A stretch of DNA of 64,000 nt from Deltaproteobacteria bacterium (lineage in GTDB: Bacteria > Desulfobacterota > GWC2-55-46), in assembly GCA_016182655.1 (NCBI GenBank), contig JACPGB010000017.1:1110-65109 (forward strand). The letters run 5' to 3'. Under the pieces are notes generated by a model. That model was not told where the DNA came from. It worked only from the letters and a program-made list of their open reading frames with translations, and did not search any database. Each line of letters begins with the position of its first letter. Position 1 is the stretch's first letter. The position numbers and the translations under genes are program-made. This document shows, piece by piece, positions 1 to 64,000 of this stretch.

Positions 1-740
1 GCGATGCACCCCGATGTGCCTGTTGAGAGGGCCGATGAAGGTCCAGTGAGCCTCAATATGTGCGGGGCGCACCTCGCTCGCGCCGCGACACCGCCTTCAT
101 TGGAGAGCTCCACGATCTCTTTGAGAGCCTCTTCGTATTCGGCGGGGGTTATATCGCTCATCTTCTCCCCCCTGCCCGTGCAGACGAGGAAGAAGAAGTT
201 CACCCCCCGCGCGCCGGTCTCCCCCGCGAACGATGCGAGTCTGCGGAGCCTCCCCCGGTTCTCCTTCGTCACGGTCGCGTGGATCTGAAAGTCTATCCTC
301 TCGTCCTTAAGATATTGAAGCCCCTCTACCGTCTTTTGCCACGCATCTTTCACGCCGCGAAAGCTGTCATGAAATGACGGCTCTATCGAATCGACGCTTA
401 CGCCCGCGCCCTTTATGCCGCTTTCACGGATGCGCCGCGCGGCTTCTCTGTCTATGAGCGTCCCGTTCGTGCCGAGCACGACGGTCAGACCTTTTGAATT
501 TGCGTATGAGGCGACATCATATATGTCAGGCCGGAGGAGCGGCTCGCCGCCGGTAAGTATCAGCATCGCGTCCGGCGCGTCGATTGCTATCTTGTCAAGA
601 AATACCAAGGCCTCTGCGGTCGAAATGTCGTCCTTGCCCGCAAGCTCCACTGCGTCGAGATAGCAGTGGGCGCACTTGAGGTTGCACCTCTTCGTGATGT
701 TCCAGGATATGAGAAAGGGCCTTACGGAAGCCTCAGTCAT
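1..740 (-). CDS. Radical SAM protein, NirJ/AhbC-AhbD-like (3' end outside window)
   Basis: Manual translation from ATG at 740: MTEASVRPFLISWNITKRCNLKCAHCY with CxxxCxxC, followed by LILTGGEPLL; open to the window edge. Confidence 0.85.
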   Translation of the reverse strand, partial: MTEASVRPFLISWNITKRCNLKCAHCYLDAVELAGKDDISTAEALVFLDKIAIDAPDAMLILTGGEPLLRPDIYDVASYANSKGLTVVLGTNGTLIDREAARRIRESGIKGAGVSVDSIEPSFHDSFRGVKDAWQKTVEGLQYLKDERIDFQIHATVTKENRGRLRRLASFAGETGARGVNFFFLVCTGRGEKMSDITPAEYEEALKEIVELSNEGGVAARARCAPHILRLTGPSSALSTGTSGCI

Positions 741-1914
741 TCCCCATCCGCTCCCTTACCTTGCGCATGTATTGCGGGGTTATTGTCTCCACGCCGTCTT
801 TCCGCGCCGCGTCCTCTGCCATCTTCCTTACCATCTGCCGGATGAAAGAGGGGATGGACGAGAGCAATTTCTCTGCCTCGGCGTCCCACTCCACGCCGGA
901 CGCGGCTGTTTGAGGCAATGCCGCCTCTTTTGATGTGATAAGTATGTTGCAGGGCGCTTCGCGGAGGCAGTTCTCTGCAACCGACCCTATATCGAGCGAA
1001 GGGACCGCGTGCGCGCCGGTACGACCGAGTGCGAGGATAAAAGGCCTCTCAGCATTGCAATGCCTGATTATCTCCGCTGATGCCTTGCCTGAAAGGAGGG
1101 TCGTCTTAAGGGTTATCCCCGCGTCCCCGGCCATCTTCACGGCGCTCTCAAGGTGGCTGGCGTAGATCCTGGCGAGCCCCGAGTCTATTATCTCGTCGTG
1201 GAGCTTTTCCTGCTCTTTGAAGCGGAAGAGCCGCCCCGCCTCATCGGATAACACCCCGGCTATGGAGCGGAACGCGGTCCTGTGGAAGTCGGGGTCGAAC
1301 GCGCTTACGGCCTCGACACCTGTATTGAAAAATTTTGAGAGACAGATAGCCGCGTTCATTGCACCGAATGACGCGGGGCTTCCGTCTATCGCAACGGCGA
1401 TATCACCCGAAGGCCCTGAGTAAGACGCATCCTTCATTATAAGAAGGTCGCACTTTATGCGCCTCGCGACGCGTTCGACGACTGACCCTATCCTTGAGAA
1501 CTCCGTCTTTCCGAGCCCGTGCGCGCCCATGACGACGAGGTCGTAGGCGTTCTCTTCCGCCTCTTTGACTATCTCTTCGAAGTTTTTGCCTTCCCTGCTA
1601 ATACATAAGGCCTTCAGCCCTGTGCCTTCTGCCCTTGCGAGGAACGGCGCGATGTAGGAGTCAGAGATTATCCTGAGCCCCTTTTCAATGAGCCCCTCGT
1701 GTATCTCCCTCTGCTCCTTAAGCTTCTCTTCTGCCCTGTATTCGGCTGGTAGCCCGCCCTCCATTTCCTTGAACCGCTCGCTGTGGAGCCGGGCCGCGTA
1801 GACATGACAGCCGGCGACGGTCGCGCGCGAGGCCTCGGCGATGCGTAAGCCCGCCTCAACGCCTGAGTTGGCATAGTCCGAATTGTCAAGGCAGAAGAGT
1901 ATCTTTCTATACAT
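733..1914 (-). CDS. Tandem universal stress protein (two USP domains) with C-terminal PCP_red-like helical domain
   Basis: YRKILFCLDNS and IAVAIDGS starts, DLVVMGAHG..IGSV and LGRTG..IGSVAE USP motifs; C-terminus WDAEAEKLLSSIPSFIRQMVRKMAE. Confidence 0.85.
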   Translation of the reverse strand: MYRKILFCLDNSDYANSGVEAGLRIAEASRATVAGCHVYAARLHSERFKEMEGGLPAEYRAEEKLKEQREIHEGLIEKGLRIISDSYIAPFLARAEGTGLKALCISREGKNFEEIVKEAEENAYDLVVMGAHGLGKTEFSRIGSVVERVARRIKCDLLIMKDASYSGPSGDIAVAIDGSPASFGAMNAAICLSKFFNTGVEAVSAFDPDFHRTAFRSIAGVLSDEAGRLFRFKEQEKLHDEIIDSGLARIYASHLESAVKMAGDAGITLKTTLLSGKASAEIIRHCNAERPFILALGRTGAHAVPSLDIGSVAENCLREAPCNILITSKEAALPQTAASGVEWDAEAEKLLSSIPSFIRQMVRKMAEDAARKDGVETITPQYMRKVRERMGND

Positions 1915-2032
1915 AGGGCGCTATATTATCACAACTCCCGCAAACAAAAAAAGCGGGAGCGGCCCCGCTTTTCCAACCCCCTTGCCCGTCAATTTTCTAC
2001 CCTTAACAAGGGGAGGCCGGGTGGGGTCTATT

Positions 2033-3289
2033 TCAAAACAGCTTTATCTGCCCCGGCGTCGCCGGCATCGGCACATTTGCCTTGCCGAATATATTTATCT
2101 TCCCGAATTCTCCATCAAACCCCGGGGTTATGCCGATGTCCCCGCTACGGACCTTTGCGACGGCGAGCGCGACCTTTTCTCCGGCGAGCCGCGCGATGTC
2201 CGCGACATTCATGTCGAGCAGTATCGCGAACTCGCTTCCCGCCTCGGCGACCAATCTCCTGTACTCCTTCTGCACCTTTTTGGATGCCGGGCCGACCTCG
2301 AATGCCTCGGATAATATCTCTTCGAGCGGCACCATCGCCCGCGAGGGTATCGCATTCGGCGGAGCGTACCCCGCGGGCCTGTCAGAGAGCTCCGCTACCC
2401 TGGACAAGACGCCGATGGTGAGCCCCTTTCCGCAGACCGGGCAGATTTTGTCCGCCGCCTTCGACTCCTGCGGCGAATACAATACCCCGCACTCCCTGTG
2501 GCCGTCGTAGTGGTACTTCCCCTCTTCGGGGTAGAACTCGACGGTATAGAGGAACCGCTTCGCGTCCTTTGTCCTGATTATCCCGGTTATCTCGTTGTAC
2601 GATAGCGCGCAGTCGAAGACGTTGGCCTCCCGCCCGAGTTTCGACGGAGAGTGCGCGTCAGAGTTCGATATGAGCGTGATGTCGTCGAGCGCGGATAACC
2701 TCCAGTTCATCTCAGGGTTAGAGGACAGCCCGGTCTCTATCGCCCTGATATGCTCTGCGAGGGCCCCGAAGCACTCGTCAATGGAATCAAACCCTGACTT
2801 CGACCCGAATATCGAGAACCACGGCGTCCACGCGTGCGCGGGTATGAGCATGGCGTCAGGAGAGGCGTCGAGGACGATCTTTAAGAGGTCTTGCGAGGAA
2901 AAACCGAAGATGGGCCTGCCGTCGGATTTTATGTTCCCGAGCCTTCCGAATGCCTCGTTCATCTTCCGGACGGCTTCTATCGACGGCGCAAGGAGGAGGG
3001 AGTGCATCTTCCTTACCCTCCCTCCCTGCGAAAAAATATTGCTCACCTCCGCGGTCAGGATGAAGCGCGGCCCATCGCCTTTGTCCTTCTTAAGCGTAAA
3101 AAGCCCGTCCTCGGCTGGCTCAAGCAATTCTTCAATGGATGCGAAGTGCGCCGGGTGGGTGAAGTCCCCGGTGCCGACGACGTCTATCCCTTTTATCCGG
3201 GCCCACTCGGCGATTACTGGGAGCGTCATGTCCCTGCTCGTCGCCCGCGAGTACTTGCTGTGTATGTGGAGGTCGGCTATGACGCGCAC
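2033..3289 (-). CDS. Endonuclease Q family protein (PHP domain + Zn ribbon)
   Basis: DLHIHSKYS, GTGDFTHP, PAHAWTPWFS, SNSDAHS, GKYHYDGHRECG, CPVCGK motifs. Confidence 0.9.
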   Translation of the reverse strand: MRVIADLHIHSKYSRATSRDMTLPVIAEWARIKGIDVVGTGDFTHPAHFASIEELLEPAEDGLFTLKKDKGDGPRFILTAEVSNIFSQGGRVRKMHSLLLAPSIEAVRKMNEAFGRLGNIKSDGRPIFGFSSQDLLKIVLDASPDAMLIPAHAWTPWFSIFGSKSGFDSIDECFGALAEHIRAIETGLSSNPEMNWRLSALDDITLISNSDAHSPSKLGREANVFDCALSYNEITGIIRTKDAKRFLYTVEFYPEEGKYHYDGHRECGVLYSPQESKAADKICPVCGKGLTIGVLSRVAELSDRPAGYAPPNAIPSRAMVPLEEILSEAFEVGPASKKVQKEYRRLVAEAGSEFAILLDMNVADIARLAGEKVALAVAKVRSGDIGITPGFDGEFGKINIFGKANVPMPATPGQIKLF

Positions 3290-4060
3290 TTACAATCCCA
3301 TTATATTGAAGCCGGAGTCCACATATATAGTCTCTCCGGTCACTCCGCTCGATAATTCGCTCAGGAGGTAGAGCGCGGTCTTCGCGACATCCTCCTGCGT
3401 GACGTTCCGGCGTAGCGGCGACTTGGCCTCCACGACGTCCAGTATCTGCTTGAACCCGGTGATGCCCATGGCCGCGAGCGTCCTTACAGGCCCGGCGGAT
3501 ATGGTATTTATCCTAATACCCTTGGGGCCGAGATCCGCGGAGAGGTACTTGACGCTTGCCTCAAGCGCCGCCTTCGCGACTCCCATCACATTGTAATTCG
3601 CTATGACCTTCTCGGCCCCGTAGTAGCTCAAGGTCACAAAAGCCCCGTTCCTGCCTTCCATCAGGGGCGAGGCCGCTTTCGCGAGCGCGACGAGAGAAAA
3701 GGCGCTCACGTCCATCGCTATCCTGAAGCCTTCCCGCGAGGTGTTCATGAACTCGCCCTTCAACTCCTCCTTCTTTGCAAAGGCGAGCGAGTGGACGAGC
3801 GCGTCGAGCCCGCCCCACTCCTCTCTTATCCTCTTGAATACCGCCTCTATCTCCTCGTCTTTCGTAACGTCGCAGGGCATGATGATCTTGGAGCCGACGG
3901 ACTCGGCGAGCGGCACTACCCTGGATTCGAGCGCCTCACCCGCGTATGTGAAGGCGAGCTCCATCCCCTCTTTCCTGAGTATCTGGGCTATGGCCCAGGC
4001 TATCGACTTTTCATTTGCGACCCCGAATATCACACCTTTTCTGCCGTTCAAGAGCCCCAT
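3290..4060 (-). CDS. fabI: Enoyl-ACP reductase FabI
   Basis: GVANEKSIAWAIA, YNVMGVAKAALE, ISAGPVRTLA. Confidence 0.97.
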   Translation of the reverse strand: MGLLNGRKGVIFGVANEKSIAWAIAQILRKEGMELAFTYAGEALESRVVPLAESVGSKIIMPCDVTKDEEIEAVFKRIREEWGGLDALVHSLAFAKKEELKGEFMNTSREGFRIAMDVSAFSLVALAKAASPLMEGRNGAFVTLSYYGAEKVIANYNVMGVAKAALEASVKYLSADLGPKGIRINTISAGPVRTLAAMGITGFKQILDVVEAKSPLRRNVTQEDVAKTALYLLSELSSGVTGETIYVDSGFNIMGL

Positions 4061-4198
4061 CGGAACCTCCCTTTAGAACATCATTTTCTTCCATGTTCCC
4101 ATTTCTCTATCATTTATAGCCGTGCAATTCAACAGCTGATTTCCCGAGCTCTTGCCAGAGCCCCCCTTTTCTGATAAATTTAAAAGGTGCGTCCATAA

Positions 4199-4756
4199 GT
4201 GTCTGAAAAAGTTGCAAAAGAGGCATCGACGAGCGAAAAACGGGGTAGCCCGACGCGGAGGTTTTCAATGACATTCGAGCATATGGAAGAGAAAGAGGCC
4301 GTAAAGAGGGCGGCGCTTATAGAGGTGAACGGTTACAGGTTCTACCACCTCCTTGCGGAGCGCACCGAGAGCGGCAGGGCAAAGACGGTATTCAAGAAGC
4401 TCGCCGAGGACGAAAAGAAGCACCTGAAGGTGATAGAGAACAAATACTTTCCCGGGGCCGGGTTCGGCGACCAGGTGACCGACGAGGAGCTCGTCATAGA
4501 GGACTACATAGACAGCATGGGCGCGGCCGACATATTCACGAAGCGGATAAACGTCGAAGACCTTCTCCGCATCGTAGACACCACAAAGAAGGCGCTCATC
4601 GTCGCGCTCGACACGGAGCGCCATTCGGTCAGGTACTTCGAGGACCTCTCGAAGAGGTCGAAGACCGCCGAGGGCAGGTCCATGTACAATGCGCTCGCCG
4701 ACGAGGAGAGGGCCCATGTGAGCGAGATAGAAGGCCTCCTCACGCTGGAGGCGTAA
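4199..4756 (+). CDS. Ferritin-like/rubrerythrin family protein
   Basis: Two E..FY...LA.(D/E)E..H diiron half-motifs (LAEDEKKH, LADEERAH); start uncertain. Confidence 0.8.
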   Translation: MSEKVAKEASTSEKRGSPTRRFSMTFEHMEEKEAVKRAALIEVNGYRFYHLLAERTESGRAKTVFKKLAEDEKKHLKVIENKYFPGAGFGDQVTDEELVIEDYIDSMGAADIFTKRINVEDLLRIVDTTKKALIVALDTERHSVRYFEDLSKRSKTAEGRSMYNALADEERAHVSEIEGLLTLEA

Positions 4757-4763
4757 CCAAAAG

Positions 4764-5765
4764 ATGCCAGAGCTAAGGCTTAACCTCGTCACAAGGGAAT
4801 GGGTCATCATAGCGACCGAGCGCGCAAAGAGGCCGATGGACTTCAAGAACTCGGTCGATAAAAGGATAATCCCCGAGTTCCTGAAGACCTGCCCATTCTG
4901 CCCCGGCAACGAATCAAAGACACCGACCGAGCGTTCCCGCCTCCCGCTCGAAGGCCCCTGGAGGGTAAGGGCCGTCGACAACAAATACCCGGCGCTCGGC
5001 AAGGGAGAAAAGAAGCTCTCGGCAGACGGGTTCAGGCGTTCTATATCAGGCGTCGGCATACACGAGGTGATAGTAGAGAGCCCCATCCACAACCAGACGA
5101 CCGCGCTAATGGACCTCGCCGACATAGAGGACATATTCCTGACCTACAGGGAGCGGTTCATAGCGGCCCACAACGACCCCCGGGTCGAGCACACCATACT
5201 TTTCAAGAACCACGGCGAGGACGCCGGCGTCACAATCGAACACACGCACTCGCAACTTGTGGCCGTCCCGGTAGTCCCAATACAGATAAGGGACCGGGTG
5301 CAGGCGGCCTTGCATTTTTTTGACGATACCGGGGAGTGCATGCTCTGCGCGATGATAAAGAGGGAGCGCGAGGAGAAGGTGCGGGTCGTGATAGAGACAG
5401 ACCGCTTCCTGACGTTCGTCCCCTACGCCGCGCTCTCGCCCTTCCACACATGGATATTCCCGAAGAGGCACTCGGCGGCATTCTCCACGATAACGGACGA
5501 AGAGGTAAAGGAGATAGCCTTTCACCTGAAGGCCCTCCTGTCGAAGTTCTACTTCGGGTTGGAGGACCCGGCCTACAACTATGTAATAAGGTCGGGCCGC
5601 CCGCAGGACGCCGATAACGAATACTGCCACTGGTACTTGTCAATTGTCCCCCGCCTCACCAAGGCCGCGGGCTTCGAGCTCGGTAGCGGCATGTTCATCA
5701 ACACCGTCGTGCCGGAGAAGAGCGCGGAGTTTCTGAGGTCCGTCCGCGTGGAGAGCGCGCGCTGA
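4764..5765 (+). CDS. galT: Galactose-1-phosphate uridylyltransferase
   Basis: [27 protein letters not shown] catalytic motif, GFELGSG. Confidence 0.93.
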
Positions 5766-6190
5766 TGGGGGTCCACAGGAACCCGCTCCCGACCGTCGAT
5801 ATCATAATCGAGCTCAAGGGCGGGATAGTCCTTATAAAGAGGAAGAACCCTCCCCCGGGATGGGCCATCCCCGGAGGGTTCGTCGACGCGGGAGAGTCCC
5901 TTGAAGACGCGGCGAGAAGAGAGGCGCTTGAGGAGACCTCTTTGAGGGTGCGCCTCAAGTGCCAGTTGCACGCCTACTCGGACCCGAAGAGGGACCCGCG
6001 CTTCCATACCGTATCAGTCGTATTCGTCGCCGAGGCAGAAGGAACCCCGCGAGCGCAAGACGACGCAAAGAACGTAGCCGTATTCTCCGAGTCTGATATC
6101 CCCAAAAACCTCGCCTTCGACCACGCCAAAATACTCACTGATTACTTCAGATGGAAAAGGGAAGGGTTTGGGGTGTTTGAGATTGGGTAG
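5765..6190 (+). CDS. Nudix hydrolase
   Basis: Nudix box [22 protein letters not shown]; RDPR; LAFDH. Confidence 0.93.
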
Positions 6191-6192
6191 CT

Positions 6193-6220
6193 GCGGGTTC
6201 AGGTTGTAACCTGAACCCGC
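6193..6220. repeat. REP-like palindrome, family A
   Basis: GCGGGTTCAGGTT-GT-AACCTGAACCCGC perfect 13-bp stem; related copies at 7006-7275 (interrupted) and 7876-7902. Confidence 0.85.
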
Positions 6221-6229
6221 AAAGGTTAT

Positions 6230-6874
6230 ATGGCCATCAAATATCTGAAGATCATTGGATTAGTGCTCGCAGGTTTTTTTCTGGGAGTGTGGGTTTGCTC
6301 TTATTTGGTACCTGACATTGGGGGAGAGCGTGATAAAGCGGCGCGCCTTGTTATGGAAGACGCATCTGTCTGGTTTATAGAAAAGGGTCTCTCGGAATAT
6401 TATGATGGGAAAAGCTTGAAAAAGATCGCAGAGCGATTGGAAAAGAATGGGGCGCATTTGTCTACCTCTATTGTGATAGGCCGGAATGATGAGATGGCTG
6501 AGATAGCGCTTGAATATTATTGGGTCGGTGATTGGGTGCGTTGCTATACGCGAAAAGAATCAAAAGGGAAGATATATGAATATTGGGTAATAAAAAGGAG
6601 TGCAAGACGCGATGATGTGAAAAAAGAAATATATTTTCTGGTGGCTGCGGCGGATAGTTTGAACAAAAAGAGGGAGATATTGCATCGCTCGGGAAGATTC
6701 TTTTCAAAGTATCTCTTGCCGGATAGGAGTTACCTGAACTTCCCGGTTGATGATGACCGTCAGATTTATAAGCTTAAACCCTGGAGGAGCTTTCCGGAGG
6801 CGTATGCCAATACGGAGCTGGAGGGGATAGAAGTGCGCTTTGAGAATGGCCGATATATCAGAAGGAAAAGGTGA
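6230..6874 (+). CDS. Hypothetical membrane-anchored protein, AT-richer than flanking genes
   Basis: 214-aa ORF with N-terminal hydrophobic helix; bracketed by REP-like palindromes. Confidence 0.7.
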   Translation: MAIKYLKIIGLVLAGFFLGVWVCSYLVPDIGGERDKAARLVMEDASVWFIEKGLSEYYDGKSLKKIAERLEKNGAHLSTSIVIGRNDEMAEIALEYYWVGDWVRCYTRKESKGKIYEYWVIKRSARRDDVKKEIYFLVAAADSLNKKREILHRSGRFFSKYLLPDRSYLNFPVDDDRQIYKLKPWRSFPEAYANTELEGIEVRFENGRYIRRKR

Positions 6875-6930
6875 TTGATATTCGTTGTGAGAACATTGGT
6901 AGGGGGAGTTAAAAAAAGAGAATACGGATT

Positions 6931-6961
6931 TGTCGGGTTACGCTACGCTAACCCGACCTAC
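6931..6961 (-). repeat. GTAG-type REP element
   Basis: Reverse strand GTAG-GTCGGGTTA-GCGTAGCG-TAACCCGAC: GTAG tetranucleotide plus stem-loop. Confidence 0.8.
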
Positions 6962-7024
6962 AAGAAAAGGTATTCGCAAGCATGTGAAATATGTTTTTGT
7001 TCATCGCGGGTTCAGGTTTGCAAC

Positions 7025-7257
7025 CAGTAGTGTCCGGTAAAAATTGAAAATTTCTTTGAAAATATGGGGCCTTATCTGGCTCTTTTATTAGCCGGACAGC
7101 ATGTAGTAACCCTTAAAATAGCTATAAGAGCCTATTTGCACAAAAGGTTTTTCCGGACAGCATATTTTGCCAAGACCTAACTTCTTGAAAAATAAGCAAT
7201 TTATTTTTCTCGATAAGCCTCTACCGATGAACTTGAAAATTTAACCGGACAGTAGTG
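7025..7257. mobile_element. 233-bp MITE (IS4-like ends) inserted into a REP palindrome
   Basis: Imperfect TIRs CAGTAGTGTCCGGTAAAAATT versus (reverse complement) CACTACTGTCCGGTTAAATTT; 9-bp direct repeat GTTTGCAAC at 7016-7024 and 7258-7266; removal restores the REP. Confidence 0.85.
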
Positions 7258-7341
7258 GTTTGCAACCTGAACCCGAAAGTTCGTAATTCAAAACCAGTAT
7301 GATATTCTAGATTGCAAGTACGACTAAAGAGCGCAAACAAT

Positions 7342-7842
7342 ATGCCTTCAATTAGAATATCAAAAGACGCCGTCTCTGATATTTATTTCCTTACCTTTAC
7401 CGTCAAAAACTGGTATTACATATTCGACAGAAACAACCGCTTTGATATTCTAGCCGATTCAATAAAATATTGCCAAGAGCATAAAGGACTTAAGCTGTAT
7501 GCTTATGTTTTTATGCTCAACCACATCCATCTGGTCGCCTCTGCGCCGGACATGGTCTCCTTTGCAAGGGACTTTAAAAAGTTTACCTCAAAGGCGATCC
7601 GGAAGAATATAATTGCAACGGAGCCGGACGCGCTCGGCCTTTTTGAGGGCGACAATGGGAAATATGAGTTCTGGGCAAAGACGAACATGCCCAAGGCCAT
7701 TGAAAGCGAGCCCTACTTCCTGCAGAAGATCGACTATGTCCACAACAACCCTGTCCGCAAGCAATATGTACAAAGGCCGGAAGATTGGGTATGGTCGTCC
7801 GCAAACCCTGACAGCAGTATAAAGACCGAGCCGCTATTCTGA
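7342..7842 (+). CDS. REP-associated tyrosine transposase (RAYT, Y1 HUH family)
   Basis: YFLTFTV, YAYVFMLNHIHLV (HUH), RDFKKFTS, YVHNNPV, WVWSSA; flanked by REPs. Confidence 0.92.
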   Translation: MPSIRISKDAVSDIYFLTFTVKNWYYIFDRNNRFDILADSIKYCQEHKGLKLYAYVFMLNHIHLVASAPDMVSFARDFKKFTSKAIRKNIIATEPDALGLFEGDNGKYEFWAKTNMPKAIESEPYFLQKIDYVHNNPVRKQYVQRPEDWVWSSANPDSSIKTEPLF

Positions 7843-7875
7843 CAAGGTCGCTGATATGAGGGATTACGAATTATA

Positions 7876-7902
7876 GGGTTCAGGTTACAAACCTGAACCC
7901 GC
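7876..7902. repeat. REP-like palindrome, family A, downstream of RAYT
   Basis: GGGTTCAGGTT-ACA-AACCTGAACCC-GC. Confidence 0.85.
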
Positions 7903-8025
7903 ATGGAGACTGATTTAAATATCATTAGAGTCGTTATATAATCCCCCTCAGTCCCCCTTTAGAAAGGGGGGAAAATTTACATCGGACACTCCCATCAGAG
8001 TAAAAGAGAAAAGGGGGGGAACAAG

Positions 8026-8829
8026 GTGCGTGATATGAAGATAGGTTTTCTACAGACAAGGCCGGTATTCGGGGAAATAAAAAAGAACACCGAGAACGCG
8101 GCGGGTGAAATAGAAAGGCTCGATTGCGACCTCATCGTCCTCCCCGAGCTCTTCTCGACAGGATACCAGTTTCGTAACAAGGCGGAGCTACTGAAACTCT
8201 CCGAGGAGATAGACGGCGGCTACGCCGTGGGGAGGCTCAAGGATATCGCCAAAAAGAAGAATATGCACATCGTAGCCGGGCTCGCGGAAAAGGAGGGGCG
8301 GAGGGCGTACAACTCTTCCGTCCTCATAGGCCCCAAGGGTGTCGTCGGCCTCTACAGGAAGGCGCACCTCTTCTGGGACGAGAGGAAGATCTTCACTCCC
8401 GGCGACAGGCCCCTTTCTGTCCATAAGGCGGGTAGGGCAAGGGTCGGGATGATGATATGCTTCGACTGGGTCTTTCCCGAGGTGGCGAGGACTCTTGCGC
8501 TTCTCGGGGCGGACATAATATGTCAGCCTTCGAACCTCGTGCTCCCGTACTGCCCGGAGGCGATGAAGACCCGGTCCTTGGAGAACAGGGTTTTTTCTAT
8601 CACCGCCAACAGGGTGGGGACAGAGGAGAGGGTGGCCGGCAAGCGTCTTAAGTTCATAGGTTCGAGCCAGATAGTAGCCCCGAACGGGGCCGTCCTTTAC
8701 AGGGCCGGGGGGTGGAGGGTTGAAGCGAGGGTGGTGGAGGTAGACCCGAGGGATGCCCGAAGGAAGAAGATAACCCCGTTGAACGACATTATTAAGGACA
8801 GGAGAGTAGACCTCTTTAAGCTTGGATAG
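8026..8829 (+). CDS. Carbon-nitrogen hydrolase (nitrilase superfamily)
   Basis: LIVLPEL, YRKAHL, MICFDW giving the E-K-C triad. Confidence 0.93.
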   Translation: MRDMKIGFLQTRPVFGEIKKNTENAAGEIERLDCDLIVLPELFSTGYQFRNKAELLKLSEEIDGGYAVGRLKDIAKKKNMHIVAGLAEKEGRRAYNSSVLIGPKGVVGLYRKAHLFWDERKIFTPGDRPLSVHKAGRARVGMMICFDWVFPEVARTLALLGADIICQPSNLVLPYCPEAMKTRSLENRVFSITANRVGTEERVAGKRLKFIGSSQIVAPNGAVLYRAGGWRVEARVVEVDPRDARRKKITPLNDIIKDRRVDLFKLG

Positions 8830-8867
8830 GGTCGTTTTTTGTTGGTAGAAGGGCTGGGTTTTAATGC

Positions 8868-9152
8868 GACCCCTCCCAGCCTCCCCTTGTAAAAAGGGGA
8901 GGAGTTTAAACATCCCCTCCTTAACAAGGAGGGGCTAGGGGAGGTCGTATTTAAGGTCTGGATGGCGGGGCTCGTTAGTCCCTCCTATGGTTTTAATGTT
9001 GATGAAAAGGCAGGGATCAATACGACCCCTCCCAACCTCCCCTTGTTAAGGGGAGGAGTTAACTGGATTCCCGCTTTAAGTCCGCGGGAATGACAAGATT
9101 GGCTTTGAAGGCTTTCACCCTCCCCTCTATCCCCTCCCGTCGAGGGAGGGAG
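8868..9152. repeat. Cluster of short GC-rich palindromic repeats (CCCTCCC..CTCCCCTT..AAGGGGAGG type and GGATTCCCGC..GCGGGAATGAC type)
   Basis: At least five hairpins in the intergenic region; the same families recur at about 7940, 10940, 30950, 33290, 35950, 48280, 52750 and 59180. Confidence 0.75.
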
Positions 9153-9422
9153 GTTTAAAAAGGGCTTTTATCATGAAACCGGCCCCATTGATGCCGGAAC
9201 CGTCTTGGCGTTATCTGCTTATAAAACAAATGGTTACGCCTTGATGTGTCCATCCCGGAGGCACTTCCCGCAGTTTGCTACCCGCAACTGTATACAGTAT
9301 ACATTTTCCCCTTGACAAATCCTTGCGGTTGTTTTATCTTGCCTTCTACCCTGACCGACCTTATCGTAACAATTAGCACTTTTTACAATACTCCGTTGTA
9401 GAAACGACAAAGGGGTCTTACG

Positions 9423-9788
9423 ATGGTGTTTTCTTATCTCCCAGTGCTCGTGATGATCGGCATCGCGACCGTCATGGCCATCGGGGCCCTTTTCATGAGC
9501 TTCGTATTCCGCCCGAGAAACCCCTACAAGGACAAGCTTTCCCCTTGGGAGTGCGGCATGGAGCCCGTGGGTGAGGCCAACAAGGGCCACTTCAGGGTCC
9601 ACTTCTTCGTTATCGCCATACTCTTCATCGTATTCGACGTCGAAACACTCTTCCTTTTTCCATGGGCCGTGATATTCACCGAAAAGGCCCTTTCCTCGTT
9701 TATTTTTGTTGAGATGGTGGTGTTCATCGCGATCCTCGCCGTCGGGCTCATCTACGCCTGGGTAAAGGGCGCGCTCGAGTGGGTTTAG
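9423..9788 (+). CDS. nuoA: NADH-quinone oxidoreductase subunit A
   Basis: KLSPWECG, FIVFDVETLFLFPWA, KGALEW. Confidence 0.96.
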   Translation: MVFSYLPVLVMIGIATVMAIGALFMSFVFRPRNPYKDKLSPWECGMEPVGEANKGHFRVHFFVIAILFIVFDVETLFLFPWAVIFTEKALSSFIFVEMVVFIAILAVGLIYAWVKGALEWV

Positions 9789-9850
9789 CACGGCGTTTTT
9801 GTATTATTTTTAAAAACAACCACAACCTTAATATATAAAGCAAGGCTCTC

Positions 9851-10411
9851 ATGGACGAAAGAAACCCGCTCGAGGAGTCTCTACTCTTCACGACCCTCGA
9901 GTCCATAGCGGACGTCATAAGGAACAACCCGCTCGTCAAGACGGTGAAGCACAACGCCGTAGTAGGCGACGTCGTCAACTGGGGGCGCTCATCCGCCCTC
10001 TGGCCGATGACCTTCGGGCTGGCCTGTTGCGCCATCGAAATGATAGCGGCCGGGTGCTCGCGCTACGATACCGACCGTTTGGGGATCGTCTTCAGGCCCT
10101 CGCCCAGGCAGTCGGACGTGATGGTCGTCGCCGGGACAATGACCAAGAAGATAGCCCCGGCCGTAAAGAAGCTCTACGACCAGATGCCGGAGCCGAGGTG
10201 GGTCATAGCCCAGGGCGGGTGCGCCTCCGCCGGAGGGCCGTACAACACCTACGCGGTCGTCCAGGGCACGGACCTCGTCATCCCGGTCGACGTATACATC
10301 CCGGGGTGCCCGCCGAGGCCGGACGCGTTGCTCTTCGGCTTCCTCCAGCTCATGGAAAAGATAAAGAAGGAAAACCCCTTCATACTTGAGGAGAGAAAGA
10401 TCTCGTTATGA
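9851..10411 (+). CDS. nuoB: NADH-quinone oxidoreductase subunit B
   Basis: [22 protein letters not shown]. Confidence 0.97.
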
Positions 10412-10917
10412 AGCAGAACGACGAAGACCTCCTCGTAAAGAAGGTCAAGGACAACTTCAGGCACGACATCGTCGAGACGACCGTCTACAAGGGAGAGGTC
10501 ACGCACCTCATCGACGTCAAGTCGCTCCGCGCGGTCTGCAACTTTTTGAAGACCGACCCGGACCTCAGGATGAACTTCCTCTGCGATGTCGTCGGCGTCG
10601 ATTACTTCAAGGAGACGCCGAGGTTCGAGGTCGTCTATCACTTTTATTCCATCCAGAAAAAGCACCGGATAAGGATAAAGGTGAGGGTCGCCGAGAACGA
10701 AACGGTGCCGTCGGTTACGCACCTCTGGCCCGGGGCGGACTGGCCCGAGCGCGAGGTCTACGACATGTTCGGGATAGTCTTCGAGGGGCACCCCGACCTT
10801 AAGAGGATATACCTGGCCCACGACTGGGTGGGGTATCCGCTAAGGAAGGACTATCCGTTACGGGGATACAAGGACAGGTATAACCCCTACGGCGAGGAGA
10901 AGCCGGAGGAGATCTGA
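10408..10917 (+). CDS. nuoC: NADH-quinone oxidoreductase subunit C
   Basis: [28 protein letters not shown]. Confidence 0.97.
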
Positions 10918-11233
10918 GATTCAGGGTGGCGAGCCTCCCCCTCACCCCCACCCTCTCCCGCAAGGGGAGAGGGAGATTGAAAGAGGAGAAGCCGGAGGAG
11001 ATATAAGGCCCGGGATGGGCAATCTCCCCCACAACCCCGCCCTCTCCAGGGGGAGAGGGTGATAAAAATAGGGGCTGGCAAGAGAAGCACTGAAAAAAAT
11101 AGATAGGCAATTCAAATATCGAAAGCCTGTTTTGCGAGAGCGGCAAAGGTCTTGTTTTTGGCATCAGAGCCCTTGAGATTGCTTCGTCGTGGAAAACCGC
11201 TCCTCGCAATGACGAAATAAAAAATTATATAAA

Positions 11234-12424
11234 ATGACGGAACGCGAAGAGATAATAGCTACACGGGAAGTGACCCTGCACATGGGGCCGCAGCACCCGT
11301 CCACCCACGGGGTCCTTCACCTCATCCTCGACCTCCAGGGTGAAAAGATACTCAATGTGGAGCCGGATATCGGTTACCTCCATAGGGGGACCGAAAAGAT
11401 AGCCGAGAACCTCCTTTACCATCAGTTCGTCCCGTATACCGACAGGCTCGACTACATGTGCGCGATGTCGAACAACCTCGCGTACGTGATGGCGGTTGAA
11501 AAGCTCCTCGGGATCGAGATAACCGAGCGCGCGAAGTACATAAGGGTGATCTCCGCCGAGCTCTCAAGGATCGCCGGGCATCTTCTCGCATTAGGCGCGT
11601 GGGCGCTCGACCTGGGCGCCATGTCCATCCTCCTCTACGCCATGAGGGAGAGGGAGATAGTCCTCGACATATTCGAGGAGATCTGCGGCGCGAGGATGAC
11701 CTTGAGCTATCTCCGGGTCGGCGGCGTCAGGTACGACTTTACGGATTCCATCAAGGAGTCCATTAAGAGACTCCTCGAGATCCTCCCAAAGAGGATGGAC
11801 GAGTACGAGAAGATACTCCTCGGAAACAGGATATGGATACAGAGGAACAGGGGTGTCGGCGTCATCACAGGCGAGGACGCGATCTCGTTCGGCCTTAGCG
11901 GTCCGGCGCTCCGCGCGAGCGGCGTAAAATGGGACATAAGGAAAGACGAGCCGTATCTCGTCTACGACAGGTTCGACTTCGATACTCCTTTGGGAGAGAA
12001 CGGCGACTGCCTTGACAGGTATAACGTGAGGTTCGAGGAGATAAAGCAGTCGATGAGGATAATAAAGCAGGCGCTCCGCGACCTGCCCGAAGGCCCGTTC
12101 AACGTGGACATGCCGAGCCTCGTGCCTCCGCCGAAGCCGGACGTCTACAAGAACATGGAGAACCTCATCCACCACTTCAAATATGTCTCTCAGGGGTTCA
12201 AGGCCCCGAAGGGCGAGGTCTACTCGGCTATAGAGGCGCCCAAGGGCGAGCTCGGGGTGTATATCGTGAGCGACGGGTCTGAAAAGCCCTACAGGCTGAA
12301 GCTCCGCGTACCGTCGTTCCACAACCTTCAGACCATAAACCACATGTCGAAGGGCAGATACCTTGCCGACGTCATCGCGATTGTGTCGAGCCTCGACCCG
12401 GTCTTCGGCGAGTGCGACAAGTAA
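11234..12424 (+). CDS. nuoD: NADH-quinone oxidoreductase subunit D
   Basis: GPQHPSTHGVL, GYLHRG, EAPKGE, DPVFGECDK. Confidence 0.97.
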   Translation: MTEREEIIATREVTLHMGPQHPSTHGVLHLILDLQGEKILNVEPDIGYLHRGTEKIAENLLYHQFVPYTDRLDYMCAMSNNLAYVMAVEKLLGIEITERAKYIRVISAELSRIAGHLLALGAWALDLGAMSILLYAMREREIVLDIFEEICGARMTLSYLRVGGVRYDFTDSIKESIKRLLEILPKRMDEYEKILLGNRIWIQRNRGVGVITGEDAISFGLSGPALRASGVKWDIRKDEPYLVYDRFDFDTPLGENGDCLDRYNVRFEEIKQSMRIIKQALRDLPEGPFNVDMPSLVPPPKPDVYKNMENLIHHFKYVSQGFKAPKGEVYSAIEAPKGELGVYIVSDGSEKPYRLKLRVPSFHNLQTINHMSKGRYLADVIAIVSSLDPVFGECDK

Positions 12425-12446
12425 GGCATATACAAAGGTAAAGGCC

Positions 12447-12917
12447 ATGCTTTCAGAGGAAGCTAAAAAAGAGATAGAAAAGGCGCTCAGGAAGTACCCG
12501 AACAAGCGCTCCGCCGTGATGGACGCGCTCCGCTCCGCCCAGAAGGCGCGCGGGGGGCACCTCGAGAAGGCCGACATGGACGAGATAGCCGTCATCCTCG
12601 AGATGCAGGCGGTCGAGGTCAACGCCGCCGCGGCCTTCTATACGATGTACAATATCGACAAGCCCGTGGGCAAGTACCATATACAGGTATGCAGGAACAT
12701 CTCGTGCTCGCTCATGGGCGCGGAGCACATCATAAAGCACATGGAGAGGACCCTGAACATCAAGACCGGCGAGACGACCGGGGATAAGAAGTTCACGCTC
12801 TCGACCGTCGAGTGTCTCGGCTCCTGCGGGACCGCTCCGATGATGCAGATAAACGACGACTTTCACGAGAACCTGGACGAGGCGAAGGTCGAAGAGATAC
12901 TGAAGGGCCTCGAATAG
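12447..12917 (+). CDS. nuoE: NADH-quinone oxidoreductase subunit E
   Basis: CRNISC and ECLGSC 2Fe-2S ligands; ATG at 12447. Confidence 0.95.
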   Translation: MLSEEAKKEIEKALRKYPNKRSAVMDALRSAQKARGGHLEKADMDEIAVILEMQAVEVNAAAAFYTMYNIDKPVGKYHIQVCRNISCSLMGAEHIIKHMERTLNIKTGETTGDKKFTLSTVECLGSCGTAPMMQINDDFHENLDEAKVEEILKGLE

Positions 12918-12945
12918 GCCGGATATCCATAGACAGAGCCATTAA

Positions 12946-14205
12946 ATGGAAAAAGTCATCTTAAAAAACCTGGGCAAGCCCGACTCGCACAAGCTGGAGA
13001 ACTACGTCGCCAGCGGCGGGTACAAGGCCATACAGTCTGCCTTGAAGATGAGGCCCGACAACATCGTCCAGATGGTCAAGGACTCGGGGCTCAGGGGGCG
13101 CGGAGGCGCGGGCTTCTCTACCGGGCTCAAGTGGTCCTTCATTCCCAAGGACCCGACGATACAGAAGTACCTCTGCTGTAATGCGGATGAGGGAGAGCCC
13201 GGGACCTACAAGGACAGGGGGATAATGGACAACGACCCCCACATCCTCCTCGAAGGCATGATGATAACGAGCTACGCCATAGGCGCGTCCGTCGGCTACA
13301 TCTACATAAGGGGCGAGTTCGTCTTCGGGGCCAAGAGGCTGGAAGCCGCGATAGACGAGGCCTACGCAAAGGGGTATCTCGGGAAGAACATATTCGGATC
13401 GAACTTCTCTCTCGACATATACATACACAGGGGTTACGGCGCATACATCTGCGGCGAGGAGACGGCGCTCCTTGAGTCCATTGAGGGTCTCCGCGCACAG
13501 CCGAGGAAGAAGCCGCCGTTCCCGGCGCTCGCCGGACTCTACGGCAAGCCCACGGTCATAAACAACGTGGAGACTCTCGCCTGCATACCGGCGATCATCG
13601 AGAAGGGGCCGGAGTGGTTCTCGAAGATGGGGCCCGAGAAGAGCCCCGGGCCGAAGATATTCTGTGTGAGCGGGCATGTTAAAAAGCCCGGTCTCTACGA
13701 GCTTCCGATGGGGACGACCGTAAGGGACCTGATATACAACCACTGCGGCGGGATGCTGACGGACAAGCCCCTTAAGGCCGTGATACCGGGAGGCGTGAGC
13801 GCCCCGTTGCTCACCGCAAGGGAGCTGGACACGGCCCTTGACTTCGATTCCCTCGCGGCAAAGGGGTCGATGCTCGGCTCGGGCGCGGTCGTCGTGATGG
13901 ACGAGTCCGCATGCATGGTGAAGTCGGCCTATATAATAAACAGGTTCTTCAGCCATGAGTCGTGCGGCAAATGCACGCCGTGCAGGGACGGCACGCCGTG
14001 GCTTACGAGGGTGCTTAAGAGGATAGAGCACGGCGAGGGGAGACCCGGCGACATAGAGCTCCTCGAGAGCCTCTGCACCAACATATTCGGCAGGACCTTC
14101 TGCCCGCTCGGCGACGGCGCGGTGATGGCGCTAAGAGGGCATCTCAAGAACTTCAGGGAAGAGTTTCAGTTCCACATAGACCACAAGCGGTGCATGGCGT
14201 CGTAA
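12946..14205 (+). CDS. nuoF: NADH-quinone oxidoreductase subunit F
   Basis: GLRGRGGAGF, NADEGEPG, YICGEETAL, SCGKCTPCR. Confidence 0.97.
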   Translation: MEKVILKNLGKPDSHKLENYVASGGYKAIQSALKMRPDNIVQMVKDSGLRGRGGAGFSTGLKWSFIPKDPTIQKYLCCNADEGEPGTYKDRGIMDNDPHILLEGMMITSYAIGASVGYIYIRGEFVFGAKRLEAAIDEAYAKGYLGKNIFGSNFSLDIYIHRGYGAYICGEETALLESIEGLRAQPRKKPPFPALAGLYGKPTVINNVETLACIPAIIEKGPEWFSKMGPEKSPGPKIFCVSGHVKKPGLYELPMGTTVRDLIYNHCGGMLTDKPLKAVIPGGVSAPLLTARELDTALDFDSLAAKGSMLGSGAVVVMDESACMVKSAYIINRFFSHESCGKCTPCRDGTPWLTRVLKRIEHGEGRPGDIELLESLCTNIFGRTFCPLGDGAVMALRGHLKNFREEFQFHIDHKRCMAS

Positions 14206-14215
14206 ACAGGGGCAA

Positions 14216-16622
14216 ATGGTTACCGTAAAGATAAACGGAAAAGAGATAACCGTAGAGGATAATACCCTTATCCTCGACGCGGCTCGCCACGCGGGATACG
14301 AGATACCGACCTTCTGCTATCAGGCCGACCTCGTCGGCATAGGTTCCTGCAGGATGTGCCTCGTGGAAATTGAGGGGCAGAAGAAGCTCCAGCCCTCTTG
14401 CGTCACGCCAGTCCTCCACGGCATGTCGATAAACACCGAGACGTCGACGGTAATGTCCGCGCGCGCCTCGATGCTCGAATTTTTGCTCGCCAACCACGCG
14501 CTCGACTGCCCGGTGTGTGACAAGGGCGGAGAGTGCGAGCTCCAGGACATGGTCTACAAGTACGGCCCGCACAAGGGGAGGCACGCCGAACCCAAGTTCA
14601 AGTTCCAGGAAAAGGACTACGCCTTAAGCCCCGTCATCATAAAGAACTCGAACAGGTGCGTGCAGTGCATGAAGTGCGTCCGCGTCTGCAGGGAGGTCGT
14701 CGGAGCGAATGTATTGGGCGCGCTCGGCAGGGGAGACCACCAGGAGGAGACGAGCTTTTTCCGGCACTTTTTGGACTGCGACCAGGACGGCAACTGCATA
14801 GAGGTCTGCCCGGTCGGCTGTTTCATGCGCCTGCCGTACAGGTACAAGACGAGGCCGTGGGACCTTAAGGGCGCGGATACCGTCTGCCAGTGGTGCGGAA
14901 CCGGTTGCAGGATGGTGATAGAGGAGAGGGACGGGATACTTATAAGGTCAAAGGCCCAGATGGGCGTTGGGTTGAACAGCGAGACGCTCTGCGCGCGCGG
15001 CAGGTTCGGCAACGACTTCATGACCCGCGCCGAAAGGCTTAAGACCCCGCTCGTCAGAAGGTTCGGGAAGTTGGAGCCAGCCTCATGGCAGGAGGCGCTC
15101 GCCGTAATAAAGGAAAACGTGCCATCAGACGGCGAGAGGATCGGAGGCATCGCATCGCCCCGGCTTACGAACGAAGAGCTCTATCTCTTCCAGAAGCTTT
15201 TCAGGACCATATTCGGGTCCGCCAACATAGATTCGAGCTCGCGCTGGGGCTCAGACGCGGTAGAGGCGTTCGCAAAGGCGGCCTCGATGGACGCGGGCGG
15301 CGTATCGGTATTCGACTGCATGGAGACCGACACAGTCCTTATAATAGGCTCCCACGTATCCGACGAGAACCCGGTAACGGACTACATTATCGGGCAAGGA
15401 AGGCGCGCTCCTCGAATCGATCATACTCTTCCTTAACGCATCGAAGGTCGAAGGCGCAGGGGAGCTTGGGAACATCGCGGCAGGCAGGCTCTCTTCCGTA
15501 ACGGCGGAGGCGGGTGTCTCAGGCGAATCCGTTGAGTCGCTCGCCAGGAAGCTCAAGTCGTCCGAATCCGTCGCCATAATGGCAGGGACGGACTTCTTAA
15601 GATACCCCGAGGGGATCGCGAAGCTCGGGCTCCTGAAGGACCTGCTCAAGTCCTTGGGCAAGAAGGTATCGGTTCTGCCGCTCCTCGACAGGGCGAACCA
15701 GAGGGGCGCCTGGGAGATGGGCGTACACCCGTCGCTCGGACCTGCGTATTCGAAGGCCGGAAAGTTGGGCCTCGATACCGACGGGATGCTGGAAGCGGCT
15801 GTGAGCGGCGCGCTCGACTTCCTTTTTATCGCGGGGTCTGACGTCGCCTCCATGTACCCTGACGAGGGTTCCGCGAGGGCCGCCCTCGGAAGAGTCAAGT
15901 TCCTCGTCGTCCAGGATACCTTCATGACCGAGACAGCCAGTTTCGCGCATGTGGTGCTCCCGGGCGCGGCTTTTGGAGAGAAGGAAGGGACGTTCACGAA
16001 CCAGGAGGGCAGGGCCCAGGTAATAAGGAGGCTCATGAACCCTCCGGGCAAGGCGAAGCCCGACCTCGACATAATAAGGGCTATAGGCGAGAGGTTCGAC
16101 CCGTCCTTCGGCCCGAAGAACTTCGTGCTGGCGCTCGACGAGATACGGAACGGGAATTCGATGTACTCGAAGGTCTCGCTCGCCTTCAACAACAAGAGGA
16201 ACAGCGACAACAGGCTCGACATAAAAGAAGCGCTCGTGCAGGCCTCGAACGCCGCCTCTCTCTCATCAAAGGAGTTCGCGGCAAAGGCCGCGTCCGTTAG
16301 CGGAGAATACCCGTTCAGATTAATAACCGGCAACCACCTCTTCCACTCCGGAAAAGGCACGATGAGGTCCGAGACACTCTCAGGGCTCCTTAAGGCGGCC
16401 GTCGTCGAGATAAGCGAAGAGGACGCGGTCTCCCTCGGGCTTAAGAACGGGGACAGGGTAAGGCTTAAATCAAAGGACTACGAGGCGGTAGTTACATTAA
16501 GGACCGCGAGGGGCTCGAAGAACGGCCACGTCTTCCTCGCCGAGAATTTCGAGGACTGCCAGGTCAACAGGTTCCTCCGGCGGGGCGAAGGCCCGCCGAT
16601 GGTGTCCATAACGAAGGCCTGA
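14216..16622 (+). pseudogene. nuoG: NADH-quinone oxidoreductase subunit G, split by a frameshift/deletion near 15390
   Basis: N-part 14216-15436 has CRMC, HALDCPVCDKGGECELQ and CVQCMKCVRVC; C-part continues in another frame (GKEGALLE... into ORF 15579-16622 with QDTFMTETA..AHVVLP and EKEGTFTNQEGR). Confidence 0.85.
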
Positions 16623-16776
16623 GGACCGGGCTTAGAGGACCGGGCCGGGGCTGAAAACCGAAGGCCCCGGGCAGATAGGCAACTGACGCATCGATCGCGT
16701 TCGCATATATCTATCAAATCAGGTCTTAAGAGAAGCGCAATAGGCGGCCTGTCCGCCTGAAATCGGAGGGACTGTC

Positions 16777-17247
16777 ATGGTAGACCCCAAGCTTTTGAGG
16801 GAGCTGGCTTTTTTCTCGGACCTTTCTGACAACGAGCTCACGACCGTATCGAAGGTCGTGAAGAAGAAGGACTTCAAGCTCGGAGATACGATATTCAAGG
16901 AGTCCGAGGACGGCGCGTCCATATACATCATAAAGAAGGGCGAGGTGAAGGCCTGCAAGATAGCCCCGGACGGGGAGCTCTTCACTCTCACCATAATGAA
17001 GGACGGAGACATATTCGGCGAGATGAGCTTCCTTGACGGGAGGCCCCGGTCGGCGACGGTAGTCGCGGTCTCGGACCTCGAGACCTACATGATGGAGAAG
17101 GCCGACTTCGAAACGCTCGTCGACGGGAACCCCAGGATCATATACAAGCTACTTAAGAACATAGTCTTCACCATACACTCGATAGTCCGCGGCATGAACT
17201 CGCGCTACATAGAGATGATCAACTACATGTGGGGCAGGAGAAGGTAA
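16777..17247 (+). CDS. Stand-alone cyclic-nucleotide-binding domain protein
   Basis: IFKESEDG, YIIKKGEV, GDIFGEMSFLDGRPRSATVVA; no HTH. Confidence 0.92.
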   Translation: MVDPKLLRELAFFSDLSDNELTTVSKVVKKKDFKLGDTIFKESEDGASIYIIKKGEVKACKIAPDGELFTLTIMKDGDIFGEMSFLDGRPRSATVVAVSDLETYMMEKADFETLVDGNPRIIYKLLKNIVFTIHSIVRGMNSRYIEMINYMWGRRR

Positions 17248-17325
17248 AGGGGCCTGAAAGGACGCAGTCAGCAACGGGGCAAGGCGCGGAAAGACAAGAC
17301 GTAAAAGGGCTCAACCAGGGACACG

Positions 17326-18360
17326 ATGCCGGATACATCTACCATACTGGAATTCATACTCATAATAGTGAAGGCGGGGGCCATCGCAATGGTCCTCTTC
17401 GGACTGCCGTTGCCCCTTACCTGGCTCGAAAGGAAGATAGCCGGGCACATACAGGTGAGGCTCGGGCCCTGGAGGGTCGGCCCCCACGGACTCCTTCAGC
17501 CCTTCGCGGACATGATAAAGCTCCTCATGAAGGAGGACATCATCCCGTACAAGGCGGACAAGTTCCTCTTTGTCATAGCGCCGCTCCTCGCGATGGTGCC
17601 GGCGTTCGCCGTCTTCGCGGCGATCCCGTTCGGAGAGAAGGTATTGATACCGGGGCTCGACTACGAGCTTACGCTGTATCTTTCGGACATGAACGTCGGC
17701 ATCCTCTACATACTCGCGATGTCCGGGCTCGGCATATACGGCATAATACTCGGCGGCTGGGCGTCCAACAGCAAGTACTCCCTTTTGGGAGGGCTCCGCT
17801 CCTCCGCCCAGATGATAAGCTACGAGATAGCGGTGAGCTTCGCGGTCATAGGCGTCGTCATGCTCTCGAACTCTTTAAGCCTCCTGGACATAGTAAGGGC
17901 GCAGGGCGGGAACCTCCTCCACTGGAACTTCCTGTACCTCCCGGTCGGGCCGGTCTGGTTCTTCATATTCATCATAGGGTCGACCGCCGAGATAAACAGG
18001 ATACCCTTCGACCTCCCCGAGGACGAAGGGACGCTCGCGGCCGGTTTCCACACAGAGTACAGCGGCATGAAGTTCGCCTTCTTCATGCTCGCCGAGTACA
18101 TCGCAATGGTGACGGTATCGGTCCTCGCGGTGATACTCTTCTTCGGAGGCTGGAACGCGCCGTTCAGCATCCCGTTCCCGATACCGCCTATATTCTGGTT
18201 CGTAGGGAAGGTGGCGTTCTTCATCTACCTCTTCATGTGGGTGAGGTTCACGCTCCCGAGGTACAGGTACGACCAGCTCATGAACATAGGATGGAAGATA
18301 CTCTTGCCGCTCTCGCTCGTAACAGTGCTCGTAACCGGCCTCATGAGGCTTTATCTTTAA
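17326..18360 (+). CDS. nuoH: NADH-quinone oxidoreductase subunit H
   Basis: ERKIAGHIQVRLGP, SKYSLLGGLRSSAQMISYE, NRIPFDLPE, PRYRYDQLM. Confidence 0.97.
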   Translation: MPDTSTILEFILIIVKAGAIAMVLFGLPLPLTWLERKIAGHIQVRLGPWRVGPHGLLQPFADMIKLLMKEDIIPYKADKFLFVIAPLLAMVPAFAVFAAIPFGEKVLIPGLDYELTLYLSDMNVGILYILAMSGLGIYGIILGGWASNSKYSLLGGLRSSAQMISYEIAVSFAVIGVVMLSNSLSLLDIVRAQGGNLLHWNFLYLPVGPVWFFIFIIGSTAEINRIPFDLPEDEGTLAAGFHTEYSGMKFAFFMLAEYIAMVTVSVLAVILFFGGWNAPFSIPFPIPPIFWFVGKVAFFIYLFMWVRFTLPRYRYDQLMNIGWKILLPLSLVTVLVTGLMRLYL

Positions 18361-18369
18361 GGACAGGTA

Positions 18370-18942
18370 ATGGCGGAAGACAAGGGAAGCATACTTGAGC
18401 TTATAAAGAAGGTCCTCTTCACGGATTTCGTGAAGGGCCTTACGATCACGCTCGGGTACAACGTGTCGAGGTCGATCACGCACAAGTACCCGGACGAGGA
18501 GAAGTGGGTCCCCTACAGGCGTTTCAGGGGCGTCCACACGCTCAACAGGACCGAGGACGGACGCGAGCTCTGTGTCGCATGCGAGCTATGCTCCAAGGCC
18601 TGCCCGACACAGTGCATAACCGTCATCCCCATGGAGGACGACACAGGCAGGGGCATCGCCGACAGGGTCGCCAAGGTCTGGAAGGTCGACCTCGTAAGGT
18701 GCCTGTATTGCGGGTACTGCGAGGACGCCTGCCCCACCCGCGCGGTACGGTTGAGCAGGGAGTACGAGCTCGCCTGCACGGACTTGAGCTGTACCGTCAG
18801 GCAGAGGGAAGAGCTCCTGAAACCCGTCCAGGTGCCTGAGTCGTTCGAGGGCGGGGTGGTGGCGAAGTCCGAGTTCCTCCGCTCCAAGAGGGGCATAAAA
18901 GTGAAGGTGGACCTCTCAAGCACGAGGAAGAGGCCGCTTTAA
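18370..18942 (+). CDS. nuoI: NADH-quinone oxidoreductase subunit I
   Basis: CVACELCSKACP and CLYCGYCEDACP. Confidence 0.96.
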   Translation: MAEDKGSILELIKKVLFTDFVKGLTITLGYNVSRSITHKYPDEEKWVPYRRFRGVHTLNRTEDGRELCVACELCSKACPTQCITVIPMEDDTGRGIADRVAKVWKVDLVRCLYCGYCEDACPTRAVRLSREYELACTDLSCTVRQREELLKPVQVPESFEGGVVAKSEFLRSKRGIKVKVDLSSTRKRPL

Positions 18943-18965
18943 CGGTTGCAAGAACTGATTTTGTT

Positions 18966-19103
18966 CAGGTTGCGTAAAAAGCATCGGACGCGAGGCGTCG
19001 AGAAGCGAGTAGTCGAGGGACCGGGGAGCGAGGCGTATTTATTTGCATGTCCTCGGGACTGAGTAAGAAGACAACGGAGCAGACTGGTTTTTTCGGCGGC
19101 CTG
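18966..19103. mobile_element. Probable ~138-bp MITE between nuoI and nuoJ
   Basis: Imperfect terminal inverted repeats CAGGTTGCGTAAAAA / TTTTTCGGCGGCCTG. Confidence 0.5.
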
Positions 19104-19119
19104 CCAAGGAAAGAGAAGG

Positions 19120-19641
19120 ATGATAGAGCAGTTTTTCTTCTATATGTTCGCCATCGTGGCGGTCGTCACGGCGGTGCTGGTGATCTCGGTGAGGAACCCG
19201 GTCCACAGCGCCTTCTACCTTATCGTCTGCTTCCTGCAGGTCGCGGCGATATTCATTCTCCTTCGCTCGCCGTTCCTGGCCGCCGTGCAGGTCTTCATCT
19301 ACGTCGGCGCGATAATGGTATTGTTTCTATTCGCGGTACTCGTGCTCGACATCGGGCGGGAGCAGTTCAGGGAGCACTTCCACGGACAGACTGTCACGGC
19401 TCTTGCCGCCTTACTCGCGCTCTTCGTCGTAATGGGCATACTCCTCGTCTCCGGAAAGATAACCGCGCCGCTCGGGCCATTTGACGAGCCTGCGCTCATG
19501 AAAAACACCGAGGTCATAGGAAAGTCGCTCTACACGAGCTACATATTCCCGTTCGAGATAGTATCCATCCTGCTTTTGATAGCGCTTATCGGCGCGGTCG
19601 TCCTCGTCATGAGGGGGCAGGGCAAGGAGAGCAAGGACTGA
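19120..19641 (+). CDS. nuoJ: NADH-quinone oxidoreductase subunit J
   Basis: NPVHSA, QVFIYVGAIMVLFLF, PFEIVSILLLIALIGA. Confidence 0.96.
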   Translation: MIEQFFFYMFAIVAVVTAVLVISVRNPVHSAFYLIVCFLQVAAIFILLRSPFLAAVQVFIYVGAIMVLFLFAVLVLDIGREQFREHFHGQTVTALAALLALFVVMGILLVSGKITAPLGPFDEPALMKNTEVIGKSLYTSYIFPFEIVSILLLIALIGAVVLVMRGQGKESKD

Positions 19642-19946
19642 TGGCGCTTACCCTCACACATTACCTGGTCTTGAGCTTCATCCTCTTCCTCGTGGGAATG
19701 GCAGGGGTGCTGCTCCGCCGTAACATCATCATAGTGCTCATGTCGCTCGAACTCATATTCAATTCCGTGAACATCAGTCTCGCGGCGTTCTCGTACTTCC
19801 TCCAGAACCTGAACGGGACGATCTTCGTCGTCTTTAATATCACGATAGCCGCGGCAGAGGCCGCCATAGGCCTTGCCATACTCGTCGCCGTTTACCGGAG
19901 ACGCCAGACCGTCTATGTCGACGAGCTCGACGAGATGAGGGGTTAA
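19641..19946 (+). CDS. nuoK: NADH-quinone oxidoreductase subunit K
   Basis: RRNII.LMSLEL, AAAEAAIGLA. Confidence 0.96.
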   Translation: MALTLTHYLVLSFILFLVGMAGVLLRRNIIIVLMSLELIFNSVNISLAAFSYFLQNLNGTIFVVFNITIAAAEAAIGLAILVAVYRRRQTVYVDELDEMRG

Positions 19947-19948
19947 CG

Positions 19949-21970
19949 ATGGAATTCACTTTCCTCATACCGCTGCTGCCGCTCCTGGGCGCGACCGTAA
20001 ACGGGGTGATTGGGTCCAAGCTCACCAAGAGGACGGTAGGGCTCATCGCGTGCCTCGTCATGGGCGCGGCCTTTGTCGTGTCGGTCTGCACCTTCTACAA
20101 GCTCATGCTGTTACCCGCGCCCGAGAGGTCTGTCGTCGTCTCCTTCTTTAACTGGATCTCGAGCGGCGCCTTCAGCGTCGACATCGCATTCCTCATAGAC
20201 CCGCTCTCGGCTCTCATGATACTTATCGTAACCGGGGTCGGGTTCCTCATACACGTATACTCGACCGGCTACATGCATGACGACAAGGCGTACTGGAGGT
20301 ACATGTGCTACCTGAACCTCTTCGTCTTCTTCATGCTGATGCTGGTCCTCGGTTCCAACTATCTTGTCATGTTCCTCGGCTGGGAGGGCGTGGGTCTGTG
20401 CTCCTACCTCCTCATAGGCTTCTGGTACGAGAAGAAGGCGGCCTCGAACGCCGGAAAGAAGGCGTTTGTCGTCAACAGGATAGGCGACTTCGGGTTCATC
20501 CTCGGCCTCTTCCTCCTTTACTGGAGCCTCTCGGACCTGGGGGCGGCCTCACTCGACTATAAGACCGTCTTCGAGAACATCCATCATATCGACCCGGCGA
20601 TACTGACGATAATCGGCCTGCTCCTTTTCGTAGGCGCGACCGGCAAGTCCGCTCAGGTGCCCCTTTATGTGTGGCTCCCGGACGCGATGGAGGGCCCGAC
20701 ACCGGTGAGCGCCCTCATACACGCGGCGACGATGGTCACCGCGGGCGTCTATATGGTGGCGAGAAACAACGCCCTTTATTCGCTCATCCCGCACGTGGGC
20801 AACATCATAGCCGCTGTAGGCATATTCACGGCGCTCTTCGCCGCTACCATGGGCCTCGTACAGAACGACATAAAAAAGGTGCTCGCGTACTCAACCGTGA
20901 GTCAGCTCGGCTATATGTTCGCGGCCGTCGGTGTGGGCGCGTACACGGCAGGCGTCTTCCATCTTATGACGCACGCCTTCTTCAAGGGTCTAATGTTCCT
21001 TGGATCGGGTTCCGTGATACACGCGATGGGCGGCGAGCAGGACATGAGGCGGATGGGCGGGCTGCACAAGCACATGAAGATAACCTCGACCACCTTCATA
21101 ATAGGCGCGATCGCCATAGCCGGCATACCGCCATTCAGCGGCTTCTGGTCGAAGGACGAGATACTCTGGGAGGCCTTCGAGAAGGGGCACATAGTGATAT
21201 GGGCCGTCGGGCTCCTTACGGCCGGCATGACCGCCTTCTACATGTTCAGGCAGGTCTTCATGACCTTTACAGGCGAGTGCAGGGCAGACGACCACACCAA
21301 GCACCACCTGCACGAGTCTCCGTCCTCGATGACGGTCCCGCTCATCATACTCGCGGTGCTCTCGGCCATAGGCGGCATCGTCGGCATACCCTTCTTCGAG
21401 GAGGGCACAGCCGCGCACCAGTTCCTGAACCCGGTATTCGGACATGCGGCCCACGAGGCGCATGCCGAGGCCGCGGGCGCGGGACACGGCTCGCTGGAGT
21501 TCATACTCATGGGCGTATCCGTCGCGGTCGGTCTTACCGGCATATTCCTCGCCTCGCTCCTCTACTACGCGCCGATGAAGAAGTACGCGCCGTCGTTCTG
21601 GAGGCCGGAATCAATAGCGAACGGCTTCAAGGGGCTCCACAGGCTCCTCTTCAACAAGTACTACATAGATGAGATCTACGACTACCTCGTCGTGAACCCG
21701 ATAAAGAGGTTCTGCGACTGGTGCCTGTCCTTCGATCTCGGCGTCATAGACTGGTTCGTCAACTTCACGGCGTGGTTCATGAGGCTCACCGCATGGGCGT
21801 CGCACAAGTTCGACATCTACGTCGTCGACGGGCTCGTAAATTCCATGTCCACGCTCGTCACATATAACAGCACGATATGGCGGAGGCTCCAGACCGGGTA
21901 CCTCCAGAACTACGCCCTCGTCTTCGTCGTCGGCGTGCTCCTAATAATAGTAAGGGTCCTCCTGGGCTAA
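19949..21970 (+). CDS. nuoL: NADH-quinone oxidoreductase subunit L (elongated C-terminal helix)
   Basis: GWEGVGLCSYLLIGFW, KSAQVPLYVWLPDAMEGPTPVSALIHAATMV. Confidence 0.97.
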   Translation: MEFTFLIPLLPLLGATVNGVIGSKLTKRTVGLIACLVMGAAFVVSVCTFYKLMLLPAPERSVVVSFFNWISSGAFSVDIAFLIDPLSALMILIVTGVGFLIHVYSTGYMHDDKAYWRYMCYLNLFVFFMLMLVLGSNYLVMFLGWEGVGLCSYLLIGFWYEKKAASNAGKKAFVVNRIGDFGFILGLFLLYWSLSDLGAASLDYKTVFENIHHIDPAILTIIGLLLFVGATGKSAQVPLYVWLPDAMEGPTPVSALIHAATMVTAGVYMVARNNALYSLIPHVGNIIAAVGIFTALFAATMGLVQNDIKKVLAYSTVSQLGYMFAAVGVGAYTAGVFHLMTHAFFKGLMFLGSGSVIHAMGGEQDMRRMGGLHKHMKITSTTFIIGAIAIAGIPPFSGFWSKDEILWEAFEKGHIVIWAVGLLTAGMTAFYMFRQVFMTFTGECRADDHTKHHLHESPSSMTVPLIILAVLSAIGGIVGIPFFEEGTAAHQFLNPVFGHAAHEAHAEAAGAGHGSLEFILMGVSVAVGLTGIFLASLLYYAPMKKYAPSFWRPESIANGFKGLHRLLFNKYYIDEIYDYLVVNPIKRFCDWCLSFDLGVIDWFVNFTAWFMRLTAWASHKFDIYVVDGLVNSMSTLVTYNSTIWRRLQTGYLQNYALVFVVGVLLIIVRVLLG

Positions 21971-21973
21971 GGC

Positions 21974-23605
21974 ATGATAGAAAACGCACTCGGCATACCG
22001 ATACTCTCGATACTGATACTCATCCCGCTTCTGGGCGCAGGCGCGCTATTCTTTTTCCCCAACGGGCAGAAGGAGGCGATACGCTCGACCGCCTTCGGGG
22101 TCGCGCTCGTCAACTTCGTCATCTCGCTGATACTCCTTTTATACTTCGACTCTTCGACCTACAAGATGCAGTTCGTGGAAAAGGCGGCCTGGATACCGGG
22201 GATAGGCGTTGAGTACTTCCTCGGCATGGACGGGATAAGCCTCCTCCTCGTGCTCCTCACGACCTTTACGAGCTCGATAGCGATACTCGCCTCGTGGTCG
22301 GCGATAGAGGAGAGGGTCAAGGAGTACATGATACACCTCCTTATCCTCGAAGCCGGGATGATAGGCGTCTTCGTCGCTCTCGACATGATCCTCTTCTTCG
22401 TATTCTGGGAGATAGGCCTTATACCGATGTTCTTCCTCATCGGAGTCTGGGGCGGCCCGAGGAAGCTTTACGCGAATATCAAGTTCTTCCTCTACACGCT
22501 CTTCGGTTCGGTCTTCATGCTCGTCGGGATACTGGCCCTTTACTACGCGCACGGGTCCGCGACCGGCGAGTATACATTCAACCTCCTTAAATTATACGAG
22601 GTCTCGTACCCTTACAACCTCCAGTGGTGGGTCTTCCTGACGTTCTTCCTCGGCTTTGCCATAAAGGTGCCGGTATTCCCGTTCCATACATGGCTGCCTG
22701 ACGCGCACGTCGAGGCCCCGACGGCCGGCAGTGTAATACTTGCCGCCGTGCTCCTTAAAATGGGCACCTACGGGTTCGTAAGGTTCAACCTGCCATTGCT
22801 CGCGGATGCCAGCAGGGCCTTTACGCCCTTCATACTCGTCCTCGCGGTCATCGGCATAGTCTACGGCGCGTTCCTCGCCATGGCCCAGAAGGACATAAAG
22901 AAGCTCGTCGCGTACTCGAGCGTGAGCCATCTCGGCGCGGTCATGGCCGGGCTCTTCGCGTTGAACCAGCAGGGCATCGACGGCGGCGTGCTCCAGATGA
23001 TAAACCACGGTATATCGACCGGCGGGCTCTTCCTCGTAATAGGCATGATCTACGAGAGGAGGCACACGAGGCTCATCTCCGACTTCGGCGGCATAGCAAA
23101 GGTGATGCCGGTATACTCGGCCCTCGTGCTCATTATAGTATTTTCGTCCATCGGGTTGCCCGGCACCAACGGGTTCATAGGAGAGATACTGATACTCATG
23201 GGCCTCTTCAAGATGAGCGCGCTCGCCACGGTCTTTGCGGCCACCGGCGTCATACTCGGCGCGGCGTACATGCTCTGGATGACGCAGAGGGTGGTATTCG
23301 GGAAGATCACGAAGAGGGAGAACCTTGACCTAAAGGACATAAACGCGAGGGAGGTCCTGACCCTTCTGCCGATAATCGGCCTCATACTCTGGATAGGGAT
23401 ATACCCGAAGCACTTCCTCTCGCTCTCTTCGGCCTCGACGGCCCGCATAGCCGAGATAGTCGAGAGGAACGCGCCCAAGACGGAGCGCGTTGTGCACGCG
23501 GAAAGCGCCGCCCACGCGGAAGGCGCCGCCCATGTGGAACCGGCCGCGCAACACGCCGACGCGCACGCGCCCGTCCACGCAGAAGCTCACGGAGGTACGC
23601 ATTAA
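21974..23605 (+). CDS. nuoM: NADH-quinone oxidoreductase subunit M, copy 1
   Basis: IKVPVFPFHTWLPDAHVEAPTAGS, KKLVAYSSVSH; His/Ala-rich tail. Confidence 0.96.
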   Translation: MIENALGIPILSILILIPLLGAGALFFFPNGQKEAIRSTAFGVALVNFVISLILLLYFDSSTYKMQFVEKAAWIPGIGVEYFLGMDGISLLLVLLTTFTSSIAILASWSAIEERVKEYMIHLLILEAGMIGVFVALDMILFFVFWEIGLIPMFFLIGVWGGPRKLYANIKFFLYTLFGSVFMLVGILALYYAHGSATGEYTFNLLKLYEVSYPYNLQWWVFLTFFLGFAIKVPVFPFHTWLPDAHVEAPTAGSVILAAVLLKMGTYGFVRFNLPLLADASRAFTPFILVLAVIGIVYGAFLAMAQKDIKKLVAYSSVSHLGAVMAGLFALNQQGIDGGVLQMINHGISTGGLFLVIGMIYERRHTRLISDFGGIAKVMPVYSALVLIIVFSSIGLPGTNGFIGEILILMGLFKMSALATVFAATGVILGAAYMLWMTQRVVFGKITKRENLDLKDINAREVLTLLPIIGLILWIGIYPKHFLSLSSASTARIAEIVERNAPKTERVVHAESAAHAEGAAHVEPAAQHADAHAPVHAEAHGGTH

Positions 23606-25180
23606 ATGACCGGGCTCACGGGCTTTCCGATACTTTCGACGATAACTTTTCTGCCTGCGCTCGGCGCGCTCGTCATCATCCTCTTTTACAAGAAGGATTG
23701 GGCCGACCTCATAAAGTGGACCGCGCTCGGGACCTCGGCCGTCACGTTCCTGGTCTCGCTCTATCTGCCGCTAACCTTCGACATGGCCGACCCCGGCCTC
23801 CAGTGGGTCGAAAAGACCGTCTGGATTGAGAGGTTCGGGATCTCGTACTACATGGGGGTGGACGGCATAAGCCTACTCCTCGTGCTCCTTACGACCTTCA
23901 TGACGATAATCTGCGTGCTGGCCTCGTGGAGGGAGATAAATACGAAGCTCAAGGGCTACATGGCCCTGTTCCTTTTGACCGAGACGTTCTCGCTCGGCAT
24001 CTTCATGGCCATGGACCTTTTCCTCTTCTACATCTTCTGGGAGGCGGTCCTTATCCCCATGGTCTTCATAATAGGGATATGGGGCGGCGTGAGAAAGTTC
24101 TACTCGGCGATCAAGTTCTTCATATTCACCTTCGTGGGGAGCCTCTTCATGCTCCTCGGCATCCTTGCCATCTACTTCTACCACGGCAAGGTCACGGGGG
24201 TGTATACCTTCGATTCCACGATACTCTCGCTCTCTCCAGCGGCCCCGGCCGTGCAGTTCTGGGTCTTCATAGCGTTCTTCCTCGGGTTCGCGGTAAAGGT
24301 GCCGATGTTCCCGCTCCACACATGGCTCCCTGACGCGCACACCGACGCGCCGACCGCCGGCTCTATCGTCCTTGCGGCCGTGCTCCTTAAGCTCGGTACG
24401 TACGCGTTCGTCAGGTTCACGCTTCCGATGCTCCCGAACGCCTCGATGCTCTTTGCTCCGCTCATGATAGGCATATCAATTTTCGCCATCATCTACGGCG
24501 CGCTCGTCACTATTGCGCAGAAGGACATAAAGAAGCTCATCGCCTACTCGAGCGTGAGCCACATGGGCTTTGTCATGCTCGGCATATTCGTATTCAACAT
24601 AGAGGGGCTCAAGGGGAGCGTCATGCAGATGCTGAACCACGGGGTGTCCACAGGCGCGCTCTTCCTTTTGGTCGGCATGATATACGAAAGGACTCACACG
24701 AGGATGATAGGCGACTACACCGGCCTCTTCAAGGAGCTCCCGGTCTACGGGGTATTCTTCCTGATAGTCGTCCTCTCCTCCATGGGCATGCCGACTACCA
24801 ACGGGTTCATAGGCGAGCTCTTCGTCCTCATAGGCGCGTTCAAGGCCCACTGGGTCTACGCGGTATTCGTCGCATTCGGCGTCCTTCTGGGCGCGGTCTA
24901 TCTCCTCTGGCTCTTCCAGAGGGTCTTCCTCGGGAACTTTCACTACGCCGGAGGCCACGGGCTCAAGGACCTGGGGCTCCGCGAGATAATAGAGACGGCG
25001 CCGCTCATAATACTCATTTTCTGGATCGGGCTATATCCCAAGCCGTTCCTGAACGTCATGGACGCTTCGCTTACGAAGCTTGTGGCGCAGGTGGAGACGA
25101 ATTACAAGAAGGGCAACGGGGAGGCGGTCTCTCCTCGGGCCTCGCTCGATGCCGCAGCCGTCGAAAGGAAGGTTGAGTGA
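23606..25180 (+). CDS. nuoM: NADH-quinone oxidoreductase subunit M, copy 2
   Basis: VKVPMFPLHTWLPDAHTDAPTAGS, KKLIAYSSVSH. Confidence 0.96.
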   Translation: MTGLTGFPILSTITFLPALGALVIILFYKKDWADLIKWTALGTSAVTFLVSLYLPLTFDMADPGLQWVEKTVWIERFGISYYMGVDGISLLLVLLTTFMTIICVLASWREINTKLKGYMALFLLTETFSLGIFMAMDLFLFYIFWEAVLIPMVFIIGIWGGVRKFYSAIKFFIFTFVGSLFMLLGILAIYFYHGKVTGVYTFDSTILSLSPAAPAVQFWVFIAFFLGFAVKVPMFPLHTWLPDAHTDAPTAGSIVLAAVLLKLGTYAFVRFTLPMLPNASMLFAPLMIGISIFAIIYGALVTIAQKDIKKLIAYSSVSHMGFVMLGIFVFNIEGLKGSVMQMLNHGVSTGALFLLVGMIYERTHTRMIGDYTGLFKELPVYGVFFLIVVLSSMGMPTTNGFIGELFVLIGAFKAHWVYAVFVAFGVLLGAVYLLWLFQRVFLGNFHYAGGHGLKDLGLREIIETAPLIILIFWIGLYPKPFLNVMDASLTKLVAQVETNYKKGNGEAVSPRASLDAAAVERKVE

Positions 25181-26619
25181 TGCCAGCCGGACTCAACATA
25201 AACTTCTACGCGGTAATGCCGGAGATACTCGTAACGGCACTCGCGCTCATCGTCCTTATACTCGACTTCTTCATAAGGAAGAACAAGGCCGCGCTCGGGT
25301 GGGTGTCGATCGTCGGGCTCCTCTGCATATTGCCGGTGGCGGCGTATACTAACGAGCCGTACCCGGTATTCGGCGGCACGGTCATAGCCGACAGCTTCTC
25401 GGCCTTCTTCAACGTCATTTTCATTATTGCCGCGATATTCTCAATCCTCATCTCGATGGACTATCTCAAGAAGATAGGCGTCGACAGGGGCGAGTACTAC
25501 CATATAATCCTGTTCGCGACCGTCGGCATGATGGTGATGGGCGCGGCTAACGACCTCATTAACGTCTACGTCGGGCTCGAACTCATGGCCCTTTCCTTCT
25601 ACATACTCGTAGCATACAGGGTGACGAGCGCGAGGTCCGTGGAAGGGGCCCTTAAGTACTTCGTCCTCGGCGCGCTCTCTTCGGGCATACTCCTCTACGG
25701 CATGTCTTTCACCTACGGCGCGGCCGGCTCAACGAACTTCATGGAGATAGCGGCCGAATTGGGCAAGGGCGACAACACCTACCTTACGCTCGGCATAATC
25801 CTCATGGCCGCAGGCTTCGGCTTCAAGATAGCGGCGTTCCCGTTCCACCTCTGGGCACCGGACGTCTACGAGGGCGCGCCGACGCCGGTGACCGCGCTCC
25901 TTTCCGTAGGCTCGAAGGCCGCGGCCTTCGCGGCGTTCCTCCGCGTCTTTACCGCCGCGTTCCCGGCGTTCCAGGCCGACTGGTCCTCTATGCTCTGGGT
26001 CGTCTCGGCCGCCACGATGATTTTCGGGGCCGTCGTAGCCATCTCCCAGAAGAACATCGTAAGGATGCTCGCGTACTCGTCGATCGCGCACGCCGGGATA
26101 ATAATGATAGGCCTCCTCGCCTTCAACGACACTGGGCTCTCGGGTGTAGCCTATTACCTCCTCGTCTACGCCTTCATGAACATGGGCGCGTTCACGATCG
26201 TCGCGCTCTTCAGGAACAAGGGCAGGTTCGAGAACATCGACGAGTACAGGGGGCTGGCTTCCACAAGGCCGCTCCTTGCGTTCCTCATGGCCCTTTTCCT
26301 CTTGTCCCTTGCGGGCATCCCGCCGACCGGGGGCTTTGCGGCCAAGTTCTTCGTCCTGTCCGCCGCGATAGACGCCAAATACTACTGGCTCGCGTCCATA
26401 GGTGTCGTGTCCACGGCGATATCGCTTTTCTTCTACGCCAAGGTCATCTTCTACATGTACATGCGGGACCCGGAGCCGGGCGCGGAGATAGCGCCGTCAT
26501 CCGGGGTGATCTATAACATAGTGCTTTTCTGCACGGCGATAGGGACGGTCCTTCTCGGGGTGTACCCGGCGCCCTTTATCGACATGGCTATAAGGGCCGT
26601 AAGGCCCTTATTAATGTAA
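25177..26619 (+). CDS. nuoN: NADH-quinone oxidoreductase subunit N
   Basis: EGALKYFVLG, FKIAAFPFHLWAPDVYEGAPTP, RMLAYSSIAH. Confidence 0.96.
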   Translation: MMPAGLNINFYAVMPEILVTALALIVLILDFFIRKNKAALGWVSIVGLLCILPVAAYTNEPYPVFGGTVIADSFSAFFNVIFIIAAIFSILISMDYLKKIGVDRGEYYHIILFATVGMMVMGAANDLINVYVGLELMALSFYILVAYRVTSARSVEGALKYFVLGALSSGILLYGMSFTYGAAGSTNFMEIAAELGKGDNTYLTLGIILMAAGFGFKIAAFPFHLWAPDVYEGAPTPVTALLSVGSKAAAFAAFLRVFTAAFPAFQADWSSMLWVVSAATMIFGAVVAISQKNIVRMLAYSSIAHAGIIMIGLLAFNDTGLSGVAYYLLVYAFMNMGAFTIVALFRNKGRFENIDEYRGLASTRPLLAFLMALFLLSLAGIPPTGGFAAKFFVLSAAIDAKYYWLASIGVVSTAISLFFYAKVIFYMYMRDPEPGAEIAPSSGVIYNIVLFCTAIGTVLLGVYPAPFIDMAIRAVRPLLM

Positions 26620-26630
26620 CGGAGCGCAAT

Positions 26631-26936
26631 ATGGCAGGCCACGACGACAACCACGGACACGGGCACGACGATAACGCTTCCCACGGGCATGGCGGACACG
26701 GGGACGAGCACGACGACCTCCTCCTCCACGGAGGCCACGACGAGCACGGCTCCCACGATGCGCATGCGCACGACGAGCCCGCGCAAGCCCCGCAGCCGCC
26801 GGACACCGGCAACAGGAACTGGTGGAGGCTGCCGTTCGACGCGACGACAAACTTTTCGCTCCTCGGGTTCTTCCTCGGCGGCGCGCGCTGGGAGAGCAAC
26901 GAAAGGAAGCGCATAGACTTCAAGCTTGATGAGTAG
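26631..26936 (+). CDS. His/Asp/Gly-rich small hypothetical protein
   Basis: GGAG RBS, host-like codons; fills the gap between nuoN and ispE. Confidence 0.7.
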   Translation: MAGHDDNHGHGHDDNASHGHGGHGDEHDDLLLHGGHDEHGSHDAHAHDEPAQAPQPPDTGNRNWWRLPFDATTNFSLLGFFLGGARWESNERKRIDFKLDE

Positions 26937-27786
26937 CCTCACCCTCTCGTCCCCGGCAAAGGTAAACCTCTTTCTTAAAGTCCTCCGAAAAAGAAGCGAC
27001 GGATACCACGACATAGCCACACTCATGCAGGCTGTCTCCCTATTCGACCGCATTTCGGTCGAGGCCGTTGAGGGAGACGGCGTTTCGATATGGTGCTCTG
27101 ATCCGTCCTTACCGGCGGACTCTACCAACCTCGCCTGCCGTGCCGCCGACCTGTATCTTAAGACAACAGGCATAAGAAAAAAAATATCGATACGGATCGA
27201 GAAGAATATCCCGATAGGCGCGGGGCTGGGCGGCGGGTCCTCGAACGCCGCGACTGTTTTAAAGGCCCTTGACGAGCTCGAAGGCGGGAGGCTCGGGAAG
27301 GAGGCGCTACTGGACCTTTCCGCTTCTCTCGGGTCGGACTGCCCGTTTTTTATTTCAGGAAAGGCCGCGTATGCCGAGGGAAGGGGAGAGAGGCTTCAAT
27401 CGGTTGATTTGCCCAAGTTCGCGTATATATTGGTAAATCCAGGTTTTCAGGTTTCCACGGCCTGGGCCTACAGCAATTTGGACTTGACAAAGAAGGGTGA
27501 AGATAATATCCTGATTTTTTCCGGAAAGGCCCCTTCCAAGGCAGTGGACCTGAAGGCTATCCTTGTGAACGACCTCGAGGAAGTCACTCTCCGGAAACAC
27601 CCGGTCATATCCGATATTAAAAAGGCGCTCTTAGGCTCCGGCGCCGTCGTTTCACTCATGTCCGGGAGCGGCCCTACGGTCTTCGGTGTTTTCGAGGATA
27701 GAGACGCCGCCGAAAGGGCGTTAAGCCCGCTCAAAAAGAGGTTCCCGGATAATTTTTTCGTCTCCCTCGCAGAGGGGCTGTGTTGA
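26926..27786 (+). CDS. ispE: 4-diphosphocytidyl-2-C-methyl-D-erythritol kinase
   Basis: PAKVNLFL, IPIGAGLGGGSSNAA, GSDCPFF, MSGSGPTVF. Confidence 0.96.
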   Translation: MMSSLTLSSPAKVNLFLKVLRKRSDGYHDIATLMQAVSLFDRISVEAVEGDGVSIWCSDPSLPADSTNLACRAADLYLKTTGIRKKISIRIEKNIPIGAGLGGGSSNAATVLKALDELEGGRLGKEALLDLSASLGSDCPFFISGKAAYAEGRGERLQSVDLPKFAYILVNPGFQVSTAWAYSNLDLTKKGEDNILIFSGKAPSKAVDLKAILVNDLEEVTLRKHPVISDIKKALLGSGAVVSLMSGSGPTVFGVFEDRDAAERALSPLKKRFPDNFFVSLAEGLC

Positions 27787-27886
27787 GACAGGGGCTGTGT
27801 TGAGACAGGGGCTGTGTTAAGACAGGGGCTGTGTTGAGACAGGGGCCGTGTTAAGGCGGGGGGCATGTTGAGACAGGGACCATGTG
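27773..27886. repeat. 17-bp tandem repeat (AGGGGCTGTGTTGAGAC) x about 6.5, decaying rightwards
   Basis: Units start at 27773, 27790, 27807, 27824, 27841, 27858, 27875; the first includes the ispE stop codon. Confidence 0.9.
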
Positions 27887-28093
27887 CGGCGGGGTTGAGT
27901 CGTCGCGAATAAAATGTTCTGTAGCCCGGTGCAATCGAGGTTATGTTGAGAGGCCCTGGCAACAGGTTTGATTTTTACTGTTTTTGACGTTGAGCCGAGG
28001 GCTCTGTTGAGCAGAGGGGCTTAAGGACATTGCTTGGCGTAACGGCTTGGAGTGGGAGCGTGGGGCGTTCAAATGGGACCCTCCGCATCTGAT

Positions 28094-28168
28094 TGGGGCG
28101 TCGCCAAGCGGTAAGGCACGGGGTTTTGATCCCCGCACCCGGAGGTTCGAATCCTCCCGCCCCAGCCA
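28094..28168 (+). tRNA. tRNA-Gln(UUG)
   Basis: TGGGGCG acceptor, anticodon arm CGGGG-TTTTGAT-CCCCG, GGTTCGAATCC, CCA end. Confidence 0.96.
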
Positions 28169-28194
28169 CAAAATGATAGGACGGAAGTGTCGCG

Positions 28195-29130
28195 ATGGAC
28201 AGGATAAAGGTATTCACCGGTAACTCCAACAAGGGACTCGCGCTTGAGATCTGCGAGCACCTTGGCATACAGCTCGGCAAGTCCGAGGTGAAGAGCTTCA
28301 GCGACGGAGAGGTCTACGTCGACATACAGGAGAGCGTGCGCGCCGTAGAGGTCTATGTCGTGCAGTCGACCTGCATGCCTACCAACAACAACCTCATGGA
28401 GCTCCTCATAATGCTCGACGCCTTCAAGAGGGCGTCGGCGTCATCCGTCACGGCCGTCATCCCGTATTACGGTTACGCGAGGCAGGACAGGAAAGTAGCC
28501 CCGAGGACGCCGATCTCCGCAAAGCTCGTCGCGGACCTCATAACGGTCGCCGGAGCGACCCGTGTCGTATGCGTGGACCTCCACGCCGGGCAGATACAGG
28601 GGTTCTTTAATATTCCCGTCGACCACCTCTACGCGACCCCGGTACTCCTCAATTATATAAAGGAGAACTTCCAGGACGACTTAGTCGTCGTCTCGCCGGA
28701 CGCCGGAGGCGTTGAGAGGGCGAGGGCTTTTGCAAAGAGGCTCTCGGCGAACCTCGCGATAATCGACAAGAGGCGTCCGCGCCCGAACGTCTCCGAGGTG
28801 ATGAACATCATAGGAGATATCGAGGGCAAGACGGCCATAATACTCGACGACATGATAGACACCGCCGGGACGATCACCCAGGCCGCCGAGGCGCTGAAGA
28901 TCAACGGCGCGAGGCAGGTCTACGCGTGCTGTACCCACGCGGTACTCTCCGGCCCAGCCATAGAGAGGCTCGAGAAGTCCCCGATAAAGGAGCTCGTGGT
29001 AACGAACACGATACCCAAGAGGGAAGAGGCGACCTCTGAGAAGGTCAAGAGGCTTTCGGTCGGCCCGCTCCTCGGAGAGGCTATAAAGAGGATACACTTC
29101 GGAGAGTCGGTAAGCTCGCTCTTCGTTTAG
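28195..29130 (+). CDS. prs: Ribose-phosphate pyrophosphokinase
   Basis: [31 protein letters not shown]. Confidence 0.98.
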
Positions 29131-29214
29131 GTTTACAGGTCGACGCAAGAATTAAAATATCAGATATCAGAGCGTCTGAAGAGACGCTCTGAGACATTAC
29201 GGAGGAATAATAGC

Positions 29215-29871
29215 ATGGAACAGATTAACCTTTCGGCCCAGCCGAGGAACGAGATCGGAAAGGGCCACGCCGGGAGGATCCGCGCGGCGGGCTCGGTGCC
29301 TGCAATCCTTTACGGCGCGTCCATAAAGGGCGCCATAGCCCTGAAGCTCAACGGCAAGGAGCTCGACAAGGTGCTCCATACCGCCGCCGGAGGCAACGTC
29401 CTTGTGAACCTCTCCATAGAAGGGGACAAGAAAGCCCGGATGGCAATGTTCAAGGAGCTTACGCGCCACCCTCTCAAGGGTTCGATAGAGCACGTCGACC
29501 TCATGGAAATACTCATGGACCACATGATAGTGGTCGAGGTCCCGTTGCATGTGATAGGCAAGGCCGCCGGGCTCGCATACGGCGGAATAGTCACACAGGA
29601 GCTCAGGAGACTCAAGATCGAGTGTCTGCCGACGCGGATACCGGATTCCATTGACGTGGACGTTACCCCGTTGAACGTCGGCTTCTCGATCCACGTGAAG
29701 GACCTGGTCCTCGCGGAGGGCTTGAAGGCCGTAGGCGACCTGGACTCGACTATCGTTTCAGTCGTAGCGCCGACCGCCGAGGTCGCGCCGAAGACCGCGG
29801 AAGAGGTCCAGGCCGAGCTCGCCAAGTCCTTCGAGGAGAAGGAAGAGGCAGGGAAGAAAGAGGAGGAATAA
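29215..29871 (+). CDS. rplY: 50S ribosomal protein L25/Ctc
   Basis: VPAILYG, HVDL, CLPTRIPDSIDVDV; conserved position after prs. Confidence 0.95.
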   Translation: MEQINLSAQPRNEIGKGHAGRIRAAGSVPAILYGASIKGAIALKLNGKELDKVLHTAAGGNVLVNLSIEGDKKARMAMFKELTRHPLKGSIEHVDLMEILMDHMIVVEVPLHVIGKAAGLAYGGIVTQELRRLKIECLPTRIPDSIDVDVTPLNVGFSIHVKDLVLAEGLKAVGDLDSTIVSVVAPTAEVAPKTAEEVQAELAKSFEEKEEAGKKEEE

Positions 29872-29918
29872 GCCTCCTTTGCCCGTATGCCTTACGGGCG
29901 GGCCTGATATAGCTATTC

Positions 29919-29959
29919 CAAAGAGGGGGGATTCCATGAGGATTCCCCCTCTTTTTTTG
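29919..29959 (+). terminator. Rho-independent terminator after rplY
   Basis: AAAGAGGGGG..CCCCCTCTTTTTTT stem plus U-tract. Confidence 0.75.
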
Positions 29960-30011
29960 TCAGGCGGGTTTAGGGCCGGGGGCTGTTAATCTTATTTCAG
30001 GAGATGGCGCA

Positions 30012-30569
30012 TTGTTCGTAATAGCTGGTCTTGGAAATCCGGGAGCGGAGTACGAGGATACCCGGCACAACGTCGGTTTCATGCTCGTCGACAGGGCGGC
30101 GCTGGAGTACGGCATAAAGCTCAAGAGGTCGGGGAAGGCGCTTTCAGGGAGAGGCTCGATAAAGGGCGTTGAGGTCGCGCTTTTAAAGCCTCTGACCTAT
30201 ATGAACCTCTCCGGCGAGGCAGTAAGGGCGTTCGTCGAATCCAACGCCGTTTCCGCCGAATCGATCATGGCCGCATACGACGACTGCGACCTGCCGCTCG
30301 GCAGGATCAGGCTCAGGAAGAACGGCGGTAGCGGCGGCCACAGGGGCGTGGAGTCGATGGTCCGCTGTCTCGGGACCAATGATTTCAAGAGGATGCGCCT
30401 CGGCGTCGGCAGGCGCGAGGGCGTCGATACGGCGGAGTATGTACTGAGCCCGTTTGAGCCTGAGGAGAAGGCGGCGGTCGAGGAGATGTTGTCCAAGGCC
30501 CTCGCCGCGCTGGAGGCCGTCGTCGCCGAAGGGATGGATTTAGCCATGAACAGGTTCAACTCGGTCTGA
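30012..30569 (+). CDS. pth: Peptidyl-tRNA hydrolase
   Basis: GLGNPG..Y..TRHNVGF, KPLTYMNLSG, GGHRG. Confidence 0.97.
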   Translation: MFVIAGLGNPGAEYEDTRHNVGFMLVDRAALEYGIKLKRSGKALSGRGSIKGVEVALLKPLTYMNLSGEAVRAFVESNAVSAESIMAAYDDCDLPLGRIRLRKNGGSGGHRGVESMVRCLGTNDFKRMRLGVGRREGVDTAEYVLSPFEPEEKAAVEEMLSKALAALEAVVAEGMDLAMNRFNSV

Positions 30570-30681
30570 GCCCGGCCTTTTTTCCCTCCCCATCCTTTGT
30601 TCTCTCTCATGGTCTGATACCCGGTGGCGTGCCTTTTCAATCACCTCTCCCTTGAAAGCGGAGGCTGGGCGAGGTGAAGCG

Positions 30682-30939
30682 TGCCGGGCGGGCAAATTCG
30701 TAACTAACGGCAAAGGATTCTATTTACCGCGCCGGCTCCGTTCGAGCTTTGGTCGCGCGCCGAGCCCTTGCCGGGCGGGCAAATTCGTAACTAACGGCAA
30801 AGGATTCTATTTACCGCGCCGGCTCCGTTCGAGCTTTGGCCGCGCGCCGAGCCCTTGCCGGGCGGGCAAATTCGTAACTAACGGCAAAGGATTCTATTTA
30901 CCGCGCCGGCTCCGTTCGAGCTTTGGCCGCGCGCCGAGC
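30682..30939. repeat. 87-bp tandem repeat x3 inside a composite palindromic element
   Basis: Near-identical units start at 30682, 30769, 30856 (TGCCGGGCGGGCAAATTCGTAACTAACGG...). Confidence 0.92.
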
Positions 30940-31130
30940 GCCGAGCGCCCTCAATCCCCTCCCATCGAGGGAGGGGAAGTATTGGAAGATGCCCCGAAGC
31001 TTGCGGCGGGGTAGTTCAGTTCATTCCATTAGATACCTGATATACATTCATTTGCCACTTCTGCTGTTTGCGGGTATAATGGCGTCAGTCCGGCTCCTCG
31101 GACTGATCTCGGTCTTCCCACCTTAAAGGA

Positions 31131-33155
31131 GTGCTTATGGACTTCCTTACCTCTGTCTCGCCGCTCGTGGGACTTGGCGGGCTCGTAATGACTCTCTTCA
31201 TCTATCTCCATGTAAGAAGATTGCCTGAAGGAAACGAACGGATGAGGGAGATAGCCTCTCTTATCCACCGCGGCGCGATGGTCTACCTGAAGAGGCAGTA
31301 CTCTATCCTTGCGGTCTTTATAGCGGCCGTTGCCATAGCCGTCTGGGCCTTTATAGGGCCGTACACGGCGCTGGCCTACATAGCAGGGGGGCTCTCTTCC
31401 ATGTTCGCCGGGTTCATAGGCATGAAGGGCGCGACAAAGGCGAACGTGAGGACCGCCGAGGCGGCGAGGGCGCATAAGCCGTCGATGGCGGAGGCCCTTT
31501 CCACGGCGTTTTTCGGCGGCTCTATAATGGGGCTCGCGGTCGCAAGCCTCGGGCTCATCGGCGTGGGCGTGCTGTTCCTGATATTCGGGGACCCGGCGAC
31601 GGCCTCGGTAATAAACGGATACGCGATGGGGGCGTCCTCCATCGCACTCTTCGCAAGAGTCGGGGGCGGCATATACACGAAGACGGCGGACGTCGGAGCT
31701 GACCTCGTCGGGAAGCTCGAGGCCGGGATACCCGAGGACGACCCGAGGAACCCGGGCGTTATAGCCGATAACGTCGGCGACAACGTCGGGGACGTTGCCG
31801 GGCTCGGGGCGGACATATTCGAATCATACGTGGGGTCGATAGTCGCCTCGATAGCCCTCGGGGCCACGGCCATATCAGGCGGCGCGATAGGGGCGCTCGG
31901 GAGCGCTTACGCGCTCATGTCTTATCCGATACTCCTTGTGGCAGCAGGGCTTGTCTCGTCGATGACCGGGATATTCATCCTCCGCATGATCCAGGGGATC
32001 GGCCCGGCCGAGGCGCTAAGGTACACGACACTTGCGACGACGGCTGTTTTCCTCGCCCTCGGGTACTTCGTCACGACGGCTACAGGATTGAGCATCAAGG
32101 TCTATCTTGCGGTCGTGGCCGGGTGTCTTGGCGGCAGTCTTATCGGCCTGATTACCGAGTACTTCACCTCCGCCGGGCCGGTCAGGCGTATCGTAGAATC
32201 CTCCCAGACCGGGCCTGCCACCAACATAATCACGGGATTGGCCGTGGGGCTCGAATCCACGGCCTTGCCGCTGATCTCCATTTGTGTGGCGATATGGATA
32301 GCAAACTACGCGGCAGGGATATACGGGATAGCGGTTGCCGCCGTCGGGATGCTCGCGACGACCGGGATCATAATGAGCGTCGACGCCTACGGCCCGATAG
32401 CCGATAACGCCGGGGGGATAAGCGAGATGAGCGGCCTCGGTGCAGACGTAAGGGCCATAACGGACTCGCTCGACTCGCTCGGCAACACGACCGCGGCCAT
32501 AGGCAAGGGGTTTGCCATAGGCTCGGCGGCGTTGACGGCGCTCGCTCTCTTTTCCGCTTACGGCGAGACCATAAGCGTTGCTACAGGCAGGCCCTTTAAC
32601 GTGTCGCTCACAAGCCCCGGAGTCGTCATAGGCATGCTCTTGGGCGGGGTGATACCGTTCTTCATAGGGGCGCTTACCATGACGAGCGTCGGAAAGGCCG
32701 CCTTCAAGATGGTCCAGGAGATAAGGCGGCAGTTCAGGGAGATACCGGGGCTCCTCGAAGGCAGGGAGGGCGCGAAGCCCGACGTCGATAAATGCATAGA
32801 CATATGCACCAGGGCGGCGCTTCGGGAGATGATAATCCCTGGCATGCTCGCGGTCTTCGCGCCGGTAGTCGTGGGGTTCGTCCTCGGCCCGGAGTCGCTC
32901 GGCGGGATGCTCGCCGGCGCAACCGTTACGGGCGTGCTCCTCGCCGTATTCATGGCCAACGCCGGGGGCGCGTGGGACAACGCCAAAAAATACATAGAGA
33001 AGAGCTCCGGGGGCAAGGGGTCCGACGCGCATAAGGCCGCGGTCGTCGGAGACACCGTCGGCGACCCGTTCAAGGACACATCGGGGCCCGCGATGAACAT
33101 ACTCATAAAGCTCATGTCTATAGTCGCGCTCATAATCGCTCCTCTCATAATTTAG
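31131..33155 (+). CDS. hppA: Membrane-bound pyrophosphatase, K+-dependent, probably Na+-translocating
   Basis: [35 protein letters not shown] (Ala = K+-dependent), ADIFES glutamate position as in Na+-PPases. Confidence 0.93.
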
Positions 33156-33282
33156 ATTTATTCTTCCGCATAAATATTGTATTATGGAAGACAAGGCAGG
33201 TGAAAACCTGCCTTGTCTTTTTTGTATTTCTTGCCGTTCCCAGGGGCCGTTCAGCCTTCCTTTGGGTTGAGGGAACAATTTT

Positions 33283-33630
33283 TCACCCTCCCCTCCATCC
33301 CCTCCCGTCAAGGGAGGGGAAGTTTTTTTGGTGGATCACGCGGGGCTACGGAGGTTGTATTCAGCGAACCTTATTTGTAAAGGCGGACAAATCTTATTGT
33401 CCGTCTTTTTGGGGAGCAAAACCCTCGCCTTCAGGCGAAGACTTTCAGTACGCCCGAAGGGGCGGGAGTCGGAATATCCTCCGTCTAAAGCCGGAGGTTT
33501 TATCGAAAAGGTCTGAACTACCACCATCTGAAGATGGTGGTTTCTTACGGGCAGCCGAAGTCGAATTCATTCGACGAGGCGAGTATGCCCGTCAAGCCAT
33601 CGACTTTAGCCGATGGTAAGGAGCTGACTT
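33283..33630. repeat. Cluster of hairpins resembling IS200/IS605-type end remnants
   Basis: GAACTACCACCATCTGAAGATGGTGGTTTC, CCATCGACTTTAGCCGATGG and CCTCCGTCTAAAGCCGGAGG stems; no transposase ORF. Confidence 0.5.
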
Positions 33631-33713
33631 CATAACACGAGCATCGGCTCGTTTCTGAAGGATCCACGGCGGTAAGCCGTTGGTATATATTTCACGAAAG
33701 GAATTGCCTAGAG

Positions 33714-34805
33714 ATGGGATTCAACTGCGGCATCATAGGGCTCCCGAACGTCGGGAAGTCCACCATATTCAACGCCATGACGGCGGCCGGGGCAGAGGCC
33801 TCGAACTATCCGTTCTGCACCATAGACCCGAACATCGGGATGGTGCCGCTTCGCGACGACAGGATGCAGAAACTTGCCGCTCTGGTAAAGCCGGAGCGGG
33901 TCTTGCCGACGGCCGTCGAGTTCGTGGACATCGCGGGTATCGTCAAGGGGGCGTCCAAGGGCGAGGGGCTCGGTAACCAGTTCCTCGGGAACATCAGGAG
34001 CGTAGACACCATTGCGCACGTCGTAAGGTGCTTCGAGGACCCGGGGATCGTCCACGTAGACGGAAGGATCGACCCCAGGGGCGACATAGAGGTGATAGAG
34101 ACGGAGCTCATTCTCGCGGACATGGACTCGGTCGATAAAAGGCTCGATAAGGCCGCGCGTCTGGCCAAGATCGGGGACAAGGCCATGGCAGAGGCGCTTC
34201 CCGTATACAACGAGCTCAAGGCGGCGTTCGAGGCAGGGCGGCCGGCGAGGTCGGTCCTGACAAAAGAGACCGCGCTTATCGTGAAAGACTTGAACCTCCT
34301 TACGGCGAAGCCGATCATCTATGTCGCGAACGTGGGCGAGGACGACCTTGCCGGTACGTCGGAGGCGGCAAAGGCCGTAAGGGATGTCGCGGAAAAGGAG
34401 GGCGCGGGCTTTGTCGTGATATGCGGCAAGATCGAGTCCGAGATCGCCGAACTCTCCGAAGAGGAACGCGCCGAGTTCCTGAAAGGGCTCGGACTTAAGG
34501 AGTCCGGCCTCGACAGGCTGGCCGCCGCGGCGTACGGGTTGCTCGGCCTCATAACCTACTTTACGGCAGGCAAGAAAGAGGTGAGGGCCTGGACTGTCGA
34601 GCGCGACTCGAAGGCCCCGAAGGCCGCCGGGGTCATCCACAGCGACTTCGAGCGCGGTTTCATAAGGGCCGAGGTCATGGCGTACGAGGACTTCGTAAAA
34701 TACGGGTCTGAAGCCGCGTGCAAGGAAAAAGGGGTGTTGAGGGTAGAGGGCAAGGACTACATAGTCAAGGACGGCGATATAATGCACTTCAGGTTCAACG
34801 TGTGA
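33714..34805 (+). CDS. ychF: Ribosome-binding ATPase YchF
   Basis: GLPNVGKST, NYPFCTIDPN, DIAG, GFIRAEV, FRFNV end. Confidence 0.98.
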   Translation: MGFNCGIIGLPNVGKSTIFNAMTAAGAEASNYPFCTIDPNIGMVPLRDDRMQKLAALVKPERVLPTAVEFVDIAGIVKGASKGEGLGNQFLGNIRSVDTIAHVVRCFEDPGIVHVDGRIDPRGDIEVIETELILADMDSVDKRLDKAARLAKIGDKAMAEALPVYNELKAAFEAGRPARSVLTKETALIVKDLNLLTAKPIIYVANVGEDDLAGTSEAAKAVRDVAEKEGAGFVVICGKIESEIAELSEEERAEFLKGLGLKESGLDRLAAAAYGLLGLITYFTAGKKEVRAWTVERDSKAPKAAGVIHSDFERGFIRAEVMAYEDFVKYGSEAACKEKGVLRVEGKDYIVKDGDIMHFRFNV

Positions 34806-34854
34806 GGCCCAGCGACCGAGGCTTGTAGATATGACCTGTATAGTCCTTTTCAGA

Positions 34855-34885
34855 AGCCCCCTGCTTGTTCAGGGGGTTTTTTTTT
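34855..34885 (+). terminator. Rho-independent terminator after ychF
   Basis: AGCCCCCTG-CTTGTT-CAGGGGG followed by a long T run. Confidence 0.85.
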
Positions 34886-34937
34886 GGCGGAGGCACCCAT
34901 TCGTATGAATATTTTCGTGCCGATAATTCCATTTTTC

Positions 34938-34965
34938 TTGACTTTATAAAATAATAATGTATAAT
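34938..34965 (+). promoter_or_regulatory. sigma70-like promoter in an AT-rich tract at the start of the phage-like module
   Basis: TTGACT-16 bp-TATAAT. Confidence 0.55.
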
Positions 34966-35140
34966 AATATGTAAATTTTATATAATTATAAAGAATTTTG
35001 CTAATTTTCAAGCGCCTCATTCTCGGAACCGCCCTCCCAAGTTTCCCTGCTCTGATAAATTCCATAACCGGTCTCAAGAGGGACCGCATGCGCCCAATGG
35101 GGCGCACGGGTTTTCTATTTTTTTAAAGGGGGCTCAAAGC

Positions 35141-35404
35141 GTGGACAAGATAAGGATAGACCCGGACAAGTTCTATGGCGCTCTCAAGGGGAGCGGCGCC
35201 GAGGTAAGGCACCTTTTATGGCCGCTTGCCGACTTAAACCCCAGGGAGAGGTCCGTCTTTACGGAATACCATTACTGGAACACCCACATGAAAGTGATCG
35301 CTACGAGCCACAGAATCTCACTCGGGAGGGCATATGAGATACTCTACAGGGCAGAGGAGAAGGTCGCGTCTTCAAGGACACAGGAGGAGGAGAAGGACCT
35401 TTGA
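35141..35404 (+). CDS. Small protein with sigma-region-4-like HTH
   Basis: L..RERSVF..YH......K.IA....IS..RAY.IL.RA..K pattern. Confidence 0.6.
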   Translation: MDKIRIDPDKFYGALKGSGAEVRHLLWPLADLNPRERSVFTEYHYWNTHMKVIATSHRISLGRAYEILYRAEEKVASSRTQEEEKDL

Positions 35405-35405
35405 G

Positions 35406-35654
35406 GTGAAGGCTGAAAAAGCGGGCGACGGCAAGATGGGCTGGCTCGAGTACAAGACCATGAGGCAGTACCAGTCGATGGGCGACATGCTCGGGGAGAT
35501 GAAGGTGTACGGGTTCGGCGGAGGGGTCGAGAGCATGATAGAGAGAAGCGCTTTCTTGGCGGCTGAGAACGGCTATGGCTGGCTTACCGAGGACCCGCAG
35601 GACAATGAGATGCGGCACTTGCCGGATAGGGGACGGAGAGGCTTCAAGGATTAA
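35406..35654 (+). CDS. Hypothetical protein
   Basis: GTG start right after the upstream stop, GGAGG upstream, host-like codons. Confidence 0.55.
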   Translation: MKAEKAGDGKMGWLEYKTMRQYQSMGDMLGEMKVYGFGGGVESMIERSAFLAAENGYGWLTEDPQDNEMRHLPDRGRRGFKD

Positions 35655-35740
35655 AGAAACTTCGCCAGGGCACATAAGGGAGAGTGTCCGCTAGTCGCGT
35701 ATGCAGAAGCGGGAAGTTTAAAAACTGATTTTTTCGGTTG

Positions 35741-35771
35741 AAAGGCCGGGCGAAATGCCCGGCCTTTTTTA
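35741..35771 (+). terminator. Rho-independent terminator
   Basis: AAAGGCCGGGC-GAAAT-GCCCGGCCTTTTTT. Confidence 0.8.
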
Positions 35772-36149
35772 TTTTATCTAAAGGGTTTGATACCTCGCGG
35801 CTTGCCGCGTGATTTTAAATCGCCGCTCCCTTGAGAGGGAGGCGGGGTGGGGGTGAAGCCCTGCCGGGCGGGCAAAGTTCATATCCAACGATAGCAGAGT
35901 GTTCAGATTATTGTCGTCTCCGGATACTTTGGCCCTGGCCGAAGTCACCCTCCCCTCGATCCCCTCCCGCCCAGGGAGGGGAAGCATAAGGTGATACCCC
36001 GTAGGCTTGCTACGGGGTAGTTCATTTTCAGGTTCATGGGGCTTCAAGAATAAAAAAGCGGGTTTCTTCTTTCAAAATCGTGAGGATTGCGCCGCAGGGG
36101 TAGAAAAAAGACCACACTAAGTAAAATCACACCTGGAGGGGGAGCGGCG

Positions 36150-36323
36150 ATGGAGATGAGCCTTGGTACGAAGTCGGCGGATTTCGGAAAGTGGACGGGC
36201 GGCGGAAGGGGAAGACGGGTGCTTCTGAGAGAACCGGAGCGCTGTGCCGAGTGCAACAGGGTGTATATAAGCCTCTACCCCTTGAGGAGGTGCGAGGAGC
36301 ACGAAGGGCTGGACGAGGTCTAA
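36150..36323 (+). CDS. Small putative Zn-binding protein
   Basis: GGAGG RBS; CAEC...CEEH motif. Confidence 0.55.
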   Translation: MEMSLGTKSADFGKWTGGGRGRRVLLREPERCAECNRVYISLYPLRRCEEHEGLDEV

Positions 36324-36352
36324 GAGGGCGACAAAGACCGGGGGTCAAGGGA

Positions 36353-36790
36353 GTGGCTATAGACTGGAAGGCGGTCAGAAGGGGATTCGAAGCGGGCGAG
36401 ACGGCGATAAGGCTGGCAAAGGCGCACGGATGTCATGAGAGCACGATAAGAAGGCGCGCCAGGAAAGAGGGATGGGTAGCAGAAGACCCGAAGGGGCGGG
36501 ATGGCGAGGCAATACACGATGAGATACTCGTCGACCACAGGGACCTCTGGAAAGGCGTTAAGAAGAGGCTTGTAAGGGGCCTTAGCAACAACGACGCGAA
36601 GGTAGGGCTCGAGGAGCTTAAGGTCGCCAAAATAGCCGGAGAGGTGCTCTCCAGCGTTATCAGGGGAGAGCGCATGGCCTGGGGGCTTGAGGAAGGGCCG
36701 GGGACGACGGATGACGCAAAGGATATTGCCGCGGAGATGGCACGAGTTACGGTTCAACAGGGAGCAGGCGAGGCTCCTATCGGAGAATAA
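36353..36790 (+). CDS. Terminase small subunit-like protein
   Basis: N-terminal HTH (IDWKAVRRGFEAG...LAKAHG..ESTIRRRARKEGW) directly upstream of and overlapping TerL. Confidence 0.75.
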   Translation: MAIDWKAVRRGFEAGETAIRLAKAHGCHESTIRRRARKEGWVAEDPKGRDGEAIHDEILVDHRDLWKGVKKRLVRGLSNNDAKVGLEELKVAKIAGEVLSSVIRGERMAWGLEEGPGTTDDAKDIAAEMARVTVQQGAGEAPIGE

Positions 36791-37976
36791 GAGGTTTGCG
36801 GTAGTGCCGGCCGGGAGAAGGAGCGGGAAGACGGAGATAGCCAAGCGTAAGCTCGTCATGTCGCTCCCGATAAAAAAACCATGGAGCGACCCGAGGTACT
36901 TCGCGGCCGCGCCCACGAGGGACCAGGCAAAGAGGATATTCTGGAGGGACTTGAAGGCCCTCGCTCCTCCGGACTGGATAAAAAAAGTATACGAGACCGA
37001 CCTCTGCATCACGACCGTCTTCGGGAGCGAGCTCCGGGTAGTGGGGCTCGATAAGCCGCAGAGGATAGAAGGCACGCCCTGGGACGGCGGGGTCCTTGAC
37101 GAGTACGCGAACATGAGGACAGAGGCGTGGGCGGAAAACATCAGGCCCGCGCTCTCGGACAGAGGCGGCTGGTGCTGGTTCATAGGCGTGCCCGAAGGGC
37201 TCGATCATTATAAGGAACTCTATGACTATGCGAGGAGCGGCGCGGACGAGGATTGGGGGGCGTACTCCTGGCGATCATCCGAGATACTCCCGCCCGAAGA
37301 GGTAGAGGCGGCAAGGAGAGTGCTGGACCCGAGGACTTTCCGTCAGGAGTACGAGGCGAGTTTCGAGGGGGCCACAGGCAGGGTCTATTACGCATACAGG
37401 GCGGATGTCCACGAGGATGAGTCGATACAGATAGTCGAGCGCCTGCCCATATCCATATGCTGTGACTTCAACGTCGACCCGTGCATATGGGAGATAGCGC
37501 AGACGGACGGGAAAAGGGTCTGGGCAGCCGACGAGATAGTCTTCCGTGACACGAATACCGCCGAGATGGGGAGAGAGGCGTTTGCGAGGTACGGGGACCA
37601 CAAGGGCGGGGTCGTGATATACGGGGACGCGGCAGGCTCGGCCCGCTCGACAGCCGGAAAGAGCGATTACGCGATCCTCTTCGAGATGGGGTTCAGGACA
37701 CAGAGGCTGAAGCGAGCGAACCCGGCTGTAAAGGACAGAGTGAACGCCGTGAACGCGCTCTTAGGGAGCGCCGGGGGTGAAACGAGATTACGGCACCATC
37801 CGAGGTGCGCCGCGCTTCGAAAGGACTTCGAGACGATAGAATGGGCCGGTTCAAACGGGATGGATAAGACGAAAAAAGAGCTTACCCACGCGTCCGACGC
37901 CCTGGGGTACTTCATCGAGTACGAATTCCCCTTGAGGGTACTAAGGCCCGACCCGGCGTCAAGATTCTACAAATAA
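36711..37976 (+). CDS. Terminase large subunit
   Basis: AGRRSGKT Walker A, GVLDE Walker B, FRQEYEASF, DFN nuclease motif, HASDALGY. Confidence 0.95.
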   Translation: MTQRILPRRWHELRFNREQARLLSENKRFAVVPAGRRSGKTEIAKRKLVMSLPIKKPWSDPRYFAAAPTRDQAKRIFWRDLKALAPPDWIKKVYETDLCITTVFGSELRVVGLDKPQRIEGTPWDGGVLDEYANMRTEAWAENIRPALSDRGGWCWFIGVPEGLDHYKELYDYARSGADEDWGAYSWRSSEILPPEEVEAARRVLDPRTFRQEYEASFEGATGRVYYAYRADVHEDESIQIVERLPISICCDFNVDPCIWEIAQTDGKRVWAADEIVFRDTNTAEMGREAFARYGDHKGGVVIYGDAAGSARSTAGKSDYAILFEMGFRTQRLKRANPAVKDRVNAVNALLGSAGGETRLRHHPRCAALRKDFETIEWAGSNGMDKTKKELTHASDALGYFIEYEFPLRVLRPDPASRFYK

Positions 37977-37998
37977 CCGGGAGAGGCACGGAGAAGAG

Positions 37999-39345
37999 AT
38001 GACGAGAGAAGAATTCGACAGGAAGCACCCGTATTATGAGGAGCTCGTCGACGAGTGGAGGTTCCATATACGCTCGTACTTCGGGGGGAGGATGTACAGG
38101 GAGGGGAATTATCTTTTGAAGCACCCCTTCGAGAGCGAGGCCAATTACGCGCGGAGGAAGGAGACGAGCTACTTCTACAACTACTGCGGCCCGATAGTAG
38201 ACACATTCGTCTCGCACCTCTTTAGAAATGACGCGAGGCGGGAGTTCGGGCCCTTGAGCGCCGACCAGCTCTTTGCCGCGTTCCTGAAGGACGCGGACCT
38301 TGATGGGAACACGTTCAGGCACTTCATGCGTGAGGCGCAGAGGTTCGCCTCGATCTACGGGAGGGTATCGATAATCGTTGATAAGCCGAGAGGCGGGACC
38401 ATTACAAGGGCAGAGGCAGAGGCCCTCGGCGTCAGGCCGTACGTGGCGCTCGTGACCCCTGAGAACCTTCTCGACTGGTCGTTCGGCAGGGACTCGACCG
38501 GCAGGATGGCGCTCGAGATGATAAAGGTGAGAGAGTCCCTGGGCGCGCACAGGGTGTGGACCAGGGAGGGTTGGGAGCTCTGGCAGGAGGGGAGCGACGG
38601 CGAGGTGTTTTTAACGGATTCCGGCGAACACGGGCTGGGTGAAGTGCCGGTTGTGAACCTTTATAACAAGCAGTCCGGGATAAGGATGGCCGGGGTCTCG
38701 GACTTAAACGACATAGCCGACATAAACAGGAACATCTACTACCTATGCTCGGACGCGAGAGAAATAATCGAGAACACGGCCTTCCCCATGCTCGCGATAC
38801 CGTACTCGCGGGGGGCCGACAGGGGAGACAAAGAGGTCGGCCCGCACAACATCCTCCAGTTCGACCCGGAGCTCCCTAATGGGAGGCCGTACTGGCTCGA
38901 GGCGCCGCACTCGTCCCTGACCGAGATAAGGGAGTGGGTGAGAAACGACATAGCCGAGATATACAGGATTGCTAGGATGGGAGGGGCGAGGGCGACTGAG
39001 GATTCAAGGCAGGCGAGGTCCGGCGCGGCGCTCGAAGTGGAGCAGAGGCAACTCCACTCGGCATTGAGCGAGAAGGCCGATAACCTCGAACAGGCGGAGA
39101 CGAGGGTCCTTGAGCTCTGGGCGAAGTGGGAGGGGAGGGCGTTCGAAGGGACGATAGACTACCCCGACGACTTCTCCGTCCGCGATCTCGAAAGCGACAT
39201 CGGCGCGGCAATAAGCGCGCAAACTGCGCGGGTAGACTCGGAAACATTCAAAAAAGAGCTTCAGAGGAAGATAGCGTTCGCGGTCCTGCCGAAGCTCGAC
39301 GAAGGCGTGAAGGCCCGCATAAACGAAGAGATAGCCGGTGCGTAA
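37999..39345 (+). CDS. Phage portal protein (SPP1 gp6-like)
   Basis: Position after TerL, 448 aa, NYCGPIVD, HGLGEVPVV, SGAAL motifs. Confidence 0.85.
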   Translation: MTREEFDRKHPYYEELVDEWRFHIRSYFGGRMYREGNYLLKHPFESEANYARRKETSYFYNYCGPIVDTFVSHLFRNDARREFGPLSADQLFAAFLKDADLDGNTFRHFMREAQRFASIYGRVSIIVDKPRGGTITRAEAEALGVRPYVALVTPENLLDWSFGRDSTGRMALEMIKVRESLGAHRVWTREGWELWQEGSDGEVFLTDSGEHGLGEVPVVNLYNKQSGIRMAGVSDLNDIADINRNIYYLCSDAREIIENTAFPMLAIPYSRGADRGDKEVGPHNILQFDPELPNGRPYWLEAPHSSLTEIREWVRNDIAEIYRIARMGGARATEDSRQARSGAALEVEQRQLHSALSEKADNLEQAETRVLELWAKWEGRAFEGTIDYPDDFSVRDLESDIGAAISAQTARVDSETFKKELQRKIAFAVLPKLDEGVKARINEEIAGA

Positions 39346-39577
39346 TCGCAATATGCGCGCGGATTTCGGGATGGACGCGGAGGCCCCTGACAAGATCGCA
39401 AGGCGCGTCCTTCTTGAGGCAAGGAATTCGATCATAGATGCCATGGGCGCGGGCGAATGGAACAGGCTTACGACCAGGGAGAAGGCATATGTCTGCCGCA
39501 AGGCGGCAAAATGTCTCCATGATATGGAGAGGGTTTTGGAGTTCATGTCGTACGAGACGGACGAACGCCGCCTGTAA
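39338..39577 (+). CDS. Hypothetical phage protein
   Basis: 79-aa ORF coupled to the portal stop. Confidence 0.55.
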   Translation: MRNRNMRADFGMDAEAPDKIARRVLLEARNSIIDAMGAGEWNRLTTREKAYVCRKAAKCLHDMERVLEFMSYETDERRL

Positions 39578-39637
39578 ATGCCAGAACCCCGGGGCATGGC
39601 GCGGCGGACGGAAACGAGGGGGGAGGAGGGATTCGAT

Positions 39638-40291
39638 ATGCAGGTTGACGAACTTAAAACGGTATCAACGGACTCGAACGCCGGGGACGAGGGCAGGATC
39701 AGTTTTCAGCCGGAGCAACAGGCGAAGGTCCAGGCGCTCATAGACGAGGCGTACAGAAAGGCGTACGCCAAGGCCTCGAAGCGGCCGTCGTCGGAAGAGG
39801 TCGAGAGGCTGAAAACCGAGGTCGAAAGGCTGAAGGAAGATAAGAAGTCTGCGGTGCTCTTAAGATCGATTTCCCGGCACGGCGTCGTCGACGCCGAAGA
39901 GGTCGCCGAGCTCCTCAAAAGGCGCTTAAGGCTCGACGAGGGCGGCGAGGCCATCGTCACAAACGACTCGGGGGCGACGATGGTGAACAGCATGGGAGGG
40001 CCGATGTCCGTAGACGAGTTCGTCTCCGGCTGGCTCTCGGAGAGGCCGCACCACTTAAGGCCCGCCTCTACCGCCGGGGCCGGGTCGCAGGGCGCGAGGT
40101 TCTCGTTCGGCTCCCGGAGGCACAACCTCTCGGACCCGCTCTCCTGGAGGGAGATGCCGAGGGAAGACCTCGACAGGCTCTTGAAGGACGGGGTCTCCGT
40201 GCAGGGCTCGGCGGGGCAGAGTTACGGGTTCAGGGACATAAAGAACCCGTTCCTCGAGGCGAGGAAAAGGAAGTTCCAATCGGCGGTTTAA
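39638..40291 (+). CDS. Capsid scaffolding protein
   Basis: Coiled-coil, F..EQ...I motif, ..PHHL..AGAGSQG tail; directly before the capsid gene. Confidence 0.75.
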   Translation: MQVDELKTVSTDSNAGDEGRISFQPEQQAKVQALIDEAYRKAYAKASKRPSSEEVERLKTEVERLKEDKKSAVLLRSISRHGVVDAEEVAELLKRRLRLDEGGEAIVTNDSGATMVNSMGGPMSVDEFVSGWLSERPHHLRPASTAGAGSQGARFSFGSRRHNLSDPLSWREMPREDLDRLLKDGVSVQGSAGQSYGFRDIKNPFLEARKRKFQSAV

Positions 40292-40310
40292 AAAAGAAGG
40301 AGGTTCATAG

Positions 40311-41174
40311 ATGGCAAACGAAGTGACATCGGCAACGGGTTCCGCTGGGGAGCTCATAGCCGCGGAAATAGTATCGAGGCTTGTAATAGACGCGGCGTAC
40401 GCAGAGGCCGTGATGCCGCCGCTCGTAAGGGTCGCGGACATAAGCGCGGACGGGACCCTCTCAGTCGAGTTCCCGAAGTGGCCGCTTCTGTCGGCCTCGG
40501 ACCTGACCGAGGCGACAGACATGTCGAACACGGCGGTCAACACGGCCTCAGCCGTGGTCGTAGCGGACGAGGCCGGGATAATGATCACGGTAACGGACAT
40601 GCTCCTGAACGGCGCGGGGCTCGGCGGCCTTGAGCCGTTCGCGATCGAGCTCGGAAAGGCGCTGGCGAACAAGATAGACGCGGACCTTTTGTCGAGCGCG
40701 TCAAGCTTTACGAGTTCCGTGGGGACTTCCGGCGCGGATATGACGGAGGCGAATTTCTTATCCGCCATATACTCGCTCGAATTGGGGAACTCCAAGGGGC
40801 CGTTCGTGGCGGTGCTCCATCCGTACCAGGTGAGCAACTTGAGGTCCTCGATAGCCTCGACTACCGGCGCGGTATGGGGCGGGCCCACTGCTCCGGCGAG
40901 AGACATAGGGTCCATGGGCGCACTTTACGGCGTGGACGTCGTCCAGTCGACGAACTGCGCGTCAGTGAACGCCAACGCTGACAGGCAGGGTGTCATGATG
41001 CCGCTCGGCAATCAGTCCGGACTCGCTTATGTGCTGAAGACCGGAGCGAAGACCGAGTTCCAGAGGGACGCATCGTTGAGGGCGACCGAGATAGTAGTGA
41101 CCGCCATATACGGCCACGGGTGCGTGAACAGCGCGGCCAACGGCGGAGTGAAGATAATCACCAAGCACGAGTAA
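40311..41174 (+). CDS. Major capsid protein (HK97 fold)
   Basis: Strong RBS; FPKW..LTE, ITVTD, LGKALANKIDADL, VLHPYQ, G.LYGV.V motifs; followed by a stem-loop. Confidence 0.88.
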   Translation: MANEVTSATGSAGELIAAEIVSRLVIDAAYAEAVMPPLVRVADISADGTLSVEFPKWPLLSASDLTEATDMSNTAVNTASAVVVADEAGIMITVTDMLLNGAGLGGLEPFAIELGKALANKIDADLLSSASSFTSSVGTSGADMTEANFLSAIYSLELGNSKGPFVAVLHPYQVSNLRSSIASTTGAVWGGPTAPARDIGSMGALYGVDVVQSTNCASVNANADRQGVMMPLGNQSGLAYVLKTGAKTEFQRDASLRATEIVVTAIYGHGCVNSAANGGVKIITKHE

Positions 41175-41231
41175 GGCGGCAGAGGAGGGGCTTAAACGCC
41201 CCTCCTGCCTTAAACCATAATTCATAAAAAG

Positions 41232-41618
41232 ATGGCCATAACCATAGGTTCGTATATCAAACGGGGGTACATCCCGCTTGCAGTCAACAGGTACGCGGGT
41301 ATCGCCTGGCAGGGTGAGCCGCTCCATGAATTTTGGATGTGGAACAGGCAGTTCGTGGAGGACTCGGCAGGTTTAAGGATGATTCAGACCGTCAGGGTCA
41401 ATGACGTCAAAGAGGCGGCCGTAAGGTATTTCCGCGACGGGTGGGTGCCGATCAAGAGAATTGACGATACGCTTCTGAGAAGGATGGAGGCGGCTCTAAG
41501 GAAGTGCGGGGCTGTCAAGGGGGAGATGTACTCAGGGGAGTTCCTTAAGATGCCCGAGCCCCTGCCTGAGGAGTTTTTGAGCCCAGCATTGAAAAAGATG
41601 GCGGGAGGCCAGCGGTGA
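41232..41618 (+). CDS. Hypothetical phage protein
   Basis: 128-aa ORF within the operon. Confidence 0.6.
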   Translation: MAITIGSYIKRGYIPLAVNRYAGIAWQGEPLHEFWMWNRQFVEDSAGLRMIQTVRVNDVKEAAVRYFRDGWVPIKRIDDTLLRRMEAALRKCGAVKGEMYSGEFLKMPEPLPEEFLSPALKKMAGGQR

Positions 41619-41773
41619 GGGAGAGAAGGGCCGTTGAAAGGCTTATAGAGAGGATATACAAGGACCGTCTCAAAAAGACCGGGAGGCTTCCTTCGGGCAA
41701 GGAAACGAAAGAGATAGAGGCAAAGGCGAAGAAGGCGGCGATCGATACGGATAATAGGGGTAGCCGTAAATAA
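41615..41773 (+). CDS. Small basic hypothetical protein (52 aa, not in the ORF track)
   Basis: GGAGG RBS, GTG overlapping the upstream TGA: MRERRAVERLIERIYKDRLKKTGRLPSGKE... Confidence 0.6.
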   Translation: MRERRAVERLIERIYKDRLKKTGRLPSGKETKEIEAKAKKAAIDTDNRGSRK

Positions 41774-41775
41774 GG

Positions 41776-42003
41776 GTGATCATAATGCTCTGCAAAACAA
41801 CAGGCGGCGGCTCCATAGCCGTGCAGGAGATAGACGGCTCGCCGTCCATAACGGGCGTCAAGACGCTCAAGTTCAACAACGGCTCGGTGACCGATTTGGG
41901 CGGCGGCGCGGTGCAGGTGAAGATAAACGACAACTTTGACGGTGGAAATTTCGCGGACACGTACATCGCGTCTGCCGCCGATTGGGACGGAGGTAGTTTC
42001 TAA
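41776..42003 (+). CDS. Small virion-associated protein
   Basis: EIDGSPSITGVKTLKFNNGSVTD, ends DGGNF..DGGSF; coupled to the fibre gene. Confidence 0.65.
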   Translation: MIIMLCKTTGGGSIAVQEIDGSPSITGVKTLKFNNGSVTDLGGGAVQVKINDNFDGGNFADTYIASAADWDGGSF

Positions 42004-44198
42004 TGGCTCTATGGCAGGCTAAGAGAGGGACGAAGGCGCAACTTCCGAACCCGCTTCAGCAGGGCGAGTTCGGCTGGTGTACCGACACGAAGGAGCTTTA
42101 CCTCGGGACAGGCACCGCAAACGACAACCAGAGGGTCTACGGCGCGGCCATTTCTACCCCGTTCACTATCTATGTATGCACGACGGCATTGGGCGGAAGG
42201 CTTAAATCCGCAGGCGCGAACGGCCTTGCCATGAGGTCATCGCAAGCGACCTCGACCATTGCCAATAAGCTCGTCGATTCGGGGGCGTCGTTTGACTCGA
42301 CCTATCTAAACAAGACCGTCTACAACAAGACCGACGACACCTGGGCGAAGGTGACGACTGTGGTCTCTACGACACAGCTCACCCTCGATGCCGATATCAT
42401 GGCTTCGGGTGAAAGCTACGACATAGCGAACGCCCTATCGACCGTGGCGGAAGGCTTTGCCGAAGTCCCGAACCCGTTCTACGCCAACATCACGGTGCGC
42501 GTCTCCCCAGGCACGTTTGCCGAGTCCGTCGCCTTTGTCGGCAAACTCGCGGCAGGGAGCTTTGACAATATCCTCCAGGGCTCGACGACCGGGACTACTA
42601 CCATATCGAACGGGACTGCGAATGTCTCGCAGAAACTCACCGTTAACAATATCACATTCTCGGGCGGGAAGATAAACCTCAACCCCGGCGCGATACTTAC
42701 ATGGTCGAACTGTCCCCTTACGAATGTCCGCGTGAACGCATACAACACGGCGGACGCGACCTGGGACAACTGCGACATGACGGGGACCTCCAAGCTCTAT
42801 ACCTACATCGGCTCGCGGTCCCTCATCAAGAACTCGACCGTGACCGTCGGCAACGACCCCACGAACATCACGGCCGTCTCCTCGACTATCACGAGAGGGT
42901 ACACGCTCTATGTGGCCTTGAACTCGGGTCCTTTTTATGGCGGTAATGACGCCATGGCAGATGGCCTCCAGATAGCGGCTGGGACCGCTACTTCGACGAC
43001 GGCGAACAAGCTCATTGATTCCGCCGCCTCCTTTACATCCGACATGGTCGGGAAGACCGTCTATAACTCGACTGACGACACATGGACTTATATAACCGCA
43101 GTGGACTCAACGACTCAGCTCTCGCTCTATCAAAACATCATGGCCTCCGGGGAGGCGTATGTAATAGCCAACGCCTTTGTCACGGTGAACGCGGCATTAG
43201 CCGCAGTGCCAGGCACATTCAACTGCAATACGACCTTGAAAATCTCGGACGGTACTTTCACCGAGAATGTGGTCGTGCAGGGCAAGGCACCGGGCGGGCC
43301 TTATACGCTCACACTCGAGGGGACGCTCACGCTCCTTGATTCTCTCACGGCATCTTCCGGCGCACAGGGCTCAAGCGCGACTCAGGGGACGGTCGTAAGG
43401 AACTCTGGCACGTGGACGGCGAACCAGAGGGCTAATAAGCTTGTGACTATAACCTTGGGCGATAACAACGGACTCTCCAGAATAATCGACTCGAACGATA
43501 CGACGACCTTGACGATTGCGGGATGCTGGATAGCAACTGTGGGGACGTCGACTTTCAAAGTATTCGATTGGGGGACGGTGATAGACGGCTCTTCGACCGG
43601 CACGGGGATAAAGCTTGCCTCCGGACAGAGGGCGGTTGCGCTCAAGAAGCTCAAAATGACGAACTCGGCCGGGGCGTACCCGGATTATGAGTCGGTCTAC
43701 ATGGATACGGGTTCGCAGGCGGAGTTTCATGACTGCTGGTTCTATGTAGGGTCCGGCCCGATTTACGGGATATATCAGGAGCCCTACAGCAAATCGTTCA
43801 TATACAGGTGCTTCTTCGGAGATTCCAACGCCAGGGGCATCTTCTGCGTGACTGCGGCTTCCGACATCTGGCAGTCGAAGTTCTACAACGCCACGGCGGG
43901 CAACACCCATGTCGGGATAAGGTCTACGCAGTTAGGCAAGGTAATCGTCTCCAGGGGTACCATCATCGACAACTTCGACAATACTGTAGGCGGGGGGTGC
44001 TACGCCGACCAGAACAGTATCCTTGTCTTCTATACGGCCGCGGCCGACGGGTTCAGCATCGTGCGGAATTGCGGCACCTACGGCATAGCGGCAACCGAGG
44101 GGTCGAGGATAAAGTTCAACCAGTCCGCGACCTATGTGACCTATTCCGGCAACGGCACGAACACCTACGCCGACGCCTCATCGACAAAGGATTACTAA
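42003..44198 (+). CDS. Fibre/adhesin protein with Mtd-like N-terminus, internal duplication and beta-helix C-terminus
   Basis: KRGT...L..GEFGWCTDTKELYLG; duplicated ATST.ANKL.DS.ASF..KTVYN.TDDTW module. Confidence 0.75.
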   Translation: MALWQAKRGTKAQLPNPLQQGEFGWCTDTKELYLGTGTANDNQRVYGAAISTPFTIYVCTTALGGRLKSAGANGLAMRSSQATSTIANKLVDSGASFDSTYLNKTVYNKTDDTWAKVTTVVSTTQLTLDADIMASGESYDIANALSTVAEGFAEVPNPFYANITVRVSPGTFAESVAFVGKLAAGSFDNILQGSTTGTTTISNGTANVSQKLTVNNITFSGGKINLNPGAILTWSNCPLTNVRVNAYNTADATWDNCDMTGTSKLYTYIGSRSLIKNSTVTVGNDPTNITAVSSTITRGYTLYVALNSGPFYGGNDAMADGLQIAAGTATSTTANKLIDSAASFTSDMVGKTVYNSTDDTWTYITAVDSTTQLSLYQNIMASGEAYVIANAFVTVNAALAAVPGTFNCNTTLKISDGTFTENVVVQGKAPGGPYTLTLEGTLTLLDSLTASSGAQGSSATQGTVVRNSGTWTANQRANKLVTITLGDNNGLSRIIDSNDTTTLTIAGCWIATVGTSTFKVFDWGTVIDGSSTGTGIKLASGQRAVALKKLKMTNSAGAYPDYESVYMDTGSQAEFHDCWFYVGSGPIYGIYQEPYSKSFIYRCFFGDSNARGIFCVTAASDIWQSKFYNATAGNTHVGIRSTQLGKVIVSRGTIIDNFDNTVGGGCYADQNSILVFYTAAADGFSIVRNCGTYGIAATEGSRIKFNQSATYVTYSGNGTNTYADASSTKDY

Positions 44199-45434
44199 AT
44201 GGTAAAGATACTCGCAATAGGTCACTCGATAGTGATGGGGGACGAGGACAACATCGATTCCCCGTACAGGGCGGACTCGTCAACGGCCCCGCACATCCCC
44301 GAGGGCGGCTGGAGGTATCAGAACTTTCAGGTCGCGCCGAGATGGGGGCAGAGGAACCAGAACCCGGCCGAGGGCGTGGGCTGGGCCGTGCGCGCCCTCG
44401 ACTATCTGCCTGCGGGCTCGATACAGGTATGGAACGAGGGTGTCTCCGGGGTCGTCTCGTATGACTGGGCCACGACCGGCAATGATTTCATAGGCCAGAT
44501 ATTTACGAGGGGGTTTGAACAGCTCCCGGCAGACCTCGCCTACGCGGTCTACGCCATCTACGCGAACGACGCCCCGGCATCGGTGACAAAGGCCAACTGG
44601 AAGGCGCGGGTCGAGACGGTAATCCAGTACCTTGATGCAAGGAACATAAAGACCATTCTTGTTAAGGACTGGCACAGGGGCGACGGAGATTATTCGTCAT
44701 ATTACGCAAATTACAACGCGGCGGTCGACGAGCTTATCGCGGCCTATGGTCTCCCCCCGGCATTTGACATGTACACGGCCTCGCTTGATAACTTCAACGG
44801 GGCAAAGGATTGGTACAGTGTAGATAACGTCCACCCGGTCGTGGCAGGCCACCAAGGGGTTGCTAAGCTCTTTGCGAATTACCTCGTCACGAACCACATC
44901 GTCGCGGACTCGACGGCAAAGAGGATAATAGCGCATGGGGAGACGGGAGCCGTCGTCTACTGCACGGTGACGAGGGAGGCGGACGGCTATATCCTCGACG
45001 GATATTCCGGGGAGTTTGCGGCCTCAAGCGACTACCCTTATACCTTCCTTCAGGAGCATCCGACGATAAAGGGCCGCTACGAGATAGCCGAGACAAGGAC
45101 CGCGTGGAACGACGGGAAGTATGTCGTGACGGTCTATAAGCAAGCGGGAGCGGACCCGGCTCCGGTGAGCGATGCCGTCATTGCGAGTGGGGAGATGAAG
45201 GTCGAGAACGATATCGAGGTCGAGGAGATAACCCTCTCCGAGATCGAGGGGTCGGCGGTGCTGGCGAAGGAGGGGACGATAGCGTTCATAGAGAAGTGGG
45301 TCTTGAACAGGCTCTCCATAACCGTGAACGGCGACGGCACAGAGACCGTCAGACTCTATGACAACGACGGCTCGACCGTATTGAAGACATGGACATGGGA
45401 CCCGGCGACGAAGACGAGGGCGATGGCAGTATGA
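44199..45434 (+). CDS. SGNH/GDSL-like esterase fused to a virion-type C-terminal domain
   Basis: AIGHSI, NEGVSG, AND and DNVHP blocks. Confidence 0.75.
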   Translation: MVKILAIGHSIVMGDEDNIDSPYRADSSTAPHIPEGGWRYQNFQVAPRWGQRNQNPAEGVGWAVRALDYLPAGSIQVWNEGVSGVVSYDWATTGNDFIGQIFTRGFEQLPADLAYAVYAIYANDAPASVTKANWKARVETVIQYLDARNIKTILVKDWHRGDGDYSSYYANYNAAVDELIAAYGLPPAFDMYTASLDNFNGAKDWYSVDNVHPVVAGHQGVAKLFANYLVTNHIVADSTAKRIIAHGETGAVVYCTVTREADGYILDGYSGEFAASSDYPYTFLQEHPTIKGRYEIAETRTAWNDGKYVVTVYKQAGADPAPVSDAVIASGEMKVENDIEVEEITLSEIEGSAVLAKEGTIAFIEKWVLNRLSITVNGDGTETVRLYDNDGSTVLKTWTWDPATKTRAMAV

Positions 45435-45841
45435 CGGGTGTCTGGGCATGGGGGTACGGCGAAGGGGTTGAAGGCACGGCGTTCTGGGGCTGGATCGAGA
45501 TGCTTGAAAAGCCCATACATGCCTGGGCAAAGGCCGTAAGGGTATGCAGTCCGTCGAGGGTCACTGATAACAGGGTCGTATACAGGTCGGTTGAAGGCAG
45601 AGGCGCTTACCACTTAAACGCAGTCCATGAGAGACGGGGCGGGTTTTCGGAGCCAAAGCGCTCCTCGAAATGGCTTGGGCGAGTTGAGAGTGCAAAGTCC
45701 GCGGACAGGGCCTGGACGGCACGGAGCGTCCGTGACAAGGCAAGTAAGAGCGCATTTGACGGGGCCAGGCAGAAGGTTCAAGGGGTAGAGACCGGCACGG
45801 ATACGGCAAAGGCACTGGCGCGGAAAAACGGAGGCATATGA
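45431..45841 (+). CDS. Hypothetical phage protein
   Basis: ATGA overlaps on both sides. Confidence 0.55.
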   Translation: MTGVWAWGYGEGVEGTAFWGWIEMLEKPIHAWAKAVRVCSPSRVTDNRVVYRSVEGRGAYHLNAVHERRGGFSEPKRSSKWLGRVESAKSADRAWTARSVRDKASKSAFDGARQKVQGVETGTDTAKALARKNGGI

Positions 45842-46725
45842 AGCAACAGTTCATCGTCAATACATCGGATACATTCAAGACCTGGATCTACGAGAACAAC
45901 AGGAGGCTCGCGCCTTCATCGGCGCGTATCACCGTATTCCGGCCGGGCGGGGACTCAAAGCTCGTAGACGACGGGGCGATGGCTATCGCCTCGGACGGGC
46001 TACTTTCGTATGACTTGACAGCCTCCCAAAACTCGGAGCCTGCCGAGAACTACAGGGCCGCGATAACATATGTGCATAACGGCGCGACCTCCTACGCGAC
46101 TCTCTTCTACGACGTCGTGAAGACGAGGCTCGTGAAGGTCATAACCGACGACGACCTCGCGTCCGAACTGCCTCAGTTGAAAGACAGGGGGTGGAGGGTG
46201 AGGGGGACGGCGGACTCGGGGACCGCATCATCTATAGTGGACGCCGAGTTAAAGAGGTACGAGGACGACTACTTCACGGGCGGGACGGCGTACTCCTTCG
46301 ACAAGGACGAGACGAGGGAGGTAACGGCCTTCACACGCTCGACCGGCACGGTTACTGTCGAGGCGTTCTCATCGGCCATAGCAACCGGGGAGAAGTACCT
46401 GCTTACGCGGTCGTTCTCAAGGGAGATACAGCGGGCGTTCGAGAAGGCGGAGGAGCGGATAACGAGGCTCGGCAGGAGGCCGCACCTGATACTCGACCCT
46501 TACGACCTAAGGGAGGTCCACATATACCAGTCGGTCGCGGAGGCGTGCAAGGGGCTCATAAACGATAACGAGTCCCTCTGGCGCGAGATGTGGAAGGAGT
46601 ACGAAAAGAAGGCCGAGGACTCTTTCAGGAACATCAATTTCAAATACGATTCATCGGGCGACGGCCATATAGGCGCCGGAGAGGCCGATTCCGCGATGAG
46701 CGTCATAAGGACGGCGCGGGTATGA
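45838..46725 (+). CDS. Putative head-tail adaptor/connector with Ig-like N-terminus
   Basis: Position and translational coupling; helical C-terminus. Confidence 0.55.
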   Translation: MKQQFIVNTSDTFKTWIYENNRRLAPSSARITVFRPGGDSKLVDDGAMAIASDGLLSYDLTASQNSEPAENYRAAITYVHNGATSYATLFYDVVKTRLVKVITDDDLASELPQLKDRGWRVRGTADSGTASSIVDAELKRYEDDYFTGGTAYSFDKDETREVTAFTRSTGTVTVEAFSSAIATGEKYLLTRSFSREIQRAFEKAEERITRLGRRPHLILDPYDLREVHIYQSVAEACKGLINDNESLWREMWKEYEKKAEDSFRNINFKYDSSGDGHIGAGEADSAMSVIRTARV

Positions 46726-47150
46726 GCTTCGAAACCGTAAGGGCGATAACCGATAACATGAGGGCGGCTCTCGAATCTTTGGGGCTCAGGTTCGCCGTGG
46801 GCGCGGTTGAGAAGGACAATGCGACGGCGGCGTCAATGCTCCCTGCGGGGAGGATTTCCTACGAGGGCGAGTCATTCGAGCCGACTCATGGGGAGAGGCC
46901 GGGTTATTCGGAGGCCGAGTTCGGGATAACGGTGGAGATACGGGCCGGAGACCCGGCAGAGGCTGTAACCGAGGAGCAGAGGTGGGCGCATGCCGTAAGA
47001 GGGTCCATCACAGTCGACGCATTGAACGCCGGAGGGCTTGCGGCTACAAAGCGCGTCAGCAGGGTAAGGGTGCCGAAGGCGAGTGTCGCTAACAACAAGG
47101 AGAGCGTCTCACTTTCCGTCAGGGCGCTTGTGAGATACAGGGTGGATTAG
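46722..47150 (+). CDS. Putative tail completion/terminator protein
   Basis: 142 aa directly upstream of the tail tube gene. Confidence 0.55.
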   Translation: MSFETVRAITDNMRAALESLGLRFAVGAVEKDNATAASMLPAGRISYEGESFEPTHGERPGYSEAEFGITVEIRAGDPAEAVTEEQRWAHAVRGSITVDALNAGGLAATKRVSRVRVPKASVANNKESVSLSVRALVRYRVD

Positions 47151-47168
47151 AGGATAGCAGGAGGGGAG

Positions 47169-48257
47169 ATGGCCAATAACAAGATATACATCGCTATAGG
47201 GGAAGAGGCGGCGAGGGGGACGAAGGAGTCGACGACCGTCGGGTTCGTGCCTGTTTTAAGCCCGTCTATCCCGAAGTTCGAGTTCGACGAGAAGAAGCGG
47301 AGCGAGTTCAGGGGAGAGGAATCGGTAAAGGGCGCGTCGTCGTACGAGCGCATGGGGCAGAGGTGGAGCTCCTCTCTCGATATGCCCTTCTATACCGAGT
47401 CCGGCTCCACAAAGGGGATGGTGGGGAAGATATTGAGGCACTTCTTCGGCAAGGTGACATCCGGGCAGAACGGGGCGACGGGCCAGTACTATCATATGGC
47501 TTACCCGGAGGCAGACCCGTTTTCGGACGCGAACCTCGGGACAAAGGCCCTGACGCTGAACTTCAACATAAACGAGGGCGCGGCGATGAAGAACTGGCCG
47601 TTTGTCGGCGGCAGGGTCAAGGCCCTCTCGTTTGTCCAGGAGGCCGGAAGCCCCCTTAAGCTTACGGCAGAGCTCTTCGGGCAGAAGAGGGATACGCCTT
47701 CCGCTGAAGTCGGAACCCCCGTATTCGCTGACGAGGCTTTAAGGTGCGACTACAATAACCTTACGGTCTATACCGGGGCGATCACCCGGACAGGCGCGGC
47801 CCCTGACTTTACAGGGTTCTCGTTCGGCTCGGCGACTATCATAAAGCCTGACAAGATAACGGTCAAGATAGAGAACGGGATGAAGGACGTCTTGAGGATC
47901 GCGGGCGTCGATTATCCGGACAAGACCCGGATGGGGCAGTTCAAGGTGACGGCGGAGCTCACGATAGATTGGGAGGACCCGGCATCGGGGTTTTCGTCGA
48001 TATCCGAGTTCAACGACTGGGCGGCGGGGGGGAGCTCGACGAACCTCTTTCTCAAGTGGGACACCGGCACGCAGGCCGGGGCCGGGGATAGCCACGGGCT
48101 CTTTATCGACCTCCCGGCTTTAAGGAGGCTCGGCGGCTCGCCCGATTACGGGACGGACAAGGACCCGATGATAACGCTCAAGTACGAGGGATTGTTGAGC
48201 ATTGACACCGGGTACATAGCCGGGGTCATGCTCAAAAATACCGTGGCGGTTATATAG
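47169..48257 (+). CDS. Major tail tube protein
   Basis: N-terminal YIAIGEE..RGT, beta-rich; upstream of chaperone and tape measure. Confidence 0.75.
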   Translation: MANNKIYIAIGEEAARGTKESTTVGFVPVLSPSIPKFEFDEKKRSEFRGEESVKGASSYERMGQRWSSSLDMPFYTESGSTKGMVGKILRHFFGKVTSGQNGATGQYYHMAYPEADPFSDANLGTKALTLNFNINEGAAMKNWPFVGGRVKALSFVQEAGSPLKLTAELFGQKRDTPSAEVGTPVFADEALRCDYNNLTVYTGAITRTGAAPDFTGFSFGSATIIKPDKITVKIENGMKDVLRIAGVDYPDKTRMGQFKVTAELTIDWEDPASGFSSISEFNDWAAGGSSTNLFLKWDTGTQAGAGDSHGLFIDLPALRRLGGSPDYGTDKDPMITLKYEGLLSIDTGYIAGVMLKNTVAVI

Positions 48258-48439
48258 AGAGTAAAAACTTTTTAACCCCCACCCTCGCCCTCCCCAAGGG
48301 GGAGGGGAAAAACAGTTCATAATCCCCCTCAGTCCCCCTTTAGAAAAGGGGGAAGAGAGAAGTCCAGTCCCCTTTCCATCGAGGGAGGGGAGGTAAAGTG
48401 AAGAGGGAGGGGAAGTGAAAAGCAAAAAGGAGATAACCG

Positions 48440-48814
48440 ATGGCGATAATATCGTTCGACAAAGAGGCCCTTATAGATTATGTACCCGCGTACGCGGGGA
48501 ACAGGGAGAGCGCGGACCCGTGTGTCGTGAAGCTTAAGTTCTGCCCGTACTCGCGGGTGCAGCATTACTCGCGCCTGATAGCAACGAGGGCCAAGGGCGG
48601 GGGCGACAACCTCAAGCTCGCCGAGGTCGGGCAGGAGATCCAGAAGAGGCAGTTCGTCGAGAACGTGGAGGGGGTCTCCAACTACTTCGTCGAAGGTGTC
48701 GAGGTGCGCGACCCCGAGAGATTCTATGATACGGCGGACACCGACCTCATACTCGAGGTGATAAAGGCGATGGAGTCTGGCGCGAAGCTCTCAGAAGGTC
48801 AAATAAAAAACTGA
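48440..48814 (+). CDS. Tail assembly chaperone (gpG-like)
   Basis: Ends ...LSEGQIKN on slippery A AAA AAC. Confidence 0.8.
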   Translation: MAIISFDKEALIDYVPAYAGNRESADPCVVKLKFCPYSRVQHYSRLIATRAKGGGDNLKLAEVGQEIQKRQFVENVEGVSNYFVEGVEVRDPERFYDTADTDLILEVIKAMESGAKLSEGQIKN

Positions 48815-49230
48815 CAGCGGGCTTCCGCCTGAGCCTGCTGGCGGCAAGGGACGGAAGCCCATTCGATTGCGGGAGATGCGGCCCCAGGGACCGGACGCAG
48901 AGAAATTGCGGAAACTCGCTGGGTTTGTCGGAGGCGGCAAAGGCGGTCTTCAATTACACGGAAGATGTCGCCGGGGAGCTCAAGGCAAAGGGGGCCGAGA
49001 AGGTCTTCAGCCTCCGGGGCTTGAGGCTATACGAGTGCCCCTTGAGCTTTATTACCTGGGAGACTCGGGAGATGATAAGGGCGGTCTACCTGATGGAAAG
49101 CGGGGGAAGGCTCTTTTTCAGCGGCGGGTGGGGCGACCAGAGCGCGTGGCTTGTCGAGGCGTTCGAGATATTCAGGGCAGAAAATGCGGCGTTCAGGAAG
49201 GATGTGGCGGATGGCGAAAGGGCAGGATAG
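48811..49230 (+). CDS. Tail assembly chaperone -1 frameshift extension (gpT-like)
   Basis: -1 frame open from the slippery site to 49230: LTAGFRLSLL..DCGRC..NCGNSLGLSEAAKAVF...ECP. Confidence 0.78.
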   Translation: MTAGFRLSLLAARDGSPFDCGRCGPRDRTQRNCGNSLGLSEAAKAVFNYTEDVAGELKAKGAEKVFSLRGLRLYECPLSFITWETREMIRAVYLMESGGRLFFSGGWGDQSAWLVEAFEIFRAENAAFRKDVADGERAG

Positions 49231-50131
49231 TCTCAGTAAGGACAGCGGTTACGAGGAGGCGACCGGGGTCGTGCTCGGGTACGAGGCCGCGCTTGCATTG
49301 GTTGAGGAGAGGTATTACATGGCGAGCGCCGCAGTTGAACAATTCAACACTGCAACCGAGAAGACCAAGTCCTCGCTTGACGGTGAATTGTCGGGATTCG
49401 GCTTTGATTCACTTGGAAGAGGCGAATCGATATACGAAATATTGGAGGATTTAAAAAAAAGAAAAGCGGAGATCGCAAATCAAAATGATGAGATTGAGAA
49501 ACAAAATGAGCTCAAGAAGTATGGAATAGATTTAGATACCAAGGCGGCTCATGAGTTAGCGAGCTACACTAAGCTCCGCGAAGAGGCATCCAAATCCTTA
49601 CAGTCTATAGAGACAAAGGCGTACCAGGCCCTCGGGAATGAGCTTTTGAAGCTCGTCGAGATACACAAGTTCTCGATAGGCGAGTTTGCCAAGGCAATGG
49701 CCGAGCAGGTAAAGATAGAGCTTACCGGTCTTGCCGCGAAGGCCGCGATATGGGCGATATATGAGACCGCCATGGGGCTTAAGGATTTGGCCATGGGTTC
49801 ACCGGGGACGGCGGGGATGCATTTTGCGGCGGCTGAGGAGTTTGGAGTGATAGCCGGGGCCTCGCTTGCGGCGGCGGCCGGGGTGCAGGCGCTTGTGCCG
49901 GGGGATAGCGAGGAGCCGTCGTCTTCTTCGTCTTCGTCGTCGGGGAGTTCTTCGTCCTCGTCTTCGGTGCAGGCGTATGATTCGAGCTCGACTGGCGCGA
50001 CCCAGCAGGTAACCGTCAATATCTACAACCCGCTTTCCGAGCAGAACTGGCAGAAGATAGTGGAGGAGAGCATAGTGCCTGCACTTAACAACGCGGCTGA
50101 GAAGAATATAACGATTTCAGTCAATAAATAA
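49211..50131 (+). CDS. Short tape measure protein (306 aa)
   Basis: Follows G/GT; helical Ala-rich, poly-Ser linker, C-terminal QVTVNIYNP. Confidence 0.75.
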   Translation: MAKGQDSLSKDSGYEEATGVVLGYEAALALVEERYYMASAAVEQFNTATEKTKSSLDGELSGFGFDSLGRGESIYEILEDLKKRKAEIANQNDEIEKQNELKKYGIDLDTKAAHELASYTKLREEASKSLQSIETKAYQALGNELLKLVEIHKFSIGEFAKAMAEQVKIELTGLAAKAAIWAIYETAMGLKDLAMGSPGTAGMHFAAAEEFGVIAGASLAAAAGVQALVPGDSEEPSSSSSSSSGSSSSSSSVQAYDSSSTGATQQVTVNIYNPLSEQNWQKIVEESIVPALNNAAEKNITISVNK

Positions 50132-50201
50132 ACAATTTGTTGAATATATGTTTTTTATGGTATATTATGGGTGTCTACATTAAATGATTTTGGAGGGTAA
50201 G

Positions 50202-50948
50202 ATGAAAAAAATAATATTATTGATGGTTTTTCTTTTGACAACAGCCGGGTGCACGGTAACTCACAAGATCATGATAGGCGAGCGGTTTGCGGCGGTGGTC
50301 CCTGAGAAGGTCTTATTTATTAAAGAACCAGCTACGGATGGCAAGGGGTTCGTTGCTTTGAAACCTGTATTGTTTGAAATCGAAGGGGTTGAATGCGGTC
50401 AGGGCAAAAAAGATGTGGAGTGCATATTAGAGTTGGATGAGAAACAAAATTTGAAAGATGCAGATACGATATTTTATAAAATAAAAATCGAGCGTAAAGA
50501 TACCGGATATATCACGGCAGACTATTTTTTCGACCATAGATTTTCCAGGTATCTTCTGCCGCTTGGTCCTAAAAACCAGATCGGATATTTTGCCCGAGCG
50601 GCTACCGCCTTTGATATCAAGACCGATTACGACACGATGTGGAGGGTCGTCGTGGACAGTATCGATGAGCTCGGGTATGTGTCTGCCCAGATGAAGAAAG
50701 AGGACGGATACATAGAGACCTATATAAAAAATGACGGGGACACGAGGAGCAAACTGAGCGCGAGGGTCTCAAGACAGGATGAGTACATGTTAGTCATCGT
50801 AAACGCCAATTCAGAGAATCTGTTGAAGACAAAGGAACACAAGCTCTGGTACGACAACGGCCAGAGCGGCATTTATGCGGAAAGGCTTCTGGACAAGATA
50901 CGGTTGAAGTTCTTTGTGATGCACAGGATGAATGAATCAAAGCCGTAG
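50202..50948 (+). CDS. Lipoprotein A1 (BamC-like C-terminal domain suspected)
   Basis: MKKIILLMVFLLTTAG-C lipobox; GGAGG RBS; AT-richer than flanks. Confidence 0.8.
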   Translation: MKKIILLMVFLLTTAGCTVTHKIMIGERFAAVVPEKVLFIKEPATDGKGFVALKPVLFEIEGVECGQGKKDVECILELDEKQNLKDADTIFYKIKIERKDTGYITADYFFDHRFSRYLLPLGPKNQIGYFARAATAFDIKTDYDTMWRVVVDSIDELGYVSAQMKKEDGYIETYIKNDGDTRSKLSARVSRQDEYMLVIVNANSENLLKTKEHKLWYDNGQSGIYAERLLDKIRLKFFVMHRMNESKP

Positions 50949-51014
50949 AGGACTTTTATTAAGAGGAGACAAAAAGGCGCAAACCTTTCATGTCATAAGA
51001 ACAGGAAGCCGAAT

Positions 51015-51785
51015 ATGAGAAAACTTATATTATTATGCGCTGTTTTTTTGATCCTTATCTGCTCGTGCACATATATTCCGACTATTCCGACTCATAACTT
51101 TATGATCGGGGAGCGGTATGCGGCTATCGTGCCTGAGAAGGTCCTTTTCTTCAAAGGACCTTCAAATAATACAGAACCTTTCAGGATGGAGAAACCTGAA
51201 GAGTTTGTAATCGAAGGGGTGGAGTGTACCATAAGGACAGAGAAAGGGGATTGTCCATTCGATTTCAATATACGGGCGGGCATGCCGAATAACGCTTGTG
51301 ATGTTTTTTATAGGGTCAGGCTTGAAGAGGAAGGGACGGCTTATTTAAGCGCTCTCTATATTTTCAGCCAAAAAATATCAGGGTTTTTGCTCCCGCTCGG
51401 GCCAAAGAGGGAGCAGAGCTGGGGAGACGATACTTTCGAGGTAAGGGCCGGTTTTGATGAGATGTGGGATATTGTGATAAGGGCGGTCCACGACCTCGGA
51501 TATACGATATCCCAAGTGAGAAAAGAGGATGGATATTTATCAACCCATACCCAAGACGAGGGTGAATTCAGGAGCCGCATGGCTATCTGGCTTACAATGA
51601 ACGGAGATTACTCGAGGATAGAGGTAGATGCCACATCGGAACAGCGATATCGTACAAAGGACAAGATTACCGGCGAGGTGCATGTTTCCTGGTACGGAGG
51701 AGGCAAGTCAAGGTACTATCAATATCAATTTCTGGATAAGGTACGGCAGAGGCTGTGGGCGTCTTATAAAGAGGCTAAGAAATAA
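51015..51785 (+). CDS. Lipoprotein B1, paralogue of A1
   Basis: MRKLILLCAVFLILICS-C lipobox; shared IEGVEC, LGY and KEDGY motifs. Confidence 0.8.
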   Translation: MRKLILLCAVFLILICSCTYIPTIPTHNFMIGERYAAIVPEKVLFFKGPSNNTEPFRMEKPEEFVIEGVECTIRTEKGDCPFDFNIRAGMPNNACDVFYRVRLEEEGTAYLSALYIFSQKISGFLLPLGPKREQSWGDDTFEVRAGFDEMWDIVIRAVHDLGYTISQVRKEDGYLSTHTQDEGEFRSRMAIWLTMNGDYSRIEVDATSEQRYRTKDKITGEVHVSWYGGGKSRYYQYQFLDKVRQRLWASYKEAKK

Positions 51786-51788
51786 AAT

Positions 51789-51914
51789 ATGGGAGTGAAC
51801 GATGGCCAAGCGCTTCATTATAAACAAAGGTTACTGGACAGGATACTGGGGAAGTTTTTTGAGCTACACAGGTCGGCTGACCCCAAGCCGCAGAGGGCCG
51901 ATCAGGTAGATTAA
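51789..51914 (+). pseudogene. Orphan C-terminal fragment of an A-type lipoprotein
   Basis: DGQALHYKQRLLDRILGKFFELHR matches the A2 end DGWAFQYKERLLDKIKWKFFELHR. Confidence 0.8.
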
Positions 51915-51962
51915 GCCTTTCTGATCGTTAGGCAGGACCTTTAAACGATTTTGGAGGGTAAG

Positions 51963-52715
51963 ATGAAAAAAATAATATTATTGGCTATTTTACTTTTAAT
52001 CTCCACCGGGTGCTCGATTACTGTAACCCATAAAATGATGGTAGGCGAGGAGTTTGCCCTGATCGTCCCAGAGAAGATCGCTTTCAGCAAAACCCCATCT
52101 GCGGATGGAGAGACTTTTTTTGCCTGGAAACCTGTAAGTTTCGTAATAGAGGGGGTTGAATGCGGCCAGGGCAAAAAGGATGGGGAATGCATCTTGGATT
52201 TGGATGAGAACAAAAGACTCAAAGATGTCAAAACCGTTTTCTATAAAATAAAGCTTGAAAACTGTATACCCGGATATATCGCGGGGGATTATTTTTTCGA
52301 CCCTGATTCGTTGAAGTATTTCATCGATATCGGGCCGAAATATCAGATCGGGTACGCCGCGCGCCAGACCAATTATTTTGATGTCAAGACCAGTTACGAC
52401 AGAATGTGGCGGGTCGTCAGGAACAGTATAGACGAGCTCGGGTATGTCATGTCCCAGATGGACAAAGAGGACGGGTACATGACGACAAATATTAAAAATG
52501 ACGGGGACACGAGGAGCAAATTGAGCGTCTGGCTATCAAAACATGGTGAGTACATTGAGGTCACTGTGGGCGCCAGATCGGAGCATCTGTTTAAGACGCA
52601 GCAATATAAACGATGGGAACCCGATGGCTGGGCGTTTCAGTATAAGGAAAGGCTGCTGGACAAGATAAAATGGAAGTTTTTTGAGCTTCACAGGATGGAC
52701 GAGGCGGCGCAGTAG
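51963..52715 (+). CDS. Lipoprotein A2
   Basis: MKKIILLAILLLISTG-C lipobox; close paralogue of A1. Confidence 0.8.
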   Translation: MKKIILLAILLLISTGCSITVTHKMMVGEEFALIVPEKIAFSKTPSADGETFFAWKPVSFVIEGVECGQGKKDGECILDLDENKRLKDVKTVFYKIKLENCIPGYIAGDYFFDPDSLKYFIDIGPKYQIGYAARQTNYFDVKTSYDRMWRVVRNSIDELGYVMSQMDKEDGYMTTNIKNDGDTRSKLSVWLSKHGEYIEVTVGARSEHLFKTQQYKRWEPDGWAFQYKERLLDKIKWKFFELHRMDEAAQ

Positions 52716-52887
52716 GAATTCCTAAGGAGAGCCACCTGGCACAAGACACTGGATTCCCGCTTAAGGCACGCGGGAATGACGAAATAGTTTTGCGGATCAA
52801 TTCCTGAGTAGGATTATGTAAAGGTCTTTTTAAGAGGTGGAATAACAAGGCGCAAACCTTTCATGTCATAAGAACAGAAAGCCGAAT

Positions 52888-53640
52888 ATGAGAAAACTTA
52901 TATTATTATGCGCTGTTTTTTTGATCCTTATCTGCTCGTGCACATATATTCCGACTATTCCGACTCATAACTTCATGATAGGAGAGCGATATGCCGTTAT
53001 CATACCCGAGAAGGTCCATTTGCTAAAGCGGCCCTCGGCCAATGCAGAACCTTTCGAGGTGGAGAGGCCCGAAGAGTTTGTAATCGAAGGGGTGGAGTGC
53101 ACCATTAGGACTGAGAAAGGCGATTGTCCGTTAGATGCCAAAACCTCCAAAGACGTTTTCTACAGGATCAGGTTTGAAGGGGGAGAGGAGGCCTTTTTAA
53201 GAACTTTTTATATTTTCGGGCGGGGGACATCAGGCTATCTGCTCCCGCTCGGGCCAAGAAGGGAGCAGAACTGGAAAGGAGAGGATACCTTCGAGGTAAG
53301 GGCCGGTTTTGATGAGATGTGGGATATTGCGGTCAGGGCGGTCCATGACCTCGGTTATACGATAACCCAGATGAGAAAAGAGGATGGTTATCTATCGACC
53401 GATACCAGAGAAGAAGGCAACAGCAGAAGCCGCCTGGCCGTCTGGCTTTCGATGGACCGGTTTTACGCGAGGGTAGAGGTCGATGCCACATCGGAGTATC
53501 GAAGTCGGACAAAGGACAGGACGACCGGGCAGGAGCAAGTCTCTCCCTGGTACGAAGGCGGCAAGTCATATTACCAATATCAATTTATGGACAGGATACG
53601 GCAGAGGTTGTGGGCGTCTTATAAAGAGGCGAAGAAATAA
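52888..53640 (+). CDS. Lipoprotein B2
   Basis: N-terminus identical to B1; close paralogue. Confidence 0.8.
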   Translation: MRKLILLCAVFLILICSCTYIPTIPTHNFMIGERYAVIIPEKVHLLKRPSANAEPFEVERPEEFVIEGVECTIRTEKGDCPLDAKTSKDVFYRIRFEGGEEAFLRTFYIFGRGTSGYLLPLGPRREQNWKGEDTFEVRAGFDEMWDIAVRAVHDLGYTITQMRKEDGYLSTDTREEGNSRSRLAVWLSMDRFYARVEVDATSEYRSRTKDRTTGQEQVSPWYEGGKSYYQYQFMDRIRQRLWASYKEAKK

Positions 53641-53656
53641 AACTTCGGGGTGAACG

Positions 53657-54511
53657 ATGGCTTCATGGGCGAAGGTAAAAATATATTACGACACGCTCCT
53701 CGGGCAGAAGGGGGCGGCGCTTACGGCCTCGACTGAGGCCTCGGAGGGGGACTCTGTTGAGAACATAACAGGTATGACCGAGACTACGATGTGGAAGGCG
53801 GCGGACCTTACGGACCCGCACTATATAACGCTAGACACCGGGCTCGGGGCGGTCCGGTCGTCGGCGGACTACATCGCCATTTACGGACACAACCTCGGGA
53901 CTGCGAGCGCGGAGGTCACGCTACAATATTCGGAAGACGGGGTGAATTATACGGACGCTTTCCAGGCTACATGCGTAAGGTCGGACAAGGCCTTCCTGAA
54001 GGAGTTTACGAACCCCGGGGCGAAGAGGTACTGGAGGGTCAAGATAACCGGCCACGGGGTGGAGCCGTGTATTTCGATATGCGCGTGGGGGGTGGCGACA
54101 GAATTGGATTACGCGAGCTCAAGCTACGACCCCAATGAGGAGGAGGCCGTGGCCGAGGTGAATCTCAGCTACGGCGGGCATGTCGCGGGCATACATTCGA
54201 GGTACACGGAAAAGTCGATGTCCCTTAAGTTCGAGGACGTGGACGTGAGGCCCAGCGGGTACTTCGCCGACGGCGCGTACAGGGCCGACGGGGCGATCAC
54301 GGCAAAGGGGTCTGATACGGTGACCCTGTACGAAAAGGTAAGGCGCTGGTGGGACATATCCGGCATGAGGAACTTTTTTGTCGGGTGGGATACCGCCGGA
54401 AAACCGGCGGAGGTCTTCCTCATGAGGCCGGAGGGGAAGTTCAAGAACCCCTTAAAGGGCGGCGGGTGCTACAGGGACATTTCCATTAAACTCAAGGGGC
54501 GGAAGGAGTAG
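53657..54511 (+). CDS. Distal tail-like protein with discoidin/CBM-like domain
   Basis: Position after tape measure; IYGHNL, LQYS.DG, RYWRVKI motifs. Confidence 0.6.
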   Translation: MASWAKVKIYYDTLLGQKGAALTASTEASEGDSVENITGMTETTMWKAADLTDPHYITLDTGLGAVRSSADYIAIYGHNLGTASAEVTLQYSEDGVNYTDAFQATCVRSDKAFLKEFTNPGAKRYWRVKITGHGVEPCISICAWGVATELDYASSSYDPNEEEAVAEVNLSYGGHVAGIHSRYTEKSMSLKFEDVDVRPSGYFADGAYRADGAITAKGSDTVTLYEKVRRWWDISGMRNFFVGWDTAGKPAEVFLMRPEGKFKNPLKGGGCYRDISIKLKGRKE

Positions 54512-54514
54512 TGC

Positions 54515-56170
54515 ATGGCGGACCAGAGGATACAGTACACAGAGGAGCTCGTAGGCGCGAACCACGCGACCAAGTCGGACACCATAAACAGGCTCTCGCT
54601 CGTAGAGCACAATAACGACGGGACCCACAAGAGTGCGAACATTTATTCGGACCTCGTCGCAAAGAGGCCCTGGGTGGATGTAAGGGCGTTCGGGGCAACC
54701 GGCGACGGGGCGACCGACGACACGGCGGCGATACAGGACGCGATAAACTACGCGGCCGCAAACGGCCTCAATGTATACGCGCCCGAGGGGCACTACAAGT
54801 TCACGAACCTCTACTTCCACTACCACGCGACAAGCAACCCCGGCTGGCCGCAGACCGCCGGGTTTGAGGGCAAGCTCGCCTTCTTCGGCGACGGCGCGGT
54901 ATCGGGATACAACTATGCGAACGACGTCTGGAAGCGGACGGTGCTGGAGTCGACCGACGCAACGGGCCCGGCTATCATGATAGACGGCTCCGGGGTGGGT
55001 GCGAGACTGTCGAACTTCAAGATATCGGGGATGTCGATAATCGCGAACAACACGACCTCGGTCTTCGACATCGACGTAGGCAACTACTACTTCATCCTCG
55101 AGGAGCTCTTCATAGGCCAGAAGGGGGCCGGAGGCGGGATACTCGCCGAGGGCATATACACGAACTTCTGGAGGGACGTGAGGATATACGGCGCGGGGAA
55201 GACTGTCTCCGGCTGTGGTCTTACCGTACGCTCCGTCGCCGGGCAGAACGGGGGCGGAAACAACATATTCATAAACGTCTCGACATATAACTTCGAGAGA
55301 GGCTGGGAGATCGGGCACGCCACATACGGCTCAGGGGAGATAATAACGACCGTCGATTGCATAGGGTGCGAGGCCTCGACGCACAAGACCTACGGCGTAC
55401 TCGTGGGGCACGGGGCCAAGAACTTCAACTGGATAGGGTCGTACATAGAGAAGATACAGGACGGGGCGAGCGGGGGCATAGGCATGCTGGTAAAGCACCG
55501 CGCACAGTGCACGCTCGTAAAGGGTTCCTGGTTCTCGGATAACGACATCGGCCTTCAGCTCGGGACGAACGACGCTGACGCGAACCAGAGGGCCTTCGAC
55601 ATGGCCGCAGTCGAAGGGTGCAACTTCCAGAACATCCTCGTCGACGGCGTGCGCAAATACTCGGGCCTCTACAGCATAGGCGGGATAATAAGAGGGAACA
55701 AGTTCGGACAGAGCGCCTCGGCCCCGGGGGCGACATCGGGCGTCTGGGCGGAGGACGCGGCCCACAGGGGATTATCGGTTGAGGACAACGAGTTCTCGAC
55801 GGGGCTTACTACCCCTATCGTCAACGCGCACAGGGTTAATGTGCTTAAGAACCAGAGCGCCAACCGGACCTCGGTAATAAAGATGAGCGACGTAGTGTCT
55901 TTTGCGGCGAACGACGCGACCCCGGACGTATCCGACGGGAGGGTATTCAAGACGGCGAACACGGCGACTACCGTGATCACTGCCCTGGACAACGGCATCG
56001 CCGGGCAGGAGGCGATAATCATCTTCGGGGACGCCAATACCACGGTGGACTTTACGGGAACTAACCTCAAGGGCAACGGCGGGACGGATTTTACGGCGTC
56101 CTTCGGGGACACCATGAGCGCCGTATTCGACGGGACTAACTGGTATTGCGCGGTAGCCAACAACACATAA
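54515..56170 (+). CDS. Tailspike, pectate-lyase-like beta-helix
   Basis: DVRAFGATGDGATDDTAAIQDAI, VYAPEGHY. Confidence 0.85.
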   Translation: MADQRIQYTEELVGANHATKSDTINRLSLVEHNNDGTHKSANIYSDLVAKRPWVDVRAFGATGDGATDDTAAIQDAINYAAANGLNVYAPEGHYKFTNLYFHYHATSNPGWPQTAGFEGKLAFFGDGAVSGYNYANDVWKRTVLESTDATGPAIMIDGSGVGARLSNFKISGMSIIANNTTSVFDIDVGNYYFILEELFIGQKGAGGGILAEGIYTNFWRDVRIYGAGKTVSGCGLTVRSVAGQNGGGNNIFINVSTYNFERGWEIGHATYGSGEIITTVDCIGCEASTHKTYGVLVGHGAKNFNWIGSYIEKIQDGASGGIGMLVKHRAQCTLVKGSWFSDNDIGLQLGTNDADANQRAFDMAAVEGCNFQNILVDGVRKYSGLYSIGGIIRGNKFGQSASAPGATSGVWAEDAAHRGLSVEDNEFSTGLTTPIVNAHRVNVLKNQSANRTSVIKMSDVVSFAANDATPDVSDGRVFKTANTATTVITALDNGIAGQEAIIIFGDANTTVDFTGTNLKGNGGTDFTASFGDTMSAVFDGTNWYCAVANNT

Positions 56171-56179
56171 GAGGCCGGG

Positions 56180-57784
56180 ATGGGACTTACGGAGAGATAT
56201 CTCAAGGAACTGAAGGAAAACGTGAATGTCCCGAACGTAGTCCTCGAATTCGAGCTGGACTCGGGGATGAGGAAGTTCGGGTTTCACACTGGCGGGTTTT
56301 TCGATATCGTCCCGTGTCTCAAGTCCGTATCCTCGTTCCAATCCAAGCTCGACACGAAAAAGGGCTACACGACGAGGGGCGAGATAACGGCGGTGATCAC
56401 CGGGAGGGAGAACTTCCGGGGGCTTCTTAACGGCGAATACCTCAAAAACCGGAGGGTGACGAGGAAGGACGGCTTTGTCGCGGAGGGGTTCCGCTACTCG
56501 GATTACACGGCGACATATTCCGGGATAGTCTCGGACTGGTCGAGGAAGGGCGACGATCTCACGGTTACCATTTCAGACGACCTTATCGACGCCACAACGA
56601 AGATACCCGAGGAGAAAGAGGACAACACCCAGTACATAAGCTATCTCGGGATGAACCCGGCCGACATCATGGCGGACATGCTCGTAAACCGGCTCGGGGT
56701 CTCAGGCGCTTGCGTGGATACGGCAAAGTTCGCCTCGGAGCGCGACCTCTGGCTGAACGGCTGGAAGTTCTCGCGCGTCATTACCGAGCCCGAGGCCGCG
56801 AACGAGTACCTTAACGAGCTCCAGGCCGAGACGAATTCCTTCATAATACACGACGGGGAGAGGATATCGCTTAAGGTCTACGCGCCGCCGATGCCAGGAG
56901 AGACGGTCGAGGAGTGGACGGATAAAGAGATACTGGATGAGAGCTTCTCGCAGAAGAGCGGGTACAGGGACAATTTCTACAACAGGGTCGTCGTCTACTA
57001 CGACTACGACGAGTCCGGGAGCGGCGGGACAGAGAACTTCGAATCCGCCGTGATAGCGTTGGACGCGGCTTCGGAGGACTCGACCCAGTGGGACGAGTCC
57101 TCCACGAAAACTGTGAAGGCGAAGTGGATCAGGTCTTATACTTTCTCGCAGGCCTCGAACATCACGGGAGTGGTGGTGTATCACGCCTCAAAGTCCAACG
57201 GCGAGGGGAGCGGCACCCTCTCGTACAATAAGGCGGGAAATACCCTCCAATGGACTCCTCCTGGAGGCACGGCTGGGACAGCGGTCGAGGTCGCTGAGAG
57301 CGGAAGGTATGACGTAAGCGGCGCGGACGGCTCGATGCTTATAAGGGTAATAGTGGACGCCGGGGCGCTCCCTGCCTCTGACGCAACCGACTATATAGCG
57401 ATATCGCCCTTGAACGGTCCGGCGCTCGCTTCGTCTGTAGCGAATAAGCTCCTGAACTTCTACCGCGACCCGTCTTCGACGGTCTCCTTCGAGGTGGATA
57501 TCAACAACGGGACCTCGAACGGGCGGTTCATAAGGCCGGCGGACCTTAAGGAGATAACCACCGACGAGGCGTCCGACAAGGGTTTGTCGAGCTGGAAGCG
57601 GGAGCGCGTGATGATAACGTCCGTAAGGCCCGATATCGCGGCCGGCAAAGTGGCGGTCGAGGCGATGAGGGCGAAGATGATGCGTAACTACGGGTTCGTG
57701 GCGCAAGCGTCCACCGTCGATTTCGGGGCGGCCTCGAAGGAGACGCGCGCATACGGCTTCGTGGCAAGGTCACATATCTGGTAG
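56180..57784 (+). CDS. Baseplate hub/tail tip protein
   Basis: YSG.V...R, NPADIM.DML, FYNRVVVYY motifs; position. Confidence 0.7.
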   Translation: MGLTERYLKELKENVNVPNVVLEFELDSGMRKFGFHTGGFFDIVPCLKSVSSFQSKLDTKKGYTTRGEITAVITGRENFRGLLNGEYLKNRRVTRKDGFVAEGFRYSDYTATYSGIVSDWSRKGDDLTVTISDDLIDATTKIPEEKEDNTQYISYLGMNPADIMADMLVNRLGVSGACVDTAKFASERDLWLNGWKFSRVITEPEAANEYLNELQAETNSFIIHDGERISLKVYAPPMPGETVEEWTDKEILDESFSQKSGYRDNFYNRVVVYYDYDESGSGGTENFESAVIALDAASEDSTQWDESSTKTVKAKWIRSYTFSQASNITGVVVYHASKSNGEGSGTLSYNKAGNTLQWTPPGGTAGTAVEVAESGRYDVSGADGSMLIRVIVDAGALPASDATDYIAISPLNGPALASSVANKLLNFYRDPSSTVSFEVDINNGTSNGRFIRPADLKEITTDEASDKGLSSWKRERVMITSVRPDIAAGKVAVEAMRAKMMRNYGFVAQASTVDFGAASKETRAYGFVARSHIW

Positions 57785-57796
57785 GAGGAGGGGAAA

Positions 57797-58327
57797 ATGG
57801 CTTATCCGAGCAAGACCTTTACGACTATTTCCGATTCGGCGATCGACGCGGATAGCCCCATTGACGTCTCGCTCATGACGTCGTTTCGGGATAACGACAT
57901 ACATTTGAAGGAATGGCTCGGCCGCGATTATTCGGCAGAGCCGAATCACAGCCACGACGGCGTTAACAGCAAATCGATCTCAGGAGGAGAGACCCTCCTC
58001 ATGGACAGGGACGCAATGACGATCTCGCAGTCGTTCGTGACAGTCGATACCGTAATGCTTTACATACCCGCTGACCTGACCGCGCTCTCATACTGCGCGA
58101 GGACAAAGGTGGAGCTCGCTGGCCGCGCCGACATGAGGCTTAAGATCGGGGCGACGGACGGGACCACGGTTCAGGGGACGCCGGACTCGACGGTGTACGC
58201 CTGGTACGGCCCCGGAACGATAGACGTATCCGCCTTGAGCGGATGGCAGGCATTTGAGGTACAGCTATCGCATTCTGCCGGGAACTATAACGCGTACATC
58301 GACAAGGCCGTCGGCAGGATGACTTAG
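57797..58327 (+). CDS. Small tail fibre/tip protein
   Basis: IDADSPI...RDN...HSHDG motif. Confidence 0.6.
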   Translation: MAYPSKTFTTISDSAIDADSPIDVSLMTSFRDNDIHLKEWLGRDYSAEPNHSHDGVNSKSISGGETLLMDRDAMTISQSFVTVDTVMLYIPADLTALSYCARTKVELAGRADMRLKIGATDGTTVQGTPDSTVYAWYGPGTIDVSALSGWQAFEVQLSHSAGNYNAYIDKAVGRMT

Positions 58328-58338
58328 GGGAGGTCGGG

Positions 58339-58662
58339 ATGGAAGAAAGACTCATAAGGGTGGAAGAGGGGCTTAAAGCCGTTTCCGGGGACCTCTTCGA
58401 GATAAAGGAGGCGCTGAAAGACATCGCGGTCTCCCTTAAGACGCTTGCGGTACTCGAAGAGCGGCATAACGCCGTTACGGACTCGATAAAGCGGGCCTTC
58501 AAGCTCATAAGAAAAAACACCGAGCGGCTGGATTCGGTTGAGAAGGCCCTTCCGAGCCTCGTCATGGCCTCAGGGTGGGTCTTCAAGGCCGTTATCTATG
58601 TCATGGCGGTCCTCGGGCTTGGCGCAGTGGGGACCATAATAAGCGGCGTGCTAAAGGCCTAA
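58339..58662 (+). CDS. Coiled-coil protein with C-terminal TM (XhlA/holin-like)
   Basis: Heptad N-terminus, single C-terminal hydrophobic helix, precedes the endolysin. Confidence 0.6.
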   Translation: MEERLIRVEEGLKAVSGDLFEIKEALKDIAVSLKTLAVLEERHNAVTDSIKRAFKLIRKNTERLDSVEKALPSLVMASGWVFKAVIYVMAVLGLGAVGTIISGVLKA

Positions 58663-58672
58663 AGAGGGAGAG

Positions 58673-59101
58673 ATGCAGATAACCGAGAACTTCAGCCTCG
58701 AAGAGCTGACTAAAACATCGACGGGGCTTCCGAACCTGCCAGGCAAGGCGGAGACGGAAAAGCTCCTGCTGACCGCGGCATACCTGCTCGAGCCCGTCAG
58801 GAAAAGGTGGGGAAAGATAAGGGTTACAAGCGCGTTTCGCTCTGAAGCCGTTAACGCGCGCGTCGGCGGCTCATCAACGAGCCAGCACGTGAAAGGGGAG
58901 GCCGCCGACATCGTACCGGTCGACGCGGACCTGGACGAAGTCTTCGGGTGGATTGCGAAAGACGGGGGGATATGCTTCGGGCAGGCGATACGGGAGAAGA
59001 AGGGCGGCTCTGACTGGATACATTTGTCGCTCCCGAGGGTCGGAGGGCCGAACCAGCAGAGGCTCGTCTATGACGGCAAGGGGTATGCGCCGTATGTGTG
59101 A
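58673..59101 (+). CDS. Endolysin, peptidase M15A family
   Basis: NFSLEEL, SAFRS..VN..VGG...SQH..GEAAD, WIHLS. Confidence 0.9.
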   Translation: MQITENFSLEELTKTSTGLPNLPGKAETEKLLLTAAYLLEPVRKRWGKIRVTSAFRSEAVNARVGGSSTSQHVKGEAADIVPVDADLDEVFGWIAKDGGICFGQAIREKKGGSDWIHLSLPRVGGPNQQRLVYDGKGYAPYV

Positions 59102-59285
59102 CGGGGTGCGGTTATCGCCTGATGAAGCGGATAGGGGACGGTTCAATGGTGATAAGGCGGGGGGGAATGCCTTTTTACCCTCCCCTCAATCCCCTCCCAT
59201 CGAGGGAGGGGAAGTATTAGAAGATACCCGGCTTCTTGCGGCATGGTAGTTTATTTTTGCGGATGAAATCAAGGAGGCAGGTGAG

Positions 59286-59708
59286 ATGACGCCGGTCATA
59301 GGGGACCTGATAACTAATACAGTCGGCAAGGTCGTGGGGAAGCTTGCGGACAGGTATCTGCCTTCCACGATGGGCGAGGTCGAGAGGGCCGAGTTCCAAA
59401 AAGAGGCTGAGAGGCTCGCACTCGAGGAGTACAAGACAGCCGTACAGGATGTTGCTACGGCGAGGGAGCTTGCAGGAAAGGAGAGCGACGGCGCGCCTGG
59501 CTGGACGAAGGTGCTGACGGTTACTCACAGGCCGGCGTGGAGTTTCCTCGTGCTCGGGATATTCGCCTGGACCATAGCCGCGCCGTACGCGGGTTTTCCG
59601 GCCTTTCCGTTGACAGAGGTCCACAAGGAAGTCATGCAGACGGTCATCATATTTTATTTCGGCGGCAGGTCGATTGAGAAGGCGGCCGGGATTGTGTGGG
59701 GAAAATAA
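59286..59708 (+). CDS. 3TM holin (GTA_holin_3TM-like)
   Basis: RPAW..TM..TM FYFGGRSIEK signature. Confidence 0.75.
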   Translation: MTPVIGDLITNTVGKVVGKLADRYLPSTMGEVERAEFQKEAERLALEEYKTAVQDVATARELAGKESDGAPGWTKVLTVTHRPAWSFLVLGIFAWTIAAPYAGFPAFPLTEVHKEVMQTVIIFYFGGRSIEKAAGIVWGK

Positions 59709-59725
59709 CTTATAGAGGGTCATTG

Positions 59726-59761
59726 AAGGCAGGCGGGGCTCAAGTCCCGCCTGCCTTTTTT
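59726..59761 (+). terminator. Rho-independent terminator ending the phage-like operon
   Basis: AAGGCAGGCGGG-GCTCAAGT-CCCGCCTGCCTTTTTT. Confidence 0.88.
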
Positions 59762-59888
59762 GATGGGCGGCTGTTTATGGAGAGCGATATAGCCTGTGCG
59801 GCCTGCCATATAATGAGGTTTTTTAAGCCCGATTGACAGGACTGTCTTCTTAAATTACAATCGAATATGCAGTGGAGAGCGTTGCCGT

Positions 59889-60095
59889 ATGGGCAGAAGC
59901 CTTATAATCATCGGAATTGTAATCGTAATCGTCGGGATAATCTTCACACTAGCTCCGAAGGTCCCGTTTCTCGGCAGGCTTCCGGGCGACATCTTGATAA
60001 AAAGGGACAACTTCGTATTCTACTTCCCGCTCTCAACCTCCATAATAGTCAGCGTGGTACTCTCCCTCATATTTTACTTCTTCACAAGGCGCTGA
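59889..60095 (+). CDS. DUF2905 family membrane protein
   Basis: LGRLPGDI.I....FYFPL.TSI. Confidence 0.9.
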   Translation: MGRSLIIIGIVIVIVGIIFTLAPKVPFLGRLPGDILIKRDNFVFYFPLSTSIIVSVVLSLIFYFFTRR

Positions 60096-60210
60096 GCCGG
60101 GACGGGGAAATGTTGCAAAAAAGAGATTTATACCCGGTCTGTTGCATTTATAATACAAATTTGAGCGTTATTGGTTTTACTAACTCTTTGAATTGATTGG
60201 ACTCTGACTA

Positions 60211-60226
60211 TGGCACATATATTGCT
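60211..60226 (+). promoter_or_regulatory. sigma54 (-24/-12) promoter of lpxC
   Basis: TGGCAC-ATATA-TTGCT consensus. Confidence 0.8.
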
Positions 60227-60254
60227 TAATATATCCGGCATGAACGGCATCAGG

Positions 60255-61169
60255 ATGCAAAAAACGATAAACAATAAGATAGAGTTCTCCGGCATAGGCC
60301 TTCACACCGGGCATGAGATACGTGTGCGGATATTGCCTGCCAACGAAGATACCGGGATAGCATTCGTCAGGACTGACGTCCCCTCATCCCCCGTCATAAG
60401 GGCGGGCGCTGAGAACGTCGTGGCCACGAGCTACGCGACGACACTCGGAAGAAAAGGCGTGACGGTCTCGACTGTCGAGCACCTCCTTGCCGCGTTCTAC
60501 GGGCTCGGGGTAGACAACGCCCGTGTCGAGCTCGACGGCCCCGAGGTGCCTATCATGGACGGCTCGGCCTCCGAGTTCATCTCCATGATAGAGTCTGCGG
60601 GTCTTAAGGACCTTTCATCCCCGAAGAAGTATCTCGTCATAAAAGAGCCGATAAGGGTCGCCGACCGCGACAAGTTCGTCGAGATAGCGCCTTCCGAGGA
60701 CGACGAGTTCACGGTCGACTACTCGATAGACTTCGCCCATCCGTTCATCACCAAGCAGTCGTTCTCAGGGCTATTCTCAGGGGACGTCTTCAGGGAAGGT
60801 GTGGGCAGGGCCAGGACCTTCGGGTTTTTGAGCGACTACGAGATGCTCAAGAAAAACGGGCTTGCCAAGGGCGGCTCCCTCGATAACGCCATAGTCATTG
60901 GAGACAACGAAATACTGAACGAAGAGGGCTTGAGATACCCGGACGAGTTTGTAAGGCACAAGGTATTGGACCTCATGGGCGACATCTCCCTCCTCGGTTT
61001 CACGGTGATAGGGCAACTCAAGGCCCACAGGTCAGGGCACGCACTCAACTTCAAGCTCGTCCAGGAGATACTCAAGTGGCCCGAGAGCTGGGTCTTGACC
61101 GAGGCCCCCTCTAAAGAAGAAAGCGCGCGCGCCGCATGCCCGCTTGTCGAGAAGATGGCGACCGTCTGA
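60255..61169 (+). CDS. lpxC: UDP-3-O-acyl-N-acetylglucosamine deacetylase
   Basis: GIGLHTG, TVEHLL, EVPIMDGS, ARTFGF, HKVLD..GD; likely start MQKTI at 60255. Confidence 0.97.
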   Translation: MQKTINNKIEFSGIGLHTGHEIRVRILPANEDTGIAFVRTDVPSSPVIRAGAENVVATSYATTLGRKGVTVSTVEHLLAAFYGLGVDNARVELDGPEVPIMDGSASEFISMIESAGLKDLSSPKKYLVIKEPIRVADRDKFVEIAPSEDDEFTVDYSIDFAHPFITKQSFSGLFSGDVFREGVGRARTFGFLSDYEMLKKNGLAKGGSLDNAIVIGDNEILNEEGLRYPDEFVRHKVLDLMGDISLLGFTVIGQLKAHRSGHALNFKLVQEILKWPESWVLTEAPSKEESARAACPLVEKMATV

Positions 61170-61190
61170 AGCGCCGCTGATATTTGAATC

Positions 61191-61216
61191 AAAGCCCCTT
61201 TTCAGGGGCTTTTTTT
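61191..61216 (+). terminator. Terminator after lpxC
   Basis: AAAGCCCCT-TTTC-AGGGGCTTTTTT. Confidence 0.8.
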
Positions 61217-61383
61217 ATTTGGTGGAACCCTGGTGGATTGCGGCGTTGCAAGTCCCCCTCGGGGATTGCCGACTAAACCATAAATTGCAAAACCACCTGA
61301 AATATGTTAATATTTTAGGGCGTTATTAATAAGGATTGCTTTCTAAAAAATCATGGCTTCCATGAAAGCTCCGAACTGATACC

Positions 61384-62403
61384 ATGGCAAACAAGGTAAA
61401 ACCGGGTTTGGACACCAACGGGAAGACAAAAAAACAGCTAAACCTTGAGGACAACTCCGTCGCCCTTCGGCTATTCGGAGAGGGCGGCGAGAACTTGAGG
61501 AGGATCGAGAAAAAGCTCGGGGTGGAGCTCAACACCAGAGGCTCGCTCGTGACCATTTCCGGCGAGAGTAGCAAGCTGGAGCTTGCCGAAAGGCTCCTCC
61601 TTGAGCTCTACGGCCTCCTCGAAAAGGGTTATCCCCTCTACCAGCACGATATCGAATACGCCATCCGCATGGTCTCCGCCGACTCATCCGTCCGCGTCTC
61701 CGACGTCTTCATGGACGCCGTCTATACGTCATACAGGAAAAAGATAATAGCCCCGAAGAGTGTCGCGCAGAAGAGGTACGTGGACTCGATACGGAGGCAC
61801 GACGTCGTCTTCGGCATAGGCCCGGCCGGTACAGGGAAGACCTATCTCGCCATGGCCATGGCTGTGGCGGCTCTCACTTCAAAGGCCGTTGAGAGGATAA
61901 TACTCACCCGTCCGGCCGTCGAGGCCGGAGAGAAGCTCGGGTTCCTACCCGGCGACCTCGCCGCCAAGGTCGACCCGTATCTTCGTCCACTGTATGACGC
62001 GCTCCACGACATGATAGATTACGAGAAGGCTGAAAAGTACCTCGAGAGGGGCGCGATAGAGGTTGCGCCTCTTGCCTTCATGAGGGGCAGGACGCTGAAC
62101 GATTCGTTCGTCATACTCGATGAGGCACAGAACACCACGACCGAGCAGATGAAGATGTTTCTTACGCGCCTCGGCTTCGGCTCAAAGGCCGTGATCACCG
62201 GCGACATAACTCAGATAGACCTCCCGCTCGCCAAGCCCTCGGGGCTCGTCGAAGTCCAGAAGATACTCGCAGGGGTCGAGGGGATCGAGTTCGTGGTATT
62301 CTCCGAGGCGGATGTGGTGAGGCACCCGCTCGTGCAGAAGGTCGTCAAGGCATTCGAGAAGGCCGAGTCCAGGAAAAAAGGGACTGTCCTGGAGGAGGCT
62401 TAA
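61384..62403 (+). CDS. phoH: PhoH-like ATPase (YbeZ)
   Basis: [40 protein letters not shown]. Confidence 0.95.
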
Positions 62404-62417
62404 GGCCCTTGACCCCA

Positions 62418-64000
62418 ATGAGCGCGCGCCTCTCAGAATGGTTCTCTTTTTCCGGCCGGGAAGGCGGGATGCACGCCTTATTCAAGAGGCTCGCCCTCCT
62501 TGCCTTCGTAAGCTTTTTTTCAACCATCCTCTTCTTCCCCTCGCTCTCGTTCGTAGGATATTCGTACACACCCGGGGACGTGTCGCTCACTGACATAAAA
62601 TCGCCGGTGGCCATAGACTCCGGCGACGTCCATATTAGAAAGGGCGAGATAGTCGTCCGTGACGGCCAGGTCGTAACCGAAGGCGACCTCGCCAAAGTCG
62701 GACTCATAAGCGCGGCCCTTAAGGATAAGTCCAGGTGGCTCCCGGCGATAGGCTTCTTCGCATTCACCGCGATATTCATCTCTGCCGCCGTCTGGTTCGC
62801 GACAAGGAACATCAGAAAGTTCTCGGCGTCCCCCAAGGACCTGCTTTTGATGGGCATGGTCCTCACGGGCGTGCTGATACTTCTAAGGCTCTCTGACGCC
62901 GTCTCTCTCGTCTTGAAGACCATGTCGCCGGGTTCGGCCGACATCTACAGATACATAATCCCCGTCGCCGTGGGGCCGATGCTCATAAGGCTCCTCTTGA
63001 ATTCCGAGATGGCCCTCGTTTTCGCGGCCATAAGCTCGGTGCTCGCCGGGTTCTACATGGGCGGGTCCCTTGACGCCGCGGCCTATACGCTCATAGGCGG
63101 GGTCGTGGCCGCGATGGGGGTGCGCCACTGCACTCACCGGTCGGTCGTCATAAAGGCCGGGCTCATACTCGGCGCGGTGAACGCGGCCGTGATATTTACG
63201 CTCATGGTATCGAGGGGCGCGCCGATCGCCGGAGACGCCGTCCGCATAATAGTAGTGGGGGTATTGAACGGCATCGCGACTTCGGTCCTTGCCGTGGGCA
63301 TAGCCCCGGCGCTTGAGTCCGCCTTCCAGTACACGACGAACATAAGGCTCCTTGAATTATCCCGCATGGACCATCCTCTACTTAAAGAGCTCGCCATGAG
63401 GGCGCCGGGTACGTACCACCACTCCATCGTCATAGGCACGCTGGTAGAAGCCGCGGCGACGTCCATAAACGCGAACCCGCTCCTTGCCAGAGTCGCGGCC
63501 TACTACCACGACATCGGGAAACTCAAGATGCCCGCGTACTTCATAGAGAACATAACTGACGAGAACAGGCACGACAAGCTCTCTCCTTCGATGAGCGCGC
63601 TCATACTCGTCAACCACATAAAAGAGGGCGTCGAGCTCGCCGAAGAGGAGAGGCTCGGCGCCGAGATAATAGACATCATAAGAGAGCACCACGGGACCTC
63701 ACTCATCACATATTTTTATCAGAAGGCCAAGTCCGAGGAGGGGGACGTCGATATCGACGAGACGCAGTACAGGTACCCCGGCCCAAAGCCTCAGACAAAG
63801 GAGGCGGGGCTCGTGATGCTCGCCGACGCGATAGAGGCGGCCTCGAAGACGATACCCGACCCCACGCCCGACAAGATCCAGTGGCTTACGCAGAAGATCG
63901 TGAACAAGATATTCACCGACGGACAGCTGGACGAGTGCGAGCTGACATTGAAGGACTTGCATTCGATAACGAGGTCCTTCAACCGCGTATTCGCGGGCAT
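62418..64000 (+). CDS. 7TM-HD phosphohydrolase (PgpH-like), truncated by the window end
   Basis: Manual translation: TM segments, then APGTYHHS, YYHDIGK, EHHGT, YPGPKPQ, MLADAIEA. Confidence 0.9.
   Translation, partial: MSARLSEWFSFSGREGGMHALFKRLALLAFVSFFSTILFFPSLSFVGYSYTPGDVSLTDIKSPVAIDSGDVHIRKGEIVVRDGQVVTEGDLAKVGLISAALKDKSRWLPAIGFFAFTAIFISAAVWFATRNIRKFSASPKDLLLMGMVLTGVLILLRLSDAVSLVLKTMSPGSADIYRYIIPVAVGPMLIRLLLNSEMALVFAAISSVLAGFYMGGSLDAAAYTLIGGVVAAMGVRHCTHRSVVIKAGLILGAVNAAVIFTLMVSRGAPIAGDAVRIIVVGVLNGIATSVLAVGIAPALESAFQYTTNIRLLELSRMDHPLLKELAMRAPGTYHHSIVIGTLVEAAATSINANPLLARVAAYYHDIGKLKMPAYFIENITDENRHDKLSPSMSALILVNHIKEGVELAEEERLGAEIIDIIREHHGTSLITYFYQKAKSEEGDVDIDETQYRYPGPKPQTKEAGLVMLADAIEAASKTIPDPTPDKIQWLTQKIVNKIFTDGQLDECELTLKDLHSITRSFNRVFAG

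Follow-up and report, generated by a model that had tools for sequence, protein, structure and literature searches.

A conserved siphovirus-type head, tail and lysis cluster beside ychF and lpxC in uncultured Thermodesulfobacteriota: a candidate gene transfer agent

The gene transfer agents (GTAs) of Alphaproteobacteria are inherited vertically at the level of orders and evolve under purifying selection, as described in PMC10883770. The Caulobacter agent (CcGTA) is controlled by an activator and anti-terminator, GafYZ (10.1101/2023.11.12.565669), and a TerS without its DNA-binding domain has been proposed as a GTA feature (PMC11841831). In Thermodesulfobacteriota, the only GTA named in the available text of two reviews is Dd1 of Desulfovibrio desulfuricans (PMC11841831, PMC9953437). 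The element described here belongs to the same phylum as Dd1, from which it is set apart by its range rather than by gene comparison. Known from its genes alone, it shares with RcGTA and CcGTA a chromosomal, siphovirus-like head and tail cluster of ~15-17 kb in minimal form, the lack of replication and integration genes, vertical inheritance across an order-level group and purifying selection. It differs from them in its DUF4055/SPP1-type portal, its fused double tail tube, the lysis genes inside the cluster and its host phylum, and it may also differ in keeping a helix-turn-helix (HTH) in TerS. Homology to the RcGTA core genes was sought with 10 core proteins, none of which gave an NCBIfam match above cut-off; only the holin weakly resembles a GTA family, PF11351 (GTA_holin_3TM; 21.6 bits, under the 24.8 cut-off), which is a likeness to RcGTA and CcGTA. 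Conserved chromosomal clusters of particle and lysis genes without a replication module are also known as PBSX-type defective prophages in Bacillus, and these package DNA and have a contractile tail, whereas the element has a siphovirus-type tube and no tail sheath family was found in it with PHROGs or Pfam.

The window, that is, the whole stretch of DNA analysed, spans 64,000 nt of Deltaproteobacteria bacterium GCA_016182655.1 (JACPGB010000017.1:1110-65109). Head, tail and lysis genes occupy positions 35141-59708, where all credible genes lie on the plus strand, and the cluster is present as a single copy in the source genome. The genes before it are prs, L25, pth, a Na+ pyrophosphatase (PPase) and ychF, and those after it DUF2905 (59889-60095), lpxC, phoH and an HDIG protein. 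The PHROGs and Pfam searches, together with these flanking identifications, bear out the preliminary description of same-strand particle and lysis genes flanked by ychF and DUF2905-lpxC. The terminators placed there at both flanks held in part: a hairpin with a T-run follows ychF (~34852-34885, plus strand; read by eye in the sequence and absent from the terminator scan output), but before DUF2905 the only such site is a weak terminator-like one (59751-59770). Several of the called ORFs in the cluster had wrong starts, and one was spurious.

The packaging and head genes are mostly recognisable by family. TerS (36344-36790) lies in an ORF that opens at 36191, its conserved part beginning at ~36344-36353 as judged from relatives, and has a weak match to phrog_1206 (E 1e-8). 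It aligns to positions 6-47, the start of that profile, and its HTH-like N-terminus is kept in f1, one of the eight families (f1-f8) of the window's order; alignment is limited to the C-terminal part in f7, f8 and a subset of f2. TerL (36687-37976) matches phrog_2 (E 6e-36), Terminase_6N/6C and, in the PDB, the TerL of P74-26, and the portal (37999-39345) matches phrog_145 (E 2e-82) and DUF4055. A small, poorly conserved ORF of 79 aa (g06, 39338-39577) separates the portal from the scaffolding protein (39638-40291; phrog_206; start moved to 39638) and the major capsid protein (MCP; 40311-41174; phrog_544, phrog_267), which is the best-conserved gene of the cluster, with 71-93% identity across the order. 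At the head-completion or connector position are three small proteins, g09, g10 and g11 (41232-42003), assigned by position and without a family match in PHROGs or Pfam, of which g09 and g10 are conserved. The conserved g15 (45838-46725; 295 aa; dN/dS 0.07-0.13) is predicted to form a beta-sandwich with helices (model pLDDT 81.5), and its model found no convincing fold match (TM ~0.25). A tailocin was considered and rejected, since the packaging and capsid genes that it would lack (TerS, TerL, portal, scaffold, MCP) are all there and conserved.

The tail genes begin with g16 (46722-47150; 142 aa; start moved to 46722), which occupies a neck or tail-completion position and has no family match. 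The tail tube protein, g17 (47169-48257; PF18906), is a fused double-domain protein whose model (pTM 0.75) matches in Foldseek the tail tubes of SH-Ab15497, P74-26 and T5 (pb6), likewise fused double proteins, at E 2e-13 to 1e-8; the two-domain fold is the same, while sequence identity is 9-15% and the profile search found no PDB relative by sequence. Because of this structural match, the earlier call of a small siphovirus is upheld, with a short siphovirus-type tail and the fused tube as a refinement. The conserved g18 (124 aa) and the ORF at 48925-49230 (together 48440-49230) stand at the tail-chaperone position and have no family match, whereas an overlapping 195-aa ORF (48867-49454) was rejected, since stops are present in relatives. 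The tape measure proposed earlier is reduced to a candidate of 306 aa, g20 (49211-50131), which follows the tube and chaperone genes, contains coiled segments, hydrophobic ones rich in Gly/Ala and poly-Ser ones, and gives a weak Atlas language-model lead to tape-measure clusters. Further along are a tail-tip protein with an F5/8 type C domain (g25, 53657-54511; 45-93% identity order-wide), a tailspike or depolymerase with a pectate-lyase fold (g26, 54515-56170), a conserved 534-aa tail fibre or hub protein (g27, 56180-57784; phrog_11439; ~50-87% identity order-wide), and g28 and g29 (57797-58662). Lysis genes close the cluster, with an M15 peptidase endolysin (58673-59101; phrog_894, E 1e-30; PF08291), with a divergent M15 enzyme at the equivalent place in one genome (G012), and a holin (59286-59708; phrog_3427, E 7e-6) that adjoins DUF2905-lpxC as the right boundary gene and shows 55-91% identity in f1, f2 and f8.

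No integrase, repressor or replication family was found among the 31 ORFs with PHROGs or Pfam. The longest exact flank-to-flank match is 9 nt, a length reached in 77/200 shuffles; the sole tRNA in the window, tRNA-Gln at 28094, is 7 kb away with core genes between; and of the five tyrosine recombinase matches in the genome, none lies on the window's contig. The family, repeat and tRNA searches therefore agree with the original claim that no integrase, repressor or replication gene, att duplication or adjacent tRNA accompanies the cluster, and an intact temperate prophage was rejected because these searches gave no sign of att sites, of a replication module or of an integrase and repressor switch. 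In the other families as well, the upstream neighbours of the cluster are host genes. The GC and GC3 of 16 cluster genes (0.586/0.772) are close to those of 16 host ORFs of the window (0.587/0.800; 8 of them family-checked and 8 not), in agreement with the host-like codon style first noted. An interspersed repeat of ~80 nt with at least 41 matches genome-wide has copies at 35947-36028 (C23:37056-37137), in the spacer before TerS, and at 59173-59257, between the lysin and holin genes, where 176 bp are missing in one strain. A host repeat settled in two cluster spacers, together with the host-like GC and GC3, points to long residence.

The front end of the cluster may hold its control genes. An AT-rich stretch upstream of g01 contains a sigma-70-like promoter by consensus match (TTGACT-16-TATAAT, 34938-34965, plus strand; 11/12 positions). 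The 87-aa g01 (35141-35404) is a stand-alone sigma-70 region-4-like HTH protein and a candidate cluster regulator; its match to Pfam Sigma70_r4 (E 0.002) is under the family cut-off, and its look-alikes in the Atlas, several of which are viral, are small Sigma70_r4 proteins. Its orthologs (n=16) show 61-93% identity and no variation in the HTH core, and it is present alongside the cluster in all families. It is followed by a small conserved protein without a match in family searches, g02 (35406-35654), whose ORF opens at 35334 and whose likely start, from reading the sequence, is the GTG at 35406. Downstream of g02 is a strong intrinsic-terminator-like hairpin (35740-35768), and then a hairpin-rich spacer extends to TerS; the terminator-like signal is kept in 43/49 relatives, against a dinucleotide-shuffle mean of 1.8. 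By analogy, small dedicated regulators ahead of a terminator would recall GafYZ of CcGTA. Matches to the cluster sequence came from assembled contigs of DNA runs, and none from an RNA run.

We consider it probable that this is a domesticated siphovirus cluster which was acquired by the common ancestor of the order, has been passed on vertically and retained intact by selection, and works as a GTA. What marks such agents in a genome is found here, namely a chromosomal structural cluster, no genes for replication, integration, excision or lysogeny, vertical inheritance and purifying selection, and the gene set, fixed site and host-like evolution together make up the genomic signature of a GTA of new, independent origin. 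The comparative tests thus favour the initial reading of a domesticated siphovirus GTA-like locus; as far as sequence can show, none of the results that had been named as evidence against it came about. From the sequence we infer its function as a GTA, including particle production, the packaged content, the arrival of DNA in other cells and the roles of g01 and g02. In some cells, the g01 and g02 pair ahead of the conserved terminator would switch on a late operon of 16-25 kb, by activation or by anti-termination. TerS and TerL would then load DNA into capsids through the portal and, since the cluster appears unable to excise or replicate, the host chromosome would be the DNA available for packaging. 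A short non-contractile tail, made of the fused double tube, the ~300-aa tape measure candidate and exchangeable spikes and fibres, would be joined to the head, and the holin and M15 endolysin would free the particles.

Alternatively, the DNA-filled particles could kill or compete with related strains, or release DNA and cell contents, with no productive gene delivery, as in a PBSX-like defective phage. We regard this as rather unlikely, although all of the domestication evidence fits it equally well and the variable parts of the cluster speak for it. The receptor-binding parts are swapped among relatives, as expected under strain-level conflict: g26 keeps only its N-terminal ~90 aa and the remainder is exchanged, g28 has a conserved N-terminus and is otherwise variable, and a first variable slot (42003-45841), comprising g12 (731 aa, with an Mtd_N N-terminus), g13 (a GDSL/SGNH esterase) and g14, is missing or substituted in many relatives. 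A second slot (50184-53640) holds four paralogous lipoproteins, g21-g24, recognised by lipobox alignment, with a low GC (0.46; GC3 0.56) and a copy number that varies among relatives and strains. Such an array could shield producers or their kin; four lipoprotein genes in a tail module are unexpected in a GTA and could serve phage-type exclusion functions. The PHROGs and Pfam searches of the cluster gave no toxin or bacteriocin domain, however, and TerL, portal and capsid are under strong selection, which shows that DNA packaging itself matters. PBSX packages DNA too, which weakens the latter argument, and sequence cannot separate the two functions. The Mtd_N fibre, the GDSL esterase and the four low-GC lipoprotein paralogs are cargo that had gone unmentioned in the preliminary description.

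The distribution of the cluster was examined in 77 genomes of the window's order, 19 of other orders of the class and 390 from elsewhere in the phylum. A portal profile found matches in 59/77 genomes of the order, covering all 8 families, and in 0/19 genomes from the other orders of the class; the rest of the phylum gave four weak matches in 390 genomes (best E 5e-82, against <=1e-240 within the order), and the element is therefore taken to be confined to its own order. All relatives that carry it are metagenome-assembled genomes (MAGs) of uncultured groundwater bacteria, recorded as 'Deltaproteobacteria bacterium' or 'Thermodesulfobacteriota bacterium', so that the label 'deltaproteobacterial-type' was right in a loose sense. 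The cluster keeps a fixed place across families. It adjoins ychF in every f1 and f8 genome in which the contig reaches far enough, and lpxC in f1 and f8 and also in a single genome of f2 (G043, through the holin-lpxC link). The order ychF-g01-g02-TerS...holin-lpxC is preserved in G003, G019, G007, G012 and G035, and also in G010, where the window's holin as query found no match; ychF and lpxC are ~16.8 kb apart in G010 and G012. Synteny on the ychF side is lost in f2, f3, f4 and f7. The proposed test of ychF-module-lpxC synteny thus finds the cluster beside one or both genes in different families.

A tree of TerL, portal and MCP from 58 genomes, the other comparison suggested at the outset, follows host taxonomy and is evidence of vertical inheritance across the order. 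It requires 8 changes of family label, where the minimum is 7 and shuffled labels average 27.9 (0/200 shuffles as low); f1 (27/27) and f8 each form one group, as do all 11 genera with at least two members. Protein distances of the element parallel those of PPase and ychF (Mantel r = 0.94, slope 1.08, 0/2000 permutations as high; 16 genomes, 120 pairs).

Phages related to the element do exist. The nearest deposited phages reach 45.6% identity in TerL and 37% in portal, with none above 46%, and no close complete phage was found in the collections searched. Pelagiphage HTVC026P shares the head module (TerL 33%, portal 37%, MCP 34%) and the M15 lysin (36%), but no tail genes, and has early genes for a DnaD-domain protein and an HTH regulator. 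A viral contig of 30 kb from IMG/VR (L166) is the sister branch to the element clade (identity 58% in TerL, 48% in portal, 63% in MCP and 41% in g15); unlike the element, it has early genes immediately ahead of the terminase, encoding Erf, a Holliday-junction resolvase and a replication initiator, and its TerS belongs to a different family (phrog_309). Related phage genomes are ~30-32 kb, so that the 16-25 kb cluster could fit entirely into a head of the ancestral size, and the classical inability of a GTA to package itself may not apply here.

Such true phages in metagenomes allow for a helper-dependent or still mobile element that spreads horizontally, its early functions provided in trans from other loci of the host genome or by a related phage, for example of the L166 lineage. 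In favour of this reading, the element clade includes short viral contigs whose portals are 52-55% identical, and one MAG (G059) has a second, divergent portal and TerL on a separate contig. We nevertheless judge it improbable, given the fixed place, a tree that mirrors host families and genera, the lack of an att repeat and of an integrase on the contig, and a single portal copy in 55/59 positive genomes (in 2 of the other 4, the two matches are fragments of a single gene, split or partial). Synonymous divergence also equals that of the flanks: in a same-genus pair, dS is 0.53-0.70 for element genes and 0.43-0.65 for flanking genes, which we take as equal.

The domesticated, vertically inherited cluster is also maintained by selection. 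In six species pairs, and where values are not saturated, the dN/dS of core genes is 0.02-0.17 (MCP 0.02-0.09, portal 0.04-0.11, TerL 0.07-0.13, tube 0.07-0.17); flanking genes give 0.03-0.13, with pth reaching 0.22. The relaxed selection that had been named as a sign against domestication did not appear. As first described, the structural genes look intact, the portal in 58/59 genomes, the MCP in 49/49 and the tube in 33/34. An inert prophage remnant that has simply not decayed so far would account for the damage seen in a few genomes, but is very improbable, as core genes are full-length and open across 8 families at these dN/dS values, the MCP is as conserved as ychF, and neutral sequence would not outlast a divergence at which dS is saturated between genera. 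As for the decay itself, G038 has a deletion remnant, the portal is split and g15 interrupted by a stop in G034, and g27 is broken in G012 and G064. With the G038 remnant, the damage in G034 and the 18/77 order genomes without a portal match, three of which are 100% complete f2 genomes (G032, G036, G039), it follows that some lineages can do without the element.

The genes at window positions 35141-59708 form a phage-derived particle-and-lysis cluster without mobility genes, which is fixed in place, co-diverges with its hosts and is under purifying selection across the order. About 30 same-strand genes fill this interval (forward strand), between core genes on both sides: prs, L25, pth, a Na+-pyrophosphatase (PPase) and ychF upstream, and DUF2905, lpxC, phoH and an HDIG protein downstream. 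PHROGs and Pfam identified TerS (weakly), TerL, portal, scaffold, major capsid protein (MCP) and tail tube protein. The same collections named a tail-tip protein of F5/8-type-C kind, a tailspike with a pectate-lyase fold and a phage depolymerase C-terminal domain, a tail fibre, an M15 endolysin and a holin. No cluster ORF matched an integrase, repressor, excisionase, helicase, primase or replication initiator in these collections, and no repeat common to both flanks was found beyond chance. The sole tRNA of the window, which was also all that an Rfam search of it returned, sits 7 kb away with core genes in between. TerL occurs once in the genome (a 2.9-Mb assembly of 60 contigs), and the five tyrosine-recombinase matches of this genome are all on contigs other than the window's. 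The preliminary description had proposed a complete particle and lysis module lacking integration, immunity and replication genes. That lack is borne out, as are the head, tail tube, tailspike, endolysin and holin; for the tape measure there is only a 306-aa candidate, and one ORF proved spurious.

Comparison with relatives moved several starts, all on the forward strand: the scaffold gene to 39638 (relatives have stops before the first-listed start), g16 to 46722 (again from relatives' stops), the TerS core to near 36344-36353, and the tape-measure candidate (g20) to 49211. The 195-aa ORF at 48867-49454 was rejected as a spurious gene. The tape-measure candidate was called from position, composition and a weak language-model lead. 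As a rule of thumb, each tape measure residue corresponds to ~1.5 Å of tail, so a protein of this size would predict a short tail. The model of the tail tube protein g17 (pTM 0.75) matches the fused two-domain tube proteins of SH-Ab15497, P74-26 and T5, which points to a siphovirus-like particle, while its sequence profile matched nothing among PDB sequences. The g15 product is strongly conserved, and a fold search with it gave only Ig-like partial matches (TM ~0.25). A BPP-1-like podovirus was first suspected from Mtd_N and DUF4055 matches and from pelagiphage portal matches; this reading was dropped because the pelagiphage HTVC026P itself has a tape measure gene and because g17 has a siphovirus-tube fold.

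The gene order prs-L25-pth-PPase-ychF, then g01-g02-TerS through to holin, then DUF2905-lpxC-phoH is kept in five relatives from two families (G003, G019, G007, G012 and G035), and also in G010, where the holin was unmatched with the query used. Across 61 regions compared, ychF lies upstream on every contig of families f1 and f8 that reaches that far. Of the ychF-module-lpxC synteny proposed as a check, the ychF side holds in these two families and does not extend to f2, f3, f4 and f7, where the upstream neighbour differs. Those neighbours are host genes (cobalamin genes in G030, a GGDEF-EAL sensor in G043), no integrase was found at either of these two sites, and in G043 the holin still adjoins lpxC. 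The ychF-lpxC span is ~16.8 kb in its minimal form (G010, G012) and the window version is 24.6 kb, the excess consisting of two cargo slots. No simple 'empty site' was found in outgroup orders, since ychF is not beside lpxC there.

The relatives are exclusively MAGs, titled 'Deltaproteobacteria bacterium' (e.g. GWB2_55_19) or 'Thermodesulfobacteriota bacterium', many of them from groundwater. When the portal profile A1 was searched against all 96 genomes available for the class, it matched 59/77 genomes of the window's order (window included) and 0/19 of the other orders. Without the window, the matches by family are f1 27/36, f2 12/17, f8 12/15, f7 3/3, f3 1/2, and 1/1 each for f4, f5 and f6. 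In an even sample of the phylum (401 genomes), 4 of the 390 outside the order matched, weakly. Portal identity falls from 89% within the genus to ~65-72% in the same family and 60-67% between families. Relatives at ~33% (32-35%) were found in other Thermodesulfobacteriota, family f35 and 'Dadabacteria'-titled MAGs (contigs L084-L090, L187 and L188). Judged from two compared genomes, these distant carriers look like ordinary prophages; a second conserved element among them was considered and dropped, as the two f35 genomes have only the portal and one neighbouring ORF in common.

A tree of TerL, portal and MCP from 58 genomes (leaving out G002 and G038 for lack of a portal, and a second copy in G059 with too few columns) groups f1 as one (27/27, SH-aLRT 96) and f8 as one, and each of the 11 genera with at least two members stays together as one group. 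Fitting the eight family labels to this tree takes 8 changes, where the minimum is 7 and the shuffled mean 27.9 (0/200 shuffles as low). In the 16 genomes where PPase, ychF, TerL, portal and MCP are all complete, element and host protein distances are correlated at r = 0.94 with a slope of 1.08 (0/2000 permutations as high). Between the window and its congener, dS is 0.53-0.70 in element genes, equal to the 0.43-0.65 of flanking genes. For the same pair, dN/dS is 0.06-0.14 in 16 element genes (including TerL, portal, MCP, g15, g17, g18, g25 and g27-g31) and 0.06-0.10 in prs, PPase, ychF, lpxC and phoH; five more species pairs agree wherever dS is unsaturated. Values above 1 for g07, g16, g19 and g20 are artefacts that arose from wrongly placed starts and from one spurious ORF, and were left out of these counts. 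Open, full-length genes were found for the portal in 58/59 genomes, MCP in 49/49, the tube in 33/34 and g18 in 31/31. GC and GC3 of 16 cluster genes match those of host ORFs in the window. The host-like composition and intact structural genes of the preliminary description are borne out; the TerL, portal and MCP phylogeny tracks families and genera, and the dN/dS values give no sign of relaxed selection.

Loss and decay do occur. The locus in G038 (contig L094, 7930-12166) is a deletion remnant, in which ychF-g01-g02-TerS is followed by a 131-aa TerL fragment, ~2 kb of unassigned sequence, and then holin-lpxC. The portal is split and g15 carries a stop in G034, and g27 (tail fibre/hub) is broken in G012 and G064, possibly through assembly error. 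The locus was looked at in five of the 18 portal-negative genomes. Besides G038 these are G002, whose contig ends inside TerL, and three complete f2 genomes (G032, G036, G039) with no portal match, for which inspecting the ychF neighbourhood is uninformative, since in f2 the element lies elsewhere. Several of the remaining 13 are 61-90% complete.

The closest deposited phages reach 45.6% identity in TerL and 37% in the portal, and the collections searched yielded no close complete phage. What HTVC026P has in common with the element is limited to TerL, portal, MCP and the M15 lysin. IMG/VR includes copies of the element itself, and also a 30-kb contig, L166, which is a probable true phage relative. 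Its positions 1-17895 (GC ~0.51) hold early genes, then TerS, TerL, portal, MCP and a g15 homolog, with identities to the element of 58% (TerL), 48% (portal), 63% (MCP) and 41% (g15). Unlike the element, it has an Erf-like recombinase, a replication initiator and a Holliday-junction resolvase directly upstream of the terminase, and its TerS belongs to another family (phrog_309). The portal tree places L166, together with a partner, as the sister group of the element clade (SH-aLRT 94-99), as would be expected if such a phage had been captured once and had then lost its early region. Five short sequences, IMG/VR L160-L163 and L143 (a second contig of the MAG G059), fall within the element clade, next to an f2 member on a long branch, with portals 52-55% identical to the window's; these may represent a second, divergent lineage, a derivative that has become mobile again, or an artefact of binning.

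The left end of the cluster has the layout of a control region. Downstream of the ychF terminator, an AT-rich stretch contains a promoter-like site close to consensus and leads into g01 and g02; behind these lies a strong terminator-like hairpin, and several hundred bases of spacer then separate it from TerS. The g01 product is a stand-alone HTH protein that resembles sigma-70 region 4; its identity among 16 genomes is 61-93%, and g01 and g02 accompany the cluster in every case. A hairpin with a T-run follows g02 in 43/49 relatives, compared with 0-4/49 when the sequences are dinucleotide-shuffled (ten shuffles) and 13 when the opposite strand is read. In G009 (contig L018, 3710-7131) a DEAD-box helicase gene is inserted between g02 and TerS, which indicates that the regulator pair can be separated from the late genes as a unit of its own; the insert also has an opposite-strand, phage-tail-lysozyme-like ORF. 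By analogy with the Caulobacter GTA, for which GafY/GafZ and a repeat terminator are described (10.1101/2023.11.12.565669), we propose that g01 and g02 may act by activation or anti-termination. In two close species pairs, dS in g01 and g02 (window 35141-35654) is 0.10-0.20 vs ~0.4-0.7 in neighbouring genes, and the g02 frame remains open over the end of g01, which suggests overlapping coding or nucleotide-level constraint.

Several parts of the cluster are variable. Slot 1 separates the head-completion genes from g15. Its content in the window is an Mtd_N fibre plus a GDSL esterase; the congener has different genes there, and in G010 and G012 the slot is empty. Slot 2, after the tape-measure candidate (50184-53640), holds four lipoprotein paralogs that fall into two subtypes and all carry a lipobox cysteine; their composition is foreign (GC 0.46, GC3 0.56). 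Relatives have one copy, none or fragments, and assembled contigs of four public DNA runs contain strain variants that differ in copy number, e.g. one joining 51005 to 52879; no RNA run was listed among the public runs with the sequence. These lipoproteins could be receptor-masking or exclusion proteins. In the tailspike g26 and in g28, the N-terminal anchor is kept and the remainder exchanged, and the M15 lysin diverges fast at a constant position.

As far as sequence can tell, the cluster has every testable feature of a GTA aside from one proposed in the literature, a TerS lacking a DNA-binding domain, for which the picture is mixed: the window's TerS has an HTH-like N-terminus, whereas in f7, f8 and some f2 members the alignment covers only the C-terminal part. 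We infer that the cluster produces particles, which would package host DNA and deliver it. Sequence features do not tell gene transfer from killing or release of the PBSX kind, a function that we regard as unlikely. The most far-reaching reading, plausible though short of probable, is an ancient and independent domestication of a siphovirus to a GTA, as an order-wide lineage trait of uncultured groundwater Thermodesulfobacteriota. It would combine a conserved particle core with two hot-swappable slots (fibres/depolymerases and a lipoprotein array) and a two-gene regulator acting before a conserved terminator by anti-termination, convergent with Caulobacter GafYZ. It would also be the first GTA family to come to light through MAG comparative genomics alone, and a likely main route of gene exchange in the lineage. 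Alphaproteobacterial GTAs are unrelated to the element at the family level, and the literature searched yielded no description of a GTA from this lineage. Independent GTA origins known so far amount to a handful, and two reviews of the field call GTAs undersampled (PMC9953437, PMC11841831). The element is a well-delimited GTA candidate in a different phylum-level setting, with ~60 natural variants already sequenced, a surviving phage relative for comparison, and a clear gain boundary, one order having it and sister orders yielding no match. It allows tests of phage domestication (early-module loss, TerS change, regulator capture and fibre-swap slots) and gives particle-fraction sequencing a concrete target in groundwater, a habitat of these bacteria.

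Far upstream of the cluster, window ~6000-8500 is a low-GC stretch (0.44-0.49 vs ~0.58). An ~80-nt host interspersed repeat, present in at least 41 copies in the genome, occupies two cluster spacers; genome-wide matches place copies at 59173-59257, 35947-36028 and 30948-31016, and probably at ~48320-48355. One strain is without 176 bp at 59105-59282, and the repeat-copy sites are breakpoints of many metagenome contigs.

Follow-up and report, generated by a model that had tools for sequence, protein, structure and literature searches.

Four stacked lipoprotein genes beside the tape-measure gene of a candidate GTA cluster, and their possible role in exclusion

What is the function of four lipoprotein genes inserted between the tape-measure (TMP) gene and the Dit-like gene of a head-tail-lysis cluster? 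The genes are located in the window analyzed here, the whole stretch of 64,000 nucleotides from contig JACPGB010000017.1 of a Deltaproteobacteria bacterium. All four are intact and on the + strand: A1 (50202..50948, 248 aa, alternative start at 50184), B1 (51015..51785, 256 aa), A2 (51963..52715, 250 aa, alternative start at 51951), and B2 (52888..53640, 250 aa). Each has a signal peptide with a terminal Cys, together with the shared motifs. The open reading frames, lipobox signal peptides and motifs of the original prediction hold, although the GE-to-PEK spacing is six residues rather than four. The amino-acid identity is 61% for A1/A2, 72–75% for B1/B2, and 34–38% between A and B proteins. 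The array also contains the 3′ remnant of a fifth lipoprotein gene, of the A type. A REP-like palindrome of the ATTCCC..GCGGGAAT type, a genome-wide repeat, is found between A2 and B2 (52743..52782). As had been predicted, the array genes are AT-richer than their flanks, with GC contents of 0.44–0.49 compared to 0.53–0.60 (0.53 for TMP, 0.59 for Dit; 0.564 for the genome).

The TMP and Dit labels come from gene order and from the slippery site of the tail chaperones, and no profile in our searches names either gene. The gene at 49211..50131 (+ strand) is assigned as the tape measure because it follows a tail assembly chaperone pair (48440–48814 and 48925–49230, + strand) with an AAAAAAC slippery site at 48805–48811. 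Its product is short (306 aa) and of the rarer T1 type, with a variable N-terminal half and a conserved C-terminal half. The Dit-like gene (53657..54511, + strand), with an F5/8-type domain, starts 16 bases past the B2 stop. Between B2 and Dit, no intrinsic terminator is predicted on the + strand (the Rho-dependent type is invisible to this prediction).

A simple duplication of an A-B pair in place, as originally proposed, is ruled out by the relationships of the alleles. B1 and A2 fall into groups with alleles from other species, and that of a third is nearer to A1 than A2 is. G003 and G001 have a single allele each: the G003 allele shares 86% identity with B1 (dS 0.28), the G001 allele 81% with A2, and A1 is 72% identical to the allele of G002, above its identity to A2. 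B1 and B2 share an exact 95-base repeat on the + strand (51006..51100 and 52879..52973), covering the end of the leader and the signal peptide, and are 51–90% alike beyond it, in agreement with the predicted near-identical start followed by divergence. A second repeat had been noted after B1, matching the start of the Dit gene. The 12-mer GTGAACGATGGC (51795–51806) is indeed present after both B1 and B2. However, past the B1 copy the DNA continues as the 3′ portion of another A-type gene, the third (51800–51914), and not as A2. This recombination junction (51789..51914, + strand) has a Dit-start-like sequence fused to the A-type remnant.

We infer from these features that the array was built by recombination between already diverged haplotypes. 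In a single crossover, the Dit start of one haplotype (TMP-A1-B1) would have become fused to the 3′ end of an A-type gene from another (A2-B2), and the 95-base repeat would permit renewed contraction. In sequencing run X5, from another study, a near-identical A2 comes after a different A allele, B1 being absent between them. Leftovers of lost partner genes are present in G001 and G003. An obligate A-B heterodimer is disfavored, as two genomes of the same genus hold A alone or B alone.

An assembly artifact, raised as an objection to the original prediction, is ruled out. The array copies are just 70–82% identical at the DNA level, and the 12-mer junction after B1 is spanned by independently assembled contigs from three runs of a single study, X1 (possibly the source), X2 and X3. 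Read depth is roughly even over the array. The A1-B1 link across the 95-base repeat is bridged by none of the pieces listed, and rests on the assembly graph and the even depth. One contig of run X3, with a depth of about 4, joins 51005 to 52879 via the repeat (A1-B2 only), which may reflect a genuine contracted variant or else a join made in the graph at low coverage.

The diversifying selection suggested originally is not borne out. Whole-gene dN/dS values of the lipoproteins are 0.18–0.46, and positive selection was not found at this level. An arms race therefore lacks support, these values being under 0.5; a few 33-codon windows approach a pN/pS of 1, on small counts. The dS of 0.28 between B1 and its G003 counterpart compares with 0.41–0.66 for rpoB, lpxC and the core genes of the same pair, except TMP (0.92). 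Between G001 and G003, core dS is 0.04–0.37 and the TMPs are near-identical (dN 0.05), whereas the slot alleles are only 36% identical. The sequences suggest that lipoprotein alleles have been exchanged laterally across species and kept intact. A one-to-one pairing of the lipoproteins with the cell's own TMP is disfavored.

Across relatives, the cluster lipoproteins occupy only two slots, the ones flanking TMP, and several lipoprotein types share them. The lipobox pattern is found in 16 of the 30 extra open reading frames in these slots (27 by eye), and in 0 of 139 elsewhere, many of the latter being spurious antisense frames. A lipoprotein gene follows TMP in 15 of 46 loci, and in 31 Dit comes next with no lipoprotein gene intervening. 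Copy number varies among the orthologous loci surveyed, as anticipated, and the distribution is patchy, with the family in 18 of 96 genomes of the class compared to 57 of 96 for the capsid. Pattern scans of viral and metagenome contigs returned cluster loci only. The objection that these might be unlinked housekeeping lipoproteins fails, as the close homologs are linked to the cluster. Off-cluster copies are found in two members of the order (G049), and in other lineages the C-terminal domain has distant relatives, encoded by single chromosomal genes away from phage contexts. In a transposable prophage of G014, a homolog is located directly downstream of a CI repressor, a typical site for lysogenic conversion.

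The array is preceded by a promoter-like leader (50128..50166, + strand) with a TAAAC element, a −35-like TTGTTG and an extended −10 (TATGG-TATATT). The candidate promoter sequence predicted near 50158, TGGTATATT, is located at 50158–50166. The leader layout is repeated in relatives, and this is the single motif of its kind within the array. The pattern TRTGnTAnnnT, picked after inspecting the post-TMP leaders, occurs within the first 120 bases past the TMP stop in all 15 loci that bear a lipoprotein and in none of the 31 others, kin among these loci not being independent. These counts omit L044 (a close relative of L043) and the long-TMP second copies L058 and L062. As background, it occurs in 226 of 48,446 windows across the genome, and in 39 of the 1,343 windows that are AT-rich. 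For the upstream slot, the strict motif is found in just 2 of 7 lipoprotein-bearing loci. Ordinary cells likely produce the lipoproteins from this predicted promoter, which could also, without a terminator, read through into the tail and lysis genes. A search of sequencing runs listed no RNA run with the array.

The array proteins are predicted to be periplasmic and anchored in the outer membrane, with a disulfide-bearing SH3b-like domain and a C-terminal, BamC-like helix-grip domain. By the sorting rule for E. coli lipoproteins, the +2 residue (Asp at +2) decides the membrane, and outer-membrane anchoring is predicted here because there is no Asp at +2. The original guess of a BamC-like helix-grip fold is supported by Foldseek, where BamC chains fill the best 13 rows (E 1.3e-5 to 3.8e-4; query model mean pLDDT 61, 84–88 across residues 141–200). 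The BamC profile PF06804 scores 13–21 bits on three of the four proteins, the best (20.6) being under the Pfam cut-off of 25, and the DUF3568 and DUF3576 profiles match distant homologs. The model of the SH3b-like domain has a pLDDT of 84. Its best VIA match has a Z score of 6.4 (rmsd 4.2, 73 aligned), and wall-binding SH3b/GW proteins fill the top six rows of that comparison. In Foldseek, the E for this domain is only 0.2. SH3_3 repeat proteins are retrieved with the family profile; a direct Pfam SH3 match is absent. Leads in the ESM Atlas (SH3_3, DUF3568) are all under 0.9. The SH3b-like domain possibly binds peptidoglycan. None of the four lipoproteins matched a curated family. There was no Pfam match to the Cor, Llp, Ltp or Bor families, no PHROGs match for any of the four, and no match in the PADLOC defense search, in 50,697 phage records (with A2 only as the query), or in BFVD at E≤0.001.

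The host cluster (35141..59708, + strand) lies between ychF and lpxC. It carries an HTH gene, TerS, TerL, portal, scaffold, capsid, tube, chaperones, TMP, Dit-like, tailspike and hub genes, an M15 lysin and a holin. No integrase or replication genes were found in the 20 and 27 open reading frames scanned with profiles, nor in the open reading frame lists. In a search for att sites, no common 10–14-mer was found between about 500 bases at each end of the cluster. Of the order's 77 genomes, 57 carry the cluster, in single copy, compared to 0 of 19 in the other orders of the class. One core gene in G046 apparently has an internal stop. Over 22 genomes, 12 of 19 splits are common to the cluster and RpoB trees (Mantel r 0.45, p 0.0002), and the core genes have dN/dS values of 0.06–0.14 in G000 pairs (scaffold rows were left out due to alignment failure). 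Because of this purifying selection and the agreement with the RpoB tree, the cluster is a candidate gene transfer agent (GTA), a vertically inherited element rather than an ordinary prophage. It resembles RcGTA-type GTAs (definition from an excerpt of PMC8987985) in being a single-copy head-tail cluster with no integrase or replication genes, a short TMP, vertical inheritance and purifying selection. Unlike them, it comes from a different lineage. Lipoprotein cassette arrays within a GTA cluster were not described in any paper that our literature searches returned.

The array may well consist of stacked, moron-like lipoprotein cassettes in a variable TMP-side slot, which exclude related tailed particles at the envelope; we place this reading a little short of an even chance. 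The lipoproteins would block DNA entry by such particles. If they act as HK97 gp15, T5 Llp and TP-J34 Ltp do, different alleles would counter different phages or particles, each by jamming a receptor or the channel of the incoming tape measure, and collecting alleles would thereby broaden protection. As described in an excerpt of PMC3594210, HK97 gp15 is an exclusion moron located between the tail chaperone and tape-measure genes. Like the array, it is an extra envelope gene in a tail operon, beside the TMP gene, with shifted GC, its own promoter motif, and distant chromosomal homologs of unknown function. In comparison, gp15 is a small inner-membrane protein from one gene of a temperate phage, whereas the array encodes 250-residue, two-domain lipoproteins that are multi-allelic and stacked, with no terminator, in a cluster apparently fixed in the chromosome. 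The array shares with morons the position of an extra gene between conserved late genes, the absence in close relatives and the deviating GC. We call it moron-like, rather than a moron, because no terminator of its own was found.

Periplasmic lipoproteins are known exclusion proteins, with Llp and Cor acting on the FhuA receptor and TP-J34 Ltp on the incoming tape measure (excerpts of PMC9586334 and PMC3952083). The array proteins are likewise phage-linked lipoproteins with a predicted action at the envelope, but differ in sequence, size and predicted fold (SH3b-like plus helix-grip). The BamC/NlpB, DUF3568 and DUF3576 lipoproteins share the fold of the C-terminal domain (Foldseek E 1.3e-5 to BamC). 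Unlike BamC/NlpB, the array proteins combine one helix-grip domain with an SH3b-like domain, and instead of forming a core Bam subunit they are linked to the cluster and patchily distributed.

Exclusion is favored because gp15 also adjoins TMP, and both TMP-flanking slots are used here; because the lipoproteins are slot-specific, with a cassette-linked promoter motif, patchy distribution and lateral exchange; and because a homolog sits by a CI repressor in G014 and periplasmic lipoproteins are known to exclude. The cassette's own promoter motif agrees with the exclusion module originally predicted, read here as moron-like. The searches of PHROGs, PADLOC, phage records and BFVD, all without a match, argue against exclusion, as does the lack of a terminator past B2, unlike a classic moron. 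The dN/dS values under 0.5, the distant relatives and off-cluster copies, and the rarity of the strict promoter motif at the upstream slot also weigh against it. An entry block in every cell would also oppose the uptake of the GTA's own particles by kin. If exclusion is indeed their role, these proteins add a lipoprotein family and a fold combination not described before to envelope anti-phage defense, and would show that a phage cluster, though domesticated, is still in use as a dedicated landing site for defense cassettes, swapped between species and stacked.

It is rather unlikely that the cassettes merely hitch-hike, accumulating at this site only through the recombination homology of the TMP 3′ end and the Dit start, while the proteins help in outer-membrane assembly, anchor the wall or fill some other general envelope role, or have hardly any function. 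Their folds are generic envelope modules, their dN/dS is purifying, and TMP 3′ ends repeated between cassettes at L077 are consistent with homology-driven stacking. A general role is possible because of the distant relatives, singletons in housekeeping contexts, and the off-cluster copies. However, the other variable slots of the cluster have no lipoproteins, several types share the same two slots, and highly divergent alleles swapped across species have remained intact. A clearly unlikely alternative is an immunity array, where orphan alleles would neutralize periplasmic wall hydrolases or other toxins from related particles or neighbors. Tandem, recombining lipoprotein alleles look much like such arrays, and M23 peptidases are found among lipoprotein/secreted genes in the upstream slot, but at two loci only, in G045 and G065. 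The adjacent toxin gene and variable toxin domain of polymorphic-toxin immunity arrays are absent at the array, there is no toxin gene beside it within the window, and the TMP C-terminus is conserved rather than variable, with no enzyme domain.

Another possibility, quite improbable, is that the lipoproteins are recipient-side partners needed by T1-type TMPs for DNA delivery, the cluster's particles then transferring DNA mainly into cells with a matching allele, and stacking widening the range of donors. The cluster appears domesticated, and the TMP tree, which omits 2 of 49 loci (the second copy in G014, and G037), splits T1 from T2 with support of 100/100, with T1 in two families and two viral contigs. 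In this tree, 9 of 9 T1-type TMPs adjoin BamC-type lipoproteins, versus 2 of 38 of the T2 type, kin not being independent (perhaps two to three events). This association is obtainable, however, from physical linkage alone. In addition, 28 of the 38 T2 loci have no lipoprotein, the long T1-like TMP of L062 in G014 (outside the tree) is directly followed by Dit, and the near-identical TMPs of G001 and G003 adjoin divergent alleles. Despite this last observation, the self versus non-self gating of the original prediction is possible. Its fuller form, an independently evolved GTA of an uncultured order with an exchangeable gate, in which T1-linked SH3b-BamC-like alleles decide whose particles inject and the stacking of alleles from other species retunes the choice, is decidedly doubtful. 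If true, gene flow through the GTA would pass a self/non-self filter that is itself genetically encoded, and gating of the cluster's own particles would bear on how GTAs limit or direct recipients. A predicted complex of TMP with A1 (score 0.00, mark 0.32) is evidence neither way.

Very improbable is a role in the producer cell, where late-operon expression would mask receptors on the lysing cell or aid lysis, sparing particles from debris. The array shares the strand of the late genes, with no terminator before Dit. T5 Llp is named a lytic conversion protein (excerpt of PMC9586334), and a stand-alone SH3 protein is proposed as a lysis helper in T1-like phages (excerpt of PMC13164509). In contrast, a dedicated promoter motif accompanies the cassette and is absent without it, and most clusters have no lipoprotein genes, with their core genes intact.

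The four lipoprotein genes of the array, A1 (50202-50948), B1 (51015-51785), A2 (51963-52715) and B2 (52888-53640), are located between the tape-measure (TMP) gene and a Dit-like tail gene. Each encodes a signal peptide ending in Cys, and no other members of the family are present in the source genome (G000). Sequence identity is 61% between A1 and A2, 72-75% between B1 and B2, and 34-38% between the A and B types. The GC content of the array is 0.44-0.49, versus 0.564 for the genome. B1 and B2 have in common 95 identical bases, spanning the end of the leader and the signal peptide. A REP-like palindrome (52743-52782) has the pattern ATTCCC..GCGGGAAT, which is matched 45 times in the genome, over both strands, and abounds in the metagenome runs.

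The array is real: independently assembled contigs bridge its junction and the read depth is roughly even. The bridging contigs are from three runs of one study (X1, possibly the source, X2 and X3), and the link from A2 to B2 is bridged in X2 as well. The 12-mer at this junction, after B1, had been taken as the mark of a tandem duplication. The beginning of the gene following B2 does match it, but the sequence here continues into the final codons of a third A-type gene, the end of which is similar to other alleles (P0006 and P0011).

B1 falls together with the single allele of a relative, G003 (86% identity), with a dS of 0.28 versus 0.41-0.66 for rpoB, lpxC and the non-TMP core genes. The single allele of G001 is likewise the one that A2 falls with (81%); A1 is nearer to the G002 allele (72%) than to A2. 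G001 retains a scrap of the 3′ end of a B gene and G003 a scrap of the start of an A gene (both read by eye). Therefore, the A-B pair probably came first in this genus, and one side or the other was later lost. A run from another study (X5) has TMP, a different A allele and next a copy of A2 that shows 20 differences over 854 bases, and in one locus (L077) TMP 3′ ends are repeated between cassettes. In the simplest history, a short-homology crossover would have joined the Dit start of one haplotype to an A gene of another, and the B leaders would have been homogenised afterwards. The dN/dS ratios of the lipoproteins (0.18-0.46) indicate constraint, looser than for the core genes and not above 1.

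The family is found in 18 of 96 genomes of the class, all within this order, with one to four copies per cluster, mostly immediately after or before TMP. Outside this pattern are two G049 copies away from the cluster and a single copy in a G014 prophage. Of the 30 extra ORFs that 56 cluster stretches have in the slots beside TMP, 16 match the lipobox pattern (27 by eye); none of the 139 in other positions do, this set including spurious ORFs. An extended -10 motif, chosen after inspection of the data, follows the TMP stop in 15/15 lipoprotein loci versus 0/31 loci without lipoproteins, kin loci not being independent; its background frequency is 0.5% across genome windows and 2.9% across AT-rich ones. 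A TAAAC..TTTGTG element, similarly spaced, is also shared by the leaders of most loci. In the slot upstream of TMP, the strict motif is found in only two of seven loci. One protein (P0052) joins cluster scaffold sequence to a helix-grip lipoprotein; it is probably a mis-called fusion, and suggests that the cassette can also sit after the scaffold gene. An off-cluster 455-aa SH3-like lipoprotein (L084:3493-6584, G049) follows a comM/yifB-like gene of the Mg-chelatase family, which probably has a role in DNA uptake.

The array proteins are outside every named lipoprotein family. No Pfam family reaches its cut-off (the best, PF06804, scores 20.6 versus the 25 bits needed), and PHROGs, PADLOC and phage records give no match. 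The best 13 structural matches to the A1 model, in its C-terminal half, are BamC helix-grip domains (E 1.3e-5 to 3.8e-4). A model of the N-terminal domain built from 42 sequences (pLDDT 84) is SH3-like. Its best structural neighbors are wall-binding SH3b/GW domains, with a middling Z score of 6.4 (rmsd 4.2, 73 aligned residues). A search with the family profile also brings up SH3_3 repeat proteins. Conservation extends to two further cysteines, as would be expected for a periplasmic disulphide. The modules are shuffled among relatives, with helix-grip alone in G019, G028 and G041, SH3-like plus a different C-terminal domain in G007, G011, G046, G049, G055 and G067, and both modules together in others. 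This is a small family, with 21 clusters among 1.84 billion representatives at E<=1e-30. In the open-access literature searched, no description of the family, the stacking of alleles or the domesticated-cluster setting was found.

The surrounding cluster (35141-59708, 24.5 kb) starts with an HTH gene and finishes with lysin and holin genes; terminase, portal, capsid and tail genes lie in between. It is located between ychF and lpxC and has host-like GC; no integrase, replication gene or terminal repeat was found in it. The capsid gene is matched in 57/77 genomes of the order and 0/19 in the other orders of the class, once per genome save for two with an extra partial match. The ychF and lpxC neighbors recur in families f1 and f8, and ychF is not adjacent in the stretches fetched from f2, f3, f4 and f7. 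The tree of three particle proteins has 12 of 19 splits in common with that of RpoB (22 genomes; Mantel r 0.45, p 0.0002), and core-gene dN/dS is 0.06-0.14 in pairs with G000. The cluster is domesticated and a gene transfer agent candidate. It is order-wide, single-copy and vertically inherited, and arguably of no less interest than the array. The gene at its start (35141-35404), with a weak Sigma70_r4 HTH and 60-79% identity across the order, may be its switch. The label TMP comes from the gene's position, which follows two chaperone genes that have a slippery site.

The array most likely works like an exclusion moron, and envelope-level exclusion of related tailed particles is tentatively favored, at a little short of an even chance. 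This preference is based on published precedents and on a prophage homolog. HK97 gp15 is located between the chaperone and tape-measure genes and its entry block is tail-dependent (PMC3594210), Llp blocks FhuA from the periplasm (PMC9586334), and Ltp targets the incoming TMP (PMC3952083). The homolog, a helix-grip lipoprotein (L085:4655-5909, G014), is directly downstream of a CI repressor in a transposable (Mu-like) prophage. Unlike a classic exclusion moron, the array has no visible terminator, none being predicted after B2.

A role as an entry helper or kin gate for particle DNA has a low probability. In its favor, 9/9 T1-type TMPs are beside BamC-type lipoproteins versus 2/38 of the T2 type; against it, G001 and G003 combine near-identical TMPs with 36%-identical alleles. 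That these are hitch-hiking envelope genes is unlikely, and is supported by distant homologs in housekeeping contexts (15 of 251 genomes of the phylum, counting G000). An immunity array is rather improbable; its support comes from M23 peptidases that two relatives carry in the slot. M23 genes without an obvious signal peptide adjoin secreted or lipoprotein genes just before TMP (L038:980-4755, G045; L088:1-2653, G065), possibly as hydrolase-inhibitor pairs.

Two other slots of the cluster have contents that are swapped among relatives, without lipoproteins. One, after the capsid gene (42003-45841), holds head or fibre-like genes (an Mtd_N and a GDSL-like protein), and the other (54515-56170) a pectate-lyase-like tailspike. 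Two of the hosts also have a second tail module, related to the first, in which the tape measure is long (L058:12106-14343, G018, 745 aa; L062:1563-4130, G014, 855 aa); these modules are possible phage donors of TMP types. In four genomes (L063-L066; f8, genus g29), the Dit-like gene has an insertion of ~300 codons, with open frames of 573-586 aa. A second AT-rich island (window 6230-7842) contains an unannotated 214-aa membrane-anchored ORF; the ORF at 7312-7842 resembles a REP-associated tyrosine transposase in its motifs.
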